Assembly: GCA_052426225.1 (NCBI GenBank)
Contig: JBNJNM010000008.1
Coordinates: 248,001 to 312,000 of the forward strand
Source: Zancudomyces culisetae HAW-14-8
Taxonomy: Eukaryota; Fungi; Kickxellomycota
Direction of reading: 5' to 3'
DNA length: 64,000 bases
Shown here: positions 1-64,000 of the stretch, one piece after another
Numbering within the stretch: the stretch's first letter is position 1
Layout of the letters: every line of letters starts with the position of its first letter
Notes under the pieces: model-generated
Seen by the model: the letters and a program-made list of their open reading frames with translations, nothing else
Told to the model about the DNA's origin: nothing
Database searches by the model: none
Translations under genes and position numbers: made by a program

Positions 1-266
1 AGTATTTGATCTGCCTTCCACCATATCTACCTATTTGCATAACATCTGAATATGTCTTTCCAGCCTTTTTACAAAAAAACAAAACAAAACAAATAAGGTT
101 ACTCAACAACTCCGCTATATGAGCCTATAAAGGGATGTAAAGAAAGTCTAAACTAGAAGAAATGTGAATACACCTTTATAATGATCGTATAGAAATCTAA
201 ACCCCGCTCACCGCCAACTACACGGTAACGATCCTCTCTCAAGAATTGAGTGATATAGCTTCTTAT
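1..266 (-). CDS. Partial spliced coding region of unknown product, running off the window edge
   Basis: Minus-strand exon 266..174 (IRSYITQFLREDRYRVVGGERGLDFYTIIIK) is bounded by AG and GT. After intron 173..65, exon 64..1 stays open to the edge (AGKTYSDVMQIGRYGGRQIKY). The start exon is not resolved. Confidence 0.35.
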
Positions 267-779
267 CTACACAGCTTGGGTTGTTTGTGAGAGGGATATG
301 ATGAGCTCAAGCCACTCAACATTTTTACACCATCAATTTTCCTTTATATACATGTACATATCATCAGCCTTTTTAATGATAGTACTTGGCAAGCTTTCAG
401 CATACCCCCCTTATGGTATACGCCTACCTAGGAAAGGTTTGCTTATAAGCTGGATGACCAAGTTGTGGGAATGAACATTAGGAAAGCAGATAAAATAATG
501 TAAATCAGCATTTTGATTGGCAAAAAACGCGGTCATTAATTTTATAAAAATTACGACCCTTTTCTCCCCCTCCCCCTCCTGCTCCCCTACTATTCCTTTT
601 TTCATTTTTCAATTTTCATTTTTCATTTTGCTTTGCCTTTTTGTTTTTCACAATCCAGAGGCTCAGAATTAAGAGACACAACTGCTCCAAAAATATAACA
701 AATAAACATAATTAACAACCAAACTTTTACAAAGGTTCGCCTAACCCGCCACGACAATCGATTCTAATTTTACTACAGG

Positions 780-1683
780 ATGGCCTCACAATTGCTACCT
801 CTAGGTAAGCATATCATTTTCTAAATCTGCCTCTTTTCAAATTAAAAATCGATGAAAAAGCCGTACTGGAAAAAAATATTTTGTGAATTGGAGGAAGTGT
901 GAGTGGGTTGCTATACATATACGTATACAAGTATGCATGCATGAGAATTTAGCTAGTAAATGTAAAAATACTTGGTATACAATCGTGCTAAATTTATGCT
1001 TTAATAGAACTCATTGACAAGTGTATTGGTTCAAAGATATGGATAGTCATGAAATTTAACAGAGAATTCGTAGGTACTTTACTGGGCTTTGACGACTATG
1101 TCAGTAAGTATGATTTTCTTTCCTTTTTATTGAGAATATACGTGTATATGAGCCTAGATTAAAATAAAATATGCAAATCATTTTAATCCTTGATCCTGAA
1201 ACATTCTTCTGTAGATGTTGTACTTGAAGATGTAACGGAATAGTAAGAACCGCCTTCTTTTATTTTTAATTTCCAACTATTGGGATTATCTTGTTAAGCT
1301 ACTCCTATTCCTAGGCAATTAACGAAGATATCACCTCTCCTCGCTCACAAAAATGTAATTAATTATGTAACATCTCTTAGCGAAACACTGCCAGGAGGCG
1401 AGATCAAGACAAATACCCGAAAACAAATGTTATTGAATGGGAATAGTATTTGTATGGTAAGCATAAATTAGTATTTTGTACTTGAGTGCGTGAAGATTAT
1501 TAACAATCATATGTAACTACTGTACACGATATTGTCACACTCTAGCTTATACCCGGTGGTGAGTAAGTACAACGCCTACACATTGTTTACAGTTTTTTTT
1601 TGGTTTCTTTACATGAGATATATGCTAAATAAGAAACAAACCTACTAATTGATAGAGGACCAAAGGAAAAGAAGGATAGCTAA
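780..1683 (+). CDS. LSM5: U6 snRNA-associated Sm-like protein LSm5, 6 exons
   Basis: Exons 780-804, 1008-1103, 1215-1242, 1381-1456, 1546-1562 and 1656-1683, joined at GT-AG introns, give [50 protein letters not shown]...[25 protein letters not shown]. This contains the canonical Lsm5 Sm1/Sm2 motifs. Not in the ORF track. Confidence 0.95.
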
Positions 1684-2443
1684 ATAAAGATGGTTGATTG
1701 TCCTGTAAATAAATCCTTGTCGCTTATTGTCTTGGAAAGAGTATACCACCCCTATACTATTATGTAGCCTTTTAAAAGACGTAGTTTTTAACTACATTCT
1801 CTCAAACTTAAATAGTACCTCTAGCAACGTTTTCTGTTATATCTCCAATATCCCCTCAAATATAATTGGTTTTACAGTCTTTTTCTTTTCTATTTTTTTA
1901 TCATAAAAGAGCGTTTCACCACGGAGATATAGAATCTATAAACTACTTTAAACTATATCTCATCCGGCCATTTAAATGCGAAGTTAGGCCAGAACTTGGC
2001 TTGGTCCTTTTACAAGTTGGCACGTGTTAATGGTATTAAATAGTTTCCAGGAAGCCATACCTTAAATTAAAAAAGAAAAAGTGGGCAAAGACCTGCTGGT
2101 TCACTTGAAAAGCGTGCCCGGTGTAAGGCTTTGGTTTTCTCTCTTTGTCAGAAGATCCCCTTAAGCTGTATCGTTAGTTTAACAGATCAAAAACTCTTCT
2201 TTTTTTTTTGCAGTGCTTTTAGTGCACGGATTTTGATTTGTTTAAATTTTTGGGAAAAAAAATTTTGAAAGCGACTAATTATTGTATTTTCCTTAACAGA
2301 ACTTTAAGCGAATTATGAGTTTAATAGCCCTTCAAGCTAATAAACAAAATACATATTCAACAAACAAGTTATAAAGAGGATCAAACAGGCATAGAACGAA
2401 AACACATAGGAAAGGGCATAACAAAGACAAATCATAAAATAAA

Positions 2444-3142
2444 ATGGCTTTTTCAATGAACAAGCTAAAAACCGGACAGTTGCCACCTGAGGCAAATAGG
2501 ATACTGTTTGTAAGGTAAATGCAGTTTATTTACCTTTCGACAACTCAGAAAATAAAATATAAGCATGAAAATCTATACCTAAAAAATTAACTATTGTTAG
2601 GAATCTACCTTTTAAAATTACATCTGAAGAAATGTACGATCTGTTTGGAAAATACGGTGCCATAAGACAGATTAGATTGTAAGTACTACCTCCCTTACTT
2701 TACGCTTTCCATGAATTATAAGTTTTATATTGATATCGGGTATAGAATAGATAATGTAATAAATGTGCCAGAAAGATTAGATGCTCTTCAAAATACCTGT
2801 TTTTTAAATAAATAAATAAACGTTTATATAGGGGGAATGCACAATCTACGCGAGGAACTGCGTTTGTGGTATACGAAGATATATACGATGCAAAGGCTGC
2901 TTGCGAAAAGCTACAAGGCTTCAATGTGTTGGGGCGATATCTGGTAGTTCTATATTACCAACCAAATAAGGTCTCTAAGAAGGCCAATCTTGAGAAGAAA
3001 GAGAGAGAATTGGATGAATTAAAAAAGTAAGCACAGCTTGTTTTCGTAGAACTTTTATTTTCTTACTCCCTATAATCTTTTTTTAATGGTCCTAAACCTT
3101 ATAAAAACATGTATTTGTAATTATAGGAAATACGGATTGTAA
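2444..3142 (+). CDS. SF3B6: Splicing factor 3B subunit 6 (p14, branch-point RRM protein), 4 exons
   Basis: Spliced translation [24 protein letters not shown]|[26 protein letters not shown]|[43 protein letters not shown]...ELKK|KYGL* matches the p14 signature. Three GT-AG introns. Confidence 0.95.
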
Positions 3143-3708
3143 AACTACAGTTTCTACATTTTTGTATTGCTCATAAACTCGACAACAACCGCGACCATAA
3201 ACAACGAAAGCCGTTTGTTTTTAGATATCTAAATATATGGATATGATTTTATAAAATTTCGGGTTTACGATGGATTAGCTTTATAAAAATCCAGTGTATT
3301 ATCACCTTTAATCATTTTATTACCCTCCGTGAACATACTATTTTACAAATAAATATATTAGTTATATCGCGCTTTTATAACATTACAACTCGCGAGTTTT
3401 TGAATAGAAGAAACAATCTCTCAATTATTGCTATTTCATGTGGCCACTCCTAGGGGAATACCAAGCCGAAAACTCCCTACGCACTCCGATTAGTTTGCAT
3501 CCAAAATTTGCGAGAAACTAAAAAAAAAATTTTTTTTTGGGGCTGTTTTCAAATGCTATTACAACGCGTATTGAAAAGCACTGAAAAGGCTGATTTTTGC
3601 TTTTTTGGAAGCGATTGTTTTTTCATCACATACTCTTGGAAATAAAAATACACAAAACATCAAATCCAGTGTAATATATCAAAAGCAAAAGTTGTAAATA
3701 CCGCAGAG

Positions 3709-4932
3709 ATGTCTGGTTATAAAACACAAAAAAATAAACTGTATGAGGAGGGGGATATAAAAGTCGAGGCATCCAAAACAATTAAAGTTATCAAGACATT
3801 TGAAGAGTTGGATTTAAAACCGGAGATATTACGAGGAATCTATGCGTACAATTTCGAGCAACCCTCAGCAATTCAAAAGAGAGCAATATACCCAATACTT
3901 CAACGACGAGACGTAATTGCACAGGCACAATCAGGAACAGGAAAAACAGCGACATTGGCTATTTCTCTGTTGCAATTAGTAAATAGTAAAGTTCGTGAGA
4001 CCCAAGCATTAGTTTTATCTCCTACGCGCGAATTAGCGATTCAAACACAGGGTGTGATATTGGCGATTGGAGATTACAGTAAAATATTATGCTATTGCTG
4101 TATCGGTGGTGGTGGTGGTGGCGGGAGTAAAGCCCAACAAGATAGACAGAAATTGGAAGCGGGACAGCACATTGTTAGCGGAACCCCGGGAAGAGTTTAC
4201 GACATGATCAAAAGAAACTATTTGAGAACATCTAGTATCAAAGTTCTTGTTCTGGATGAGGCCGACGAGCTGCTGAATATGGGATTCAAACAGCAGATTT
4301 ACGATATTTACAGACATTTACCACCGAGCATCCAGGTAGTCCTGCTTAGCGCAACACTTCCGCAAGATGTATTGTCATTAAGTACCAAATTTATGTCAGA
4401 TCCTATTCGAATTCTAGTTAAAAGAGACGAGCTCACTTTGGAAGGTATATCGCAGTTTTTCATAAATGTGGAAAAGGAAGACTGGAAATTTGAAACTTTG
4501 TGCGATTTGTATGATTCCTTGGTTATCACACAAGCGGTAATCTTTTGCAATACAAAGAACAAAGTAGATTGGTTGGCCTCACAGATGCGCAGCAACAACT
4601 TTACTGTATCCTCTATGCACGGGGATATGGAACAGAAACAAAGAGACAGTGTGATGCAAGAATTTCGGGCAGGAAGTAGTCGTGTGCTAATTACCACCGA
4701 TATCTGGGCACGAGGAATCGACGTTCAACAAGTATCGTTAGTTATTAACTACGATTTGCCTACAAATCGAGAAAACTACATTCACCGGATTGGTAGAAGT
4801 GGAAGATATGGTAGGAAGGGTGTTGCCATCAACTTTGTCACCAAACAGGACATTGCTACCCTACATGATATCGAACAGTATTACAGCACGCAAATAGATG
4901 AAATGCCAATAAACATTCAGGATCTCATTTAA
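3709..4932 (+). CDS. FAL1: DEAD-box RNA helicase eIF4A-III / Fal1 (exon junction complex, 40S biogenesis)
   Basis: Intronless 407-aa ORF with Q motif, [21 protein letters not shown] and HRIGRSGR. It also has eIF4A3-type [23 protein letters not shown] and [10 protein letters not shown]. Confidence 0.93.
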
Positions 4933-5036
4933 TTTGTTATATTTTTATTGGGTTTATTTTTGTTTGTGTATTACATTTTTTTTGAGTAAATGAAAAGTAA
5001 ATAAAAAGACCAAACAAGCTATTGAAAAAGAAAAAA

Positions 5037-6677
5037 TTAAAGCTCATCACGGGCTTGCTTCTCTTCCTCTTCCTCCTCCTCTTCCTCGCCCTTCTCGGCT
5101 GGCTTTTGTTTCTTCTCCTCCTTGGCCTTCTTTTCTTCATCCTCCTTTGCCTTCTCAAGATCCAGCTTACCAGCATCTTTGAGTGCTGAATCGGTGTTTT
5201 CTTTCAAGAATTTCACGAAATCTTCCAACTGGCGACCACTTTCATACTTGACAATCTCATTTGATTTTGCCTTTACAAGAACAATAGTAGGGAAGCCCTT
5301 TACTCCGAACTCCTCGTCCTTTTCAGGAATATCGTTTTCTGTGGCGTCCATCTTGGCAATCACCAAATCCTTTTGTTTTGCGACAAGCTCAGCAAGTTTG
5401 GTGTAGGTTGGAGCGAGTTGTTTGCAATGGTAGCACCATGGTGCATAGAATTCAATAAGGACATCCTTGGTCTTGTCGAATACAAGTTCGCTAAACGAAT
5501 CTGCAACCACGACTTTTACTGGTTCGTCATTGGTTTCTGGTACAGGCTGAGATTTGATGTGTGCTTTTACACTTCCATCAATTACACCCTTGACAAAGCT
5601 CTCAAAGCCCTTGACTGCCAGATCTTTCTCCTGGGAAAGGACCCACTTCTTTTGAGTATCTTGGTCTTGGATTGAAAATGCTGGGAACTTTTGCTCCAAG
5701 CCAAGTGCTGTCATCAAACCGGCAAATTTAGTTCCATTCACACACACAAAGTGGAAGTTATCTCTGTACTTCTTGGCAACATCAACCAACTTGGCGACGA
5801 TCTTCTTGCGTCCTTTCTCTGAATCGTAGAACAGGAATCCCAATGGCAGCTTGGGTGTTTCGTATAGCTTGTAGTTTTCTGGACCTATCTCACCAAATAC
5901 CTGGATTGCGCTGCGTTGAACAAACTTTTTAAGGTCAGCACTGCTGATCTTTCCCTCAAAGATGGCGGCATCTTCGAAGGATCTGAACACAATTACGGAT
6001 GGGACCTCGTGTCCAAGCTTCTTGGCGATCTCTTCATCTTCTGAGTAGCCGAATACATGATCCTCTCCAAGTTGGTCTGCAACCTTGACCAGTTCGTTGT
6101 ATTCAGCACTGTCCTTCTTTACAAGACCCAGAATAGATACTGACTCCTTTGCCTCCTTGAATGCTTTGAGGTCCTTTGAGCTCACTTCTTTAACTAGTGG
6201 TTCTGTCTGCTTAATCATGTATTTTACTATTTCAGCCTGATCTCTTCCTCCTTTGTAGTCCTTAAAGTCATCTTTCTTGATGTCCTTCTTTCCAACCTCT
6301 CCCTTATACACTTTCAGTGTTGGGTAGCCACCCACATCATACTCAGAACAAAGCTTTTCATTTTTGGTGCAGTCCACCTTTGCCAAACCAATCTTTTTGC
6401 TGAGCTCCTTGTCAGCATACTTCTTGTGTAGCTCTATGGAGGCTGCCTCGTAGCTTGGTGCCATCCTCTTACAGTGTCCACACCAAGGTGCGTAGAACTT
6501 TACCAGTGCTACATCATGCTCCTTCAAAAATTCATCAAAGGTGTCCTTGGTCAACATTGCTGGCGCTCCCTCTTTCACACCTTCTGCCTCCTCTGTGTCC
6601 TTACCTTGGACCATCACACTCATCAACAACGCAAGGGCTCCTAGGAGACTTGCTTTTTTTCCGTTTAGAAACTTCAT
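5037..6677 (-). CDS. PDI1: Protein disulfide isomerase (a-b-b'-a')
   Basis: Signal peptide, two thioredoxin sites (APWCGHCK and APWCYHCK), KSQPVPE linker, acidic tail and C-terminal RDEL retention signal. Confidence 0.95.
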   Translation of the reverse strand: MKFLNGKKASLLGALALLMSVMVQGKDTEEAEGVKEGAPAMLTKDTFDEFLKEHDVALVKFYAPWCGHCKRMAPSYEAASIELHKKYADKELSKKIGLAKVDCTKNEKLCSEYDVGGYPTLKVYKGEVGKKDIKKDDFKDYKGGRDQAEIVKYMIKQTEPLVKEVSSKDLKAFKEAKESVSILGLVKKDSAEYNELVKVADQLGEDHVFGYSEDEEIAKKLGHEVPSVIVFRSFEDAAIFEGKISSADLKKFVQRSAIQVFGEIGPENYKLYETPKLPLGFLFYDSEKGRKKIVAKLVDVAKKYRDNFHFVCVNGTKFAGLMTALGLEQKFPAFSIQDQDTQKKWVLSQEKDLAVKGFESFVKGVIDGSVKAHIKSQPVPETNDEPVKVVVADSFSELVFDKTKDVLIEFYAPWCYHCKQLAPTYTKLAELVAKQKDLVIAKMDATENDIPEKDEEFGVKGFPTIVLVKAKSNEIVKYESGRQLEDFVKFLKENTDSALKDAGKLDLEKAKEDEEKKAKEEKKQKPAEKGEEEEEEEEEKQARDEL

Positions 6678-9208
6678 TTATTTCTACTATATTCTTGTTG
6701 GTAAAAACTATAAAATAACTACTTTTTCAGAAATGTTTCTAATACGAAAATAGTGAAAATTCGCCACTATCTTTTTATATTTACCTAACCGAAAGTGCTG
6801 TTGGGCTTTATTTTAAAGGAAACAACATTAAGCGGATTTTAAATTAATTTATTATTCCAGGCATAAATACAATTACTAATTATTAAATACGCCAAACGAA
6901 GTAAAAAGAATAAATACTGATCTTTTACTACACTTGGTTGCTAATTTTTCAGTTGTCCAATTGTTTTATTACATATTTCAATAAAATGTATACAGATTTC
7001 TCCTCTTGATTGCCTATTTTGTGTAATTTGCTCCATTGTCTTTCCTTTTTCCGCTTTGATTTCCTCATTTATTAGAAGAATTTTTTATTCCACTCCATTT
7101 TGTTCGAAATAGAATAAAACAGACTAATTTAAAAGTCGTAGAAAGCTCTGGCTATTTGTCATTCGTCAATTACTGATTATTTACGGAGTTTATGCCTTGT
7201 AAATCAAACTCCATTTCATTTTCTGTTCTTAATACCCTTTGACTATTTATTATTTATTTTTTATTTTTTATTTTTTATTTTTTATCTTAGTTTTCAATTG
7301 TTGGCATTCTTTGAGCCAAATGTCCATTTTTCAAGTTTAAATTTCAAATATCTATTTTTGGGCAAGGTCAAATAGCCTAATAGGGAAAAACTTATAGGTT
7401 TCTAAATATACCAAAACTTTGTTTAGTGTTCCGAAGTACACACAGATGCAAACCTGTGCCCCCCTTTCTCGGCTTTTCAATTGCACATTTGACCATACTG
7501 AAAATGCAGCTATGGAGTAAAAAAGAAATAGGCTTTGTCATTCCTCCATTTTTTTTCAACGATTTCAAGAATTGTGAATATCATTAATGTGGCAGGATCT
7601 TTGTGGTGTGCTTTTAGTTCTCTTGAAGTTAAGCTTTTCTGTTTTGGTTTAAAACAGAAACTGTGCAACAACATAACCCATCGTTCATGATAATATATAC
7701 AACACATCTTAAACATACAAAGTACATATACATCACCCTACAGATCCAATACGCGTAAGGTGAATCTTGCTGTTTAAATATACTGTTCTATGTGTATCAC
7801 TATACCAGGAACTAGACTTTATGTGTGAAAATCCACATTTCTCTGTTTGATATGCCATGCCTACTAGTATCAGAATACTTTTTTGTCATACCAATGCTTT
7901 AACAACCCAAGCTGTTGTCCCATATTTTTGATACCAAGGTTAGTAGACAAGTTAAAAAAGATACCAGGATGAAAAAGGAATATTTGCTTGATACGATATT
8001 TTGAAATAAAATACTTGCAAAAGTGGAGCGGGAATATATTTTTTTATCTGAATAGTTAGCCCCACATCACATTTTGTTTTGTTTTTTATACCCCCTTTCA
8101 ATATAACTCACCTTCCCCCCTCCAAAAAATAACAAGTACTATTCTCCACTTTTTTTATTGTTTCCTGAGATTCTTTTGAGCCATGAATATCAGTACCTAC
8201 CAAAAATTCACTATAACATTAAGTATCATCACTAAAAACATTCTTCTGCGCTTTATAAGAAAAATGCGTTACAAGTAGGTTTTGATCATTGAAAAATCTG
8301 ATAATAATGTAATGAAACTAGATGGTGCTGATAACACAAGAAATAAACTCACTTCATATATCCTCCCACTTCCTCCCATTGTGCGTTTTCTTCTCCACTA
8401 TCAAATCCAAATAATGTCTGATGCAAAAATGTATTTCTTTAATACTTAAAACCGATGAAAATTTGTGGAATTAGTGAGTACTCGTCTATTATATAGGAGG
8501 TAGCCAGTACAACAAAAGATGCCATCGAACCCCACATGTACAGCTAGGCTTTACTAGTTAGTACGCTTTAAAAGAAATGAAAAGCGATGTATGTTGTGTT
8601 TATTTACGCGATCAATGTAATTCTTTACCAAATAGCAGACTATGCATTATGTGTGCATCAAAGGGGCATGACTATGTGTACTACCGCTACTTTATGCTAC
8701 GGAAATATAATCAACATCATCATTTGTTTAAATTGTGTTTAGTCTATTACACCAACAGCCCTCACAATCAAATTAACAACACAGAGATCGTTTATTAGAG
8801 CATTCGAAAAGAACAAGTTTTTACTAAAGGACTAAACTGAGGCTAGCCGACCCAGAATATTTAACACTACTTTGCTGAAATGAGAGAATGGAAAAAAATA
8901 TAAAATAAAACAAAAAACCTCTAGATTTCGAGGCTGGGATTGTATGAGACTATAGAGGTATTATTGATATTAACCCGCCAAGTGATTCCTTCCTTTAACC
9001 TATTATACCTATAAATAAAAGAATCGTCAAATTTTTTATTATCATGGTTGGAAATGCGAGCTACGTTAATGGCCAACTTCCCAATGCGATCAAATTCATG
9101 ATACACACGATAATATATCTAATTTAAATTCATGGTTGGCAGAATCCACTTGTTTAAAATATTAAAAAAAACTTACACGTGAGCATGGTTATTCCAAATA
9201 AATATCAT

Positions 9209-9667
9209 CTACCAGACCATAACGGCTACGACGACCCTGCCACCTGAGCCACCCACTGCAATCTTGGGAACTTCCTGATTGTCCATTCTGAAGTCTTCAA
9301 CGTTTAGACTATCAGATTCATCACGCTTATTGCCCATGTCCCCATTCGAGGATGAAGTGCGTTGTGTAGCCGACTTATCTTTCAGCCCTAGCCTATTTAA
9401 AAAACTCCAATATCTGTTGTGCTTCTTTGTTCTGGGGCTAGTACTTTCGGAGTTAGTGCTTTCGGGGTTAGCAGTTTCGGATTCAGTAGTTTCAGAGCTG
9501 TCTGACGAGTCGGCGTTGAGTTTAGCACCTCGAATATTTTGATTAATTCCTGGTAGTGCATTATTCATGACATTTCCTAGCCCTCCAAGCTCATTGTGGA
9601 GTTGCGAACTTGCTGAACATGAAATAAGCGATGCTGTTAATACAAAAACTGTGTATAGCTGCTTCAT
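9209..9667 (-). CDS. Secreted precursor peptide, DNQ family member 1 (152 aa)
   Basis: Signal peptide MKQLYTVFVLTASLISCSAS, Ser/Glu-rich spacer, KR site, then DESDSLNVEDFRMDNQEVPKIAVGGSGGRVVVAVMVW*. AAAATG start context. TATAAA about 150 bp upstream. Confidence 0.8.
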   Translation of the reverse strand: MKQLYTVFVLTASLISCSASSQLHNELGGLGNVMNNALPGINQNIRGAKLNADSSDSSETTESETANPESTNSESTSPRTKKHNRYWSFLNRLGLKDKSATQRTSSSNGDMGNKRDESDSLNVEDFRMDNQEVPKIAVGGSGGRVVVAVMVW

Positions 9668-11462
9668 TTTATTTTGGTGATGGTATTCAAACTTTTCGTT
9701 GTGTATATTATGTACTGGTGCACTGATTTAACTTGTAATGCTAGTGATGTGATAATCTTGGTGCGGTTCTTTTTTTTAATATTAAACTTTTGTCGTTAAC
9801 CATTGAAGGGGAAGGATATTTATATTGGTATTTAAATAAATTGAGTCTTATCCTAGTTACATGCAAAACAATTTTGAACAAGTATCATAAATAACTGCTA
9901 CAAATACTCTAAAGGCTCTAAAGTGGTAAAAGTACAACTATGTGTGTTAAAATGCCAATAAATCTGTATATTATGCAAAAATACGCCACTTTTATTCCCT
10001 GATAGATGACTGCATATATTTATGTATATTTTTCCAAGTACCCCCTATTCACAAGCTTGGAAGAAGGAGGAATCAATAGCTGAACCTCTTTATGCAATTT
10101 CAAATGCACAAGTCGTTGTTAACCCTCTAAAATGTATTTTAGATATCTTTTTAATTTTTTTTTGGCTTTTGAGTACAGTAACCTCTACCATTAAGATAGA
10201 AGAGTACTCCTACGTTGTGTGGGGTCAAATAGTTACACAAACCAAGCGTGTGAAATAGTAGGAGTAACAACTGCGTCTTTTAATCCCAATGAACCCGGAA
10301 TTTAGTTCGACTAGTTACGCTGGCATCAATTTTTTGATGGTATCTGGATTGGTATAGTAGCCAGAATCATGCAGTGTTATGTAGCTTTGGTATTTTGTAA
10401 GCGCATATGCTGGATAGCGAAAGTAGATAATAGGGTGATATTAGTTTTTTGTGGAGGCGTAGCATTTAGAAATTGAATAGCATAAAACATTCTATTTCAC
10501 TTGTTTCGCATTTATAGATTTGGCAGGAAAAACGGTGCAAAACAGGGGGAGGGAAGGAAGAGGAGGTGAAATACCATACCAATTTCTCTAATGCAAACCA
10601 TATGTTTATTCCCCTTGCCTTTTCACCTCCCTTTATGTATGGTACGACCACAAATAGCGCACTAAGTTTAATGTGATGGGACTTGGAATGCATTTTCACA
10701 GACTATTTGCACCAAAGTTCTAGCTGTTTTTCATTGTAACTAGTGTTGCACTTACGCATATACCGCATCCGGATATTTGATAGCTCAAGCGTGAATCTTT
10801 GCACTAACTAAAGACTTTCCTGCTAGGATTGGGGCTTTGCTGACGCAAATGTACACAGCTCAGGTGATATAGTTCATTGGCTACAGACTTTATATGCTTT
10901 CTTAGTCGCAATCAACCAATACTGTACATGTGTTTTTTATTGGTATACGAGCTGAGAAAAATATGTTTTACTAAAAGCATGGATATTACATGTCTTTACC
11001 ATTAGCCTTGTTTTCGAATCATTAAACCTCAAATAAATGGTTTAGACTCAACATCCGTTGCTGGATTCACAATAAAGCTTATTAGCTCTGTAAGCGATAA
11101 AATAAAATGGAAATGTTAATCGTCTTTACAAATCATAAGGGTCAAGGGTACCAGAAATCGTTTGTGACGTTAATTAGCGTGGATATAGCCTTATTTTTGT
11201 ACATTATTGATTATAAATGTAGTGTCGTGTGTTTCTAGCCAAAGATTACAAGTTGAGTAACACTATCGTTCATTTATCTTGCTATAAAAATAATAATCCA
11301 AAAAAAGGAAGGTGAGAGGTAGAAAGGGAAAGGAAGGGTAAATAAAGTTTCTTCTGCTTGGTACCAAAACACTTGTAAACCAAGTGTACGCACTTCCCCA
11401 ATATACCCTGGATGTAGTACAACCAGCTTGGTCTAATTTCTGCAAACACAGTTCGCTCCACT

Positions 11463-11503
11463 CCCTTACCCTTACCCTTACCCTTACCCTTACCCTTACC
11501 CTT
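11463..11503. repeat. (CCCTTA)6 hexamer microsatellite
   Basis: Perfect tandem CCCTTA units read directly, just downstream of the Yip1-domain gene. Confidence 0.9.
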
Positions 11504-11599
11504 TCTATATACTTTTCTTGTCAAAATAAAATTCAAACAAAATTAAATGATGTGGTATCTGTATTGCAGATCTATACCAATGTGAAAAAAATAAAAAAA

Positions 11600-12847
11600 T
11601 TAGTAACTATAGAATAAAAATTTCATGCCCAAACTAAAGGCTGCCAAGGAACTAATAACTATAATATTCAAAACGAGATTTGGTCTTGATTCTGTTTTGT
11701 TTGCTATCCTGCCCAAGTTTTGAAGCATAAATAGACATGATATTCCAAAGCCAATAGCGACACTAATCCATCTAACTAGAGGGTATTTTAGCATACAGGC
11801 CAACGAAACCAAGATCCAGACAGATGTGGAGTATCCATAGACAGATACCGCTTCTATCAATGTGCAGTCTAGCCCAAAATATTTACTGGTGAAGCTGAGA
11901 ATCACAGACATTATCCCAACATACATATACACAACAGCAAAGGCCAGGAAAAACATAGAAATATCATGTTCAACGGGTGTGCCATATACCAGCTGCACAA
12001 TGATTATGCTTAATCGGTAGGCCACAAATATAAAGTATATCACGCTTGTTGGAACCCAAAAAGGCCCTATTTGTTATTATGCCGATTGGTGTTATTGGTT
12101 TTTTGTAAAAAAAGTAGAGCGGTGAAATAAAAATAGTGAAGTAAGATATTACACGAAGATCCGATCACCATGGAACCGGCGGTAAAATATTAAATAAATA
12201 TACGTTCATAAGTATATTAGTGTTGATAGTTTACCCCAAAGATCAGGTTTTGCTGTTATGGCATCAAAAAACTCATTTTGTGGCATAATACTCATGACAA
12301 TTTTCTGAATAACATCTTTCGTGTCAACGTCAAAATATACCGACCAATATGATATGTTCCAAATGGAACCACCCTGCGTCGGTGTACTTGTCGCAACATT
12401 CACTGGATCTCTGCTACTTAGAGTCGAGACTGGACCTATTTTTACGAATGTTTTACGTTACTAAACTTACAAGATCTTGTTTGCACTGCTTTATAAAGCT
12501 TTGTTTTTATTAGATAAACATATCCATGTGTGTATTATATAGGAAAAATAAATTTAAAAACGCAGTATATTACCCCGAGTAGCGCCAAGATTAGGTTCAG
12601 TAGTATAATCTAGTTATAGGAATAAATTACATTGTTTACTATATTTTCCTTTCCACTAGTTTTTAAGCAAAGTGACAAACACAAATATTTACCTTGGAAT
12701 TCAAGCTGATTCTATTTGTAAACGTAGATATTTTACTATAAGTGACCAACCTTATTAATATACTTGAGTAATTATATGCAAAGATGCCTTTTTTTGTTTT
12801 ACCTCATCCACATCAATCACAATGTTATAATCGTTTTTTGCCTCCAT
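11600..12847 (-). CDS. Yip1-domain Golgi membrane protein (YIPF1/2-like), 5 exons including micro-exons
   Basis: Spliced translation MEAKNDYNIVIDVDE|NQLEFQ|DYTTEPNLGATR|GPV...WNISYWSVYFDVDTKDV...KPDLWG|PFWVPTSVIY...VSVYGYS.... YFDVDT, PDLxGPFW and YGYS are Yip1-family motifs, with several TM helices. Confidence 0.85.
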
Positions 12848-13611
12848 CGCTTCGAGTGTTTTTTTTTCCTCTATGGTACAATTAATACAATCTCGGGCAT
12901 AAATGTTTATTGCTAATTAATGAAAACGAATGAATAGTTGCAATGTTATTTCTACAGCTTTGCTGGGCTAAAATGAAAAAAAAATGAAAGAAAATATGTT
13001 TGGGTTACTGTTATGCTTTGTAATTTTCTCTACTCCAAATTTTGAATAAGTTAACCAATGGCCTGGTGTAAAATTTTACAAAGTAAAATTTCCCTAAAAC
13101 TTTACACCAATCAGTTCATTTTCTTTTATGGCAAACCTAGCTTCATTCTCAGCTTCGAAATTAAAGGACTGGGTAACGGGCACAGAAAAGGCGCCATTTA
13201 CTATTGTTATAAAGCCCAAAAGGTGACCGAGCTGATAGGAGAATTCTTACCAACTTATAGATATTAGGATAGCTTGATCATTTGTAGATACGATGGACAT
13301 TCTGGACACAAAGGTAGATTCGTTAACCATATTTTTGGCAAATAAATAGTCCAGTATTGAAAATGCTAAGCAACAATACAGTCGCATACTCCCCCTTAAG
13401 GCTACTGAATGAGTATTGTTGTGATGCATATATCATAGTGACAACGATATATAGTTATAGTGGAGTTAGGTTGAAAAATAAAACAAATTAGAAGAAACAT
13501 AGTTATACTAAGAGATTATCTTTTTTAACCAACACTTTATATTATCATTTAGCGATAAAACGCTAACAAGGACAAAATAAAAACAGCATTGTAAATTATT
13601 AGAAAAATTTC

Positions 13612-15558
13612 TTAGTCGGTAGCGAGATGTAGTATATCATTAAGGCTTTTGCCCAAAGTGGAAGAAAACAGTGAGATGTCGGTTTTCTTGTCACCTTCGG
13701 GAACTTTGTAGTTTTCCCATGTAGTTATAATGGCACGAGTACAGTTTTTATCCAAACCGTACCCAACGCCATAACCAGAAGGAACTACGGGTGCGAAGCC
13801 TCCCTGGAAGTCTCTTGCAGGAGAAACATTGCTAGTAGACAGCTCAAAGTACATTGACTTCAGATACCCAGGGTCGTTGAAAAGTGTAGCTTTTGCCAAC
13901 TCATCAGGGTTTGCTTGATCCAGCATACAACGCAAGCCCAATAAGTGTCTGTCTACACCATAGCCCGATCCGGCAGCCTTCATATACTCTGCGTGTACAC
14001 CTAATGCACCTATAAGAGACTCCATCTTTCGAGCGTTTGTAACCGAGGGGTTGTCAATTGCTTTAACAAACGCCAGTGATTCGTTGCTAGCCACTCTAAC
14101 ACACTCTGTTCTTCCACCTAAATAGCTGCGAGTTCCCGCAGCTTCATAGGTAGCAGTAGCTCTTCCATGAATACGATAGTATGTCAACTGAATTGCCATT
14201 TGCGCAAGCGAATCAGGACTTATTTGAGCTTTTTTAGCTGTCTCAGACCCTATCCCCTCTAGCTTAATATTCTTGAGATTAACATTGTTGGCAAATTTAA
14301 GGGTTTCTGCTTTGACTGCCTCCAACTTATCCAAAATGTCCTGGTTAATTTGCCACTTCAACAAAGCCGGTGGTGGTAAATCGGTACTTCCGGTTTTATG
14401 TAAAACACCCTTTTTTTCTTTTGCTAAAGCCTCCACAATAATCCTTCCAGTGGTAAGTGCATCGACTGGTGTGTGTTCACAATTTAGTCCCACATGTCCA
14501 TTGTTTAGTACAAGTAGTTCAATAGGCTTATCATACCATCGGTTTTCCCCATGTTTGGACTTCAAAAAGTATTGGGCACGTTTATCTATGTCATAGCTAT
14601 CATCCACGTCCATTTCTGTATCCAAGCTAACGGAAAATAGAGCTGTTTCGATTGTACGTAGGTTCTCTGTGTTTGCAGGCGAAATGTCTATCAACCCCTG
14701 ACGCACAGTTGCCCATACATCTCTGTTTGCTGCTGTAAATATACCAATCGCTGCCTGTTTTTGTGTATGGCTGTTCTCAACTTGAGATATTAGTTGATTC
14801 AACTGGTTATAAATGCCGTCGTCAGACACCCTGCTTCCTTGTTGATCGTACACATTTACTTTAAATATCTGATCCTTGTATATTACTGTAATATGTCTTT
14901 CAGCACAAGGATATGAAGAAACGATTTCATCGCACTGTAGCTTGGGTATCCGGGAACAACCAAATTGACGCTTGAATTGATCCATGCAAAAGGGTTTCCC
15001 ATTTCTTTGATATTCGGGCTCGACTTTTCCTTGGTTCAATTTATCATTAAAGTCCAGCAGATGATTAATTAACACGCTAGCCCTTTGTAGCTGGAATGCT
15101 GTATGAACACCCTTCTTTACTTCGCTTGGCTTTGGCATTTGAGCACCTGGAGGTTCAGCAATGGTTGCATACCAATTGACATTCAGATAACAAGGTTCTC
15201 TATATTCCAGATATGCCTTATTGAGCCATATGTTCTCCAGCCAACTCTTCTTCTGGCTCTTTGAATACTCAAATAATCGCTGTTGCAAAATAGGACCCAG
15301 TCCACCATTGTTGCTAATAAAGCTGTTAACTGCATGAGTTGAGTCTCGAAATTCATCTTTTGTTTGGAGTGGCTCGAGAGTCTTCAAATACCGTTCGGCT
15401 GTCTGCTTTAAAGTCGGAATAGGTAGCTTTGGTAAGAGGTCCTGGTTGTCGAAAGTACCAACCGTGGCCCCAGTTGAATGCTTTCTATTTCTTAATTCCG
15501 AATTTAAGGCTCGCTTATTTGCGGGAAATCTGGCTATTCCGGACCTCAGGGTGAGCAT
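13612..15558 (-). CDS. Choline/carnitine O-acyltransferase (carnitine acetyltransferase-like)
   Basis: LPKLPIPTL, NRWYDKP, catalytic EHTPVDA, TYEAAGTR..GGRTE, GVDRHLLGL and FAPVVPSGYGVGY motifs. The Arg-rich N-terminus resembles a mitochondrial presequence. Confidence 0.92.
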   Translation of the reverse strand: MLTLRSGIARFPANKRALNSELRNRKHSTGATVGTFDNQDLLPKLPIPTLKQTAERYLKTLEPLQTKDEFRDSTHAVNSFISNNGGLGPILQQRLFEYSKSQKKSWLENIWLNKAYLEYREPCYLNVNWYATIAEPPGAQMPKPSEVKKGVHTAFQLQRASVLINHLLDFNDKLNQGKVEPEYQRNGKPFCMDQFKRQFGCSRIPKLQCDEIVSSYPCAERHITVIYKDQIFKVNVYDQQGSRVSDDGIYNQLNQLISQVENSHTQKQAAIGIFTAANRDVWATVRQGLIDISPANTENLRTIETALFSVSLDTEMDVDDSYDIDKRAQYFLKSKHGENRWYDKPIELLVLNNGHVGLNCEHTPVDALTTGRIIVEALAKEKKGVLHKTGSTDLPPPALLKWQINQDILDKLEAVKAETLKFANNVNLKNIKLEGIGSETAKKAQISPDSLAQMAIQLTYYRIHGRATATYEAAGTRSYLGGRTECVRVASNESLAFVKAIDNPSVTNARKMESLIGALGVHAEYMKAAGSGYGVDRHLLGLRCMLDQANPDELAKATLFNDPGYLKSMYFELSTSNVSPARDFQGGFAPVVPSGYGVGYGLDKNCTRAIITTWENYKVPEGDKKTDISLFSSTLGKSLNDILHLATD

Positions 15559-17055
15559 TGTTATTGTTTAGTGTTGTGCCTCCAAATACTTGTAGATGCT
15601 ATTAGTATCTGCTGTTATTCGTAGAGCTAAAAACCTTCTACCTTTTTTTCCGAGTAATATAGTAGATATTTTGTATGTATTGAGATATAACGTTTGAGGT
15701 TATTGTGATTAGTAAAAAAATAAAAACAGGGCTTTGGCATTGCATTTCAATTGCTAATCAAAATCCCCCCCCCCCCCCCCCAAAGCTGAAATATGGAGCA
15801 AATAAAAACAAGTACAAAAAAAATGCATTTCGGAGCTAGGAAAACATTGGAGTTGAATAAGTTAAGCTGAGTCTATCAAAGCTAATCAAAATGTGAATCC
15901 AGAGGCGTTACATATTCAATTTGGTGGGAGGTTAGGCTTATTTGCTAACTGGTATGTGCTTGTGAAAGTTTTTTTTTATCTTTTCAACAAAACAAAAAAA
16001 ATGCAATAATATTAACATTAGTGGAGTAAATACAAACAGTATGTTTCATGTTTGAATTTTACCCAGGATTAGGCTTGCATGATAAAAAATCAACAATTAG
16101 TGATCTGAGTGTGAAACTTTCAGGAAGCGAAATGCTTAAATAATACACTATCTAGTGTAGCTAGAAGCACGAGAGCACTAAAGTGTACAAGACGTAGTAA
16201 TGTGTGCCTGTCCTGCATTTTAACCATTAAACCTGGTTCTTTTGTCAACACAACTGAGGTTTGAGGTGAGGCACTCCCTTTTATACAAACTTTTCGCGAA
16301 ACCTTTGCGCGGGGTTTGGTTTTGCACTCTGTTTCACAATGATAAATAAAAAAAAGTATTCATCAAGTAAAGAGCAATCAAACGGAAAAGTAGAAAATAT
16401 CGATGCATCCAAAGGTTTCAAGAGTATGAAAAGGAGGGGTGGGGCTGTGTAGCTAACCAAAATTTTTCAGAAGTAGAACGGTGATACAAAGTACAAGGTT
16501 GGACGATCACCCTTCCTCTAGTACAAGATGTAGTCGGATAATATTTGTTGTTATTTCCAAAACTATGAGTCCCCAAATACTTCTCCATTTGAGAGAGAGG
16601 GGAGGGGAGTGTGTAACCCCCTTTCAACGCACTTTTAATGCACGTTGGTAGTATACACGAACAAGATGTCTAGTTTTCGAAGCCAATACGCTACTTTCAT
16701 TCAATTATAATCCTTCATACACTAATATACGGCGTCCTAAATTGCTAACAAATAAGAGCCAGGGCAAAGTAAGTATTTAAGATAGCTTTTGGCCAGAAAG
16801 TTTGGGTGAGTAATCATATGCCATCGACAATAGTGGTAAATATGGAACTGGGTAGAATACAAGTTTGTTCGAATCACTTTATTCATAATTATGTGGATAT
16901 CCATGTAACACTAATGAAATGATACTAATACAGACCAGGCAAATGTTTGTGTCATAGAATGTTAAAACACTACTAAACAATAGTATGTTGGCATCAAAAG
17001 AGATTTTTCTTAGAAAAGTACACGCAAATGTAAGGGTAAAAGAAAAAAAAACAAT

Positions 17056-19746
17056 TCAACTGTAGCCACCAGACTTGATGACCTTGATACTTTCCAAAAG
17101 GTTTTTTTCACTAGGAAATCTTACACGTTTACCAGACTCCTTATTTCCGCCAGATTTTGGTTTATAGGGTTTTGCGGATAAGAGCGTTGAAAACGAGTCG
17201 CCCGAGTCGTAAGTGCTGTGAGAATTTATAGATTTAATCGACTTGCGCAACTTGTCAGCTGTAGTGCTGGATCGAAACGAAAAGGAAGTAGTAGTACTGG
17301 TAGCGCCAGTAGCACCATTGAAAGGTAAAGAAGAAAAGTTTTGGTTTTCCAGGTTTCGGTGAAAGGGAATAGGTGCAAAGGAAAATGTGTTGTTTTCAGA
17401 GTCCCGAACGGTAGGGTTGGAAGAGTAGTGATTCATATTTGGAAATGTAACAGAAGAAGGGCTAGATGGGTTGTTGTACCTGGAGATAGCCTTTTTCCTG
17501 CGCAAAGTGGTGTTAAAAGAGCTATATGGTTTCTTCCTGTTATTATCATTGGGTGAATTATGGCGGTGGGCTATGGGCAACGAGCGATTCTTGTTGTATA
17601 AAAAGCCAGAGGTCTGCGCATGGCCGTTAGGTGAATGGTTTTGTTGGTATCTTTGCGGGGTTTGAGGAGGGGTGGTAAAGCTGGAGTCAGGAACAGACGT
17701 ATTCATCAGCGTGTTTCTCATGAGTTCAATCTGGCCGAACCGTTCAGAGATTTCCTCCAACCTTGTGTCGATCCTCTGATAGCTAGAGCTGGAAGAAAGA
17801 GAAGGCGGGGTGGAATGAGAAAGCGAGGGAGAAGGGCTTCCGTACTCATCCAAGGCCGATGAATCGCTGGTGCTGCTTAGTGAAATCGAATCGCTCTCGT
17901 CTTCAAAATCACTGTTGAATTCATCATTGTCTAAAGATACGTTATCTTGCATTGTGCCCAGACGCTTAGATTTGTTTATAGCAGCGGTTTTTCGCCGCAG
18001 CAAGACACCATCAGTGTTGGAACCAGCAACACTAAGTAGCTGGGCTTCAAGTAGTCTGGTAGTCTCGTAATAGCTATATATTCCTACACTAACTGCCACA
18101 AAGCATATTGAATCAGCCGAGTTGCTAAGGGTCTCTACGATATCTTCGTCAAGCTTGAGCAATTCAAAGCGCTTTACTTCTCCAAATTTAAAGTTGGTGT
18201 TGTTGGCAACGAGGCAATTGTTCTGCAAATTTGGATGCCGTGGAAATTCAAGCTGTACACGAACGTTGGTGTTTACCTTTTCAATGTTTTGAAATCGCTC
18301 GTCCTCAAGCAATTCTACTTCAATGGTAATCAAGGCATCGCCATCATCACTTCTACTCCGTCTTATGGTCAACCCGAACTCGCATCCGTAGGTCTTGATA
18401 CTGTAATTTTCTATTTTTAAGTGTTCTGGTTCCTTTCCTAGCATATGTATTCGATTAACTGTAATCTTTACGTTTGATGGTTTAGGCTCTTCGCATCGAA
18501 TAGTCTCCTTAAACTTTTCGTTGCTTTTACTCAACAAGTATTGTTTGGTTCCAATCATTCCACTCATGTTCTGATACTTATCCTTTAGAGATATTGCTAA
18601 TGCTTTCCCTCCAACTATTGCCTGGGTTCTAGTATAGCTCTCCATTTGGTCCTGCGAAAAGTTAACCAGTTGGTGCATTTCAACACATTCACTCTCAAGC
18701 TGTTCAACCGCCCTCCTTATTTGCCGCTCTACTTTTGTATGCTTTTTCTTTATTACTTTTATCTGCTCATCAAGCCTTCGCCTGCATTTATTAATTATAC
18801 AATTATATTCCTCCTTCAAATCCTCGCCCTTTAGACGGATATTTTTAACTTCGCTGTCAACCTGGGCCCCAAGCTCCAAACACTTTTCTATCTCCTCATC
18901 CACCATGTCATATACTTCGTCATACTTTACTGCTGCTGGGCTAAGGTCGTGTTTTTTATGTAATTCCTGGTTGTTTTTACAGATTTCGCACACACCAAGT
19001 TCACAATCACTGCACCAGTAGAGTGCCTTTTGGGTTCCATGCATTTTGCAGGTTTCACCAAAGAGCATCACCTGGATCTTTTTCTCCAAATCTTCTGTCC
19101 ACACACCCCTAGAGTTTCGCCTGACTGTTACCAAATCACCTAATGTGCTTGCTTCCTCTTCCTCTTCCTCTTCCTCGTCGTCCTCGTCGTCGTTCTCCTC
19201 CTCTTCTTCCTCTTCCTCACACTCATCCTCACCCTTTCCCTCAACTACGGCTCCCGTATCTTTACTCCTTCGTTTTCCTATCTGTTCTGTTCTCTCTTCT
19301 CCTTCCTTCTTTTCAGATCCTCCCTCGGTTCTTGTTTCGAGTCTTATTTTAGTTTCAGTCCCAGTCCCAGTCCCAGTCCCAGTTCCATCTGCTTTTACAA
19401 CGTCTTTCTTAAATAGATCTTTGTTGCTTTCACTTTCTCGTGTATTATCTTCCTTGGTTGATCCCAGTACAATATGACTCTTTCGATTTTCTGTTGATAC
19501 ATCAGCCCTCTTGTGGGGTATTGATTCCCGCGGCCGTGTGTGTTCTGAAAGCAGTTCTTTGTTTTTTATATTCGACTCGGGCTCCATGTTTTTGATTTGA
19601 ATAAATTTTTTTTCGCTCTCTTCGTGAAGAAATATTTCAAATTCTTCAATCTCAAATTCCGAATCGCTTTCAATTTCTTCCTTGATATTTTTTTCCTTGC
19701 TAAACATATGCTTACTAAAACTTTTAAAGAATAAAATTTTTTTCAT
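17056..19746 (-). CDS. B-box zinc finger / coiled-coil protein with possible MATH-like domain and Ser-rich tail
   Basis: 896-aa ORF. B-box CKMHGTQKALYWCSDCELGVCEICKNNQELHKKH, followed by a helical coiled-coil, a beta-rich segment (YGCEFGLTI...ITIEVELL...VRVQL), and C-terminal KRVRF. Confidence 0.75.
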   Translation of the reverse strand: MKKILFFKSFSKHMFSKEKNIKEEIESDSEFEIEEFEIFLHEESEKKFIQIKNMEPESNIKNKELLSEHTRPRESIPHKRADVSTENRKSHIVLGSTKEDNTRESESNKDLFKKDVVKADGTGTGTGTGTETKIRLETRTEGGSEKKEGEERTEQIGKRRSKDTGAVVEGKGEDECEEEEEEEENDDEDDEEEEEEEEASTLGDLVTVRRNSRGVWTEDLEKKIQVMLFGETCKMHGTQKALYWCSDCELGVCEICKNNQELHKKHDLSPAAVKYDEVYDMVDEEIEKCLELGAQVDSEVKNIRLKGEDLKEEYNCIINKCRRRLDEQIKVIKKKHTKVERQIRRAVEQLESECVEMHQLVNFSQDQMESYTRTQAIVGGKALAISLKDKYQNMSGMIGTKQYLLSKSNEKFKETIRCEEPKPSNVKITVNRIHMLGKEPEHLKIENYSIKTYGCEFGLTIRRSRSDDGDALITIEVELLEDERFQNIEKVNTNVRVQLEFPRHPNLQNNCLVANNTNFKFGEVKRFELLKLDEDIVETLSNSADSICFVAVSVGIYSYYETTRLLEAQLLSVAGSNTDGVLLRRKTAAINKSKRLGTMQDNVSLDNDEFNSDFEDESDSISLSSTSDSSALDEYGSPSPSLSHSTPPSLSSSSSYQRIDTRLEEISERFGQIELMRNTLMNTSVPDSSFTTPPQTPQRYQQNHSPNGHAQTSGFLYNKNRSLPIAHRHNSPNDNNRKKPYSSFNTTLRRKKAISRYNNPSSPSSVTFPNMNHYSSNPTVRDSENNTFSFAPIPFHRNLENQNFSSLPFNGATGATSTTTSFSFRSSTTADKLRKSIKSINSHSTYDSGDSFSTLLSAKPYKPKSGGNKESGKRVRFPSEKNLLESIKVIKSGGYS

Positions 19747-21070
19747 GTTTTATTCTATTTTGTCAACTTTTCTTTACTTTTATTTTCTTTCCTATAACTC
19801 TTGGTTGGATTTCGTTGATATTCAATAAATACGAAAACAAACATCTGTTTTGGCTTTTGAATGGTTCTTAGAATATGTTACCACTGTGGTTTCTCTATAA
19901 CATTACATGTGTAGCCTTTTTATGCACACCACTGCCGTCTTTATTTTGGTTGCCAACAAAAAAATATATATTTACATATTTGAAGGAGGAAAAGTACATG
20001 TATTCAAAGTTATATATACCTTTGACTTTCTGTTTATTTTTCTCTGCACGAGTCTCCGTGCCATGTCCAAACATCTGATATCAAATAAACGAGAAAAGCA
20101 GTATTACTCACCGATTTGGCGAGTCTAAATATCGCATTCTTCAACAACAAATTCGAAAAACAAACGCAATTGACCCAATAACTTTGATTATCTCTCATCC
20201 AAACTCTCATTTCGATTGTTTTTTTCCTTTTTTCGCCTTTTTTTTTGTTTTATTTATACCTTCCTGTTAAATTGTATGTAGCCTAATTTTTTTCTTTTGG
20301 CCATTGGTGGGGTACGAGAATAGTACTTTTGAATTTAATGAACCTCGAAATCATAATCAGTAACATTCTTTCAATGACATGATGTTGAAATTTGGTGAAT
20401 TCAAAGTTTACTTTATATGGTCTTAGCAAATGAGATTGCCGGCACGTTTTACTCTCTTTTTTCGTAATGATTTTTGATGTATATTTCATCCGAAATAAAA
20501 CAATTAACTGTCAATCTATGATGTAAATCCTTCATACTATTTACATTTGCCAAAGTAAACCAGTTAGCATCTCTATAGATTCAAGTAAATGTGTATATAT
20601 AGGATAAACTCAACTCGTTTGTGCTATCCCGCAAAAAGCTAAACCGATAATTGGGCTAGTTACCAGTTTTTACTACCAATTAATCTAGTGTGCTGAAATG
20701 TGCCGAATCTTTATTGAAAGGGTAAAGAAGCATTCTTTACTGGCACATGTATGAGAAAGGCAACAGCCATTGAATATACTATTAAAAGGTCTCGGTCCTA
20801 AATGCGAAACTATTAAAATATAATCGGAATGCCCCACATTTGGTAAAGAGCGTAAAGAAAAGAGGCTGCAATTACCACATGGGTAAAAGATTGGGATACT
20901 GGACATCCTCTTCGCATTCTTCCCCACTCCACCCACTCTCTTATTAACTAGCCAAAACATTGGAAAAAACAAAGGCATGCTTGATCAGAGAACTATTCTG
21001 TTGATTGCTTGCTTAAAATTAGAACAGCTTTACTATATAACGGTGAAACCCGGATACTACTCACCAACCG

Positions 21071-21110
21071 CCTTTTACCACCTTTTACCGCTTTTTACCG
21101 CTTTTTACCG
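21071..21110. repeat. 10-bp tandem repeat (CYTTTTACCR)4
   Basis: CCTTTTACCA CCTTTTACCG CTTTTTACCG CTTTTTACCG, upstream of RPS16. Confidence 0.85.
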
Positions 21111-21447
21111 AATATACCATTTTCCTTTACCCTTTTGAATATGCTTTATAAGTTGTGTGCAACAAAACAGATTGTTTGAAATTGTCCAAACAAAATTGAA
21201 GCAATCAAGTACAAAAAAAATCGGCTTAGGCGAATAAAAAAATAATGCAAAGAAAAAAAAACGACAAAGAGCAAAACAGCCAATCATTTCAAAAATAAAT
21301 TTACTACATGAAATGGGATTCAAAGGGTGAATTTTATTAACATTGAATCACTTGGATACTTTCTTTTTCTAAAAAGAGAATAGAGAAATCGAAATACATT
21401 TCTTCTTTTAGACTTATAGTCCTGGCTTGCTTAACACTCTGCTAAAG

Positions 21448-21598
21448 GTAAGAATAACAGATATTGTTGAGATATTCGAATAGGTATATTTGTCACTGCA
21501 ATTATTAATTTAGTTGGAGTTTTTGCATGTATTGAAGGTGTATAGATATATTAATTAAATTTAGGTTCTAACACTTGCTTTTCTTATATTTGTAGTAG
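21448..21598 (+). other. Probable 5'-UTR intron of RPS16
   Basis: AG|GTAAGA donor at 21448, TTCTAAC branch site, and tandem TAGTAG acceptor (21595/21598) about 22 nt before the ATG. Confidence 0.65.
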
Positions 21599-21619
21599 CA
21601 TTTATATTAAATATCAAAC

Positions 21620-22334
21620 ATGGAAGCAGTTCAAACCTACGGACGCAAGGTTAGTACTATAATTTATCTTCTTGGACCATATTTGTAGTTTTGATTTAAA
21701 TGGATTCAACAGTCTATATTAAATATGAAATAATTTCAATTTTTTGAATCCCTAAGATTTAAACGCGTCAATCGAACATACACAAGCCTAAATTCGAGTA
21801 GCGATGCTAATTTCTTTATTCAATGAAAACTTTATAGAAAACCGCAACAGCAGTTGCTTTCTGCAAGCGCGGAAGAGGAATGATCAAAATTAACGGACAA
21901 CCATTAGACCTCCTCGAACCAGAGATTTTGAAATTCAAGGTTTACGAAGCAATCCTTGTTGTCGGTGAAGATAAATTCGCCAACGTTGATATCCGTGTAC
22001 GTGTTAAGGGTGGTGGTCATACATCTCAAATATATGGTAAGTACTTTATATCCTTTATTGTGTTATAATGTTGTTTATCTGGCCGTATTTGGAGTTTCAG
22101 GCAAGTTTAAGAGCTACAACCGCGTATATTGTATAAATAGCTATCCGTCAAGCAATTGCCAAGGCAATCGTAGCTTTCTACCAGAAATATGTCGATGAAG
22201 CTGCAAAGAAGGAGCTCAAAGAGCTTTATGTATCCTACGATCGTTCACTTTTGGTTGCTGATCCTCGTCGCTGCGAGCCAAAGAAGTTCGGAGGTCCAGG
22301 AGCCCGTGCCCGTTTCCAAAAATCATACCGTTAA
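21620..22334 (+). CDS. RPS16: 40S ribosomal protein S16 (uS9), 3 coding exons
   Basis: Exons 21620-21649, 21838-22036 and 22141-22334 give [10 protein letters not shown]|KTATAVA...[12 protein letters not shown]|IRQAIAK...[24 protein letters not shown]. Confidence 0.97.
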
Positions 22335-23060
22335 TTTTATTTTTATTTTTTACCTGAAAACAATAGTATTTTTTATTAGTATTGAGAGAAGTTGGAAGTT
22401 TTTAGTATTGTAAAGGAATACATTCAATGCGCTAATGTCACTAATGTGAATGCACACCTCAACACTATATCGACCTGGTTTATCTCGAACAAGAGAAGGT
22501 TTATCACATGTTTTTTTTTCTAGCACCAAAGCGATATGGGAGATGTTGACTATTTTCTGTAATGTTGTTATGCTAGTGGGTGCCCTGCTGTTTGAATGAA
22601 GCAAAGTGTGTGTTGATAGTGGAGAAAGCCGAGCATATTCTATAAACCCGGTTTTGTACCGGGTCGCTTTTTTTTTTGGTGTGTGTTAGCACATAGCCGG
22701 ATATGGTGTGAGCGGAAGACGCATATACCGGAATGGTGCTTGAAAATACATGCTGCTACTGCTTGGTCCTATGAAAAGCAATGCAGTCCAGAGTATGAGT
22801 ATGAGTATGAGTATGAGTGGGATTCTGGCAACGGTTCACAGTCAATACAATGTAAACACACTCAGCTGCGGAAACTGTAGAGCATAGCGAGAGCATGAAA
22901 AAATGTTTGGCATATCGTAGAGCGGTGGTCCAGGAATATTTGAACTACAGTTGCGCCTCCTTTCCACCTGCCTTTTCCTGTGTGGCAAGCATAGTGTAAC
23001 TGCACCACTTCATATATGCACGCATTAGTGGTGCAAATACACCCTCTTATTTTATTTGGC

Positions 23061-24160
23061 AAGCGTTTCTGGAACGAGGTCGATAGTCATTGCGGTCGCT
23101 GGGTATGGAGGTGAAATGTTCGGCATGTCTGAAGCAAGGGTAAAACCGATACAGCAAGCCGTGGACAACGCGATAAGAATAGCCATGGGAGTGGGCAGAT
23201 CGACATGTATGAGGAGATTGCGAGAAGAATTAAATATAACAGATATTTACAGTAGAACGACCAGAGCTAGAGACAGAGCATTCCACAAATGGAGTGGCAT
23301 GAAAACATGGATAGCAGATTTAATACAGAACCCCTTCAAACACTCGAAGGACACTTGGGTCACAGGGTACACAAGGTGGTCTAACAGATTCAACAGGATC
23401 AAGATTGATAATGTACCAACCGGAGAGATAAGAAAAACCAAAGAGACACTCGAGATAAACAACAGACTGAAAGACAAGTCGAATATTACAAAGTGGATAA
23501 AGGAAGTTGGAGCAGGCCGACAAAGGAACTGGGTCGACTTACAAGCGGCCTTTCCACAGTACATGAAACACATTCTTTTCGTAGGTCGAATTCGAATAGG
23601 CCAATTTTGGACCGCCACGAGATTAGCAAATTCGGGTTTTATAGATCCAGATTACAAAGCCAAATGTCCGTTCTGTAAGAAAGAAGAAAAAGAAACAGTT
23701 GAACATTACCTATTAGATTGCAGCAGATGGGACGAAATTAGGAATGATTTACTTACCGAATTTATAGATTTTTATAGTTCTTTTTTATCTAGCACGATTT
23801 CCGAGTGTGTTGAGCTTCGCAGGAAAATCGTGGGTAAACTCCTGGGGGAGGAGTTAAAGCTCAAACTACCTGGGATTCTTCGGGATCCAAACGCCACTTG
23901 CGTTAGAGCAGTGGTTTCCACAGCCCGGTTTCTTAACGAGACCTTTTTACCTCGCTACCTAGTGTTGAAAGACATTAGTGTAGTCCCACTCCCCTTGAAC
24001 CAATGCCCATCGGGTACGGAGACTCTAGAGAGTCGAAGGGGGATAGGATGAGTTTAGATTATAGATTGTTTTTAATTGTTTATAGGAACTGTTTATTTTC
24101 TAAATAAATTTTTTTTTCTACCGAAAAAAAAAAAAAAAAAAAAAAAGCGTTTCTGGAACG
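23061..24160 (+). mobile_element. 5'-truncated non-LTR retrotransposon (LINE) with poly(A) tail and 16-bp TSD
   Basis: AAGCGTTTCTGGAACG occurs at 23061-23076 and again at 24145-24160. The body (23077-24144) ends with an AATAAA signal near 24103 and an A-tract from 24124. An uninterrupted reading frame to 24051 encodes the C-terminal part of ORF2 with a CCHC knuckle (CPFCKKEEKETVEHYLLDC). Confidence 0.93.
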
Positions 24161-24600
24161 CATAACCTCATTCTGCGTGGCAGCTTTTTTTTTTCGACAC
24201 CCCTATGCAAACCTTATTATTGATTTCCAGCAATTCTGGCATAATTTTGCCATCCACTAAAAAATCATAGAGAAATCGAATAAATAAATCAGAGTTTAAA
24301 ATGCCATTTTTTATGAATGCAGGGGGAGCCTCTATGCGATCAAAGCTTTGTTTGGTTGGATTAATGCCTATGATATATAAGTATTGACTGGACTTTCTGG
24401 ATCAATACCTTGTAATTTGGGTATAATAGTTTAGCTGATGGTACCTTCAACTGTATATAATCCCTAGTGCCCTCCTTCCGTTTGGAATCCATACTATCTA
24501 TTCCATGTTTATCATTCAAAATTTCTACTTATATTTTATCCATTGCTTTTCGTTTAGTCTAAATCCAGTCATAGCTTGCTAAAATTAAACCAAAACAAAA

Positions 24601-24813
24601 ATGAAAGCCGCAAACAATGTGTTTATCTTTATCGTTTCGCTGGTCGTCACCAGTGCATACGTCGTAAACCTTTCACAAAAAAGGGATCTAGAGCCCGCAT
24701 TTGATCATGGTGTATCAGATATCGAAAACACTAATATGGATAACCAAGAGGACCTCAAAGTGAAAGTAGGAAATGCTCCTGGTAAGCCCAAAAACTTCCC
24801 AATCTTCATCTAA
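24601..24813 (+). CDS. Secreted precursor peptide, DNQ family member 2 (70 aa)
   Basis: Signal peptide MKAANNVFIFIVSLVVTSA, KR site, then DLEPAFDHGVSDIENTNMDNQEDLKVKVGNAPGKPKNFPIFI*. AAAATG context. TATATAA near 24454. Confidence 0.8.
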   Translation: MKAANNVFIFIVSLVVTSAYVVNLSQKRDLEPAFDHGVSDIENTNMDNQEDLKVKVGNAPGKPKNFPIFI

Positions 24814-25376
24814 GAGTCAATGAAAAGGATATAGGAGAATGGATTAGCAAATGTTAGATGAGAGTAGGGTGGATATTTTTATAAAATCCGAAGGTCGCTT
24901 TCGCATATACAAACATAATACTATGTAAACCCGTATAAGCACATGGCGAACTTTAATGGCATGAACCACCATGGATTATTCAAGTTATCCCTTTATCTCC
25001 CTATCTCCCCCATCACTGTATCTCGTTTATACTCACATCCGGTATTCCGTTTATAGCTTCATTACAACAATTTTAGTCAATAAGCATAGTTTCATTTATT
25101 TGATATTGTTAAAAAAAAACTCTAATTTATAGTAATAGTGTACAAAAATTCGTTTAAACACTTTTTTTGTCTAGAGTGTTCATAATTTGTTTATATCCCC
25201 ACATGACAAACATCGCTAGTGGGGATGTTTGCCCCTAAATAAATTGTACCTGATTCCTTAATCTATATACCGTCAATTAAAATACCCTACAATTGAATGT
25301 TATACAATATTATCCTACGAGTATCATATCTACAAAAAATAACGTCTAAATAAGCAAATTCAAATTCAAATTAAAA

Positions 25377-26171
25377 TTATTTCCTCTTTTTCTTTGATTT
25401 CCTTGAAGTCAGGAATTCATCCAAATAAGAAGAAAACCGTTGTTTCTTTTTTTTATTGGCATGTACATCAACCTGGTTCCTTTGTGTTTCATTGTTGCTA
25501 TGAAGTTTGTCAACACCTATCTGAGAATCCCCTATTACTGTAGGGTCTGTATTTTCCAAACCAACACTGGTTCCACCGACAGCTAGGATATGAGTTTTTG
25601 GTGGATCATCTAAACTGGTTCCACTATTGTGTTTTGTGTTGGTAAAGTTGGTCTTTTTAACAAATTCCGTGTACCTGCTCTCACCCACATATTCCTCCTC
25701 TTTATTCTTTATCGATGTAACCTCCATCTTGCTTGTATTTTGTGCTTTCTTTTTGTTGGACCTTAATTGCTCCTGCAAATTGTTTAACTTTTTATCCTGT
25801 GATCCTCTCATTAACCGATTTCTTAGATCCAACTCCTTTCTTGTCAACCCATAGATTCCTGTCTTTGTTGATCCATAATCAAACCTTGCACCCAGCCCGA
25901 GCCTAAATTTATTTTAGAATTCATTAAAAAACGATACTCAAAGAGAAACTATTTCTTTTTGAAAGAAGTAAAAAAAACATTACCTTGGAGGACGAGTAAA
26001 ATTTGATAGCTTTTTGTCATTTTCATCTTCGGAATCAGAAGATTCATTGAACTTATCCTCGCCAAAAAGAGAATCTACAATTCTTTCAACACTATTTGCT
26101 TGTAACTTCAGCTCCTCCTCAAACTTTTGGGCCGTTATGGTACTCTCATCCTCTGGTACTGAATCCTTCAT
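25377..26171 (-). CDS. Basic, probably nuclear/nucleolar protein with RPPRLGLGA motif (DUF3245-like), 2 exons
   Basis: Intron 25983..25903 joins the two track ORFs to give ...FTRPPR|LGLGARFDY.... The Lys-rich C-terminus SRKSKKKRK resembles an NLS. The family assignment is from recall of the motif and is unverified. Confidence 0.65.
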
Positions 26172-27603
26172 TTTTCCTAATCAAACACCTAATTATACTT
26201 TTTTTGCATGTCTTATTTTTCTTTTGATCATTTTTCGATTCATTTTTCTCCAGAAAAAAAAAGCATGCCAATTAAATCGAGGAAAGAAAAAATTTTTCCT
26301 TCTGAAATATCCTCCTCACCTCCCTCCTCCCAGAAAAAAATAGAAATTGTATCACAAGTGGTGTTAGGTATGACCAACATATTATTACCTTTTTGCATTT
26401 CATTTTTCAAAAAGCATTTTTTTCAAGTACTAATGTAAACACTAGTACCAAGGAGGTGAGAAAGAACTAATGAATATATTCTTGGTTTAGTTTTGGTTAA
26501 ATTCTTTCGCTTGATGCTAGTATATTCACCTGTCTTATATCGCTAATAAAAAGAAAACTCCTGTTCATGTTGAACACCTAAAACATCAGAGACATGTTTT
26601 TCTTTAAAGTTGACCAATATGAATACTACAATCTTTATTTTTTTTACACGTCCAAACCATGAGGTGGTGCGACCTATACGATAATAAAATTGTATATTTA
26701 TGATTTTCATTTGAGAGAGTGGGCTATCGTAGAAATCGAGAGTGAATCTATACGCAAAGTTTAGCATAAATTCTTGGCAAATAGCAAGGTGTCCAGGAGT
26801 TTATTATTTTCAGAAATGTGTCTTGAGTTTATGACTCCATAACAACAAAATGTGCTAATATATGTACCCTTCCCCTTCCTCCTCCCCTCTCTCTTCTTCT
26901 TTCCTTTTTTTTCTTTCTTCCCTTCCTCCACCACTAGTAGTGAGTATGATTAAACTGTATTGTATTTCTTATCCAACCCGGTGTGCGTAACACATCTTAT
27001 TGGCAATATCTACCATATTAGGAGATTGAAAATGTACGGCCCTTTTTCTTATCAGATAAAGAAATTTTCTCCTTCTTAACCTATCCCATCTCTTCCTCTG
27101 CTCCTTACAAATTGTCATAGCTATATTATGTATACTTGTAACAATATTTACAAATACTCATGGTTAACTTCCCCCATTCAAGAGAACGTACTATAATACA
27201 CATCAATAGTCTATAAAAACACCAACAAAAATAATGAGTGTGCAAATCACTTTTTTTTATTTCTGGTGATTGTTATTTCTACAAACCCCAACTTTTATTT
27301 GTTTTTTATTTTCCAAACAATGTGGATCCTGACTATAAATTACTCTCCCCTCCCACGAAAGAAAAAGCAAAAACAAAACAAAAAAGAAAAGGATACTAAA
27401 AGTTATAAGTGTATGTAAAAGGTATTTTAATATACAATATCTTTCAAGAAATAGATATAAAGCATAAACCTACTCTTCAAATATTGACACCATCCTCTGC
27501 TTTTATTACCAGTGTTATATCTATACCAAGTACTTTCTCTAAAACAAATAAGTTCAAACTAGTAGCAGCAACCTAACAACACACTACTAAAACAATACCA
27601 AAA

Positions 27604-28986
27604 ATGAACAAAGTAGTAAAAGTGGTAGTTATAAGCTTGGTGCTTGATATACTTGCTTTTACCACAATCTTACCATTACTGCCGAAAACTCTTCAGCTCC
27701 TGAGGCAAAACAACGATGTGGTGCTAGACAGAACGCTCGAAGTCATGGGTACCATACGAGGATACCAATACAAGATAAAAAGTCTTTTTGGCAATGCAAA
27801 CGTTGTGGGAGAGTACGAGATGATGAAGAATAACGATGGGGCAAACATAGTGTTGCTGGGCGGTCTTTTAGGCTCGCTATATTCTATCCTGCAGTGCGTA
27901 GTGGCACCATTATATGGGAGATTGGTGGACAGGTTTGGACGTCGAAGAGTGCTTCTAGTTTCGATGTTGGGAAATATTGCGGGTTCACTGGTATGGATGT
28001 ATTCACACAAGTTTAGCTTGTTCTTACTAGCAAGAGTGATTTCGGGAATATCAGAGGCAAATATGCAAATATCCACATGCATCATCGCTGACGTTAGTGA
28101 GCCAGGAAAACGAACAAAAGAGATGGCACTAGTTGGGATGGCATTTTCTCTAGGCTTCACCATTGGACCAGCAATGGGTGCATTCCTTGGAAGAGTAAAA
28201 ACTACCAAACCGTATGCACCTTTCGGGGTGGCTGCAATGTTCTCGACCATATTTTTGGTAATTGAAACTGTATACATGTACTTTTGCTTGCCAGAAACAA
28301 AAAAAGAAATGGTAGATTGTACACAAGTCAATAAGATTAAGAAGACCGACTCAGTCCAAAAATCGGAAGAAAAAGTAAAAGAAAAGAAAAATATAAGCGC
28401 AGATAAAACAAGTGGAACAAATAAACGATTGCAAAGGATATACTTTGTCTACATGTTTGTTTTTAGTGGAATGGAGTATACGCTGACTTTTTTGATGCAT
28501 AACATTTTCAGCTACACAAATGAGCAACAGGGGAAGCTGTTAGGAACAATAGGGTTGATCACGGCAACCATACAGGGATCATATGTTAGAAGGACAAAGT
28601 TCACGAACAAAGCATTATGCATCCAGGGGATGCTGGGCTGCATTATTGGGATGGTTGGCGTCGCGAGCACGGTTGCGTTGAAAACAAAAGATGTCAATGG
28701 AGAGTATCACCCACACAAGCTGTCACTGTACACGGCGATTATTGGGTTCAGTGTAGCTTCAGGGATTGTCACAAGCTGTATGAACTCTATTGTATCTGGC
28801 CTGGCTGGGAGCCAAGATCTAGGAGAGAAGCTAGGAAGTTTCCGGGCTGCAGGCCAGCTTGGGAGAGCTTTTGGACCGGGATTTGCTAGCTTCTTATATT
28901 GGCTATTTGGGCCGATAGTGTGTTACATGTTTGGGGCAGCGACAGTGGGGGTTGTTTTACTGAGATTCACCCAGGTTCATTATTAA
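27604..28986 (+). CDS. MFS transporter (TetA/MFSD10-like)
   Basis: Motif A GRLVDRFGRRRV, antiporter-type GFTIGPAMG, C-terminal GQLGRAFGP, and about 11-12 hydrophobic helices. Confidence 0.9.
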   Translation: MNKVVKVVVISLVLDILAFTTILPLLPKTLQLLRQNNDVVLDRTLEVMGTIRGYQYKIKSLFGNANVVGEYEMMKNNDGANIVLLGGLLGSLYSILQCVVAPLYGRLVDRFGRRRVLLVSMLGNIAGSLVWMYSHKFSLFLLARVISGISEANMQISTCIIADVSEPGKRTKEMALVGMAFSLGFTIGPAMGAFLGRVKTTKPYAPFGVAAMFSTIFLVIETVYMYFCLPETKKEMVDCTQVNKIKKTDSVQKSEEKVKEKKNISADKTSGTNKRLQRIYFVYMFVFSGMEYTLTFLMHNIFSYTNEQQGKLLGTIGLITATIQGSYVRRTKFTNKALCIQGMLGCIIGMVGVASTVALKTKDVNGEYHPHKLSLYTAIIGFSVASGIVTSCMNSIVSGLAGSQDLGEKLGSFRAAGQLGRAFGPGFASFLYWLFGPIVCYMFGAATVGVVLLRFTQVHY

Positions 28987-30721
28987 GAATGAAACAGCCT
29001 GGATGCATCCAAAACTATTGGCGATTTTGGCGTTTTTGGTTGCGGTTGTGGCGTTTGTGAAGCAGACAAGGCGTGTTGAGACGACTTTAGTGACTTTTTC
29101 AGCTCAGCAAGAACCTGACGCTCATAGCTAAGTGTTTCATCGCCCATTCGCCACAACAGTGATGAAAACGTTTTATCGTGCATTAGTTTATATCTTATTA
29201 GGTCAGATTGAAGTGAAGAGTTGACCTTGAGTGCCTGACTCTTTCTGAGGTCCTTTGCCTTTTGTGCTCTTTCCATCGACTTGAGAGTCTCGTCAACCCT
29301 TTCCGGGACTATTGTGCTGCTTGAACCCAGTATCGCTACCGCTTGTCTTTTGCGCTCCAGATTTTCAATGCTATGTAGATAATCTTCAAATATCTTTTTT
29401 CTGTTTCCTAAACTCATTTTAATACCCGCGCTTTCTCTCTCCGCCTCCCCTATATAGTATACGAATGGGCTGGCTATGTGTTGTGTCTTTTTGCCGTTAA
29501 TAATCCCTTCTGAAAAGATGGCTTTCCCGAGGCTTTCCAAACTTTGCTCAACGTCGTTATTTGTTCCTATGTTTGCTAGTGACCTCAGCTGGGCCCCTAA
29601 CTCTGCCTGCATTTTGCAGTATTGATTTTTTATCTGCACATGTTGCACTTGTAGCTGCCGGATCTTGTTGAATATCTTTGCCTTTTCCTCGTACCCCTTG
29701 CGCTGTTTTTCAAAATACTCATCCATTTTTTCGCTGTTTTTCACATCATCCTCATAAGTAACATTCAATCCATGCAACTTTTTCGTCTTTCCTCCACCCC
29801 ACCCACCAAATATACCCATTCCACCACCTCTGTTACTTGCTCCACCACTTTCCGTGTCTGCTTCAACACTTATTTTTTCCCCCTCTATGTTTTCTATTAT
29901 TGCATTAAACTATAAATGTACGCATTTATTCATTTGTCTGTTCAGTAAAACTTGTTTATGTTATTCGCCATTTGCCACCATAGAGCTTTTTTTCTGACAA
30001 CATGCGAATTATATGATGGAAAAGTAAGACATATACTTAACTGCAAAGGGTGCCTCAACAAATTTAACAACCTCCTTATCATTTCCCACCTCTTCCACTG
30101 AAGTCATCCAGTCAAGCCAACCTTGCACTCGCGTTTTAATTGCAGCCTCGTTTTCTACTGTTATCTGCTGACCGATCTTTGTACTTCCTCTTGGAAAAGC
30201 GAATAGTAGCTTTTCTGGATATGTGTAAATTAAATATTTACTTAATCTTTCAAATTCTACCTGAGTTCTTTCTACTCCGAAGTATCTCTTTTTTCTAAAT
30301 CCAGGATAATTCGTCTACTCAAATATTTATAATCACATCCTTTTGTAAGTATTTGGACATCTCAATAAAGACAACAAATATATTTATAGATGTTTTACAT
30401 TCACTTCAAGCCTGTATATGGGAATATTTTTGTTTCTTATAATGTAGTCGCGGAGGATAATTCTCAACTTTAGTTTATTCTCTGTCTCTGAGCCACCGCC
30501 TAGATCACTATTCAATTTATTTTTTTTGAAATCCTTTGTTAGAATGCTCATTTGAACTGATAGCTCAACTAAAACCAACTTTTGTTGGAAAGTAAGGTAA
30601 AATTATTAATTTTATTAATCCATTAGCTCATTTCTACCTACCTTGTATTTTGCACGTCAGTATTATCCCCTCTGCTCATCGAGGCATCTCTTTCATGCTG
30701 TTTTCCATCCTCGTGCTCCAT
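28983..30721 (-). CDS. VPS17: PX-BAR sorting nexin, Vps17-like retromer subunit, about 4 exons
   Basis: Spliced N-terminus MEHEDGKQ...|...PIYRLEVN|TNYPGFRKKRYFGVERTQVEFERLSKYLIYTYPE resembles the Vps17 PX domain. A helical BAR-like region follows (AVAILGSSSTIVPERVDETL). Confidence 0.7.
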
Positions 30722-31648
30722 ATTGTACAGAATATTTGAAAGTCAGTTTTTTATTTAACAAGTTAACCAACGAACCTATTTAATAAAAACCCAGATGTTT
30801 TGTAGTTAGTTAAAAATCGGCCACAATTATTATAAAATGCAAAACACTTTGTTCCTCATATCTATTTCACCTCCTCCCCCCAAACTCAACCACTTTCGAA
30901 CAGAAAAGTCTGCTTGTTTTAGGCGAAGAATTTTGCCAATATTTTTTCTTTTTTTCCCAATATATTGTTTATACTTGGCATTTTCCCTTGTTTTGTGCAC
31001 TATAACCACCTACTGAATAGAAAAATGTAAAATGTAAAATGTAAAGTGCGAAGTGCGAAGTGCAAAAATAAAAAGTTGCAAAAGGGAGGAAGTGTCACCA
31101 ATTGTCAGCAAGCACTAAAGGTAAAACCAAAGATATTTAACATCACAAAAACCCCCTTCAAAGCTGTGTACCACCCCCCCACCTATACACACACACATAC
31201 GCATAACATTTCCACTTTTTTAATACTTTAACCTCCTCAGAGCCAACTTTTGTTGTTCTGGAGTATCAATTTTCTTTACAAGTCACATTATGTTATTTTT
31301 CTGGTCATTGAATTTTACAAAAAAAAAAGCAACAACAGTAGCTGCATATTATACCAGGAGCGTGAGGTCGCACTTTCAGGTAAATACATCCCCTGAACAA
31401 AACTAGCGGGATCTGGCATATTAGTACGTGTCTTACATCAGCTACACCATTTTCTTTTGTGTTCTGTTCGCTCGGATACAGAAAGACTGAGTTTATTTAA
31501 ACGCTCATTATAGTATTGGCAAAAGAAAACCATTAAATAGCTATCATGCATAAAAAAAAGACACTCATTTTAAAAATGTCAAAAATAAATTTGTTGTCTT
31601 GCACATGTTTATAGTAGTATACATATCCCTCACCCAGTACAATAAATC

Positions 31649-32125
31649 TTATTTTGTAACGGTTGCGGGCTGTGGTGGGGGGATTGACTCAAAGTTTGGA
31701 GGGTAGCCGTGTGCCCTAGCACCATCGTTTGCGTTGTACGCACCGTTGTAGGGTGGCTGTTGGGTTTGGAACTCAATGTAGCACTTGTTGCTTGGGTATA
31801 TCCCATTGATTATGTAAAACGGATCTGTTCCGGGGTGTTTGAAGAATGCTATCTTTTTCTTGCTATCCCTCAAAAGACTTGTAATTGTATGTATGTCGTA
31901 GATAAGAAATACTGTATTGAGTATCAGGAACAACCAGTTGTAGATATTATCCCTGCCACTTATAATATTTGTTAAGGATATAACTGCAAACGCAAGGAAC
32001 ACCGTTCCTGTAATTGAGAACAACAGTAAAAGCAGTATTGTTTTTTTCCTTACTTTGCCTATTGCCCTTGTTCTGTACGACTGTATTATCTCGGGTGGAT
32101 ATGTCTGGTGTGAAATAGGCAGCAT
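31649..32125 (-). CDS. Orphan two-TM membrane protein, member A (158 aa), with Pro/Tyr-rich tail
   Basis: Two hydrophobic helices (about aa 29-55 and 61-81), the motif PGTDPFYIINGIYP, and a QPPY/YPP-containing tail. Aligns without gaps to the 38474-38952 product. Confidence 0.78.
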   Translation of the reverse strand: MLPISHQTYPPEIIQSYRTRAIGKVRKKTILLLLLFSITGTVFLAFAVISLTNIISGRDNIYNWLFLILNTVFLIYDIHTITSLLRDSKKKIAFFKHPGTDPFYIINGIYPSNKCYIEFQTQQPPYNGAYNANDGARAHGYPPNFESIPPPQPATVTK

Positions 32126-34058
32126 TTTGTCGTTTTTCTACGCTACAGCTATAATCTCTATTGCTGTCTTTGTAATTGGTCTTTTTTGCTTTTTGTGAAT
32201 ATTGTTTTTACCTGTTTGCGTATTTCGTTAGAATATCTAATACTTTACCACCCTTGTTTGTTATTTACTTGTTTCTTTTCTTTCCTATCTTGTGTCACTT
32301 ATTTCATAATAGAAGGTAATATACACCAAAGGTTCTTAGAATAGAAGATAATTAGTAGCTTTTTAATACTATAGATACCATATATGACCTTTCTAAGTTA
32401 TAAACCCCAATATTTTCAAACTTGAAGTTTATTGAGTCTTAAACTTGCTAGTATAAAACCAAAATAAGTTGATAGCTGGTTTTCATAGATTATTGGTACT
32501 TGTTCTCCCTATAAGTATGATCAATAAAGGCTGCTATAGCTATAAATCTTTTCCACAAACATCTTAAATATCGCTGTTTGCCACATCCATTCCCCTCAAA
32601 TATAACAATCATTATTTCGTATTATTAATTTTGTAAAGTAAAAGTTATAAAAAAAAACAATGTATTATTACATGTGTTATATTATTTCTAGACAATTGGC
32701 ATTGTAATATTTACATTGACAAATACTGTTTTGTTTTAGAAAAAAAGCGAATGCTGAAACCACTCACTGTCAAACCTAAACAAATAGCAGCACAATACAT
32801 TGTAAAACAAATAATCTATGGAACAGAAAATTGAAACAAAAGCTAGTCAAGATTTTTGGAGATTCACCAAGAGTTAACAATTACCATTTTTTGTGAATCT
32901 CAACAATAATACCACAAAGAACCACCTTTAAACCCAAATCAAAATGCGTTTGAAAGTATCACGCTATAGAATTAACAAGATTGGTATACTGAAGTCGTTA
33001 GCCAAAGCACGCATAGAGTGTTGCACACATTCCCTTTCCCATTGAGTATTAACCCATAGTTTAGTATACTCACCGGCTAAATTATCTGTAACATCTGGTA
33101 CCATACATCCTCTTTTCTATACCACTCCTGTGTTGCATAATCACTTTATTTTCTCTTTACGAGCTCCGCACGATTTATTTAACGCAGCGAGTAGTACTTT
33201 ATGTGTAGAAATTAAATTCACCAAAATATGAAGAAATGGAGGCGAGGAAAATAAACCATAAATAATACTGAATATATGGTTAATATTGCGTAAAACACCA
33301 ATTAAGAATAGTAACTACTTCTTCCTTTTCTCTGCCTCTTCCCTCAAGTTAAAACTTCCGATGATATTATAGGCATATTTTGGTAATACACACGCTTTTG
33401 ATATGGTCCTAAACAAAAAGTCTGAAACTTTGAGAATGTTCGCAGCAGCTACATAAACCAGCGACAAAGCTACTCTAGGAATGTAAAGGAATTTTATTTA
33501 GGTTTAAATAAACAAGCTTATGATTTTTAAACGAAAATTTCCGTCCACTACAAAGAGCTTCGTTTTCTTTATTGAGATAGAAGCAAGTGAATTTGATATT
33601 ACTGGTTTTATCAGGAAATCAGGTTTTATATGGATAGTTACTGCTAATGGTGAAACTGCTAAATACCTGACAAAAACGATTCTTCCTTAGTTATATAATG
33701 GTTTTGTCAGGCTTTGGTTGGTTAGGATTGTGTTTATTAGATTAGGTGATGGTATTGTATATCAATAAAATATTAGTTTTTTCTTTTCGTATAAAAATCT
33801 GAGGTGAAGATAAATGGGTTTCCAAGGAAAATTAATATTATTCCTGTGGCAAAGCAACTGTGGACAATCGATTACCACCAGAAAAAAGTATTTTAATAAC
33901 AAGTGTATATGATATATAAACGGCAGGGTTGGTTTTTTGGTAGCACAATACTACTGTGTGTAGATGTCGATATGAGTGTGGTATTAAATTATATTAACTG
34001 ATATTATCAGTATCCGGCACTCCTTAGTTTATCTCTGGTTACATCGCCCTCTTTTGTG

Positions 34059-34304
34059 TTAAAATATGACGGGATGGTTTATAATAGTTGTTGCGCCTCC
34101 TGGCACTTTTATCTTGATACCATCTTGATTATCTAGATTAAGGCTATTAATGCTTAGTGCAATATTGTTGTGCTCAACTTGTTTAGCATTGCCGTTATCA
34201 TTATTTTGGGGATTTGCGTGTTCATTTTGTTGATGACTTATTGGATATGCATTGCTAACAGCCAATGCAGCGAAAAAGATAAATATTCTGTTTACGGTCT
34301 TCAT
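34059..34304 (-). CDS. Secreted precursor peptide, DNQ family member 3 (81 aa)
   Basis: Signal peptide MKTVNRIFIFFAALAVSNA (similar to member 2), Asn/Gln-rich spacer, then SINSLNLDNQDGIKIKVPGGATTIINHPVIF*. TATATAAAA about 130 bp upstream. Confidence 0.8.
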   Translation of the reverse strand: MKTVNRIFIFFAALAVSNAYPISHQQNEHANPQNNDNGNAKQVEHNNIALSINSLNLDNQDGIKIKVPGGATTIINHPVIF

Positions 34305-35203
34305 TTTCTCTATGTGCGTGCGTGCGTGTATGTATTAGATATTGATTTTTGTGCTAGATTAGGAGTATAGTTTGTATCAAATATGAATTAATGATGATGG
34401 AAATCGCTGTTGGTTAGGATTGCTCCTGTTTTTATATAATTTCGAAACAGGTTCTAGATATATTTAACACTTTAGTATCCCATCTTCAATAAAACCAGGA
34501 TTAATCGACATATGACGAGTTGTAATAAAGCATTGAAAAGCACCAAAAAATTATGCGCACTGGTTTGTATGTGCATAAGCACTTTTGTGCTGTTTTAGTG
34601 TATATAAATGCCTATTTTTATTTTAAACTAAAGTCCAATAAATGGTGTTGTTTTTCTATGGCAATTGGGTCAAGTAATATATTGGTTACCAAGGGGTAAA
34701 CAAATTTGATTCTACTAGCAAAGAACCCCTTCCCCGTCCTCAAGAAAGCACACGTCCTCCGCTATTATGACATTTGAACTAAGTGGAATATGCACCAAAT
34801 CCCAGGAAATATGCACATTGATCCATACTTTTTTTGTGATGGTCATAGAAATAGAATGATTGAAGTGTTGGTCTACAAGATCACGCAAACTGCAACTTGA
34901 ACCAAAAGCTGAGTTGGTCCAGTAATAGCAAGTAAAATGTTTTTTGCATATCGCAAATGGTTCTTGTAGTCCGAAATAAGCTAGAGAAAAAAGACGTGCG
35001 TTTATTGGTATCCAAAACATTTAAGCAAAAAAAAAAAAGTAGTGCTATCATATCAAGATGGTCAATTTAAAATCAAAGTAAAAGAGTAAGGCTCTGCCAT
35101 GAATAAAATTACGATGTATAAGCGAATTATACAAAACATACACTTAGATACAAGAAGAAAGGGAGAGGGAGAGGGAAAGTGAGTAATTAGAAAATAAAAA
35201 TGA

Positions 35204-35872
35204 TCAGGAAACAAAGTATGGTGCATTTGGGCCAAACTCGGTATTATCACTTGTATTCCTGGTACTTTTATTGCCAGCAGGGGTGCCGGAACTACTTTGA
35301 GACAAACCATTGGTGTGTTGGACGTCAGGCCTTAGTGGTAGTGGTTTTGGTATTCTTAGCGAATTTAAGGTCTCAAAATCATATGCATTCCTGTTTATGT
35401 TGTTATCCATAGCACCTTGATCAGCACCATTGCTCTGTTGTACTTTTCTGCTCCTGCGTTGTGGAATAGGTTCATCGGGAATAGTGATTACCACAGGTTG
35501 AGCTGCAGTTTTTTGTGCTGAGCAGGACAGAGGTTCTGTTCTTGAAAATGCAGATGGCTCTAGTGTGGTAGTCGGGGTTATCTGATCATTACTGTATATC
35601 TTTTTATCCGTTGTTTTGTCCTGTGGTTTGGGCTGTTCGTTTCTAAGTTCAGTATCCTTTTTCATTTCCGTCACAACTTTTTTGGACCTTGTCTATAATT
35701 TTTTATAAATTAGTTCTCGAAGTTTGCTATTAAATATTCTGGGAAATGTAAATGGCATCAATGTGCTAATGCTTAAACACTATAAAAGATAATCAAGTAC
35801 TTACAGGGCCTGTTGCTGGTTTTATTTCGTCTTCACTGCTATTGTCAACTAGATTTACATACAGGCTGGCTC
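35204..35872 (-). CDS. Hydrophilic, probably disordered protein of unknown function (start uncertain)
   Basis: Open exon 35692..35204 is preceded in frame by exon 35872..35805 across a canonical GTAAGT..TAG intron. The first in-frame ATG is at 35665. Confidence 0.45.
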
Positions 35873-36120
35873 CTAATAAATTTTAAAATTCTAAATTAAA
35901 CATTTATTAAACTATTAAACCTACTCACTTTCAAAAAAAAAAGTCCAAATTATTCTAAGGTAGGACCTATTGATTGTACGTATATTCACCAACCTGGGAG
36001 TAGGTGTGTTTGTTTTAGCAAAAATAAAATTGAAAAACAAAAAGTAATAGAGAGAAGGAAACCAACGATGTAGAATTGGCAGATGTGAGTAGCTCGGTAG
36101 GATAGATGACTATTCATACT

Positions 36121-37323
36121 TCACTTTTTATAAAATAAGTTTCTGATTTTACTTTTTCTTTTACCATGCTCTTCGGGGATAGCGTTAGAAGTCGGTGGAT
36201 AAGGATTACCACCACTAGCAGAATTAAAGCTGGGGCCGCTCTGAATCCGACCAGCATTCCCACCAGAAACAACCCGTTCCACACCATCGGGACCTTTTTC
36301 AACAACCGTCCGATTTCCTGCTGCGTCAACGGTCTCTGTCGTTTCATATCGAGCACCGTTAACTATCCGTACAGTTTTACTGACAGAGGTACCACCCATC
36401 CCTCCACCCATCCCTCCACTCATTCCTCCACCCATAAAACTGCTCATGTTCGAACTAAATCCTTGAGAAAAGCCAGGAAATCCACCACTAAAGAACGGGT
36501 CCGAAAAGAATGGATCTCCAGAAAATGGGTGACCTCCCATGTTCTGTGGATGCGGATCCCTTCCCATATCGTGCATCATGCCCGCATGCATACTAAACAA
36601 ATCGTCGAACATTCCTCGCCGTCCACCATGTCCACTATGCCCACCTATTAGCAATTCAGTGTTTAATATATGTCTTTTATTCTTTATGATAATTTGTGTG
36701 CTTACCAAAGAATGATTCCATTCCAAAAAACTCTCTGAAAATATCCTCGGGCGCTCGGAACTGTATAAATATTTTAAGGATAATGTCAAAGTATATATTC
36801 CATATCAAATTTACACTTTTAACTTGACATTTTACTTACATGGTAGTTATGATCAAAGTGGCCTATTTTAAACAGATAGCTTCTTTAGAATTGATTCACT
36901 TTTCTAATCTACTTTAATATAAAAAAGAAACTACGACCTACCTCTCTCAAAACCTGTATCGTAATCCCCACCCTTAAACGCCGCCTCGCCATATCTATCG
37001 TACTTGCTTCTCGTTTCAGCTATTGTGCGTGCATTTCCATGTTAATAAGATTTTAATAGGAGATAAAGCACCTGTCCCAGATATTTGGACGCTGATCTCC
37101 GAATAAATCAAACTTTTAAACGCATCTAACAAGACTTACGATCTCTCAAAACTTCATAGGCTTCTGCTATTTCCTTAAATCTCGCTTCTGCCTCCTCCTT
37201 ATTACCATTGTTTTTATCTGGATGCCATCTCAGCGATTGTCTCTTATAAGCCTTTCGTATCGCCTCCTGATCAGCGCCAATTTCTACATCCAATATTTTG
37301 TAGTACTTATCCTCTTTTACCAT
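36121..37323 (-). CDS. DnaJ/Hsp40 class B protein (DNAJB6-like), 3 exons
   Basis: J domain with HPD (LRWHPDKN...[13 protein letters not shown]|[11 protein letters not shown]), a G/F/M-rich region, and a C-terminal beta segment [11 protein letters not shown]...TTET. Confidence 0.88.
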
Positions 37324-38119
37324 GTCTGTTATCGATTTTCCTGAAATAATATATTTTTTTGTGTGTGTATGGTTAGTGGTTCAAGTGTTGGAGCTGTTGA
37401 TTTATCGTGTCTACGTCTAGATTAGGAATTGTTAGCTTCTACAAACTTTAAGAACTCGGAAAGTAATAAAAACAAGATAAATAACTTTAGTACAGGTTGC
37501 AATTTGCCGCAAATTCTCTCAGTTTATTTTGCAAGAAAATTGGTGAATAAAATAAACAGTACGGCAATCTTGGTATCGTTTGTCTTGCTACACCTAGCCT
37601 ATTTTCAGAAGTATAGTCTTAAAAAATTAACCAAATTCGCGGCAAAGGGAAAATACATGCCCATTAAGCTGAAACTTTGGTCATCAACGGTAAAAAGTGA
37701 TATTTTTCCTTGCGTGCATCACGGCACTTTCAGAGTCACGAAACCAATGTAAAACTTTTTTTTTTCTTCTGCAAATTGCAAATTGCAATTTATGCATGAT
37801 CAGGTAAGCTTCCTGAGGTTAATAAACTACAGACATTTTCGTATATTTCCTTTTTCATGGTTGATTATTAAACGAAAAAAAGTTCAATATATTTTCCTCT
37901 TTTGGGAATTCACCCAATAACCAACGGATAAAGCGAACGCAAAACCATTTCATGATTGATTTGCAAAAGAACAGAAATAAAAATAAATGACAATCTGGAA
38001 AGCGCATCTTAAAAACATAAAAACACATTAGCGAATATGGAAAAAAAGAGTTTAGCGGCACAATAAAGTTCATGCGAACAAGTATAGTAAGCGCTAGGCG
38101 TAAATGGGTAATATGGACA

Positions 38120-38170
38120 ATATGAGATATGAGGTATGAGATATGAGGTATGAGATATGAGATATGAGAT
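38120..38170. repeat. (RTATGAG)7 heptamer tandem repeat
   Basis: ATATGAG/GTATGAG units read directly. Confidence 0.85.
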
Positions 38171-38369
38171 TTGCAGGAACCAACAATTCAGGCAACTAAA
38201 GTATTATTTTATGCTTTAGAGTTTACTCTTGACTTTACTACAGAGTTTTGTAGCTATTTAGGGGAGAGGTAGCAAGTGCTGAACTTTTTTATTCGTTACT
38301 CAAGATACAGCAGTCTATATTTCCCTGTTGTTTTTTAACATAGGTGTATTAAAGAAAGTTTATAAAAGC

Positions 38370-38411
38370 AAAAGGGAAAAGGGAAAAGGGAAAAGGGAAA
38401 AGGGAAAAGGG
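38370..38411. repeat. (AAAAGGG)6 heptamer tandem repeat
   Basis: Perfect tandem units read directly. Confidence 0.85.
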
Positions 38412-38473
38412 AAAAAGTGGGTATGAACCACTGCAAGTGTGGGGCATATTTAATGTACATAAAACAAGAACAT

Positions 38474-38952
38474 CTAGTCTTTTGGAAAAATACCATTCAT
38501 TATGTAAAATGATTCGGTTTTGGGGTTTAGTAGCCAGTTTATCATTTCATTCCGCTTCTAATTCAGTTTTGGATCATCAAATTAGCAAAAATATTAAGTA
38601 TAGTGGTGCAGCTTTACCCATATCCAGTATTAGTATATAATTAAATATATTTTTTACTAATACAAGTATTTATGGTTTCTACTATTGACCTTACCTTTAT
38701 CGTGTAAAAGATATAGTACACTGAGAATACCAAAGTTATTGAAAAAAATACAAATAGGACCCAGATCCAGATATACGTCAACCCCTTTACCAAACCAACT
38801 ACGATCATCACCAGCACCATTACATTGACTACAATGGCTATAGACATACCAGATATTAGTAGGTATAACCCCCTCCTTATATCTCGACTATGTTTTTCTC
38901 GCGCATTTTCGGCTATTTCAGTCGTATACCTTTTTGTAGTAATATTCTCCAT
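38474..38952 (-). CDS. Orphan two-TM membrane protein, member B (113 aa), 2 exons
   Basis: Exon 38952..38695 (86 codons), intron 38694..38558 (GTAAGG...GCTAAT...TAG), and exon 38557..38474 giving KRNEMINWLLNPKTESFYIMNGIFPKD*. This last exon matches the paralog's PGTDPFYIINGIYP. Confidence 0.8.
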
Positions 38953-40317
38953 GTTGAATCGATATCAGCTTTTTATGGTCATTCAATTCTATTTTTTGAA
39001 GTAAAAATGAGTACTCGCTACTAACTAAAATATAGCTTCACACTAAGTAGATATATTTAATGTTGGAATACATGCCATATTTTATATTGAAGGGTAGACT
39101 TTTACAGCTTTTAAAATTTAAGCACTTCATTTTATCTTTGTAATACACACAACTGCTTCTTGTGGGAGAAGTTAGAGAACAGAAAAATAAACTTTTTAAA
39201 TCGGTCTAGGAACATTTAGTAGTAGTGGTATTTCCAAAATTCAAGTCCAGCAGCCTCAACCTCGGTTTTTTGCTTGTTTTAGGTAAAACACATTTCCTTT
39301 CCCTTTATTAAGTGGTAATAGTGGGCAGTATCTATATCTTATTAACCTCAAAAAATCGTGCGCATCTTTAAAGGGAAATGGTGAAAGTGCCTAACACTCA
39401 AGTAGCTCCATTTTATAGCCAGATTCACTTGCAATATGTATGACTCCATTTTCAACATTCGTTCAAAATATGAACTAGAATGACGACGTGGTTTCAAAAA
39501 AGAAATACCAATTAGCACTTAAAGAGAGGCAAAAGCTTTGCTACTATTTTTTGATGGCTCACACTAAATTAAGACATGATCTCTATATATTTTATATGTT
39601 AGTATATATGTGCGCTTGAGATAGATAGGAGTTAAGATACAATTTTGATCAACCCCCTCCCCCCTCCCATCTCCCCAATAGGTAAAAAGTAGGTATACTA
39701 GTTATTAACACAAAAATGGACCAGTCTGGAAATGAAAACTTAGTTATAAAGAAAACCCCCAAGACCTCAAACAAAACCAGGCAACATGTGTTGGCTGAGT
39801 TGTTTAAAATGTATTACTGGGGTTAGACAAATAAGCTAGTGCCCAGGATCAGTAAGAATCAACTCCGAAAAAGGGGTGTTAAATGAACATTAAACGCTCT
39901 CAAAGGTGTTGTAAAACACAAAATTAAATCTTTATAGAAATTAAATGTACTCTAAGCTATATTAAGTAAACACTGTGTAACTAATAAAACTGTATACTAA
40001 CGTGGGAATGGATACAGGTGCAAGTTGTTGGAATGAGCAAGGGTGTCTGTACCCTTCAGCAAATACTTCCTCAATTTGAAACTAGGTTTGCGATATGAAT
40101 TTGAAAAGCACTACAGAAGCGAAAAATTTAAGTAAAAAAAAACCAAAACAAGCCGTTTATGCTCCAGAAGAAATTCTATATATCAAAAATCAGAAGAAAT
40201 ATCGGATTTCGAAGGATAAGGTTTTGTCCATACAAGATAGAAAACCTTTATAAATATTTACAGCGTATACAGCTACAGGTGTACAATGCGAAAATGAGAG
40301 AGTGGGGGTAAATTCCC

Positions 40318-41485
40318 CTAAAGTTGACAGGAAATATTATAGTTATCTTGAAGGTGGTCTAAGATAGCTGGGATCGTGGTTAAGCAGTTAAATGTCCTTC
40401 TTTCTATTTGCGTTATTCCATATTCGTTAAATGTCCTCAAATATGCTTAAATAAGGCAAGAGTATAAAGTACAAGCAAAAAAAATAATAATCACATGCAT
40501 ACCTGAATTCTCCATGACACCCTCAAACATGTACATCAAGTGGTGGTGGAATATGAAATGCGGTGTTCCATACTTCAGCGCCAGATTGACATATCGCTCA
40601 ATGCACTCTATGGGGGTGGATTCGCACCCGGTAAATAGTGCTGGATTGCGCAGTAGCCCTCTAGCGGACATGACACCGTTTACTTTGGTAATGTCGTATA
40701 CTTTTTTTGCATCATCTAGTGTGAAGATTCCACCATTGGCTATGACGGGAACTGAAGCCAAATCTTTAACAAGTTTTATTGTATCCAGATCGACAGGTTG
40801 TCTATTTGACTGTCTCCTAGTTCGACCATGTATTGTAATAAAATCAACACCCGCTGCCTCTGCACGCTTTAACATTTCTATTGTACCTTTTTCAGTTTCA
40901 CACTTTCTTATTTTGATAGAGCAACATAGATTAGTGTTTCTTTTTACTGCATTTACCATTTCAGCCACTTTTTGTGGGTGTTCCATTAGGTAACTCCCGA
41001 TCTCTTCCTTTATGGCCCATTTTTGTGGACACCCGCAATTCAAATCGATTCCATCTACATATTTTTCAAGCAGCATCGCGGACTCACAGAAGTCCTTAAA
41101 ATTTTGTGCTCCAAATTGCGCAACAACGGGAATATCACTGGGATTTGTCGTGAAATCTTCTCTCCCGAACTCGCTTCTTCGAAAAGCATCGGCTAAAATC
41201 ATTGGAGTATATGCTATATCGACTCCATAACTATTGTAAATTATAATATATATGTTTATCCAGTTAGTGCCGTAAAAATTAAAGAAATATGAGATTAAGA
41301 GCGAGGAGTGAATGTGTAAATTATTAAAATAAACGAGCTTTTAGCCAAATATATATTAAAATAATTTACTCTCGAACTAATTCACGAAATGCCAGTTTAG
41401 AATACCGTACCATAGGTGCGCTCACATTTATACACCGGTCGCTATTTAATATTTCCAACAAATCCTGCTTGGGTCTCGCTGCCAT
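40318..41485 (-). CDS. DUS4: tRNA-dihydrouridine(20a/20b) synthase, 3 exons
   Basis: Spliced translation MAARPK...SAPMVRYSKLAFRELVRE|YGVDIAYTPMILA...DLNCGCPQKWA...SIKIR...TIHGRT...IANGG...GVMSARGLLRNPALF...HHHL...ENS|ERRTFN...*. Confidence 0.92.
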
Positions 41486-41564
41486 TTTAATCTTGGTGCA
41501 GAATTTAATTTATGTTATAGCTGCGGGATAGAAAATAAAATAAGTTGAATTTCTTTCTAGATGA

Positions 41565-41626
41565 GTAAAAGTAAAAGTAAAAGTAAAAGTAAAAGTAAAA
41601 GTAAAAAGTAAAAGTAAAAAGTAAAA
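41565..41626. repeat. (GTAAAA)n microsatellite
   Basis: About 10 near-perfect units in the DUS4 upstream region. Confidence 0.85.
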
Positions 41627-43803
41627 TCTTGATGCTTGCTCTACTTTTTAGTAGTGCTTGTGTTAAGTCTAATTCGCGTTGCAATTATAAAGTCTTGTTT
41701 CTAGCTTGAATACTATAAAAACTTTGGATTTTTGATCAAGATATTTTCGATCTTTCCTTTTGGTTTACAAAATGTGTTCACTTTTAGTATGTGGGTTTTT
41801 TTTTATTGGCAATCTTCTCATTTTACTACAACTTGGGCTATGTTTATTCAATAACGCAAAAAAAAATTATGGGCCAATGATAGAGCCGAAAACGGAAGGT
41901 AAGCAAACTGAAGAGGAAACGGAATGATAAAATGCTCCACGATGAAGAAACAGTCTGGAGACATACAAATATCAAATGTGGACAGCTTCAGTGAAATGGA
42001 AAAGTATGCCCTTCCTCTCTCCGCTCTCCCCGCTCCAACATATCCTTTTAGGGCTGACTGCATTGCTTTTGTGAATTGTCTTGTTTTGTTTTATTATGGT
42101 TGCGGGGTCGTGACTCTAAAAGAGGCGAAAGCAACTGGTTTTTTTATTGGTCCATTATATGCTCAAATAGCTATGCGTTTATGATTTAAGAGGGGGTGTT
42201 TTTCGCAAGAGCTTCCAAGAATGCAATAAGGCTTACAAATAAACGGCTAGAAATACCTAAGGTTGGAGAGCTTCCCAATATAGCTCCATTGCTAGAGCCA
42301 TGCGTAGCAGGCTTAATAGTTAAGAATACAAACATGATAGTGAGTTTATAAGTTCCGTGTATAGGGCAATTTAAAAGATGATTATAACTGTTTGCCAATT
42401 ATCAAGGCGTGTGTCACTTGTGAGCCACTAGCACTGTGTATATAATGATGTTAGAGCTCGATGTGGTATCGTTTAGTTCCTCAGCCTTATTCAGCTACTA
42501 GTAACCCCAGTATGTGGTTGTAGGGTCATAAGGTTATGAGATGGCAAAAGAAAATAAAACCAATTATTACGCCGCATTATCATGGTAATTTATTTGTAAC
42601 ATTCTCAGCAAAAAAAAGTTAGGTAAGAGAGCGGTTACAGCATGGATAATGAAAAAATTTTTTTTTTGTTGGCTGGAATCGATAGTTGAAAAATATAAAT
42701 TATCCAATTATAATTGTGTTCAATTTTCACAAAATTTATTTGTAATTAGAGTAATTGGTGCCCCATGTCGTTATGTAAACCACTTGGTGATATGTAGAAG
42801 AAACGAATTATAAATCAGAACTTTGAGTAAAAACCTTGAGAATTTTCAGTTAAAATGGATCAAAAAAAAAGCAAAAGCTGAACTCTAAATTACTCTATCA
42901 TTTTGAGCAGTAAAACATCGCATATATTAAAAATATCAGAATCATGTTTAAACAAGTCATACAATATGCTTGCTAAGGAATTATAAAATGAAAACAATCA
43001 AAATTGCTGAACACAAACCAAATATGTTGGGTTTTTTTATAGGGCCTATTACTGTGACGGGGTAAGCCAAAGTTAGAAAACGGAGCATGTCAATTTTTGT
43101 AAATGTGGTCCAAAGTCAATAGGTGATAAATTTTATCTCGCAATAAAGTAGCAAAGCACTGAACTCAAACCACCAAAAAAGAGAAACCCCCTCTTCTTTT
43201 AAACTTATCATTCGTTTTTTTCCAGAAAACAGAAACATACTTTTTTTTGTGTTTGCTGTAACATTAGAGATATTCTGAAGCATAATTATAAGGCATAACA
43301 TACTGATAATAGTTGCTACCCGATACAAAGGATAAGTGTAATAAAGGAGAATACACTGCGAGCAACCAGAATCGATTTTTTAAACATACTTTTCAAGAAA
43401 TCTCATATTCAAAGTCGAATGCTTCTCGAATTTTAGATACCTGCTTTGGAACAGAAAACCGAAATATAAAGCGTAAACGCATCAGAGTAGAGCTAGAAGC
43501 AGAGAGTTGTGAAGAAGTATAGCAGCATTTTGGTACTTGGTACCAGATAAAAAAGAAAAGACACTATAAACATACTTTATTACGTTTCACCCACAATCCC
43601 CCTTGGCAAAGTCTACACCAAAAAGGTCAAACAACCAAATGAAAACCAAAATAAAGATAACCCCCAAATTGCTACAAGAGGTTAGAAGGCAAATCCAAAG
43701 AAAAAGCACAATAGATACAAGTATTTACTTTATATAGACGATTGCATAACCCTCACACAACACTTACCACTTATTATTTTAAATTTTTTATTTGGGTGAA
43801 AAG

Positions 43804-44640
43804 ATGGAAAAAGATAGAAAAGATAGAGCGCTAACCCCAAAAAGTGCAATGGCACGAAATAAAAAACCAATGGATAATGAACTTGCCAGAGCCTTAGCCA
43901 CACAATACATAATGAATACCACTAATAATGACAGTGGTCGATTTCAAGCGGAAAAAAGTCGAACACGAAGCCCCATTAATAGCGAGGAATATGATGAGTT
44001 GAGTGATCCCAGATCGCTTTTTGGATTTGAAAGTCCGATTGAGAAAACCCCTGAAAGTGTTATAGATAAACCAGAGGTGGAGAAAAAACGGAAAATGAGC
44101 GATTGGTACAAAAAAAATGTATTGTATATGCGTCCTAGCCAAGATGTAGAACATGAGGTTGTGCATGAAAAAGATACACTACTTGAAGATGCAAGTTCAC
44201 GAAGTGTGAGTAGCCAGGGAACCGTGCTTGTAAATGTACGAAGTAAAAATTCCAACCAGCAAGGAGCATCAAAATATAGAAAAGAAAAAATCTCAAGAGA
44301 CGAACACGATAACAAGACTCTCGATTTAAACAGTAATGTCGAACGCAATGGCGAATGGAGTGGAAAAGACGAGAATGGTGTTTTCAACCCTGCTATGCGT
44401 CCAGAAGAGATGGTATCTCCCCTTAAGTTACATTCTGGTTTGCCGAAAAGTTTGCTTTTGTTTTTATTTGGATTTCTTTTATTTCCACTGTGGTGGATTG
44501 GAGCTTTTTACCCTAGAAAGGTTAAAAACGATTTTGAGAAACGCCTGAAAAGGATCAACTTGTTAATGTCATTTTTCTCGATACCTTTTACCATTCTACT
44601 CGTCACGCTTGTGACTGTTGGGATCGCAAAGGCAATTTAG
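43804..44640 (+). CDS. Membrane protein with disordered N-terminus and two C-terminal TM helices
   Basis: Long ORF with first ATG at 43804. C-terminal LFLFGFLLFPLWWIGAFY...KRINLLMSFFSIPFTILLVTLV, a F-x-x-GF-x-x-x-P-x-W-x-x-G hairpin. Confidence 0.75.
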   Translation: MEKDRKDRALTPKSAMARNKKPMDNELARALATQYIMNTTNNDSGRFQAEKSRTRSPINSEEYDELSDPRSLFGFESPIEKTPESVIDKPEVEKKRKMSDWYKKNVLYMRPSQDVEHEVVHEKDTLLEDASSRSVSSQGTVLVNVRSKNSNQQGASKYRKEKISRDEHDNKTLDLNSNVERNGEWSGKDENGVFNPAMRPEEMVSPLKLHSGLPKSLLLFLFGFLLFPLWWIGAFYPRKVKNDFEKRLKRINLLMSFFSIPFTILLVTLVTVGIAKAI

Positions 44641-45387
44641 TTTTACTCAAGGGCCTGTTCTATTTTGGTGATAGAGAGTATCTTTTTATTTTGGTTGCAT
44701 TTTCATGCATAGCGCCTGTACTATATTTTTTTTCATTCGTATTATTATTGTTTTTGTTACTATGATTGATCGCTTATTCTTTTTAAATATCTTAGATAGG
44801 ATTTTATCACCCCCCCTCTTTTTTTTTTTTGCGATATAATGTTAAGGTGGATATATGGTTTAATATTTATGGCCTTATTGAGTTTTATTTTATATCCTCT
44901 TACTAGATACCATGTACCTTATAAAACATATCTACTCGATGTTTTCTTTTTCACTACTATTATGTTCAAGCCTTGTCCTTTCCAAGCAAATTATACTTAT
45001 ACACTTAACTTTGCTAAAGCTCCAATAGCATTGTTGTTGATACTCAATGCAGTCACATCAGCATTTACACAACTTGAGGCCAGGTTTAAAAGACTGGGGT
45101 TTACATCCTAAACTTGGATAACCTCTTTTCGAGTCTAGCTAAATCTATGTATGTATGGTTTTTTTTTGTGGTAATATCATTAGGAGATAGCAGAACAATG
45201 CAACTATAATTAGTGTTTTATGCTAGGGCTTTCTTAATTCGTGGATCAAAATTTTCCAGAAAAAAATTTTTCAACTATTTGCGCAAAAAAAAAAAGGCAA
45301 TATCTATTCTACACTAAAAAAAAGTAAAAATAAAAGCTCATATTATTTTGTATAGAAAAAATTTTTAAATTGGCACAGCAAAATAAA

Positions 45388-46440
45388 ATGGCATCGATTT
45401 ACAAGCGGGCAACCCGAGATGAAACCGAACTCGAGGCGGAGGAGAATGCTTCAAACACAACACACCAAAAAGTACTAATCCTATCATCTAGAGGAATCAC
45501 ACAAAGGTAACCATACACACTTGACTTTTACTTCCTGTTATTTTCCTCTCTCATCAAAAAATTGGGTGTTTATGAAAGTTAAAACAAATTCTTTTATATA
45601 CTTTAGGTATCGACATCTTTTATCTGATCTAAGTGCGCTTTTGCCACATTCCAAAAAAGATTCTAAATTGGATACAAAGAAAAGGCTTGGAGTGATAAAC
45701 GAAATTGCCGATTTGTATAACTGCAGCAATGTAATATTTTTCGAAGCTCGTAAACACGAAGAATTATACATGTGGGTTTCGAGAGCCCCAACAGGCCCCA
45801 GCATAAAATTCCACGTCCAGAATGGTAGGTTTTTAATATTTTCAATGTGCTTTACGCATGATATAACTAAATAACCATAATACATTTATTTTTTATAGTT
45901 CACACAATGAGCGAATTGAAGCTTAACGGTAACTGCTTGAAGGGTTCAAGACCAATATTATCGTTTGACTCCACCTTTGACTCTTCAGAGCAGTTCATGC
46001 TAATAAAATCGATGTTCGAACAGGTGTTTGGCGTTCCCAAAAGTGCAAAAAAGATAAAACCATTCTTTGACCATGTGATGTCTTTTAGTATAATTGATAA
46101 CAAGATCTGGGTTAGAAACTACCAGATAGTAGAAAAGGATCCTGTAACAGGTGCAGATACATCATCTATCAAGTCCAGCAACGTTGGCGGTGAAACCATG
46201 AACCTATTGGAGATCGGTCCACGTTTTGTTTTGAATACCATCAGAATATTCGATGATAGTTTTGGCGGAAAGACACTATTTGAAAACGAAAACTTTATGA
46301 CACCTGCGTCTATCCGATCTATGTTGCGCAGTCAAAAATCTGGCAAATATGGCGCTAGAATTGACTCAAATCTTATTCACAAACATAAAATTAAAAACAC
46401 CACCATCCCTGACAACTCGTATAGCTCGGTTTTTAAATAA
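45388..46440 (+). CDS. BRX1: Ribosome biogenesis protein Brx1, 3 exons
   Basis: MASIYK...KVLILSSRGITQR|YRHLLSDL..LLPHSKKDSK...FFEARK...GPSIKFHVQN|VHTMSELKLNGNCLKGSRP...PFFDHV...EIGPRF (Brix domain). Confidence 0.95.
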
Positions 46441-46715
46441 TTTACTCCTGCTTTGTTGATTTCTTGTTTGAATAATACTGCCTTTGTACGCTTTTTTTGC
46501 CTTTTTATATATAAATATGTTAACAATAAAAAAACCCTAGAAATGCATCTGCAAGACCTATTAGAAAGATATTACAATTAAAAAAAACAACGCCTCTTTA
46601 AAATGAGGAATATTTAAGGAAACATCGAAGAGTTAAAGCAAATATATCATAACCTAAACACTACATGAAGCAATTTGCAGTCACATCGAGTATTTACGAA
46701 TATTACATCTTCACG

Positions 46716-47299
46716 CTAGCAACAGGGCTCGTCAGCTATTGATGGCATTGTAATGACATCATCTTTAGTTCCGCCCTTTTTATTCTCGTTTGTTGCTGAA
46801 CGATTGGTTCTGGTTCTACTTTTTATGGTATACCTAGCCAATTCGCTCATTGTCTGGCCTAATGTAAGACCTAAACATATCACAATAAAAATAGGTATGT
46901 TGCTCCCCATTATGGCAATCATCAGCACGTACCGCGCTACGACGATTACAAAATATAGCACCGACCGCAAGGGTATGATCCAAAACAACCCCTCCCTAGT
47001 TTATTATTTGTATATATTGATTTGTAAATTTTGCAAAAGTACGAATTTATACCAGATGCACTCAATATCATGAAAATCCATGGGCAGAGCTAATATATAT
47101 ATATATATAAAGACGGTTAGTTGATTTACCTTGGTTGAAGCAAATCCAGTAAAAACGAGAGCCCTCGTTCAGCAATTCCAAGCACGATAAGGAATGTATA
47201 AGCCAAGGCAGCATCCTTCGAAGTGCGAAGCCAATATGTCACGAACACCAAATTTAAAAACACACCACTACCTGACCTCGGGGATGCATTTCCACACAT
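46716..47299 (-). CDS. Ctr-family copper transporter (short, CTR2-like), 2 exons
   Basis: Exons 47299..47130 and 46995..46716. Three TM helices, MxxxM (YVLMIAIMGSN) in TM2, GxxxG (GLTLG) in TM3, and C-terminal CC. Confidence 0.8.
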
Positions 47300-48686
47300 T
47301 GTTTCTCAACTCGATTTCTCACTACAGTATTTATTATGGGTTGCTAGAAAAATACTGTTAGACAGGCTAACCACTTTGGTTTGTGCTTTGAGCTATTTTT
47401 CTTTTGTGTATTTAAACTCGAATAACTAAAACCAAATCTACCAACGTTTATCTATGATTGAAGCTGCTTTACTATTAAAATAAAATGCAGGGAAATATAG
47501 TATTTGGCAGGATATTGTGTACTAAAAAGAGATCAAACTCATTACAATAGTATATGCATAATATGTGTGTACACCATGCATATATTGCTATATTTGTACT
47601 TTCTTTTTGATGGATATTCTAGAATTTATATAGTGTTTTCGAGTTTAATTTTTGACCAAAATATATTTGATTCTAGACTTAAAAAATTGAATACTTAATA
47701 CACTAGAAAAATAAAAGGTGTTGAATATTACTCGCTACATATAGAATAGTTTGTGCTAAACCGCATCGAGACAAATAGAATAAAAGTAGACCAATGCCTT
47801 AGAGTTTATTATATACATACAGGTCGACTACACTGTAGATCCCCCTTGTCATCTCCAGTGTAACGAGAGTACTAGTTTGACTACCATACTGGCTGTTGAT
47901 TTGCGGGTGGCACTTTCAGGAATTTTTAGTGGATAGCTATCATTTTTAGCAATTATAAACCTTAACAAGACTAGTTGAGTAGAAAGAAGACCGAGAAGTT
48001 GAAATATGGCGTGCTCGCCTATAGGAGATAGATGTTCGAATTAATATGCCTTTAATGCAGCCGAGAAATAATCTACATTTTGGCTGTTCATAATACTAGG
48101 TACTTGTCTAATATTGTGACCATTGCCTTAGTCTTTTGCTATGGGGGAAATGTAACCAAGTTCTCAGTAAAATAGTCTACTTGGTTTGGGTGTACTTTGT
48201 AACGAAGTCATTGTAATCTTTGAGAGGATAAACATATATTTGAATACAAAGTTAAAACCGGATTAACGACACTTTATTTTTTTTTTCATGTGGTGGTGGG
48301 AAGGAGCAACCAGTCAGTGTGTTATACTCCGTCTAGGGTGTGTGTGTGTGTGTTTATAAAACAAGTCAACAGACATAACATAGGACTAAAATGAAAATAA
48401 AAAGATATACGACTTCCTCCCCTCCTTCCTTCCATAATGGCTAAGATAAAAACATGCTAATTATACATCGAGATGATATGAAGTTAGCTGATGCTTATAT
48501 GTTGCTGGCAGTAACTTCAAGCAAGTGAATACCTTTTTTTCAATTCTCTCGATTATTGATTTTCAAAAAACAATTTAAAATAACGTAAAAAATTAAATAA
48601 AAAATTCCCCATAACCCTGCATACTTGCAGCTCAAAACTTGAATGTGCATAAATTCAACAAAAATTGCAGTGTGTAGAAGAATATT

Positions 48687-48817
48687 GCGGCCCTGCGTTT
48701 CATACAATTCGAATACGCGCCTCGCCTTTTACTAGACGCGTCCGTGTGTGGGACCAATGTGGGGCTTAAGATAATTTTTGTGAACAACCTCTGGCTAAGC
48801 CTAGCCTTGGTGGTTGT
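48687..48817 (+). ncRNA. U5: U5 spliceosomal snRNA
   Basis: Invariant loop-1 GCCTTTTAC (48724-48732) is closed by ACGCGCCT/AGACGCGT and followed by the conserved CCG of the internal loop. Outer stems GTTTCATACA/TGTGTGGGAC and GGCCCTGC/GTGGGGCT pair with G-U wobbles. Sm site AATTTTTG at 48773-48780. 3' hairpin ACAACC..GGCTA/TAGCC..GGTTGT. Ends are approximate. Confidence 0.92.
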
Positions 48818-50485
48818 GAAACTCTATTTTTTAAAAAAAAACTGAAAAACTGAGTGGTCGAGGTTGTGGGCGTTGCCCGGTTATTTTGTGGTCGGCAACT
48901 GCAACAGAAGATCAGAGTGCACATACTTGAAATTTTGTGCCCAGTGGTGTGCAATCAAGATCCTTCGAATGTCGGGAGGCAGGATATGTGTGCCTTGTTA
49001 TCATTCATTTTCTGATGACTTGCGCTTGCTTGAATTAAGCACTAAACCGGCTCCATACCGTCATACCACCATGGTTTGATTAGGAAAATATATCCTAATC
49101 GGGTTAGTGAAAAGGAACAAGTACTTTTAATCCTTAACGAAAATTAAAGCAAGGTTAGTGGTGGGGGGGGGGGGGGGTGTAAACACTTTGCGCAACTAAA
49201 AATGAATTTTGTTGACTCAAATGTTGTTTTGTGGAACCAGTGCTAGTAAACTGCTCGTAGAAAACGCAGAAAGGCGGTTACACACCTTTTATTCATATGT
49301 AAAATCAAACCAGCTTATTTCTGTATATACATGTTGACAGCTGTAACATCAGCTAATAATATCAAATTAGCTATGTTTAATATTTTATGACTTTTGAAAG
49401 GGTGATAAAATTACTGAATCAAAAGGGTGTTTATACAACACATTCCTTAATATGTGGACTTGTACCTTATGAGATTACTATGTTTCTACTTTAAAAAAGC
49501 TGAAAGATTCACATTATTTTTGTTTTATATATATTCTGAAAGACTAGTTTTGTCGTAGAAATACGTATGAAATAGACCACAGGTTTCAGTGTATGCTAAT
49601 TACAAGTGCAAGAACTTGTGTCTAGCGTACTTTTTTTTAGTTATTACATAGTGGATGTGTGTGCATTATGTGTTTATCCTATTTTTGCTGCACACTACTC
49701 TTGTTTCTTTTGACATTTGGCAGCTTTAAAGATAAATTGCCAGAAAAGTAAATGGGCAGACAGTTTATTAAAACGCATATATATTTTTCTTGTTGACATC
49801 CCTTCTAGGGTGCACACATTCAAGTGCGGAAAGGTGTCAACCGCCTGCCCAATAACCAGTTGATGTGAAATGTCTTTGTAGAAACGGGGGGTTTTTTTAT
49901 GGAATTTGTAAATCTTAGATTATGGTATATAAAAGGTCTTTGTGGATTTTTTGGCTTCCTTTTCTCCACTTCAGCCTAAGACCCTTTCAATCCCTGACAT
50001 GTTATTTCAAAATATTTGCTATGTAACACAAATGGCCATTAGAGTGGTGACTTATCGAGTGGGATATTTTATGTAAGACTAAATGGTTATCTTTTTCTTT
50101 CTCGCTTTCTTATTTTTTAAAAAAGGAAATATGCAATGTTAGTTTTTCACCCAGAAGAAGCTCGTTTCAAAAGAAAATTGGCGGTGATATTCTAATAAAA
50201 ATAATTTATTCCTTTGTAGTAAGAGTAATTGCGGGGGTTTTTTTTCCTGGGTGGAAATCCATCAGTTTACAAATCGATTTAAAAAAAAAACAGCAATTAC
50301 ACATATGTTGTGTTCTGGATAAAACATGATAACGCATGCAATGATAGCGTTAAGAGCCAAAATCATGTTTGATATGTTAATATACCGATGTTTATGGATC
50401 GGAGGTTATAAATATAAACGCTCAGCACAACCTTCATTATTGAAATAGCAATCCACAAACAAACAAACTCAAACACAGCGGAAAT

Positions 50486-51484
50486 ATGGAGATGCTGAAG
50501 ATGCATCCAGCTACGTATAAAAGACAAGGTGATGTACAGGTGACCATTGATCAGGCTTCGAGAGCCCTGTTGATATTAAATGTATTTTCACTTTGCAGCT
50601 CTACAATAATCATATACTGCATAATCTACGGACGAATAAGAGCAAAAAGGTTTTCAAATTATATCACATTTAGAATATCCGGTTGGATAGCTGTTGTTAA
50701 TACAATATACCATGGGTTGTTTATAGTGCTTTATATTAATCCAAATTCAGAAAAGATAGGAAAAGCTGGTGCACTAATCATTCTGTGGCTGCTCAAATCA
50801 ATGATGCTGTGTTCAGTATTGCTATATTGTGTCATAGGGCTTTGTCTTCAGTCAATCACCATCAATGCTGCCAAATATGACCCTGCAAAAAACTGGTGGC
50901 ACGAATATGTGGTCATAGTATTTTCTCTTTTGATAGAACTACCTTCAATCTTTTTGTTTGACGATGCCGTGTATATGAGAAAATACGGTGTATTTATGGT
51001 ATATGCAGAAGAATCATGGAAATATTTGGTTAGTAACTGGATTTGCTATTATGGAGTGTTGGGTTTTGCTGTCCTGTATAATATCCTTGCATCAATACAG
51101 GTCGGGATTTCGCTTTCTCCACTCGCCAAAAAAACAAGATTTCTCTCGGGTAGCACAGGATTTTCTGGGTTTTATAACTCGGTGCATATAAGCAAAGAAG
51201 CAGCAGAGAAAAGTAGAAATGCCATCAGATGGCTTTCTTTGTACCCAATCATCCCCATAGTTACTCAAATATTTCCTGTGGTATACCCGTTTTTTCTCAA
51301 TGTGACTGCATTTAGCTACTTGTCTATGTTTTTGCCTGCATCCCAGGGTATTTTTGAGCTTGTAGTGTTCTGTTTGAACCCGACGTTTACAAAAATATTT
51401 AGGCCTAAAAAAAGCAGAGGAGAACAAGATGGCATCAGCAACTTTAGCCTCTCCTCAGTTGATGATTATGACATGAGGATTTAA
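50486..51484 (+). CDS. 7TM GPCR-like receptor (Git3/cAMP-receptor-like)
   Basis: Seven hydrophobic segments, FRI after TM1, R-x-x-x-x-YP-I-I at TM6, and SQGIFELVVFCLNP in TM7. TATAAA about 75 bp upstream. Confidence 0.75.
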   Translation: MEMLKMHPATYKRQGDVQVTIDQASRALLILNVFSLCSSTIIIYCIIYGRIRAKRFSNYITFRISGWIAVVNTIYHGLFIVLYINPNSEKIGKAGALIILWLLKSMMLCSVLLYCVIGLCLQSITINAAKYDPAKNWWHEYVVIVFSLLIELPSIFLFDDAVYMRKYGVFMVYAEESWKYLVSNWICYYGVLGFAVLYNILASIQVGISLSPLAKKTRFLSGSTGFSGFYNSVHISKEAAEKSRNAIRWLSLYPIIPIVTQIFPVVYPFFLNVTAFSYLSMFLPASQGIFELVVFCLNPTFTKIFRPKKSRGEQDGISNFSLSSVDDYDMRI

Positions 51485-54400
51485 GATAGATGTGGTTATG
51501 TTTTATGTTTGCTATTTTAGAAGGTCTGGTGTCTACAATTACTGCTCTAGTAATTTTTTTTTAGTTTAAGTATTGAGTAATATTAGTGTTATAATAGAAA
51601 GAATAAAGTACGGATATTTTGTGTGAAATATATTGGGTGTATGTGTTCCGAGTAAAATCTTATGTCACGAGGAATAAAAAAATGACCAAAAGCACTATAT
51701 CTACAAATTGAGATCATGTGCACTTAAAAGCCGAACAATATATTCGCAAAACTGAAGTTGGATCAAGCCAAACACTTTTCTTTCATCCCAAACACAGTGT
51801 TTTTGTGCAATATTTTTGGGTCGCAGTTTTAAATAAGTTACAATAAAGAAAAAGATGATTCCAGTACAATTAGTATAATGTACTTGTTAATTATGTATTT
51901 ATTTTGTCCAAATTTTGTTTTTATCTAATCAGTGACATTAAATTATCCAGTTTGATGGAAGAATGCTATAAAGTTAAAAATGTTACCGTTACAATTTAAA
52001 ATAAAACAGGAAATAAAAAAGTAAATTGAAATAATATTAACTCCAAGACAGATAGGCAAAGATAATGGCTACCTAGTGGATATTAACCTAGATCTAACAC
52101 TACTATTTCAATCCGCATGCCATATGGATGAGTAGTTGTTGTTTCAAGGTACAATATATTTGTTGGGATTCATAGCTCCAAAGGGAAAGTGATAGGGAAA
52201 AAAATACATGAAAAGGCAAACGCTGATGTGTAATTTGTGAGTGTATAATGTTGTTTTTGTACTTTGATCATCTGAACAATTGTTTTTGGTGCTAAAAAAA
52301 TTGGCGCATAAAAACAATTTAAATATCTAGTTTTGAGGTAAAAGTAGAGGGAGAGGGAGGGAGGCAAGTTGCAAGAACTAGAAAATAAAAATCGGTAGGG
52401 TATGATTTTAATGCGTGGTAAGGAAGTAGAACAATTAGTAAAATAAATAAATAAAGTATGGGAGTTAAGGTACCATATAGTGCCAATAAAAAAGGACAAT
52501 ATCAACAACAACAACAACAAAAAACAACAACAAAAAACAACGACAGCGAAAGAGTGGCTTGAAAATGAAGGGGAGGGGGGGTTAAGCTAGAGCGTTTCAA
52601 AAATACACATTTATTTTATATGCAGCTTTATTAGCGAAATAACCCAATTAGGAACAATGGACTCCTTCCTTCCATATTCATATAGTGCCAGAATGTGTTG
52701 ACTGGATAATGTCGATTATGGGCACATTTTCAAAAGTGAAATATACAAAACAGTATACAAAAATATTTAGGATGAATAGAATGACAAGCTTAGTGAGAGG
52801 AGGAGGAGGAGGAGGTGGTGGTGGTGCCCCTACGCGACCGTGATGTGCTTTGTACTTGGGTGTTCTTTTCTGGTTTACTTCAACTTCTATTTATTTACTA
52901 CCATGAGTAAAAATCATTCTTGTGTTTGAAGAAAAAGTCTCAACCTATTCTAAAATGCAACACTGAAAAAGTACAATTAACTATAGTTGTATCTTCTAAT
53001 CATATATGATAGGATGATAGATGATACAGTTGTCACATGAATCGCAGTATTTGGGTATGTGCGCGAATAAAAATGCTGTATATTTCTTAAATGTATTGCA
53101 AATATTGACACGTGAATAGAAAGTATAGACTTTTTTCTTTCTTTTTAGAGACGATGGTCCCAAACAACAATGTAGAAGGAAAGAAAAAAAAGCTAGAGTG
53201 AGATTGAAATTGGTGATTTTAATTTTTGACAGAAAGAGGAGGCGAAATAAACAAGTACTATAACCAATGTGAGTGTGTGAGTGTATCTAGAGATAGATTG
53301 AGGTGTTGATACGGAAGTACAGTACGACTTTGTCCAACAACAGCTGTTATTTTGTGTTACCGTTATTAGAAAGTACACAATCACTTTGGATGTTAGACTG
53401 ATGTTTCTAATTATTTAGATATCTATTGCCATTGTGCGAGAAAGTTAGAAATGTAAGTCAAATAAAAATAAAGTTCCTAATGTTGATTAGGAAATGTAAA
53501 AAAAAAAGTCACTTCATAAAAATGGAGAAGCGGAGATGTGTGAACTTGAAAAGCTGTTTAGAATTTATTTAAGGGGAGAAAGAAAAAATAAATAAATAAA
53601 TAAATAAACAGGTTTGGAGCAAGTGGCGGAGAAAACAATTGGCGTGATTGATGAAAGCTGATAGAGAGCAATCAGTAGATATTAGCCCACATGCGGGAAT
53701 CCTAATCGATTATTATGAATGTTTGGATGTATTAGAGGGAAAGTGAGAAAAAGTTAGGGCCACGAGGATGTTTAGAAGGGTAAAGGGATGAGACATAATT
53801 CATTGTAGATTTTAGATAATTGTAATTAACAATGAAATTTGGAGGTTATCCCTAAATGTGTTATTGGAAGAAAAAGATGATGCTTAGCAAAGCAATCAAA
53901 CAACAAAAAAAAAATGCCAATGGGTTGTGGATTATTCGACGATAAAAAAAATAGGAATAAAGATTAAGGCCAATAGAGGAATAGAAAGCAAATAAAGCTA
54001 ATTCAGCATGACTATTTGGCACAATAGCTAAAATACTGCCGAAGAATAGAAATCTCGAAAGGGAGGATTAGAGTACAGATGAAGGCCATTGGAGATAAAA
54101 AAAACAAAATCTAAATTTGACAAATCAACATGCAAGAAAGCTAACGTAAAAAACAAAAAAAAAGGTAGAAATAAATAAAAGCAAAAAACGAAGGAAAGAA
54201 AAAAGAGCGATTCTTGGGTAGTTTAGTGACTTGCATTCTCCCTCCAAACACAATATTAGAATTCTTGAAGACAACAAGTTAAGGAGAAGAAAGGCTAAGA
54301 TGAAACTACTTTGACTATAGCTTGGCAGCAGTGTGCCTAGGTGGTGGTAGAGAGAAAATGGGTGTATTTATTTAGGAGTGCTGTTAAATGGCTTTTAGAA

Positions 54401-55867
54401 AGCAGGGTTTTAAAAAGTATAGGTTGAAAAAGGTTTGATGGGAAGAAAAAAAATCGGATTTATAAATAGTAACACAAAACAAATGTTAGGTAATTTTTTG
54501 TATTGTTGAGAGAAAATTTATTGTGTTATAAGTGGATTGAACATATTGGCGCTAAACAATTTAAGGGGAGAGGGGGGGAGAGAAAAGATGGTGAGGAAGG
54601 AAGGAAAGAGGTAAATAGGGAAGGAAAAAAGAAAGAAAGGTAGTGGATTAAAGTATATCATGACAATTTCTGTTCTATAAAAAAGACTGAGAAATAAAAA
54701 AATGATAATGTACGTCAGTAAAAACGTTCTAAAACTGAACTAATTTTTGTTTTGTAAAATCCGGAAATAAAAATTTTTTTCAGTAAATACAAAACAAGTA
54801 GATAATACAACCAAATATTTTATTTTATAGCGATAGGAAAGTTTAAAGATTTAATGCAACAAGTAATTGAAGGACAGAGAAAAAAAAAAGCGTGAGCAAA
54901 GCAAAATTTACCAGATAAAAAGGCGATAAAGTTTTTTTTTAAAGAATAAAGCGGGTTAAATTAATGCAACATAGTAGTAGTAAAAAAAAAGTCAGAAAAA
55001 CATCAATAAACTATGTTTGAACTGTAGAAGTGAATTAATTTTTATTGCTATATCAAGTAAGAGGTTGTAGGACCAGAGAATAAAAGGTACTTTCTTCTTA
55101 TTACAGAGGGAATAAAGAAAAGTGAGGCGAAAAAAGAAAAGAAAAAAGGATAAAGGGGGGGTGGGGTAAAACTATTTTGTAGTGAGACAGCTAACAAGGT
55201 AAAGTATTGTATACAAAGATTTGAGTATTGGTAAATGTTATTATGCGATGAGCCGTAAACTTCCTAAACTAAAAACATATAACTCAAGTATTGAAAACTG
55301 TATGATATGATATAGGACCGTTATTAAAACGAAACAAATTTAAAAGAACATTGTTCGTAGCGAAAAGAACCTCTTTTTATTTTATTTTATCTTTTTTTTT
55401 AAAAAAAAAAAGAAGCATTGAGTGAATAGGGATAAGAGGTTCAGACATTTTATTATGAACTAGAACATAAAAGAAAAAAGGAATATAACAAAAAAAACAC
55501 ACACACACACGCACACACAATCACACAACGCGTCGTCTAGACATACTTCAAGGATTTCTCTAATTTAAAAGACTTTAAAACGCAAGAAAGAAAGTGGTAT
55601 AGAGTTTATAAAATTATTAATCCAAAAGCAACGTAGAAAGTGAAACAGAAAGGCATAGGACAATTACTTTTTGGGATATTAGTTTTAGAAATAAATACAT
55701 CGAGTAATTGGATTATCTACAGCAAGATTGTATTATTAGAAAAATATCAACAGTAGAAAAAAAACAAGGCAAGGCAAGGGCAAGAGCAAGTCAAGTCAAG
55801 TCAAGTTTTGGAAAAAAGAAAAGGTTGGAGAATAAACCAGAGCTTTTAGAAAAAAAGAACAAGCAAT

Positions 55868-57748
55868 ATGGGAGGGCAGGAAAGAGAAAAGAAGATCAAG
55901 GAAGAGGGGGTGGGAGTTCGCGGGTTGGGAAGGTCAATATCTTTGGGAAACAAAATACAGACGCTATTTACCAAAAAGGCAAAGGAGGCAGGAGCGGTTA
56001 TAAGCACAGATACCCAAAAGCTAAAGCATATAATAGACAGGGTTCAAGCGGACGAAAGAAAGTATAGTATTGGATACAAGTCACCAATAGTAGGACCAGC
56101 TAATATGAAAGATCTGAAAGTAGAGAACCATGAGGTAGAGAGCAAAGAAGTGGATAGCAATGAGGAAGAACACGCAGAAAAGTATGAGGCAGAGAGGTAC
56201 TACAAGCCAGAGAAGAAAGAGAGCTTGATTGTAGTGGACAAGTTGAGTCTTCCATTTGCAACAAAAAAGGGACTTAGGTATGGAGCAACAGTGAAAGATG
56301 AAGAGGCAATACCGGAGATTGAAGAACCCAAGGACTTGCCAGAGACGGAGGCGACAACGGCTACAGGGTCTGATGGAATTATGCATGTAAGTAGTAGAGA
56401 GTCTGTGGAGGAGGTGATTCAGCCCGAGCCGGGATCGGCGCTGGATCTAGAAATCTCCAGGCAAAAAAAGGAACAAAAAGAAATGCAGGAAAGACTGAAT
56501 TCAATAGTGGAGGTGAAAGATAAGAAGCAGATGTTGATGGATATGGGGAGTTTGATGAATGCCAGAGATAGGGAAGCGGAAAATGATGTATTGAGCAAAG
56601 TAGTGAACGACAATAAAGTAGCAGAGGAAGTTAAAGTGGTGCAAACACAAACACAACCGCAAACACAATTACAACCACAATTACAACCACAATTGCAAAC
56701 AAAAAGCACAGCTGGAGCCACACTTCAGCGGGCGGCAACAACAACGGCAAAGATGTTATCAAAGCACGAATTCAATCTAAACAAATACGGCAGAACAACA
56801 AAAGTGATTGGAAAGGGAACAGGGGGAACAGTGCGGCTGTTGCAGGGCGCAGCTGTTGACCAGCGACCTCCAAGTCTGCGAAACGTGACAAACACGTCGC
56901 AGGCAGATGGAAGCGAAAACCACTGCTACTCTCCAGCAGCACAGAAGCTGTTTGCTGTCAAGGAGTTTAGACGAAGACGAGCGGACGAAACACCGCGGGC
57001 ATATATGAAGAAGGTTACATCAGAGTTTTGTATTGGCTCAAGTCTTCATCATGAAAACGTTATAGAAACACTGGATTTGATTTTCGAAGGTGAGCGGGTT
57101 TATGAGATAATGGAGTACTGTCCATACGACCTGTTCAAGTTTGTGGCTATTGGTGATCTGGCTCTAGACGAATCGCTGTGTTTGTTTAAGCAGTTGTGCA
57201 GAGGAGTTGAATACATCCATAATTTGGGAATAGCTCATCGGGATTTGAAGTTGGAAAACGTATTGTTGTCTGAAGAAGGAATTGTTAAGCTTATTGATTT
57301 TGGTTGTGCAACCGTTTTTAAAGCTCCGTTCCAAAAACAGCCAAACAAAGTTTTGGGTATCTATGGCTCCGATCCTTACATAGCCCCCGAAGTTTTCAAC
57401 AAAACCGTTCCTTATAATGCCGAGGCTTCAGATAATTGGAGTATTGGGATAATCTATTTGTGTATGTTTATGCTCAAGTTTCCCTGGAAAATTGCCGATG
57501 CCTCGCTCGATAAAAACTATGCGACATTTATAAAGAATTGGCCTCATGGAAGAGATAGATTGTTTAATCAGCTGCCAACCAAGCTGGATGATGATGCCAG
57601 ACCTTGGGTTACTGGCCTGGTTGATTTAGATCCCGAAAACCGTCCTCATCTTAAGGATATGATGGAAGCCAATTGGCTCAAAAATATAGATATATGTGTT
57701 CCTGGAAAGAAGGCCACTTCCCATACGCACTCGTTTTTGAACAAATAA
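55868..57748 (+). CDS. HAL-family (Hrk1/Sat4/Npr1-like) Ser/Thr protein kinase
   Basis: IGKGTGGTVRL, FAVKEFR, YMKKVTSEFCIGSSLHHENVIETLDL, HRDLKLEN, DFG and GSDPYIAPE. Confidence 0.92.
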   Translation: MGGQEREKKIKEEGVGVRGLGRSISLGNKIQTLFTKKAKEAGAVISTDTQKLKHIIDRVQADERKYSIGYKSPIVGPANMKDLKVENHEVESKEVDSNEEEHAEKYEAERYYKPEKKESLIVVDKLSLPFATKKGLRYGATVKDEEAIPEIEEPKDLPETEATTATGSDGIMHVSSRESVEEVIQPEPGSALDLEISRQKKEQKEMQERLNSIVEVKDKKQMLMDMGSLMNARDREAENDVLSKVVNDNKVAEEVKVVQTQTQPQTQLQPQLQPQLQTKSTAGATLQRAATTTAKMLSKHEFNLNKYGRTTKVIGKGTGGTVRLLQGAAVDQRPPSLRNVTNTSQADGSENHCYSPAAQKLFAVKEFRRRRADETPRAYMKKVTSEFCIGSSLHHENVIETLDLIFEGERVYEIMEYCPYDLFKFVAIGDLALDESLCLFKQLCRGVEYIHNLGIAHRDLKLENVLLSEEGIVKLIDFGCATVFKAPFQKQPNKVLGIYGSDPYIAPEVFNKTVPYNAEASDNWSIGIIYLCMFMLKFPWKIADASLDKNYATFIKNWPHGRDRLFNQLPTKLDDDARPWVTGLVDLDPENRPHLKDMMEANWLKNIDICVPGKKATSHTHSFLNK

Positions 57749-58720
57749 GCCTTTATGCTTACCAGTACTACTATTTTCATTTCTTTCCATTACTTTTCTT
57801 TTTTCTTTTATTTTTGCCTTTTGTCATAATATATTTAACTCTGATTTCATCATGCAAGCCATTCCTTTTTTTTCTTTTTTCTTTTTTCTTTTTTTTTTTA
57901 TAGAAAAAAAGAAGCTAAAACATATACAAAGCAAAAGCAAAAGACAAAGACGGATGTAATAATAATATATTACTGTAAAGATTACTGTGGGTGTGTAGGG
58001 CATTTATTTGCAAACTGTATTACATTCTACTATTTCAATATCATTAATCACTATACATTTAATTTCAATGTTATCCTACTACTATGTTATTTTAGAACTG
58101 TTTTGTAAAAGAAAAAAATATATATATATAATTACAATTTATCTAGTATTTACTATAATAGAACTAAAGGGCATCATAACCATGTTTATTAACAATCTAA
58201 TACTACCACTACTATTACTATATAAAACTTTTTCCCCCCCTCTTTTGTTTAGTATTAATTTTTATAGTTATAGTTATAGTTGTAATTGTAATGTATTGAT
58301 GGACATTGCAAGATGTAAACTACACGTGACTTGGAGTACAAATGTATTTTATTTTTAGGTAAACTAAACCAGATCAAAGAAAGGAGACAAAAAAAAAATT
58401 TTTTTTTTTTTCTAGTTTCTAATATTTTCTTTAGAGTTTGCAGGTATTTGTTGTACAAGAAAAGTAAAGAAAAAAATATAAAAAAAAAATTTTTTTTTTT
58501 TTACGAGTTGAATATTTTCTAACATTTTCATTAGAATAATAAAAAGTAAAAAAAAATAAAAAAAATTAAAGATCGAAAAAATAAAGGATATACAACATTT
58601 ATTACTTGTAAAAATTAAACTATCAGCAACAAAAAAAAAAACAAAAAATAAAAAACTATAATAATAATAATAATAACAATAATAGAAAAGTAGAAATAGA
58701 AATAGAAACTAAAGAATAAA

Positions 58721-61327
58721 ATGGGGGCAGTTGGTAAAAGAAACAAAAAGGTAGAGAAAAAGGTGGAGAAAAAGGTGGAGCAAGAGCAAGTTTATGACAG
58801 CGAACAGGATGGTAGCGTTTCCTCAATAAATAGTAGCGATTTGAGCGAGGATAGTGATGACGAGGAGGTAGATTCTGAGGAAATGGATGACGAGTATTCG
58901 AGTCTGGTGGAAGATTCAGATTCAGATTCAGAATTAGGATCAGAACTAGAATTGGACGTGAATTCCGATGCAGAGGAGGAAGAGGATGTGCAGTTGAACA
59001 GCTCCATGGAAACCTTGGATTTCAGTGCTGCAGACAATAGTGATGACCTGGTACATAAATACGATCTTGGGCGGTGGAAGAAGGACAGAAAGACCAGAAT
59101 AGCACAAGTGCAGCTGGAAAAACAACAGGAAAAGGATAGCGGTGGTGAGGATGAAAGTGAGGCTGAGGGAGATACGTTGGGAAATATTCCCAAGGAGTGG
59201 TATAATGAATATGATCATAAGGGGTATGATCGGGATGGCAAGAAAATAATCAAGCCAGAAGTAGCTCGACGCAAGGAAATGGCAAATGGTGCTAGTGTCG
59301 AGGATGGGAATAGCAAGATTGGGCAGTTTATGAAATCGTATAACGAGAAGGAGGGAGGAAAGAGTGGCGATTCGGAGTTATCAAAGGAGGAGTTACAGAT
59401 AATCCAGCAGATTGTGGAGGGTAAATATCCAGTGAAGGATTACGAAGAGTATACAGATACAGTGGAGTGGTTTAGTGGCAAAGTGATGGATACACCACTG
59501 AAGGACAGTGGAAATTCCAAGAAATCGTATATTCCTAGCAAGTATGAACATGCAAAGATTATGAAGATGGTAAAGTACATTAGGCAGCAACAGTATCAGG
59601 CAATTAAGGATCAAGAAAAGGAAGGAGCCAAGGATAAACGGGACCAAGAAAAGGGAGAGTTTTATGATATTTGGTCAAAGGCAGAGACACGAAGCGAAAC
59701 TGCCAAGAAGAGAGACGTTATTCCAGCACCAAAAATGGATTTACCACAGCATTATGATTCATACCATCCACTAAAAGAGTATATTTCTGAGGATGTAAAG
59801 GACTACAAGAAGCTTCTTTATCTTCCAAACATGGTTTCTAAATTATTGGAGGATAGATTCCAACGCAGTTTGGATTTATACTTGGCACCACGACTTCAGC
59901 GTACAAAGATGAATATTGATCCATTGAGTTTGTTTGCCAACAAGGCGATGGATGAAAACGAGAGTTTTATTATTGACCAGGACAAGTTGTATTCATTACG
60001 ACCGTTCCCAACGACACTTACGGTTGTTTATAATAAGGGAATACCAACAGTTCCAATGATGAGTGTAGGAGATAAGAGTAGGGAAAAACGGCTGGTTAAG
60101 AGTATTAGTGTGGATCCTAATGGCTTGTATTTGGCTAGCGGACATTCAACCTTTGGTATTGTCTGTATATGGGAAATTCAAACAGGAAATCTATTGGCAT
60201 CGTACAAGCTCTCGACAAGAGCTAACGGTGTGGTTGAAAAAGTAGCATGGAATCCATATAGACCAAAGAACACAGCTAGTAATGAACATTTGTTTTTGGC
60301 AGCATGTGTTGAAAACAAGGTATTTTTCATTTCACCAAAATTCACCAATCCATACAGCAAAAATAACGGTAACTTGGGAGCAGAAGGATATTACAAAAAG
60401 ATGTTTGAAAACTTGCCACCAACTAATGAAAGCAGTGGATGTTTCTATTATAAACCAACATCAGTAAATGGAGAACAAGAAGGAATTGAAGCAGTTTTAC
60501 AAATTGGATTTGATAGTAAACAAGGAAAAGAAAAGAAGGAAGAAGAAAAAGAAAAAGAGGAGGAAGAGGAGGAGGGGAGTGGAATAACAATCAAGCATTT
60601 TGATTGGCATAGAAATGGCGACTACTTTATAACACTGACCAACACAAACAAGGTGACAATCCATAAGCTGAGTAGTTTGGAGACAACCATTACACCATTT
60701 TCATCGAGTGGAAGTGGGAATGCAGTGCATATAGAGTGTGTGAAGTTCCATGCAAGAAAGCCAAATCTGTTATATTTGGTTACTTCCAAATCAATCAAAT
60801 GCTACGACTTGTTACAATCCACCAAAAAACAGTTGTTTGATTGCAAACCGACATCCAACGCCATCAAGTGGATTTCCACAATGGACGCTCATCCCCAGTT
60901 CGAAAACCATATTATTGTCGGTTCCTACGATAAGAAGTTCCAGTGGTACGATACCGATTTGTCCGTAGCTTCGCCAATCAAGTTCTTCAACAAGCTGCAC
61001 AGTGCTGCCATCCGCAGAGTCATTTTCCATAGATCATTGCCTCTGTTTGCTACTTGTTCCGATGATAATACTATCCGTATCTTCCACTGCACTATCCCTA
61101 CTGCAAAGAATTCGTCTGATCCTTCTAGCGACTCGGATTCGGACCAGGATCAAATGTCCTTGTTTAGCGACCCTGTTATTGTTCCTGTAAAAATACTGGT
61201 TTTGCCCCATTCCATTTCCGACAATAATAGTTCGGATGGTTTAGGTTTTCTTGATATTATGTTCCACCCAACAAAGCCATGGTTATTCAGTTGTGATTAT
61301 TATGGAAATGTTTTATTGTGGACATGA
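58721..61327 (+). CDS. ERB1: Ribosome biogenesis protein Erb1/BOP1
   Basis: Acidic N-terminus, GNIPKEWYNEYDHKGYDRDGKKI, PAPKMDLPQHYDSYHP, DRFQRSLDLYLAPR, LRPFP and C-terminal WD40 repeats (WHRNGDY, FHPTKPWLFS). Confidence 0.93.
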   Translation: MGAVGKRNKKVEKKVEKKVEQEQVYDSEQDGSVSSINSSDLSEDSDDEEVDSEEMDDEYSSLVEDSDSDSELGSELELDVNSDAEEEEDVQLNSSMETLDFSAADNSDDLVHKYDLGRWKKDRKTRIAQVQLEKQQEKDSGGEDESEAEGDTLGNIPKEWYNEYDHKGYDRDGKKIIKPEVARRKEMANGASVEDGNSKIGQFMKSYNEKEGGKSGDSELSKEELQIIQQIVEGKYPVKDYEEYTDTVEWFSGKVMDTPLKDSGNSKKSYIPSKYEHAKIMKMVKYIRQQQYQAIKDQEKEGAKDKRDQEKGEFYDIWSKAETRSETAKKRDVIPAPKMDLPQHYDSYHPLKEYISEDVKDYKKLLYLPNMVSKLLEDRFQRSLDLYLAPRLQRTKMNIDPLSLFANKAMDENESFIIDQDKLYSLRPFPTTLTVVYNKGIPTVPMMSVGDKSREKRLVKSISVDPNGLYLASGHSTFGIVCIWEIQTGNLLASYKLSTRANGVVEKVAWNPYRPKNTASNEHLFLAACVENKVFFISPKFTNPYSKNNGNLGAEGYYKKMFENLPPTNESSGCFYYKPTSVNGEQEGIEAVLQIGFDSKQGKEKKEEEKEKEEEEEEGSGITIKHFDWHRNGDYFITLTNTNKVTIHKLSSLETTITPFSSSGSGNAVHIECVKFHARKPNLLYLVTSKSIKCYDLLQSTKKQLFDCKPTSNAIKWISTMDAHPQFENHIIVGSYDKKFQWYDTDLSVASPIKFFNKLHSAAIRRVIFHRSLPLFATCSDDNTIRIFHCTIPTAKNSSDPSSDSDSDQDQMSLFSDPVIVPVKILVLPHSISDNNSSDGLGFLDIMFHPTKPWLFSCDYYGNVLLWT

Positions 61328-61841
61328 TCAATTAATTTAATTTATTTTTATTTTTACTCTTCTTTGATGTTTATATTTACTCTTTTTTTTTTTCTGTCTC
61401 TTTCTCAATCGTTACTATTAATATTAAGCAATTTAAAAAAATAAATCAACTAAATCAAAAAATCCGAAACAAACAAACAGTTAAGCAAATAAATAAATGT
61501 TGTAAAAAAATTTTTTTTTTCCATATATTTTATGTTTTGATTAAAGTTTATTGTAAACTGAATCAAAATTTATTATTGTACACCAACATCAATTTTTTTT
61601 AAAAAAAAACCAAAAAAAAAACATTAATGAAATATGTATATAAAAAAAAACATTAAATATTAAATTGATAAGAGTAATATAAAAAAAAAGGACCTCAAAG
61701 ACTTATTCAATCTTTATAGATTTATTAATTAATTTATTTTTATTTTTTTATTTTGGTTTATAAACACTTTTATACAACACACACAGACACAGACAAAAAG
61801 GGAAATACGAAAAAAACAAAAAACAAAAAGCCTCGATACAA

Positions 61842-62890
61842 ATGTACAAAAAACCATTAGTAGAAATTGGCTTGAACCAACGAGTAGTGTTTCAAAAGCG
61901 ATTTATTCATTTTACAAGTAAGTCTTGGTATTAAAATGACTATAACTTTTCCAGTTTACTGTTTACTGAATATCGATATGGATGTTTCTATAAAATCAAA
62001 ATTGAAATAAATAAATTTTAGATTCGGTAAATAAAAATAAAGGAGGGAGCAGAATAATTTTAAAAAAGGAAAATCATGAACGAGTTACAACGTCACAGGC
62101 CATCTCGGCATTCCAAGCGAGATTAGGAATAGATCTAGATCCAACAGTGTTGGAGACAGCGTTAACACATAAATCCTATTATTCAAACAACGACACGTCA
62201 GAAGTAAACGATACAAGTATTGAAAATAATGAAAAACTCGCAGGCTTGGGAAAACAGATATTATCACTTTATACAATGGAATATCTAGATGCCAAATTCC
62301 CAAATCTACCACCAAATGTTTTGGTAGGCTTGCAACAATACCACTTTGTAGGACTTGGACCTCTAAGTTCATTTGCAAAGGTTGTTGGATTGGAGTATTT
62401 GGTTAAATGGAAACCAGTAGGTGGACAGCCAGGATCACCACCAATTGCAGGAGTAGGAGAGATAGGAGGCGGAGGGTTAACTAAAGTACTTGTGAATGCA
62501 GTTCAAGCACTTATTGGAGCTATTCATAGTTCATCAATAATCAAATCCAAATCCAAAGCCAACGATAGCAATAACAATAACAATAACAATCAAAATGGAA
62601 ATGGAGATGCAGCAAAAGAATTTATTCACAAATATTTAATTCCACAATATAGATTATATGATAACCAATTCTACCTCCACAACAACACTACTAACGACAA
62701 CTTGACAGCAGGAAGCTCAGCAATTATAGCCAACTTGATGAACTGTACAGCATACAGCTCTACAAATCCTAAACGGGTTCTTAAAGCACTTTTGGATAGA
62801 AAAGGATTGCCATCAAAGCTACACTATCGAATCCTCAAGGAATCAGGTAGATTATCAGCCAACCCAGTTTTTATTGTAGGAGTATTTATT

Positions 62891-62924
<34 letters not shown>

Positions 62925-63103
62925 GTTCAACTCAACTAATCAAAATTGGTGAAGGGTTTGGAAGTAGTATCAAAATGGCTGAATTTAGAGCAACTAGACA
63001 TGCTTTGCTCAGCTACTATGCAAAGGAATTGAATACTTTTGATCTTCCTTCAAATCCAAACTACAGACCTAATAGGCTTGGTGATACCATTGCTATTCCT
63101 TAA
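61842..63103 (+). CDS. MRPL3: Mitochondrial ribosomal protein mL44 (MRPL3; RNase III-like plus dsRBD), 2 exons
   Basis: Exon 61842-61917 (presequence-like MYKKPL...QKRFIHF), intron 61918-62021, then AFQARLG...ALTHKS...NEKLAGLG...ALIGAI...PKRVL...ESGRLSANPVFIVGVF...GEGFGSSIKMAEFRA. Confidence 0.88.
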
Positions 63104-63107
63104 TCTT

Positions 63108-64000
63108 TCAAAACATACTTGATTTTATTCGTATTTTTTTGTCTTTGATTTTTTCATTTTCTTTAATTCTAAAGTATATTTCATGTCCAAATATTTCTAC
63201 CATTTCCTTTTCCTCTTCTTCTCCTTCTCCTTCTCCTTCTCCTTCTCCTTCTTGTTCTTGTTCTTGTTCTTGTCTTTGAGCATGAATATCTTTACAGTTA
63301 TACACTATATAATCAACTATAATCTGCGTAATTGTTTCCTTAATCCTCTCATACAACGTACTATATTTCCCTTTTCCTCCTCCTCCTCCTCCTCCTCTTC
63401 CTCCTAAATGATTCTGATTCTGATTAATACTAAGCTTAATAAGCATCATAATACTCTTAATATTTGGAACCAACAAGTGTCGAATAATCTGTGCCTCCCT
63501 AAGCCCTTCTACCCCCTTCAATGCACCATATATTCGAATCGCCGCCTGGCTATTGGTTGGATCCATCAATACTCGAATGTATGTCTTGGCTATTCTGCTC
63601 TGCAGTGTATGATATGTTTTTCCGTACTTTCGGCTAATTGTTCCTATAAGTTCTGCCGCTTTATCTCTAACCTTTATATCGTATTCTTCCTGACTTTCTT
63701 TTCTCTTTTCCTCTGTTTCCATCTCTTTTTCTGTTTCCATCTTTTTTTCTGTTTCCATCTTTTTTTCTGTTTCTTTTTCTGTTTCTTTTCCCACGATTTC
63801 CTGCTCCTTTTTCTCTGTTTCCATTTCTGTAATATTTTCCATCTCCATCTCCATTTCTGTTGTTTCTTTTTCTTTTTCTTTCTCCTTTTCTATTTCTTTT
63901 TCTTTTTGTTCTTCTTGTTCCTCAACCCTTTCTTTCTCTCCAACAATTATACCATTGCTATTCACATGACCTCCATTACTTAGTAAAATTGTCATCAAGC
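63108..64000 (-). CDS. TAF6: TFIID subunit TAF6, C-terminal HEAT region (partial)
   Basis: VRDKAAELIGTISRKYGKTYHTLQSRIAKTYIRVLMDP...YGALKGVEGL matches the TAF6 C-terminal pattern, with large Glu/Lys-rich insertions. The 5' part lies beyond the window. Confidence 0.8.
   Translation of the reverse strand, partial: LMTILLSNGGHVNSNGIIVGEKERVEEQEEQKEKEIEKEKEKEKETTEMEMEMENITEMETEKKEQEIVGKETEKETEKKMETEKKMETEKEMETEEKRKESQEEYDIKVRDKAAELIGTISRKYGKTYHTLQSRIAKTYIRVLMDPTNSQAAIRIYGALKGVEGLREAQIIRHLLVPNIKSIMMLIKLSINQNQNHLGGRGGGGGGGKGKYSTLYERIKETITQIIVDYIVYNCKDIHAQRQEQEQEQEGEGEGEGEGEEEEKEMVEIFGHEIYFRIKENEKIKDKKIRIKSSMF

Follow-up and report, generated by a model that had tools for sequence, protein, structure and literature searches.

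Three paralogous genes for putatively secreted, cysteine-free proteins with a fixed-register C-terminal D-N-Q module in Zancudomyces culisetae

Small orphan secreted families are common in fungal genomes. Fungi encode taxonomically restricted small secreted proteins (SSPs), short proteins with an N-terminal signal peptide and no Pfam domain that occur in one lineage only and have duplicated locally; SSPs of the effector type mostly bear cysteines. The Kex2-processed repeat proteins, or KEPs (alpha-factor, Ustilago Rep1 and Ece1/candidalysin; surveyed in PMC7329392), instead consist of several similar units split by dibasic KR, RR or KK sites. In RiPPs of the dikaritin type (ustiloxin, phomopsin, asperipin), repeated cores are flanked by Kex2 sites. 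We compare with these systems three genes of Zancudomyces culisetae, a fungus that lives in the gut of mosquito larvae and serves as a model for insect-gut symbionts of mosquitoes that transmit disease. As judged from their sequences, the three genes are an ordinary, previously undescribed small orphan family of putatively secreted proteins, and they share with the restricted SSPs the short length, a predicted N-terminal signal peptide, the lack of a Pfam domain, the occurrence in one lineage and the local duplication.

The genes lie in a 64-kb window, by which we mean the whole stretch of DNA that was analysed. Member 1 (9209..9667, minus strand) encodes 152 aa, member 2 (24601..24813, plus strand) 70 aa and member 3 (34059..34304, minus strand) 81 aa; all three are intronless ORFs that translate as the preliminary description had stated. 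It had also called the family dispersed, a word that applies here to three loci inside 25 kb of one contig. Member 1 begins with a predicted signal peptide of 19 residues (9611..9667, minus strand; sequence inspection and -3/-1 rule), continues with a Ser/Thr/Glu-rich disordered spacer and a Lys-Arg at 114-115, and ends in a C-terminal module of 33 residues (9212..9310, minus strand; delimited by gapless alignment, register test and profile recovery), in which a D-N-Q-x3-K-[IV]-x-V core is followed by a Gly-rich stretch and a Val-rich end. Member 2 leads from its predicted 19-residue signal peptide (24601..24657, plus strand; hydrophobic core score 3.44) through a Lys-Arg at residues 27-28 to its 33-residue module (24712..24810, plus strand). 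In member 3, the predicted signal peptide, again of 19 residues (34248..34304, minus strand; hydrophobic core score 3.08), and the 33-residue module (34062..34160, minus strand) are separated by an Asn/Gln/His-rich spacer without Lys-Arg. The modules of members 2 and 3 were both delimited by gapless alignment and DNA pattern match.

This conserved module, held in fixed register, is one of the features that distinguish the three from restricted SSPs. The distance between D-N-Q and the C-terminus is exactly 24 residues in each member, as had been claimed, and this register occurs in none of the other ATG-ORFs of at least 40 aa in the window (182 ORFs). There are zero indels among the members over the last 33 codons, and five positions in the gapless alignment of the 33-residue tails do not vary (D, N, Q, K and V). 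They belong to the consensus [IV]-x3-N-[ML]-D-N-Q-[ED]-x2-K-[IV]-x-V, which is followed by residues rich in Gly and Pro and then by a hydrophobic end whose length is fixed. Scored in register against the tails of members 2 and 3, the member 1 tail reaches +76, the next best ORF of the window -13. A profile of the member 2 and 3 tails likewise ranked member 1 first (E = 0.0026) among 2,716 six-frame segments of the window. The mature parts of every pair gave Smith-Waterman z scores of 5.0-6.5, above nearly all of 2,000 shuffles. Members 2 and 3 match each other over their full length (35% identity; z = 13.7 against shuffles) and find each other genome-wide at E ~0.005. By these comparisons the similarity among the three is not due to chance, and they form a homologous family.

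Several signals mark the ORFs as real genes of a putatively secreted type. In each member the N-terminus has a hydrophobic core with Ala at position -1 after residue 19, and cleavage of the member 1 signal is predicted after Ala19; signal peptides were called here by hydrophobicity and the -3/-1 rule, i.e., by hand rules as opposed to a trained predictor. The signal regions resemble one another above shuffles (z = 7.5 for members 2 and 3), and AlphaFold2 modelled residues 3-17 of member 3, part of the signal peptide, as a helix. As to the earlier claim of signal peptides, all three members have by these hand rules a signal-like start of 19 residues, and secretion is plausible. The preliminary description was right about the start context and the promoter element: all three genes begin with AAAATG and have upstream a TATA[AT]A[AT] element, for which the chance per random 60-nt stretch is 0.06. 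It lies 157 nt upstream of the ATG in member 1 (9818..9824, minus strand) and 147 nt upstream in member 2 (24454..24460, plus strand); member 3 has two overlapping copies (34430..34438, minus strand), 134 and 132 nt upstream. A search for promoter motifs shared among the three genes yielded none beyond chance. Codon usage is best in the annotated frame among the six frames for all three members. GCA_001969505.1 contains independent gene calls for members 1 and 3, and the sequence annotated there for member 1 is identical; member 3 has 96% identity to the hypothetical Z. culisetae protein AX774_g363.

A comparison of the paralogues at the codon level is informative with respect to selection. 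For every one of the five invariant residues the paralogues use differing synonymous codons, and the synonymous sites of the tails are saturated (pS 0.7-0.8), with pN at 0.28-0.43 in the motif core and 0.56-0.75 in the last 13 residues. Because the conserved residues persist through synonymous codon changes, conservation is at the amino-acid level, and the codon comparison shows the motif to be under protein-level constraint. The C-terminal end had been termed hypervariable. This is overstated, since the last 13 residues have diverged among old paralogues but are identical between two strains.

Strain polymorphism, for its part, is too sparse for demonstrating constraint. Member 2 has a single synonymous strain difference at 24609, and member 3 has three that are non-synonymous (Q45H, N61D and V62G, two of them directly after D-N-Q) and 0 that are synonymous. 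Two observations fit real genes: the 642 nt that cover member 1 and its close flanks contain 0 strain differences (0.77% in the surroundings), and divergence between the strains amounts to 0.44% for the three genes pooled, 0.38% for long ORFs and 0.88% for the rest of the region. The pooled rate of the three genes is not significantly different from the non-coding rate. The pattern in member 3 would suit a view of the ORFs as nonfunctional, that is, as chance ORFs or decaying relics whose common block is a DNA- or RNA-level element, and so would the predicted disorder of the proteins and the fact that member 2 is unannotated in the older Z. culisetae assembly. However, the motif residues are held despite synonymous codon changes, and three open frames combine matched signal peptides with a stop in the same register. 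Moreover, codon usage favours the annotated frame, and a comparison of the flanking DNA of the three loci revealed no similarity, with none at the DNA level outside the motif. We regard nonfunctional ORFs as very improbable.

The preliminary description had read the proteins as processed peptide precursors with a recognition motif and a variable core. The members would then give rise to processed, possibly modified peptides, with the D-N-Q block as the recognition site of a protease or modifying enzyme and the last 13-24 residues as the released signal, toxin or antimicrobial core. A predicted signal peptide with a spacer would fit such precursors, and so would a layout in which a conserved block precedes an end that has diverged. 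What the family has in common with KEPs is a predicted signal peptide and, for members 1 and 2, Lys-Arg before the conserved part (the Lys-Arg-Asp site claimed for these two is present, and in these two only). The genome also encodes a Kex2-type convertase (P_proprotein, PF01483, at G000:C15:1061245-1061517, E = 2.1e-19, in an 854-aa open frame). Unlike KEPs, the members have at most one Lys-Arg-Asp each, at a position that is not conserved, and they contain no internal repeats, so that several similar units split by dibasic sites are absent. The distance from Lys-Arg to the motif differs between members 1 and 2, which places the two sites out of register with it; member 1 carries an additional Lys-Lys pair, and member 3 has neither Lys-Arg nor any other dibasic site in either strain.

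The likeness to dikaritin-type RiPPs is of a similar kind: it lies in the predicted signal peptide and in a layout that might be taken for a conserved and then a variable stretch. The members differ in lacking repeated cores between Kex2 sites, and the window contains no gene for UstYa/DUF3328, a tyrosinase or a methyltransferase; indeed, a Pfam scan of its ORFs of at least 150 aa and a few shorter ones revealed no tailoring enzyme. UstYa/DUF3328 (PF11807) was not found across the whole genome either, in a search run without a positive control, by which genome-wide absence is unproven. The putative core is, in addition, unchanged between strains, and the family numbers just three. The precursor reading is not supported by these results, and we consider it unlikely. 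It could be noted in its favour that the invariant Q and K are four residues apart and might be cross-linked, though this is speculation only. Far bolder is the idea that the D-N-Q-x3-K block serves for recognition or cross-linking, for instance by a protease, through a transglutaminase-like Gln-Lys link or by some other modifying enzyme, and that the proteins would represent a new class of fungal gut-active peptides, with diverged hydrophobic ends directed at different targets of the host or of bacteria in the mosquito gut; we give it very little chance.

Each gene encodes a small, acidic protein that is cysteine-free and, going by the low pLDDT of the AlphaFold2 models (54-56) and of the ESM Atlas model of member 1 (0.51), predicted to be largely disordered. 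The absence of Cys beyond the predicted signal peptide, which had been pointed out before, applies to all three members; it separates them from effector-type SSPs and leads us to dismiss hydrophobins and Cys-rich effector SSPs as relatives. At the C-terminus of GPI-anchored wall proteins, an omega site is followed by a polar spacer and then by about 12-20 hydrophobic residues. These proteins were likewise rejected as a match, as the uncharged C-terminal runs of the three members measure only ~4-9 residues and, in members 2 and 3, are broken up by Pro, Asn or His.

An earlier suggestion was that the tails form a beta-hairpin. Residue propensities alone point to strands: all three tails follow a strand-turn-strand pattern, with Pbeta at 1.2 for K-[IV]-x-V and at 1.05-1.41 for the end, and Pturn at 1.25-1.53 for the Gly/Pro stretch between. 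Two AlphaFold2 runs gave no strands, at low confidence and with shallow alignments (pLDDT 54-56), and the hairpin is at most a putative one. The sole PDB match of the tail profile was 4rzk, a sub-threshold one (E = 0.26 over 17 residues). The tails share with the beta3-turn-beta4 stretch in the alpha-crystallin domain of this small heat-shock protein the pattern N-x-E-D-[IL]-K-[IV]-K-V and a following Gly/Asn turn, but differ from small heat-shock proteins in the lack of an HSP20 Pfam match. We take the resemblance as an analogy and not as homology; it suggests that the tail sequence is compatible with strand-turn-strand.

Such propensities and the hairpin-compatible sequence could also speak for a surface or adhesive material, in which hydrophobic, beta-prone tails would self-assemble like amyloid-like repellents and add to the wall matrix or to the glue of the holdfast on the gut cuticle. 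Harpellales do attach by means of a secreted glue (PMC9866270). Against this count the AlphaFold2 models without strands, the low copy number and lack of repeats, which are unlike known structural or adhesive proteins, and the end of member 2, which is weakly hydrophobic and broken by Pro and Lys. An adhesive role appears distinctly unlikely to us.

We favour, as somewhat better than an even bet, that the three ORFs are real, paralogous and species-restricted genes for secreted proteins whose C-terminal module is a short binding or assembly motif. The paralogues would have arisen through old local duplication inside 25 kb. Their 19-residue signal peptide would direct them into the ER, and secretion would bring them to the wall of the fungus or into the lumen of the insect gut. 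There, the C-terminal module, kept by selection, would do the work; most likely it is a short linear motif for binding or assembly, which would need a free C-terminus at a fixed distance. The spacer before it would be a linker that evolves freely. Trimming by Kex2 may occur in members 1 and 2, but this would not be a family-wide feature.

Many more copies in the same register had been named as a test that would support the family. The outcome was negative: the tail profile, single-protein searches and the DNA pattern of the tail gave exactly three copies in the 27 Mb of the genome. The DNA pattern for D-N-Q-x3-K-x17-stop had 16 matches in the genome versus 8 in the control, of which only the three lie in an ORF with a signal peptide. 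The signal-peptide DNA pattern recovered only members 2 and 3 genome-wide, with fewer mismatch matches than the control, and an inspection of nine ATG-starting matches to it revealed no family member. A "decayed tandem relative" at 8921-9106 was rejected; it was missed by both profiles and has 4 strain differences in 186 nt.

Outside Z. culisetae, no relatives were found among 1.84 billion representative proteins, nor by word-index searches of 5.8 billion proteins. Two matches from the former collection, P0003 and P0004, were discarded as bacterial-type repeat proteins whose scores are summed over nine weak repeats, and the best ESM Atlas scores (0.77-0.79, for DIM and UL22A) fell inside the range of shuffled sequences. 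JGI metagenome contigs gave 227 pattern matches, 0 of which were confirmed. As Pfam, too, had no match for the three members, the proposal of an undescribed family, homologous above shuffles, agrees with our results, and no already described family has come up to contradict it. Among the collections searched, the family is so far known only from Z. culisetae, and the restriction relative to other Harpellales refers to annotated proteins. A putatively secreted family that occurs in one species only and that selection has kept makes a reasonable candidate for a role at the interface between fungus and gut, and its motif offers a handle for antibodies, tagging and peptide assays. In their genomic setting, the members differ from restricted SSPs in that there are only three copies, placed among housekeeping genes in the window and not at chromosome ends. 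One gene in the neighbourhood of member 2 encodes a B-box protein.

The three small open reading frames of the window constitute a real and undescribed family, with three members that are found in one species. Member 1 (9209-9667, minus strand, 152 aa), member 2 (24601-24813, plus strand, 70 aa) and member 3 (34059-34304, minus strand, 81 aa) translate exactly as given in the preliminary description, and a gap-free alignment covers their C-terminal 33 residues, of which D, N, Q, K and V are invariant. As had also been described, the D of D-N-Q lies 24 residues from the C-terminus in 3/3 members, a position at which D-N-Q occurs in no further case among the window's 182 ATG-ORFs of at least 40 aa. 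The mature part of each member has a net charge of -2, the AAAATG start is common to all three, and every member has a TATA[AT]A[AT] element upstream, at -134 to -157, for which the chance per random 60-nt stretch is 0.06.

As judged from the sequences, the similarity among the three members exceeds chance by three tests. When scored in register with BLOSUM62, the tail of member 1 reaches +76 against members 2 and 3, versus -13 for the runner-up ORF of the window. A tail-only profile of members 2 and 3 places member 1 at the top of the window's 2,716 six-frame segments (E = 0.0026, a window-scale value that is not significant on its own when scaled to the genome). Finally, Smith-Waterman scores of the mature parts, taken without their signal peptides, lie 5.0-6.5 SD above 2,000 shuffles in 3/3 pairs. 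A likeness is also present among the signal peptides, and members 2 and 3 retrieve each other genome-wide (E ~0.005, 35% identity over the full length).

With respect to coding status, codon usage favors the annotated frame as the best of six for each member. DNA similarity between the loci is limited to approximately 45 nt around the motif, with unrelated flanks, and each of the five invariant motif residues is encoded by differing synonymous codons between members. Furthermore, the tail is saturated at synonymous sites (pS 0.7-0.8), as against a pN of 0.28-0.43 in the motif core. The motif is therefore conserved at the amino-acid level, and the duplications are old. In the final 13 codons, pN is near random (0.56-0.75), such that length and hydrophobic character have been kept there, but not the sequence. 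The constrained part is a C-terminal module with the stop codon in fixed register. This module is probably a short linear motif for binding or assembly, which requires the C-terminus to be free and a set number of residues away, and the spacer would then be a linker ahead of it.

The preliminary description had instead seen in these proteins processed precursors, in which the D-N-Q block, as a recognition site, precedes a hypervariable core. Several observations speak against this interpretation. A dibasic site is absent from member 3 in both strains. Where Lys-Arg does occur, in members 1 and 2, its distance to the motif differs between the two, and the members are without repeated units. Also, no tailoring enzyme was found among the other genes of the window, which are housekeeping genes (among them DEAD-box helicase, protein disulfide isomerase, Yip1-like, carnitine acyltransferase, B-box, MFS transporter, Dus, Brix, kinase, BOP1, RNase III-like and TAF6), and no UstYa was found genome-wide. 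However, a Kex2/furin-type convertase gene exists elsewhere in the genome (L059, G000:C15:1061245-1061517, with a P_proprotein domain in an open frame of 854 aa), so that members 1 and 2 could be trimmed.

The beta-hairpin that had been proposed for the C-terminal segment rests on residue propensities and on a sub-threshold likeness (E = 0.26) between the tail and the beta3-turn-beta4 region of a small heat-shock protein. AlphaFold2, which had only 3-4 aligned sequences to work with and so carries little weight on this point, did not reproduce the hairpin; its pLDDT is 54-56, the signal peptide being the only part modelled as a helix, and that of the Atlas model for member 1 is 0.51. Most likely, the three genes form a small orphan family whose products are secreted, acidic, free of cysteine and for the most part disordered.

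Copy number was evaluated in the window's own assembly, which comprises 27.1 Mb in 25 contigs; the HiFi assembly of strain HAW-14-8 has been described as 27.8 Mb in 26 contigs (PMC12611240). This 27-Mb genome yielded exactly three copies, all of them inside 25 kb, such that the many more same-register copies by which the preliminary description had proposed to test the family did not materialize. No extra copies were obtained by a genome profile search, by single-protein searches or with the shared signal-peptide pattern. The DNA pattern D-N-Q-x3-K-x17-stop gave 16 genome matches as compared to 8 in the control, and only members 1-3 among them are signal-peptide ORFs. A 61-aa ORF at 8921-9106 was considered as a decayed relative and rejected: it was missed by both tail profiles, and it carries 4 strain differences in 186 nt. 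Among the matches to the signal-peptide pattern was also an unrelated ORF of 83 aa (L033, from G000:C11:1487105 onward, plus strand); it begins like a signal peptide, contains several cysteines and is a candidate for another small secreted protein.

Z. culisetae belongs to the Harpellales and lives attached in the hindgut of the larvae of mosquitoes and other dipterans. When 1.84 billion representative proteins were searched exhaustively with HMMER, the only matches were the 2 annotated Z. culisetae members and 2 repeat proteins, the latter being rejected as relatives, since each of their scores adds up nine weak repeats. No relatives outside the species emerged from word-index searches of 5.8 billion proteins, a metagenome scan gave zero confirmed matches, Pfam had no match for the members, and the scores in the ESM Atlas were in the noise range only. 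In full text, the AX774 locus-tag prefix led only to a 2018 comparative-genomics paper, whose passages on secreted proteins give genome-wide counts rather than treating these genes. The family would thus be restricted to this species in the sense of having no annotated relative, the comparison having been made with annotated proteins rather than with other Harpellales in six frames. Taxonomically restricted small secreted proteins are a common class, and the family belongs to it.

A comparison was possible with a second strain of the species, although it yields thin evidence. The Z. culisetae hypothetical protein AX774_g363 shares 96% identity with member 3, and member 1 is recorded letter for letter on the same contig, LSSK01000018.1 (73 kb, GCA_001969505.1), which matches the window DNA at approximately 99% identity. 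Member 1 shows 0 strain differences in 459 nt and lies in a difference-free stretch (9079-9720) whose surroundings differ by 0.77%. Member 3 has 3 non-synonymous differences, 2 of them immediately after D-N-Q. Pooled, the three genes diverge by 0.44%, the long ORFs by 0.38% and the rest of the region by 0.88%, which is compatible with constraint, but not significant. Member 2 is absent from the called genes of GCA_001969505.1, though its DNA is there with a single, synonymous difference, and public protein collections therefore lack it.

Some further features of the region deserve mention. Approximately 450 nt upstream of member 2 lies a 5'-truncated LINE-like insertion (23077-24144; zf-RVT match, E = 3e-4) with a poly(A) run at its end (about 24125-24146), flanked by a 15-nt direct repeat representing the target-site duplication (23062-23076 and 24146-24160). 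Because the other strain's assembly lacks it, this insertion is polymorphic and young. At about 31171-31180 an indel separates the two strains, approximately 580 nt of the other strain's contig (13135-13717 of the stretch L009) being without counterpart in the window. Member 3 has on either side an ORF that encodes two hydrophobic segments and is without a match in Pfam (31649-32125 and 38641-38952, both minus strand); no functional tie of these two ORFs to the three family genes was found. A ribosomal S9-family gene, seen in the other strain's corresponding stretch, also lies in the window. Opposite the MFS transporter ORF (27604-28986, plus strand; Pfam E = 5e-42), the older assembly's gene list has a single entry, a gene of 185 aa (27693-28331, minus strand) that looks like a mis-annotation.
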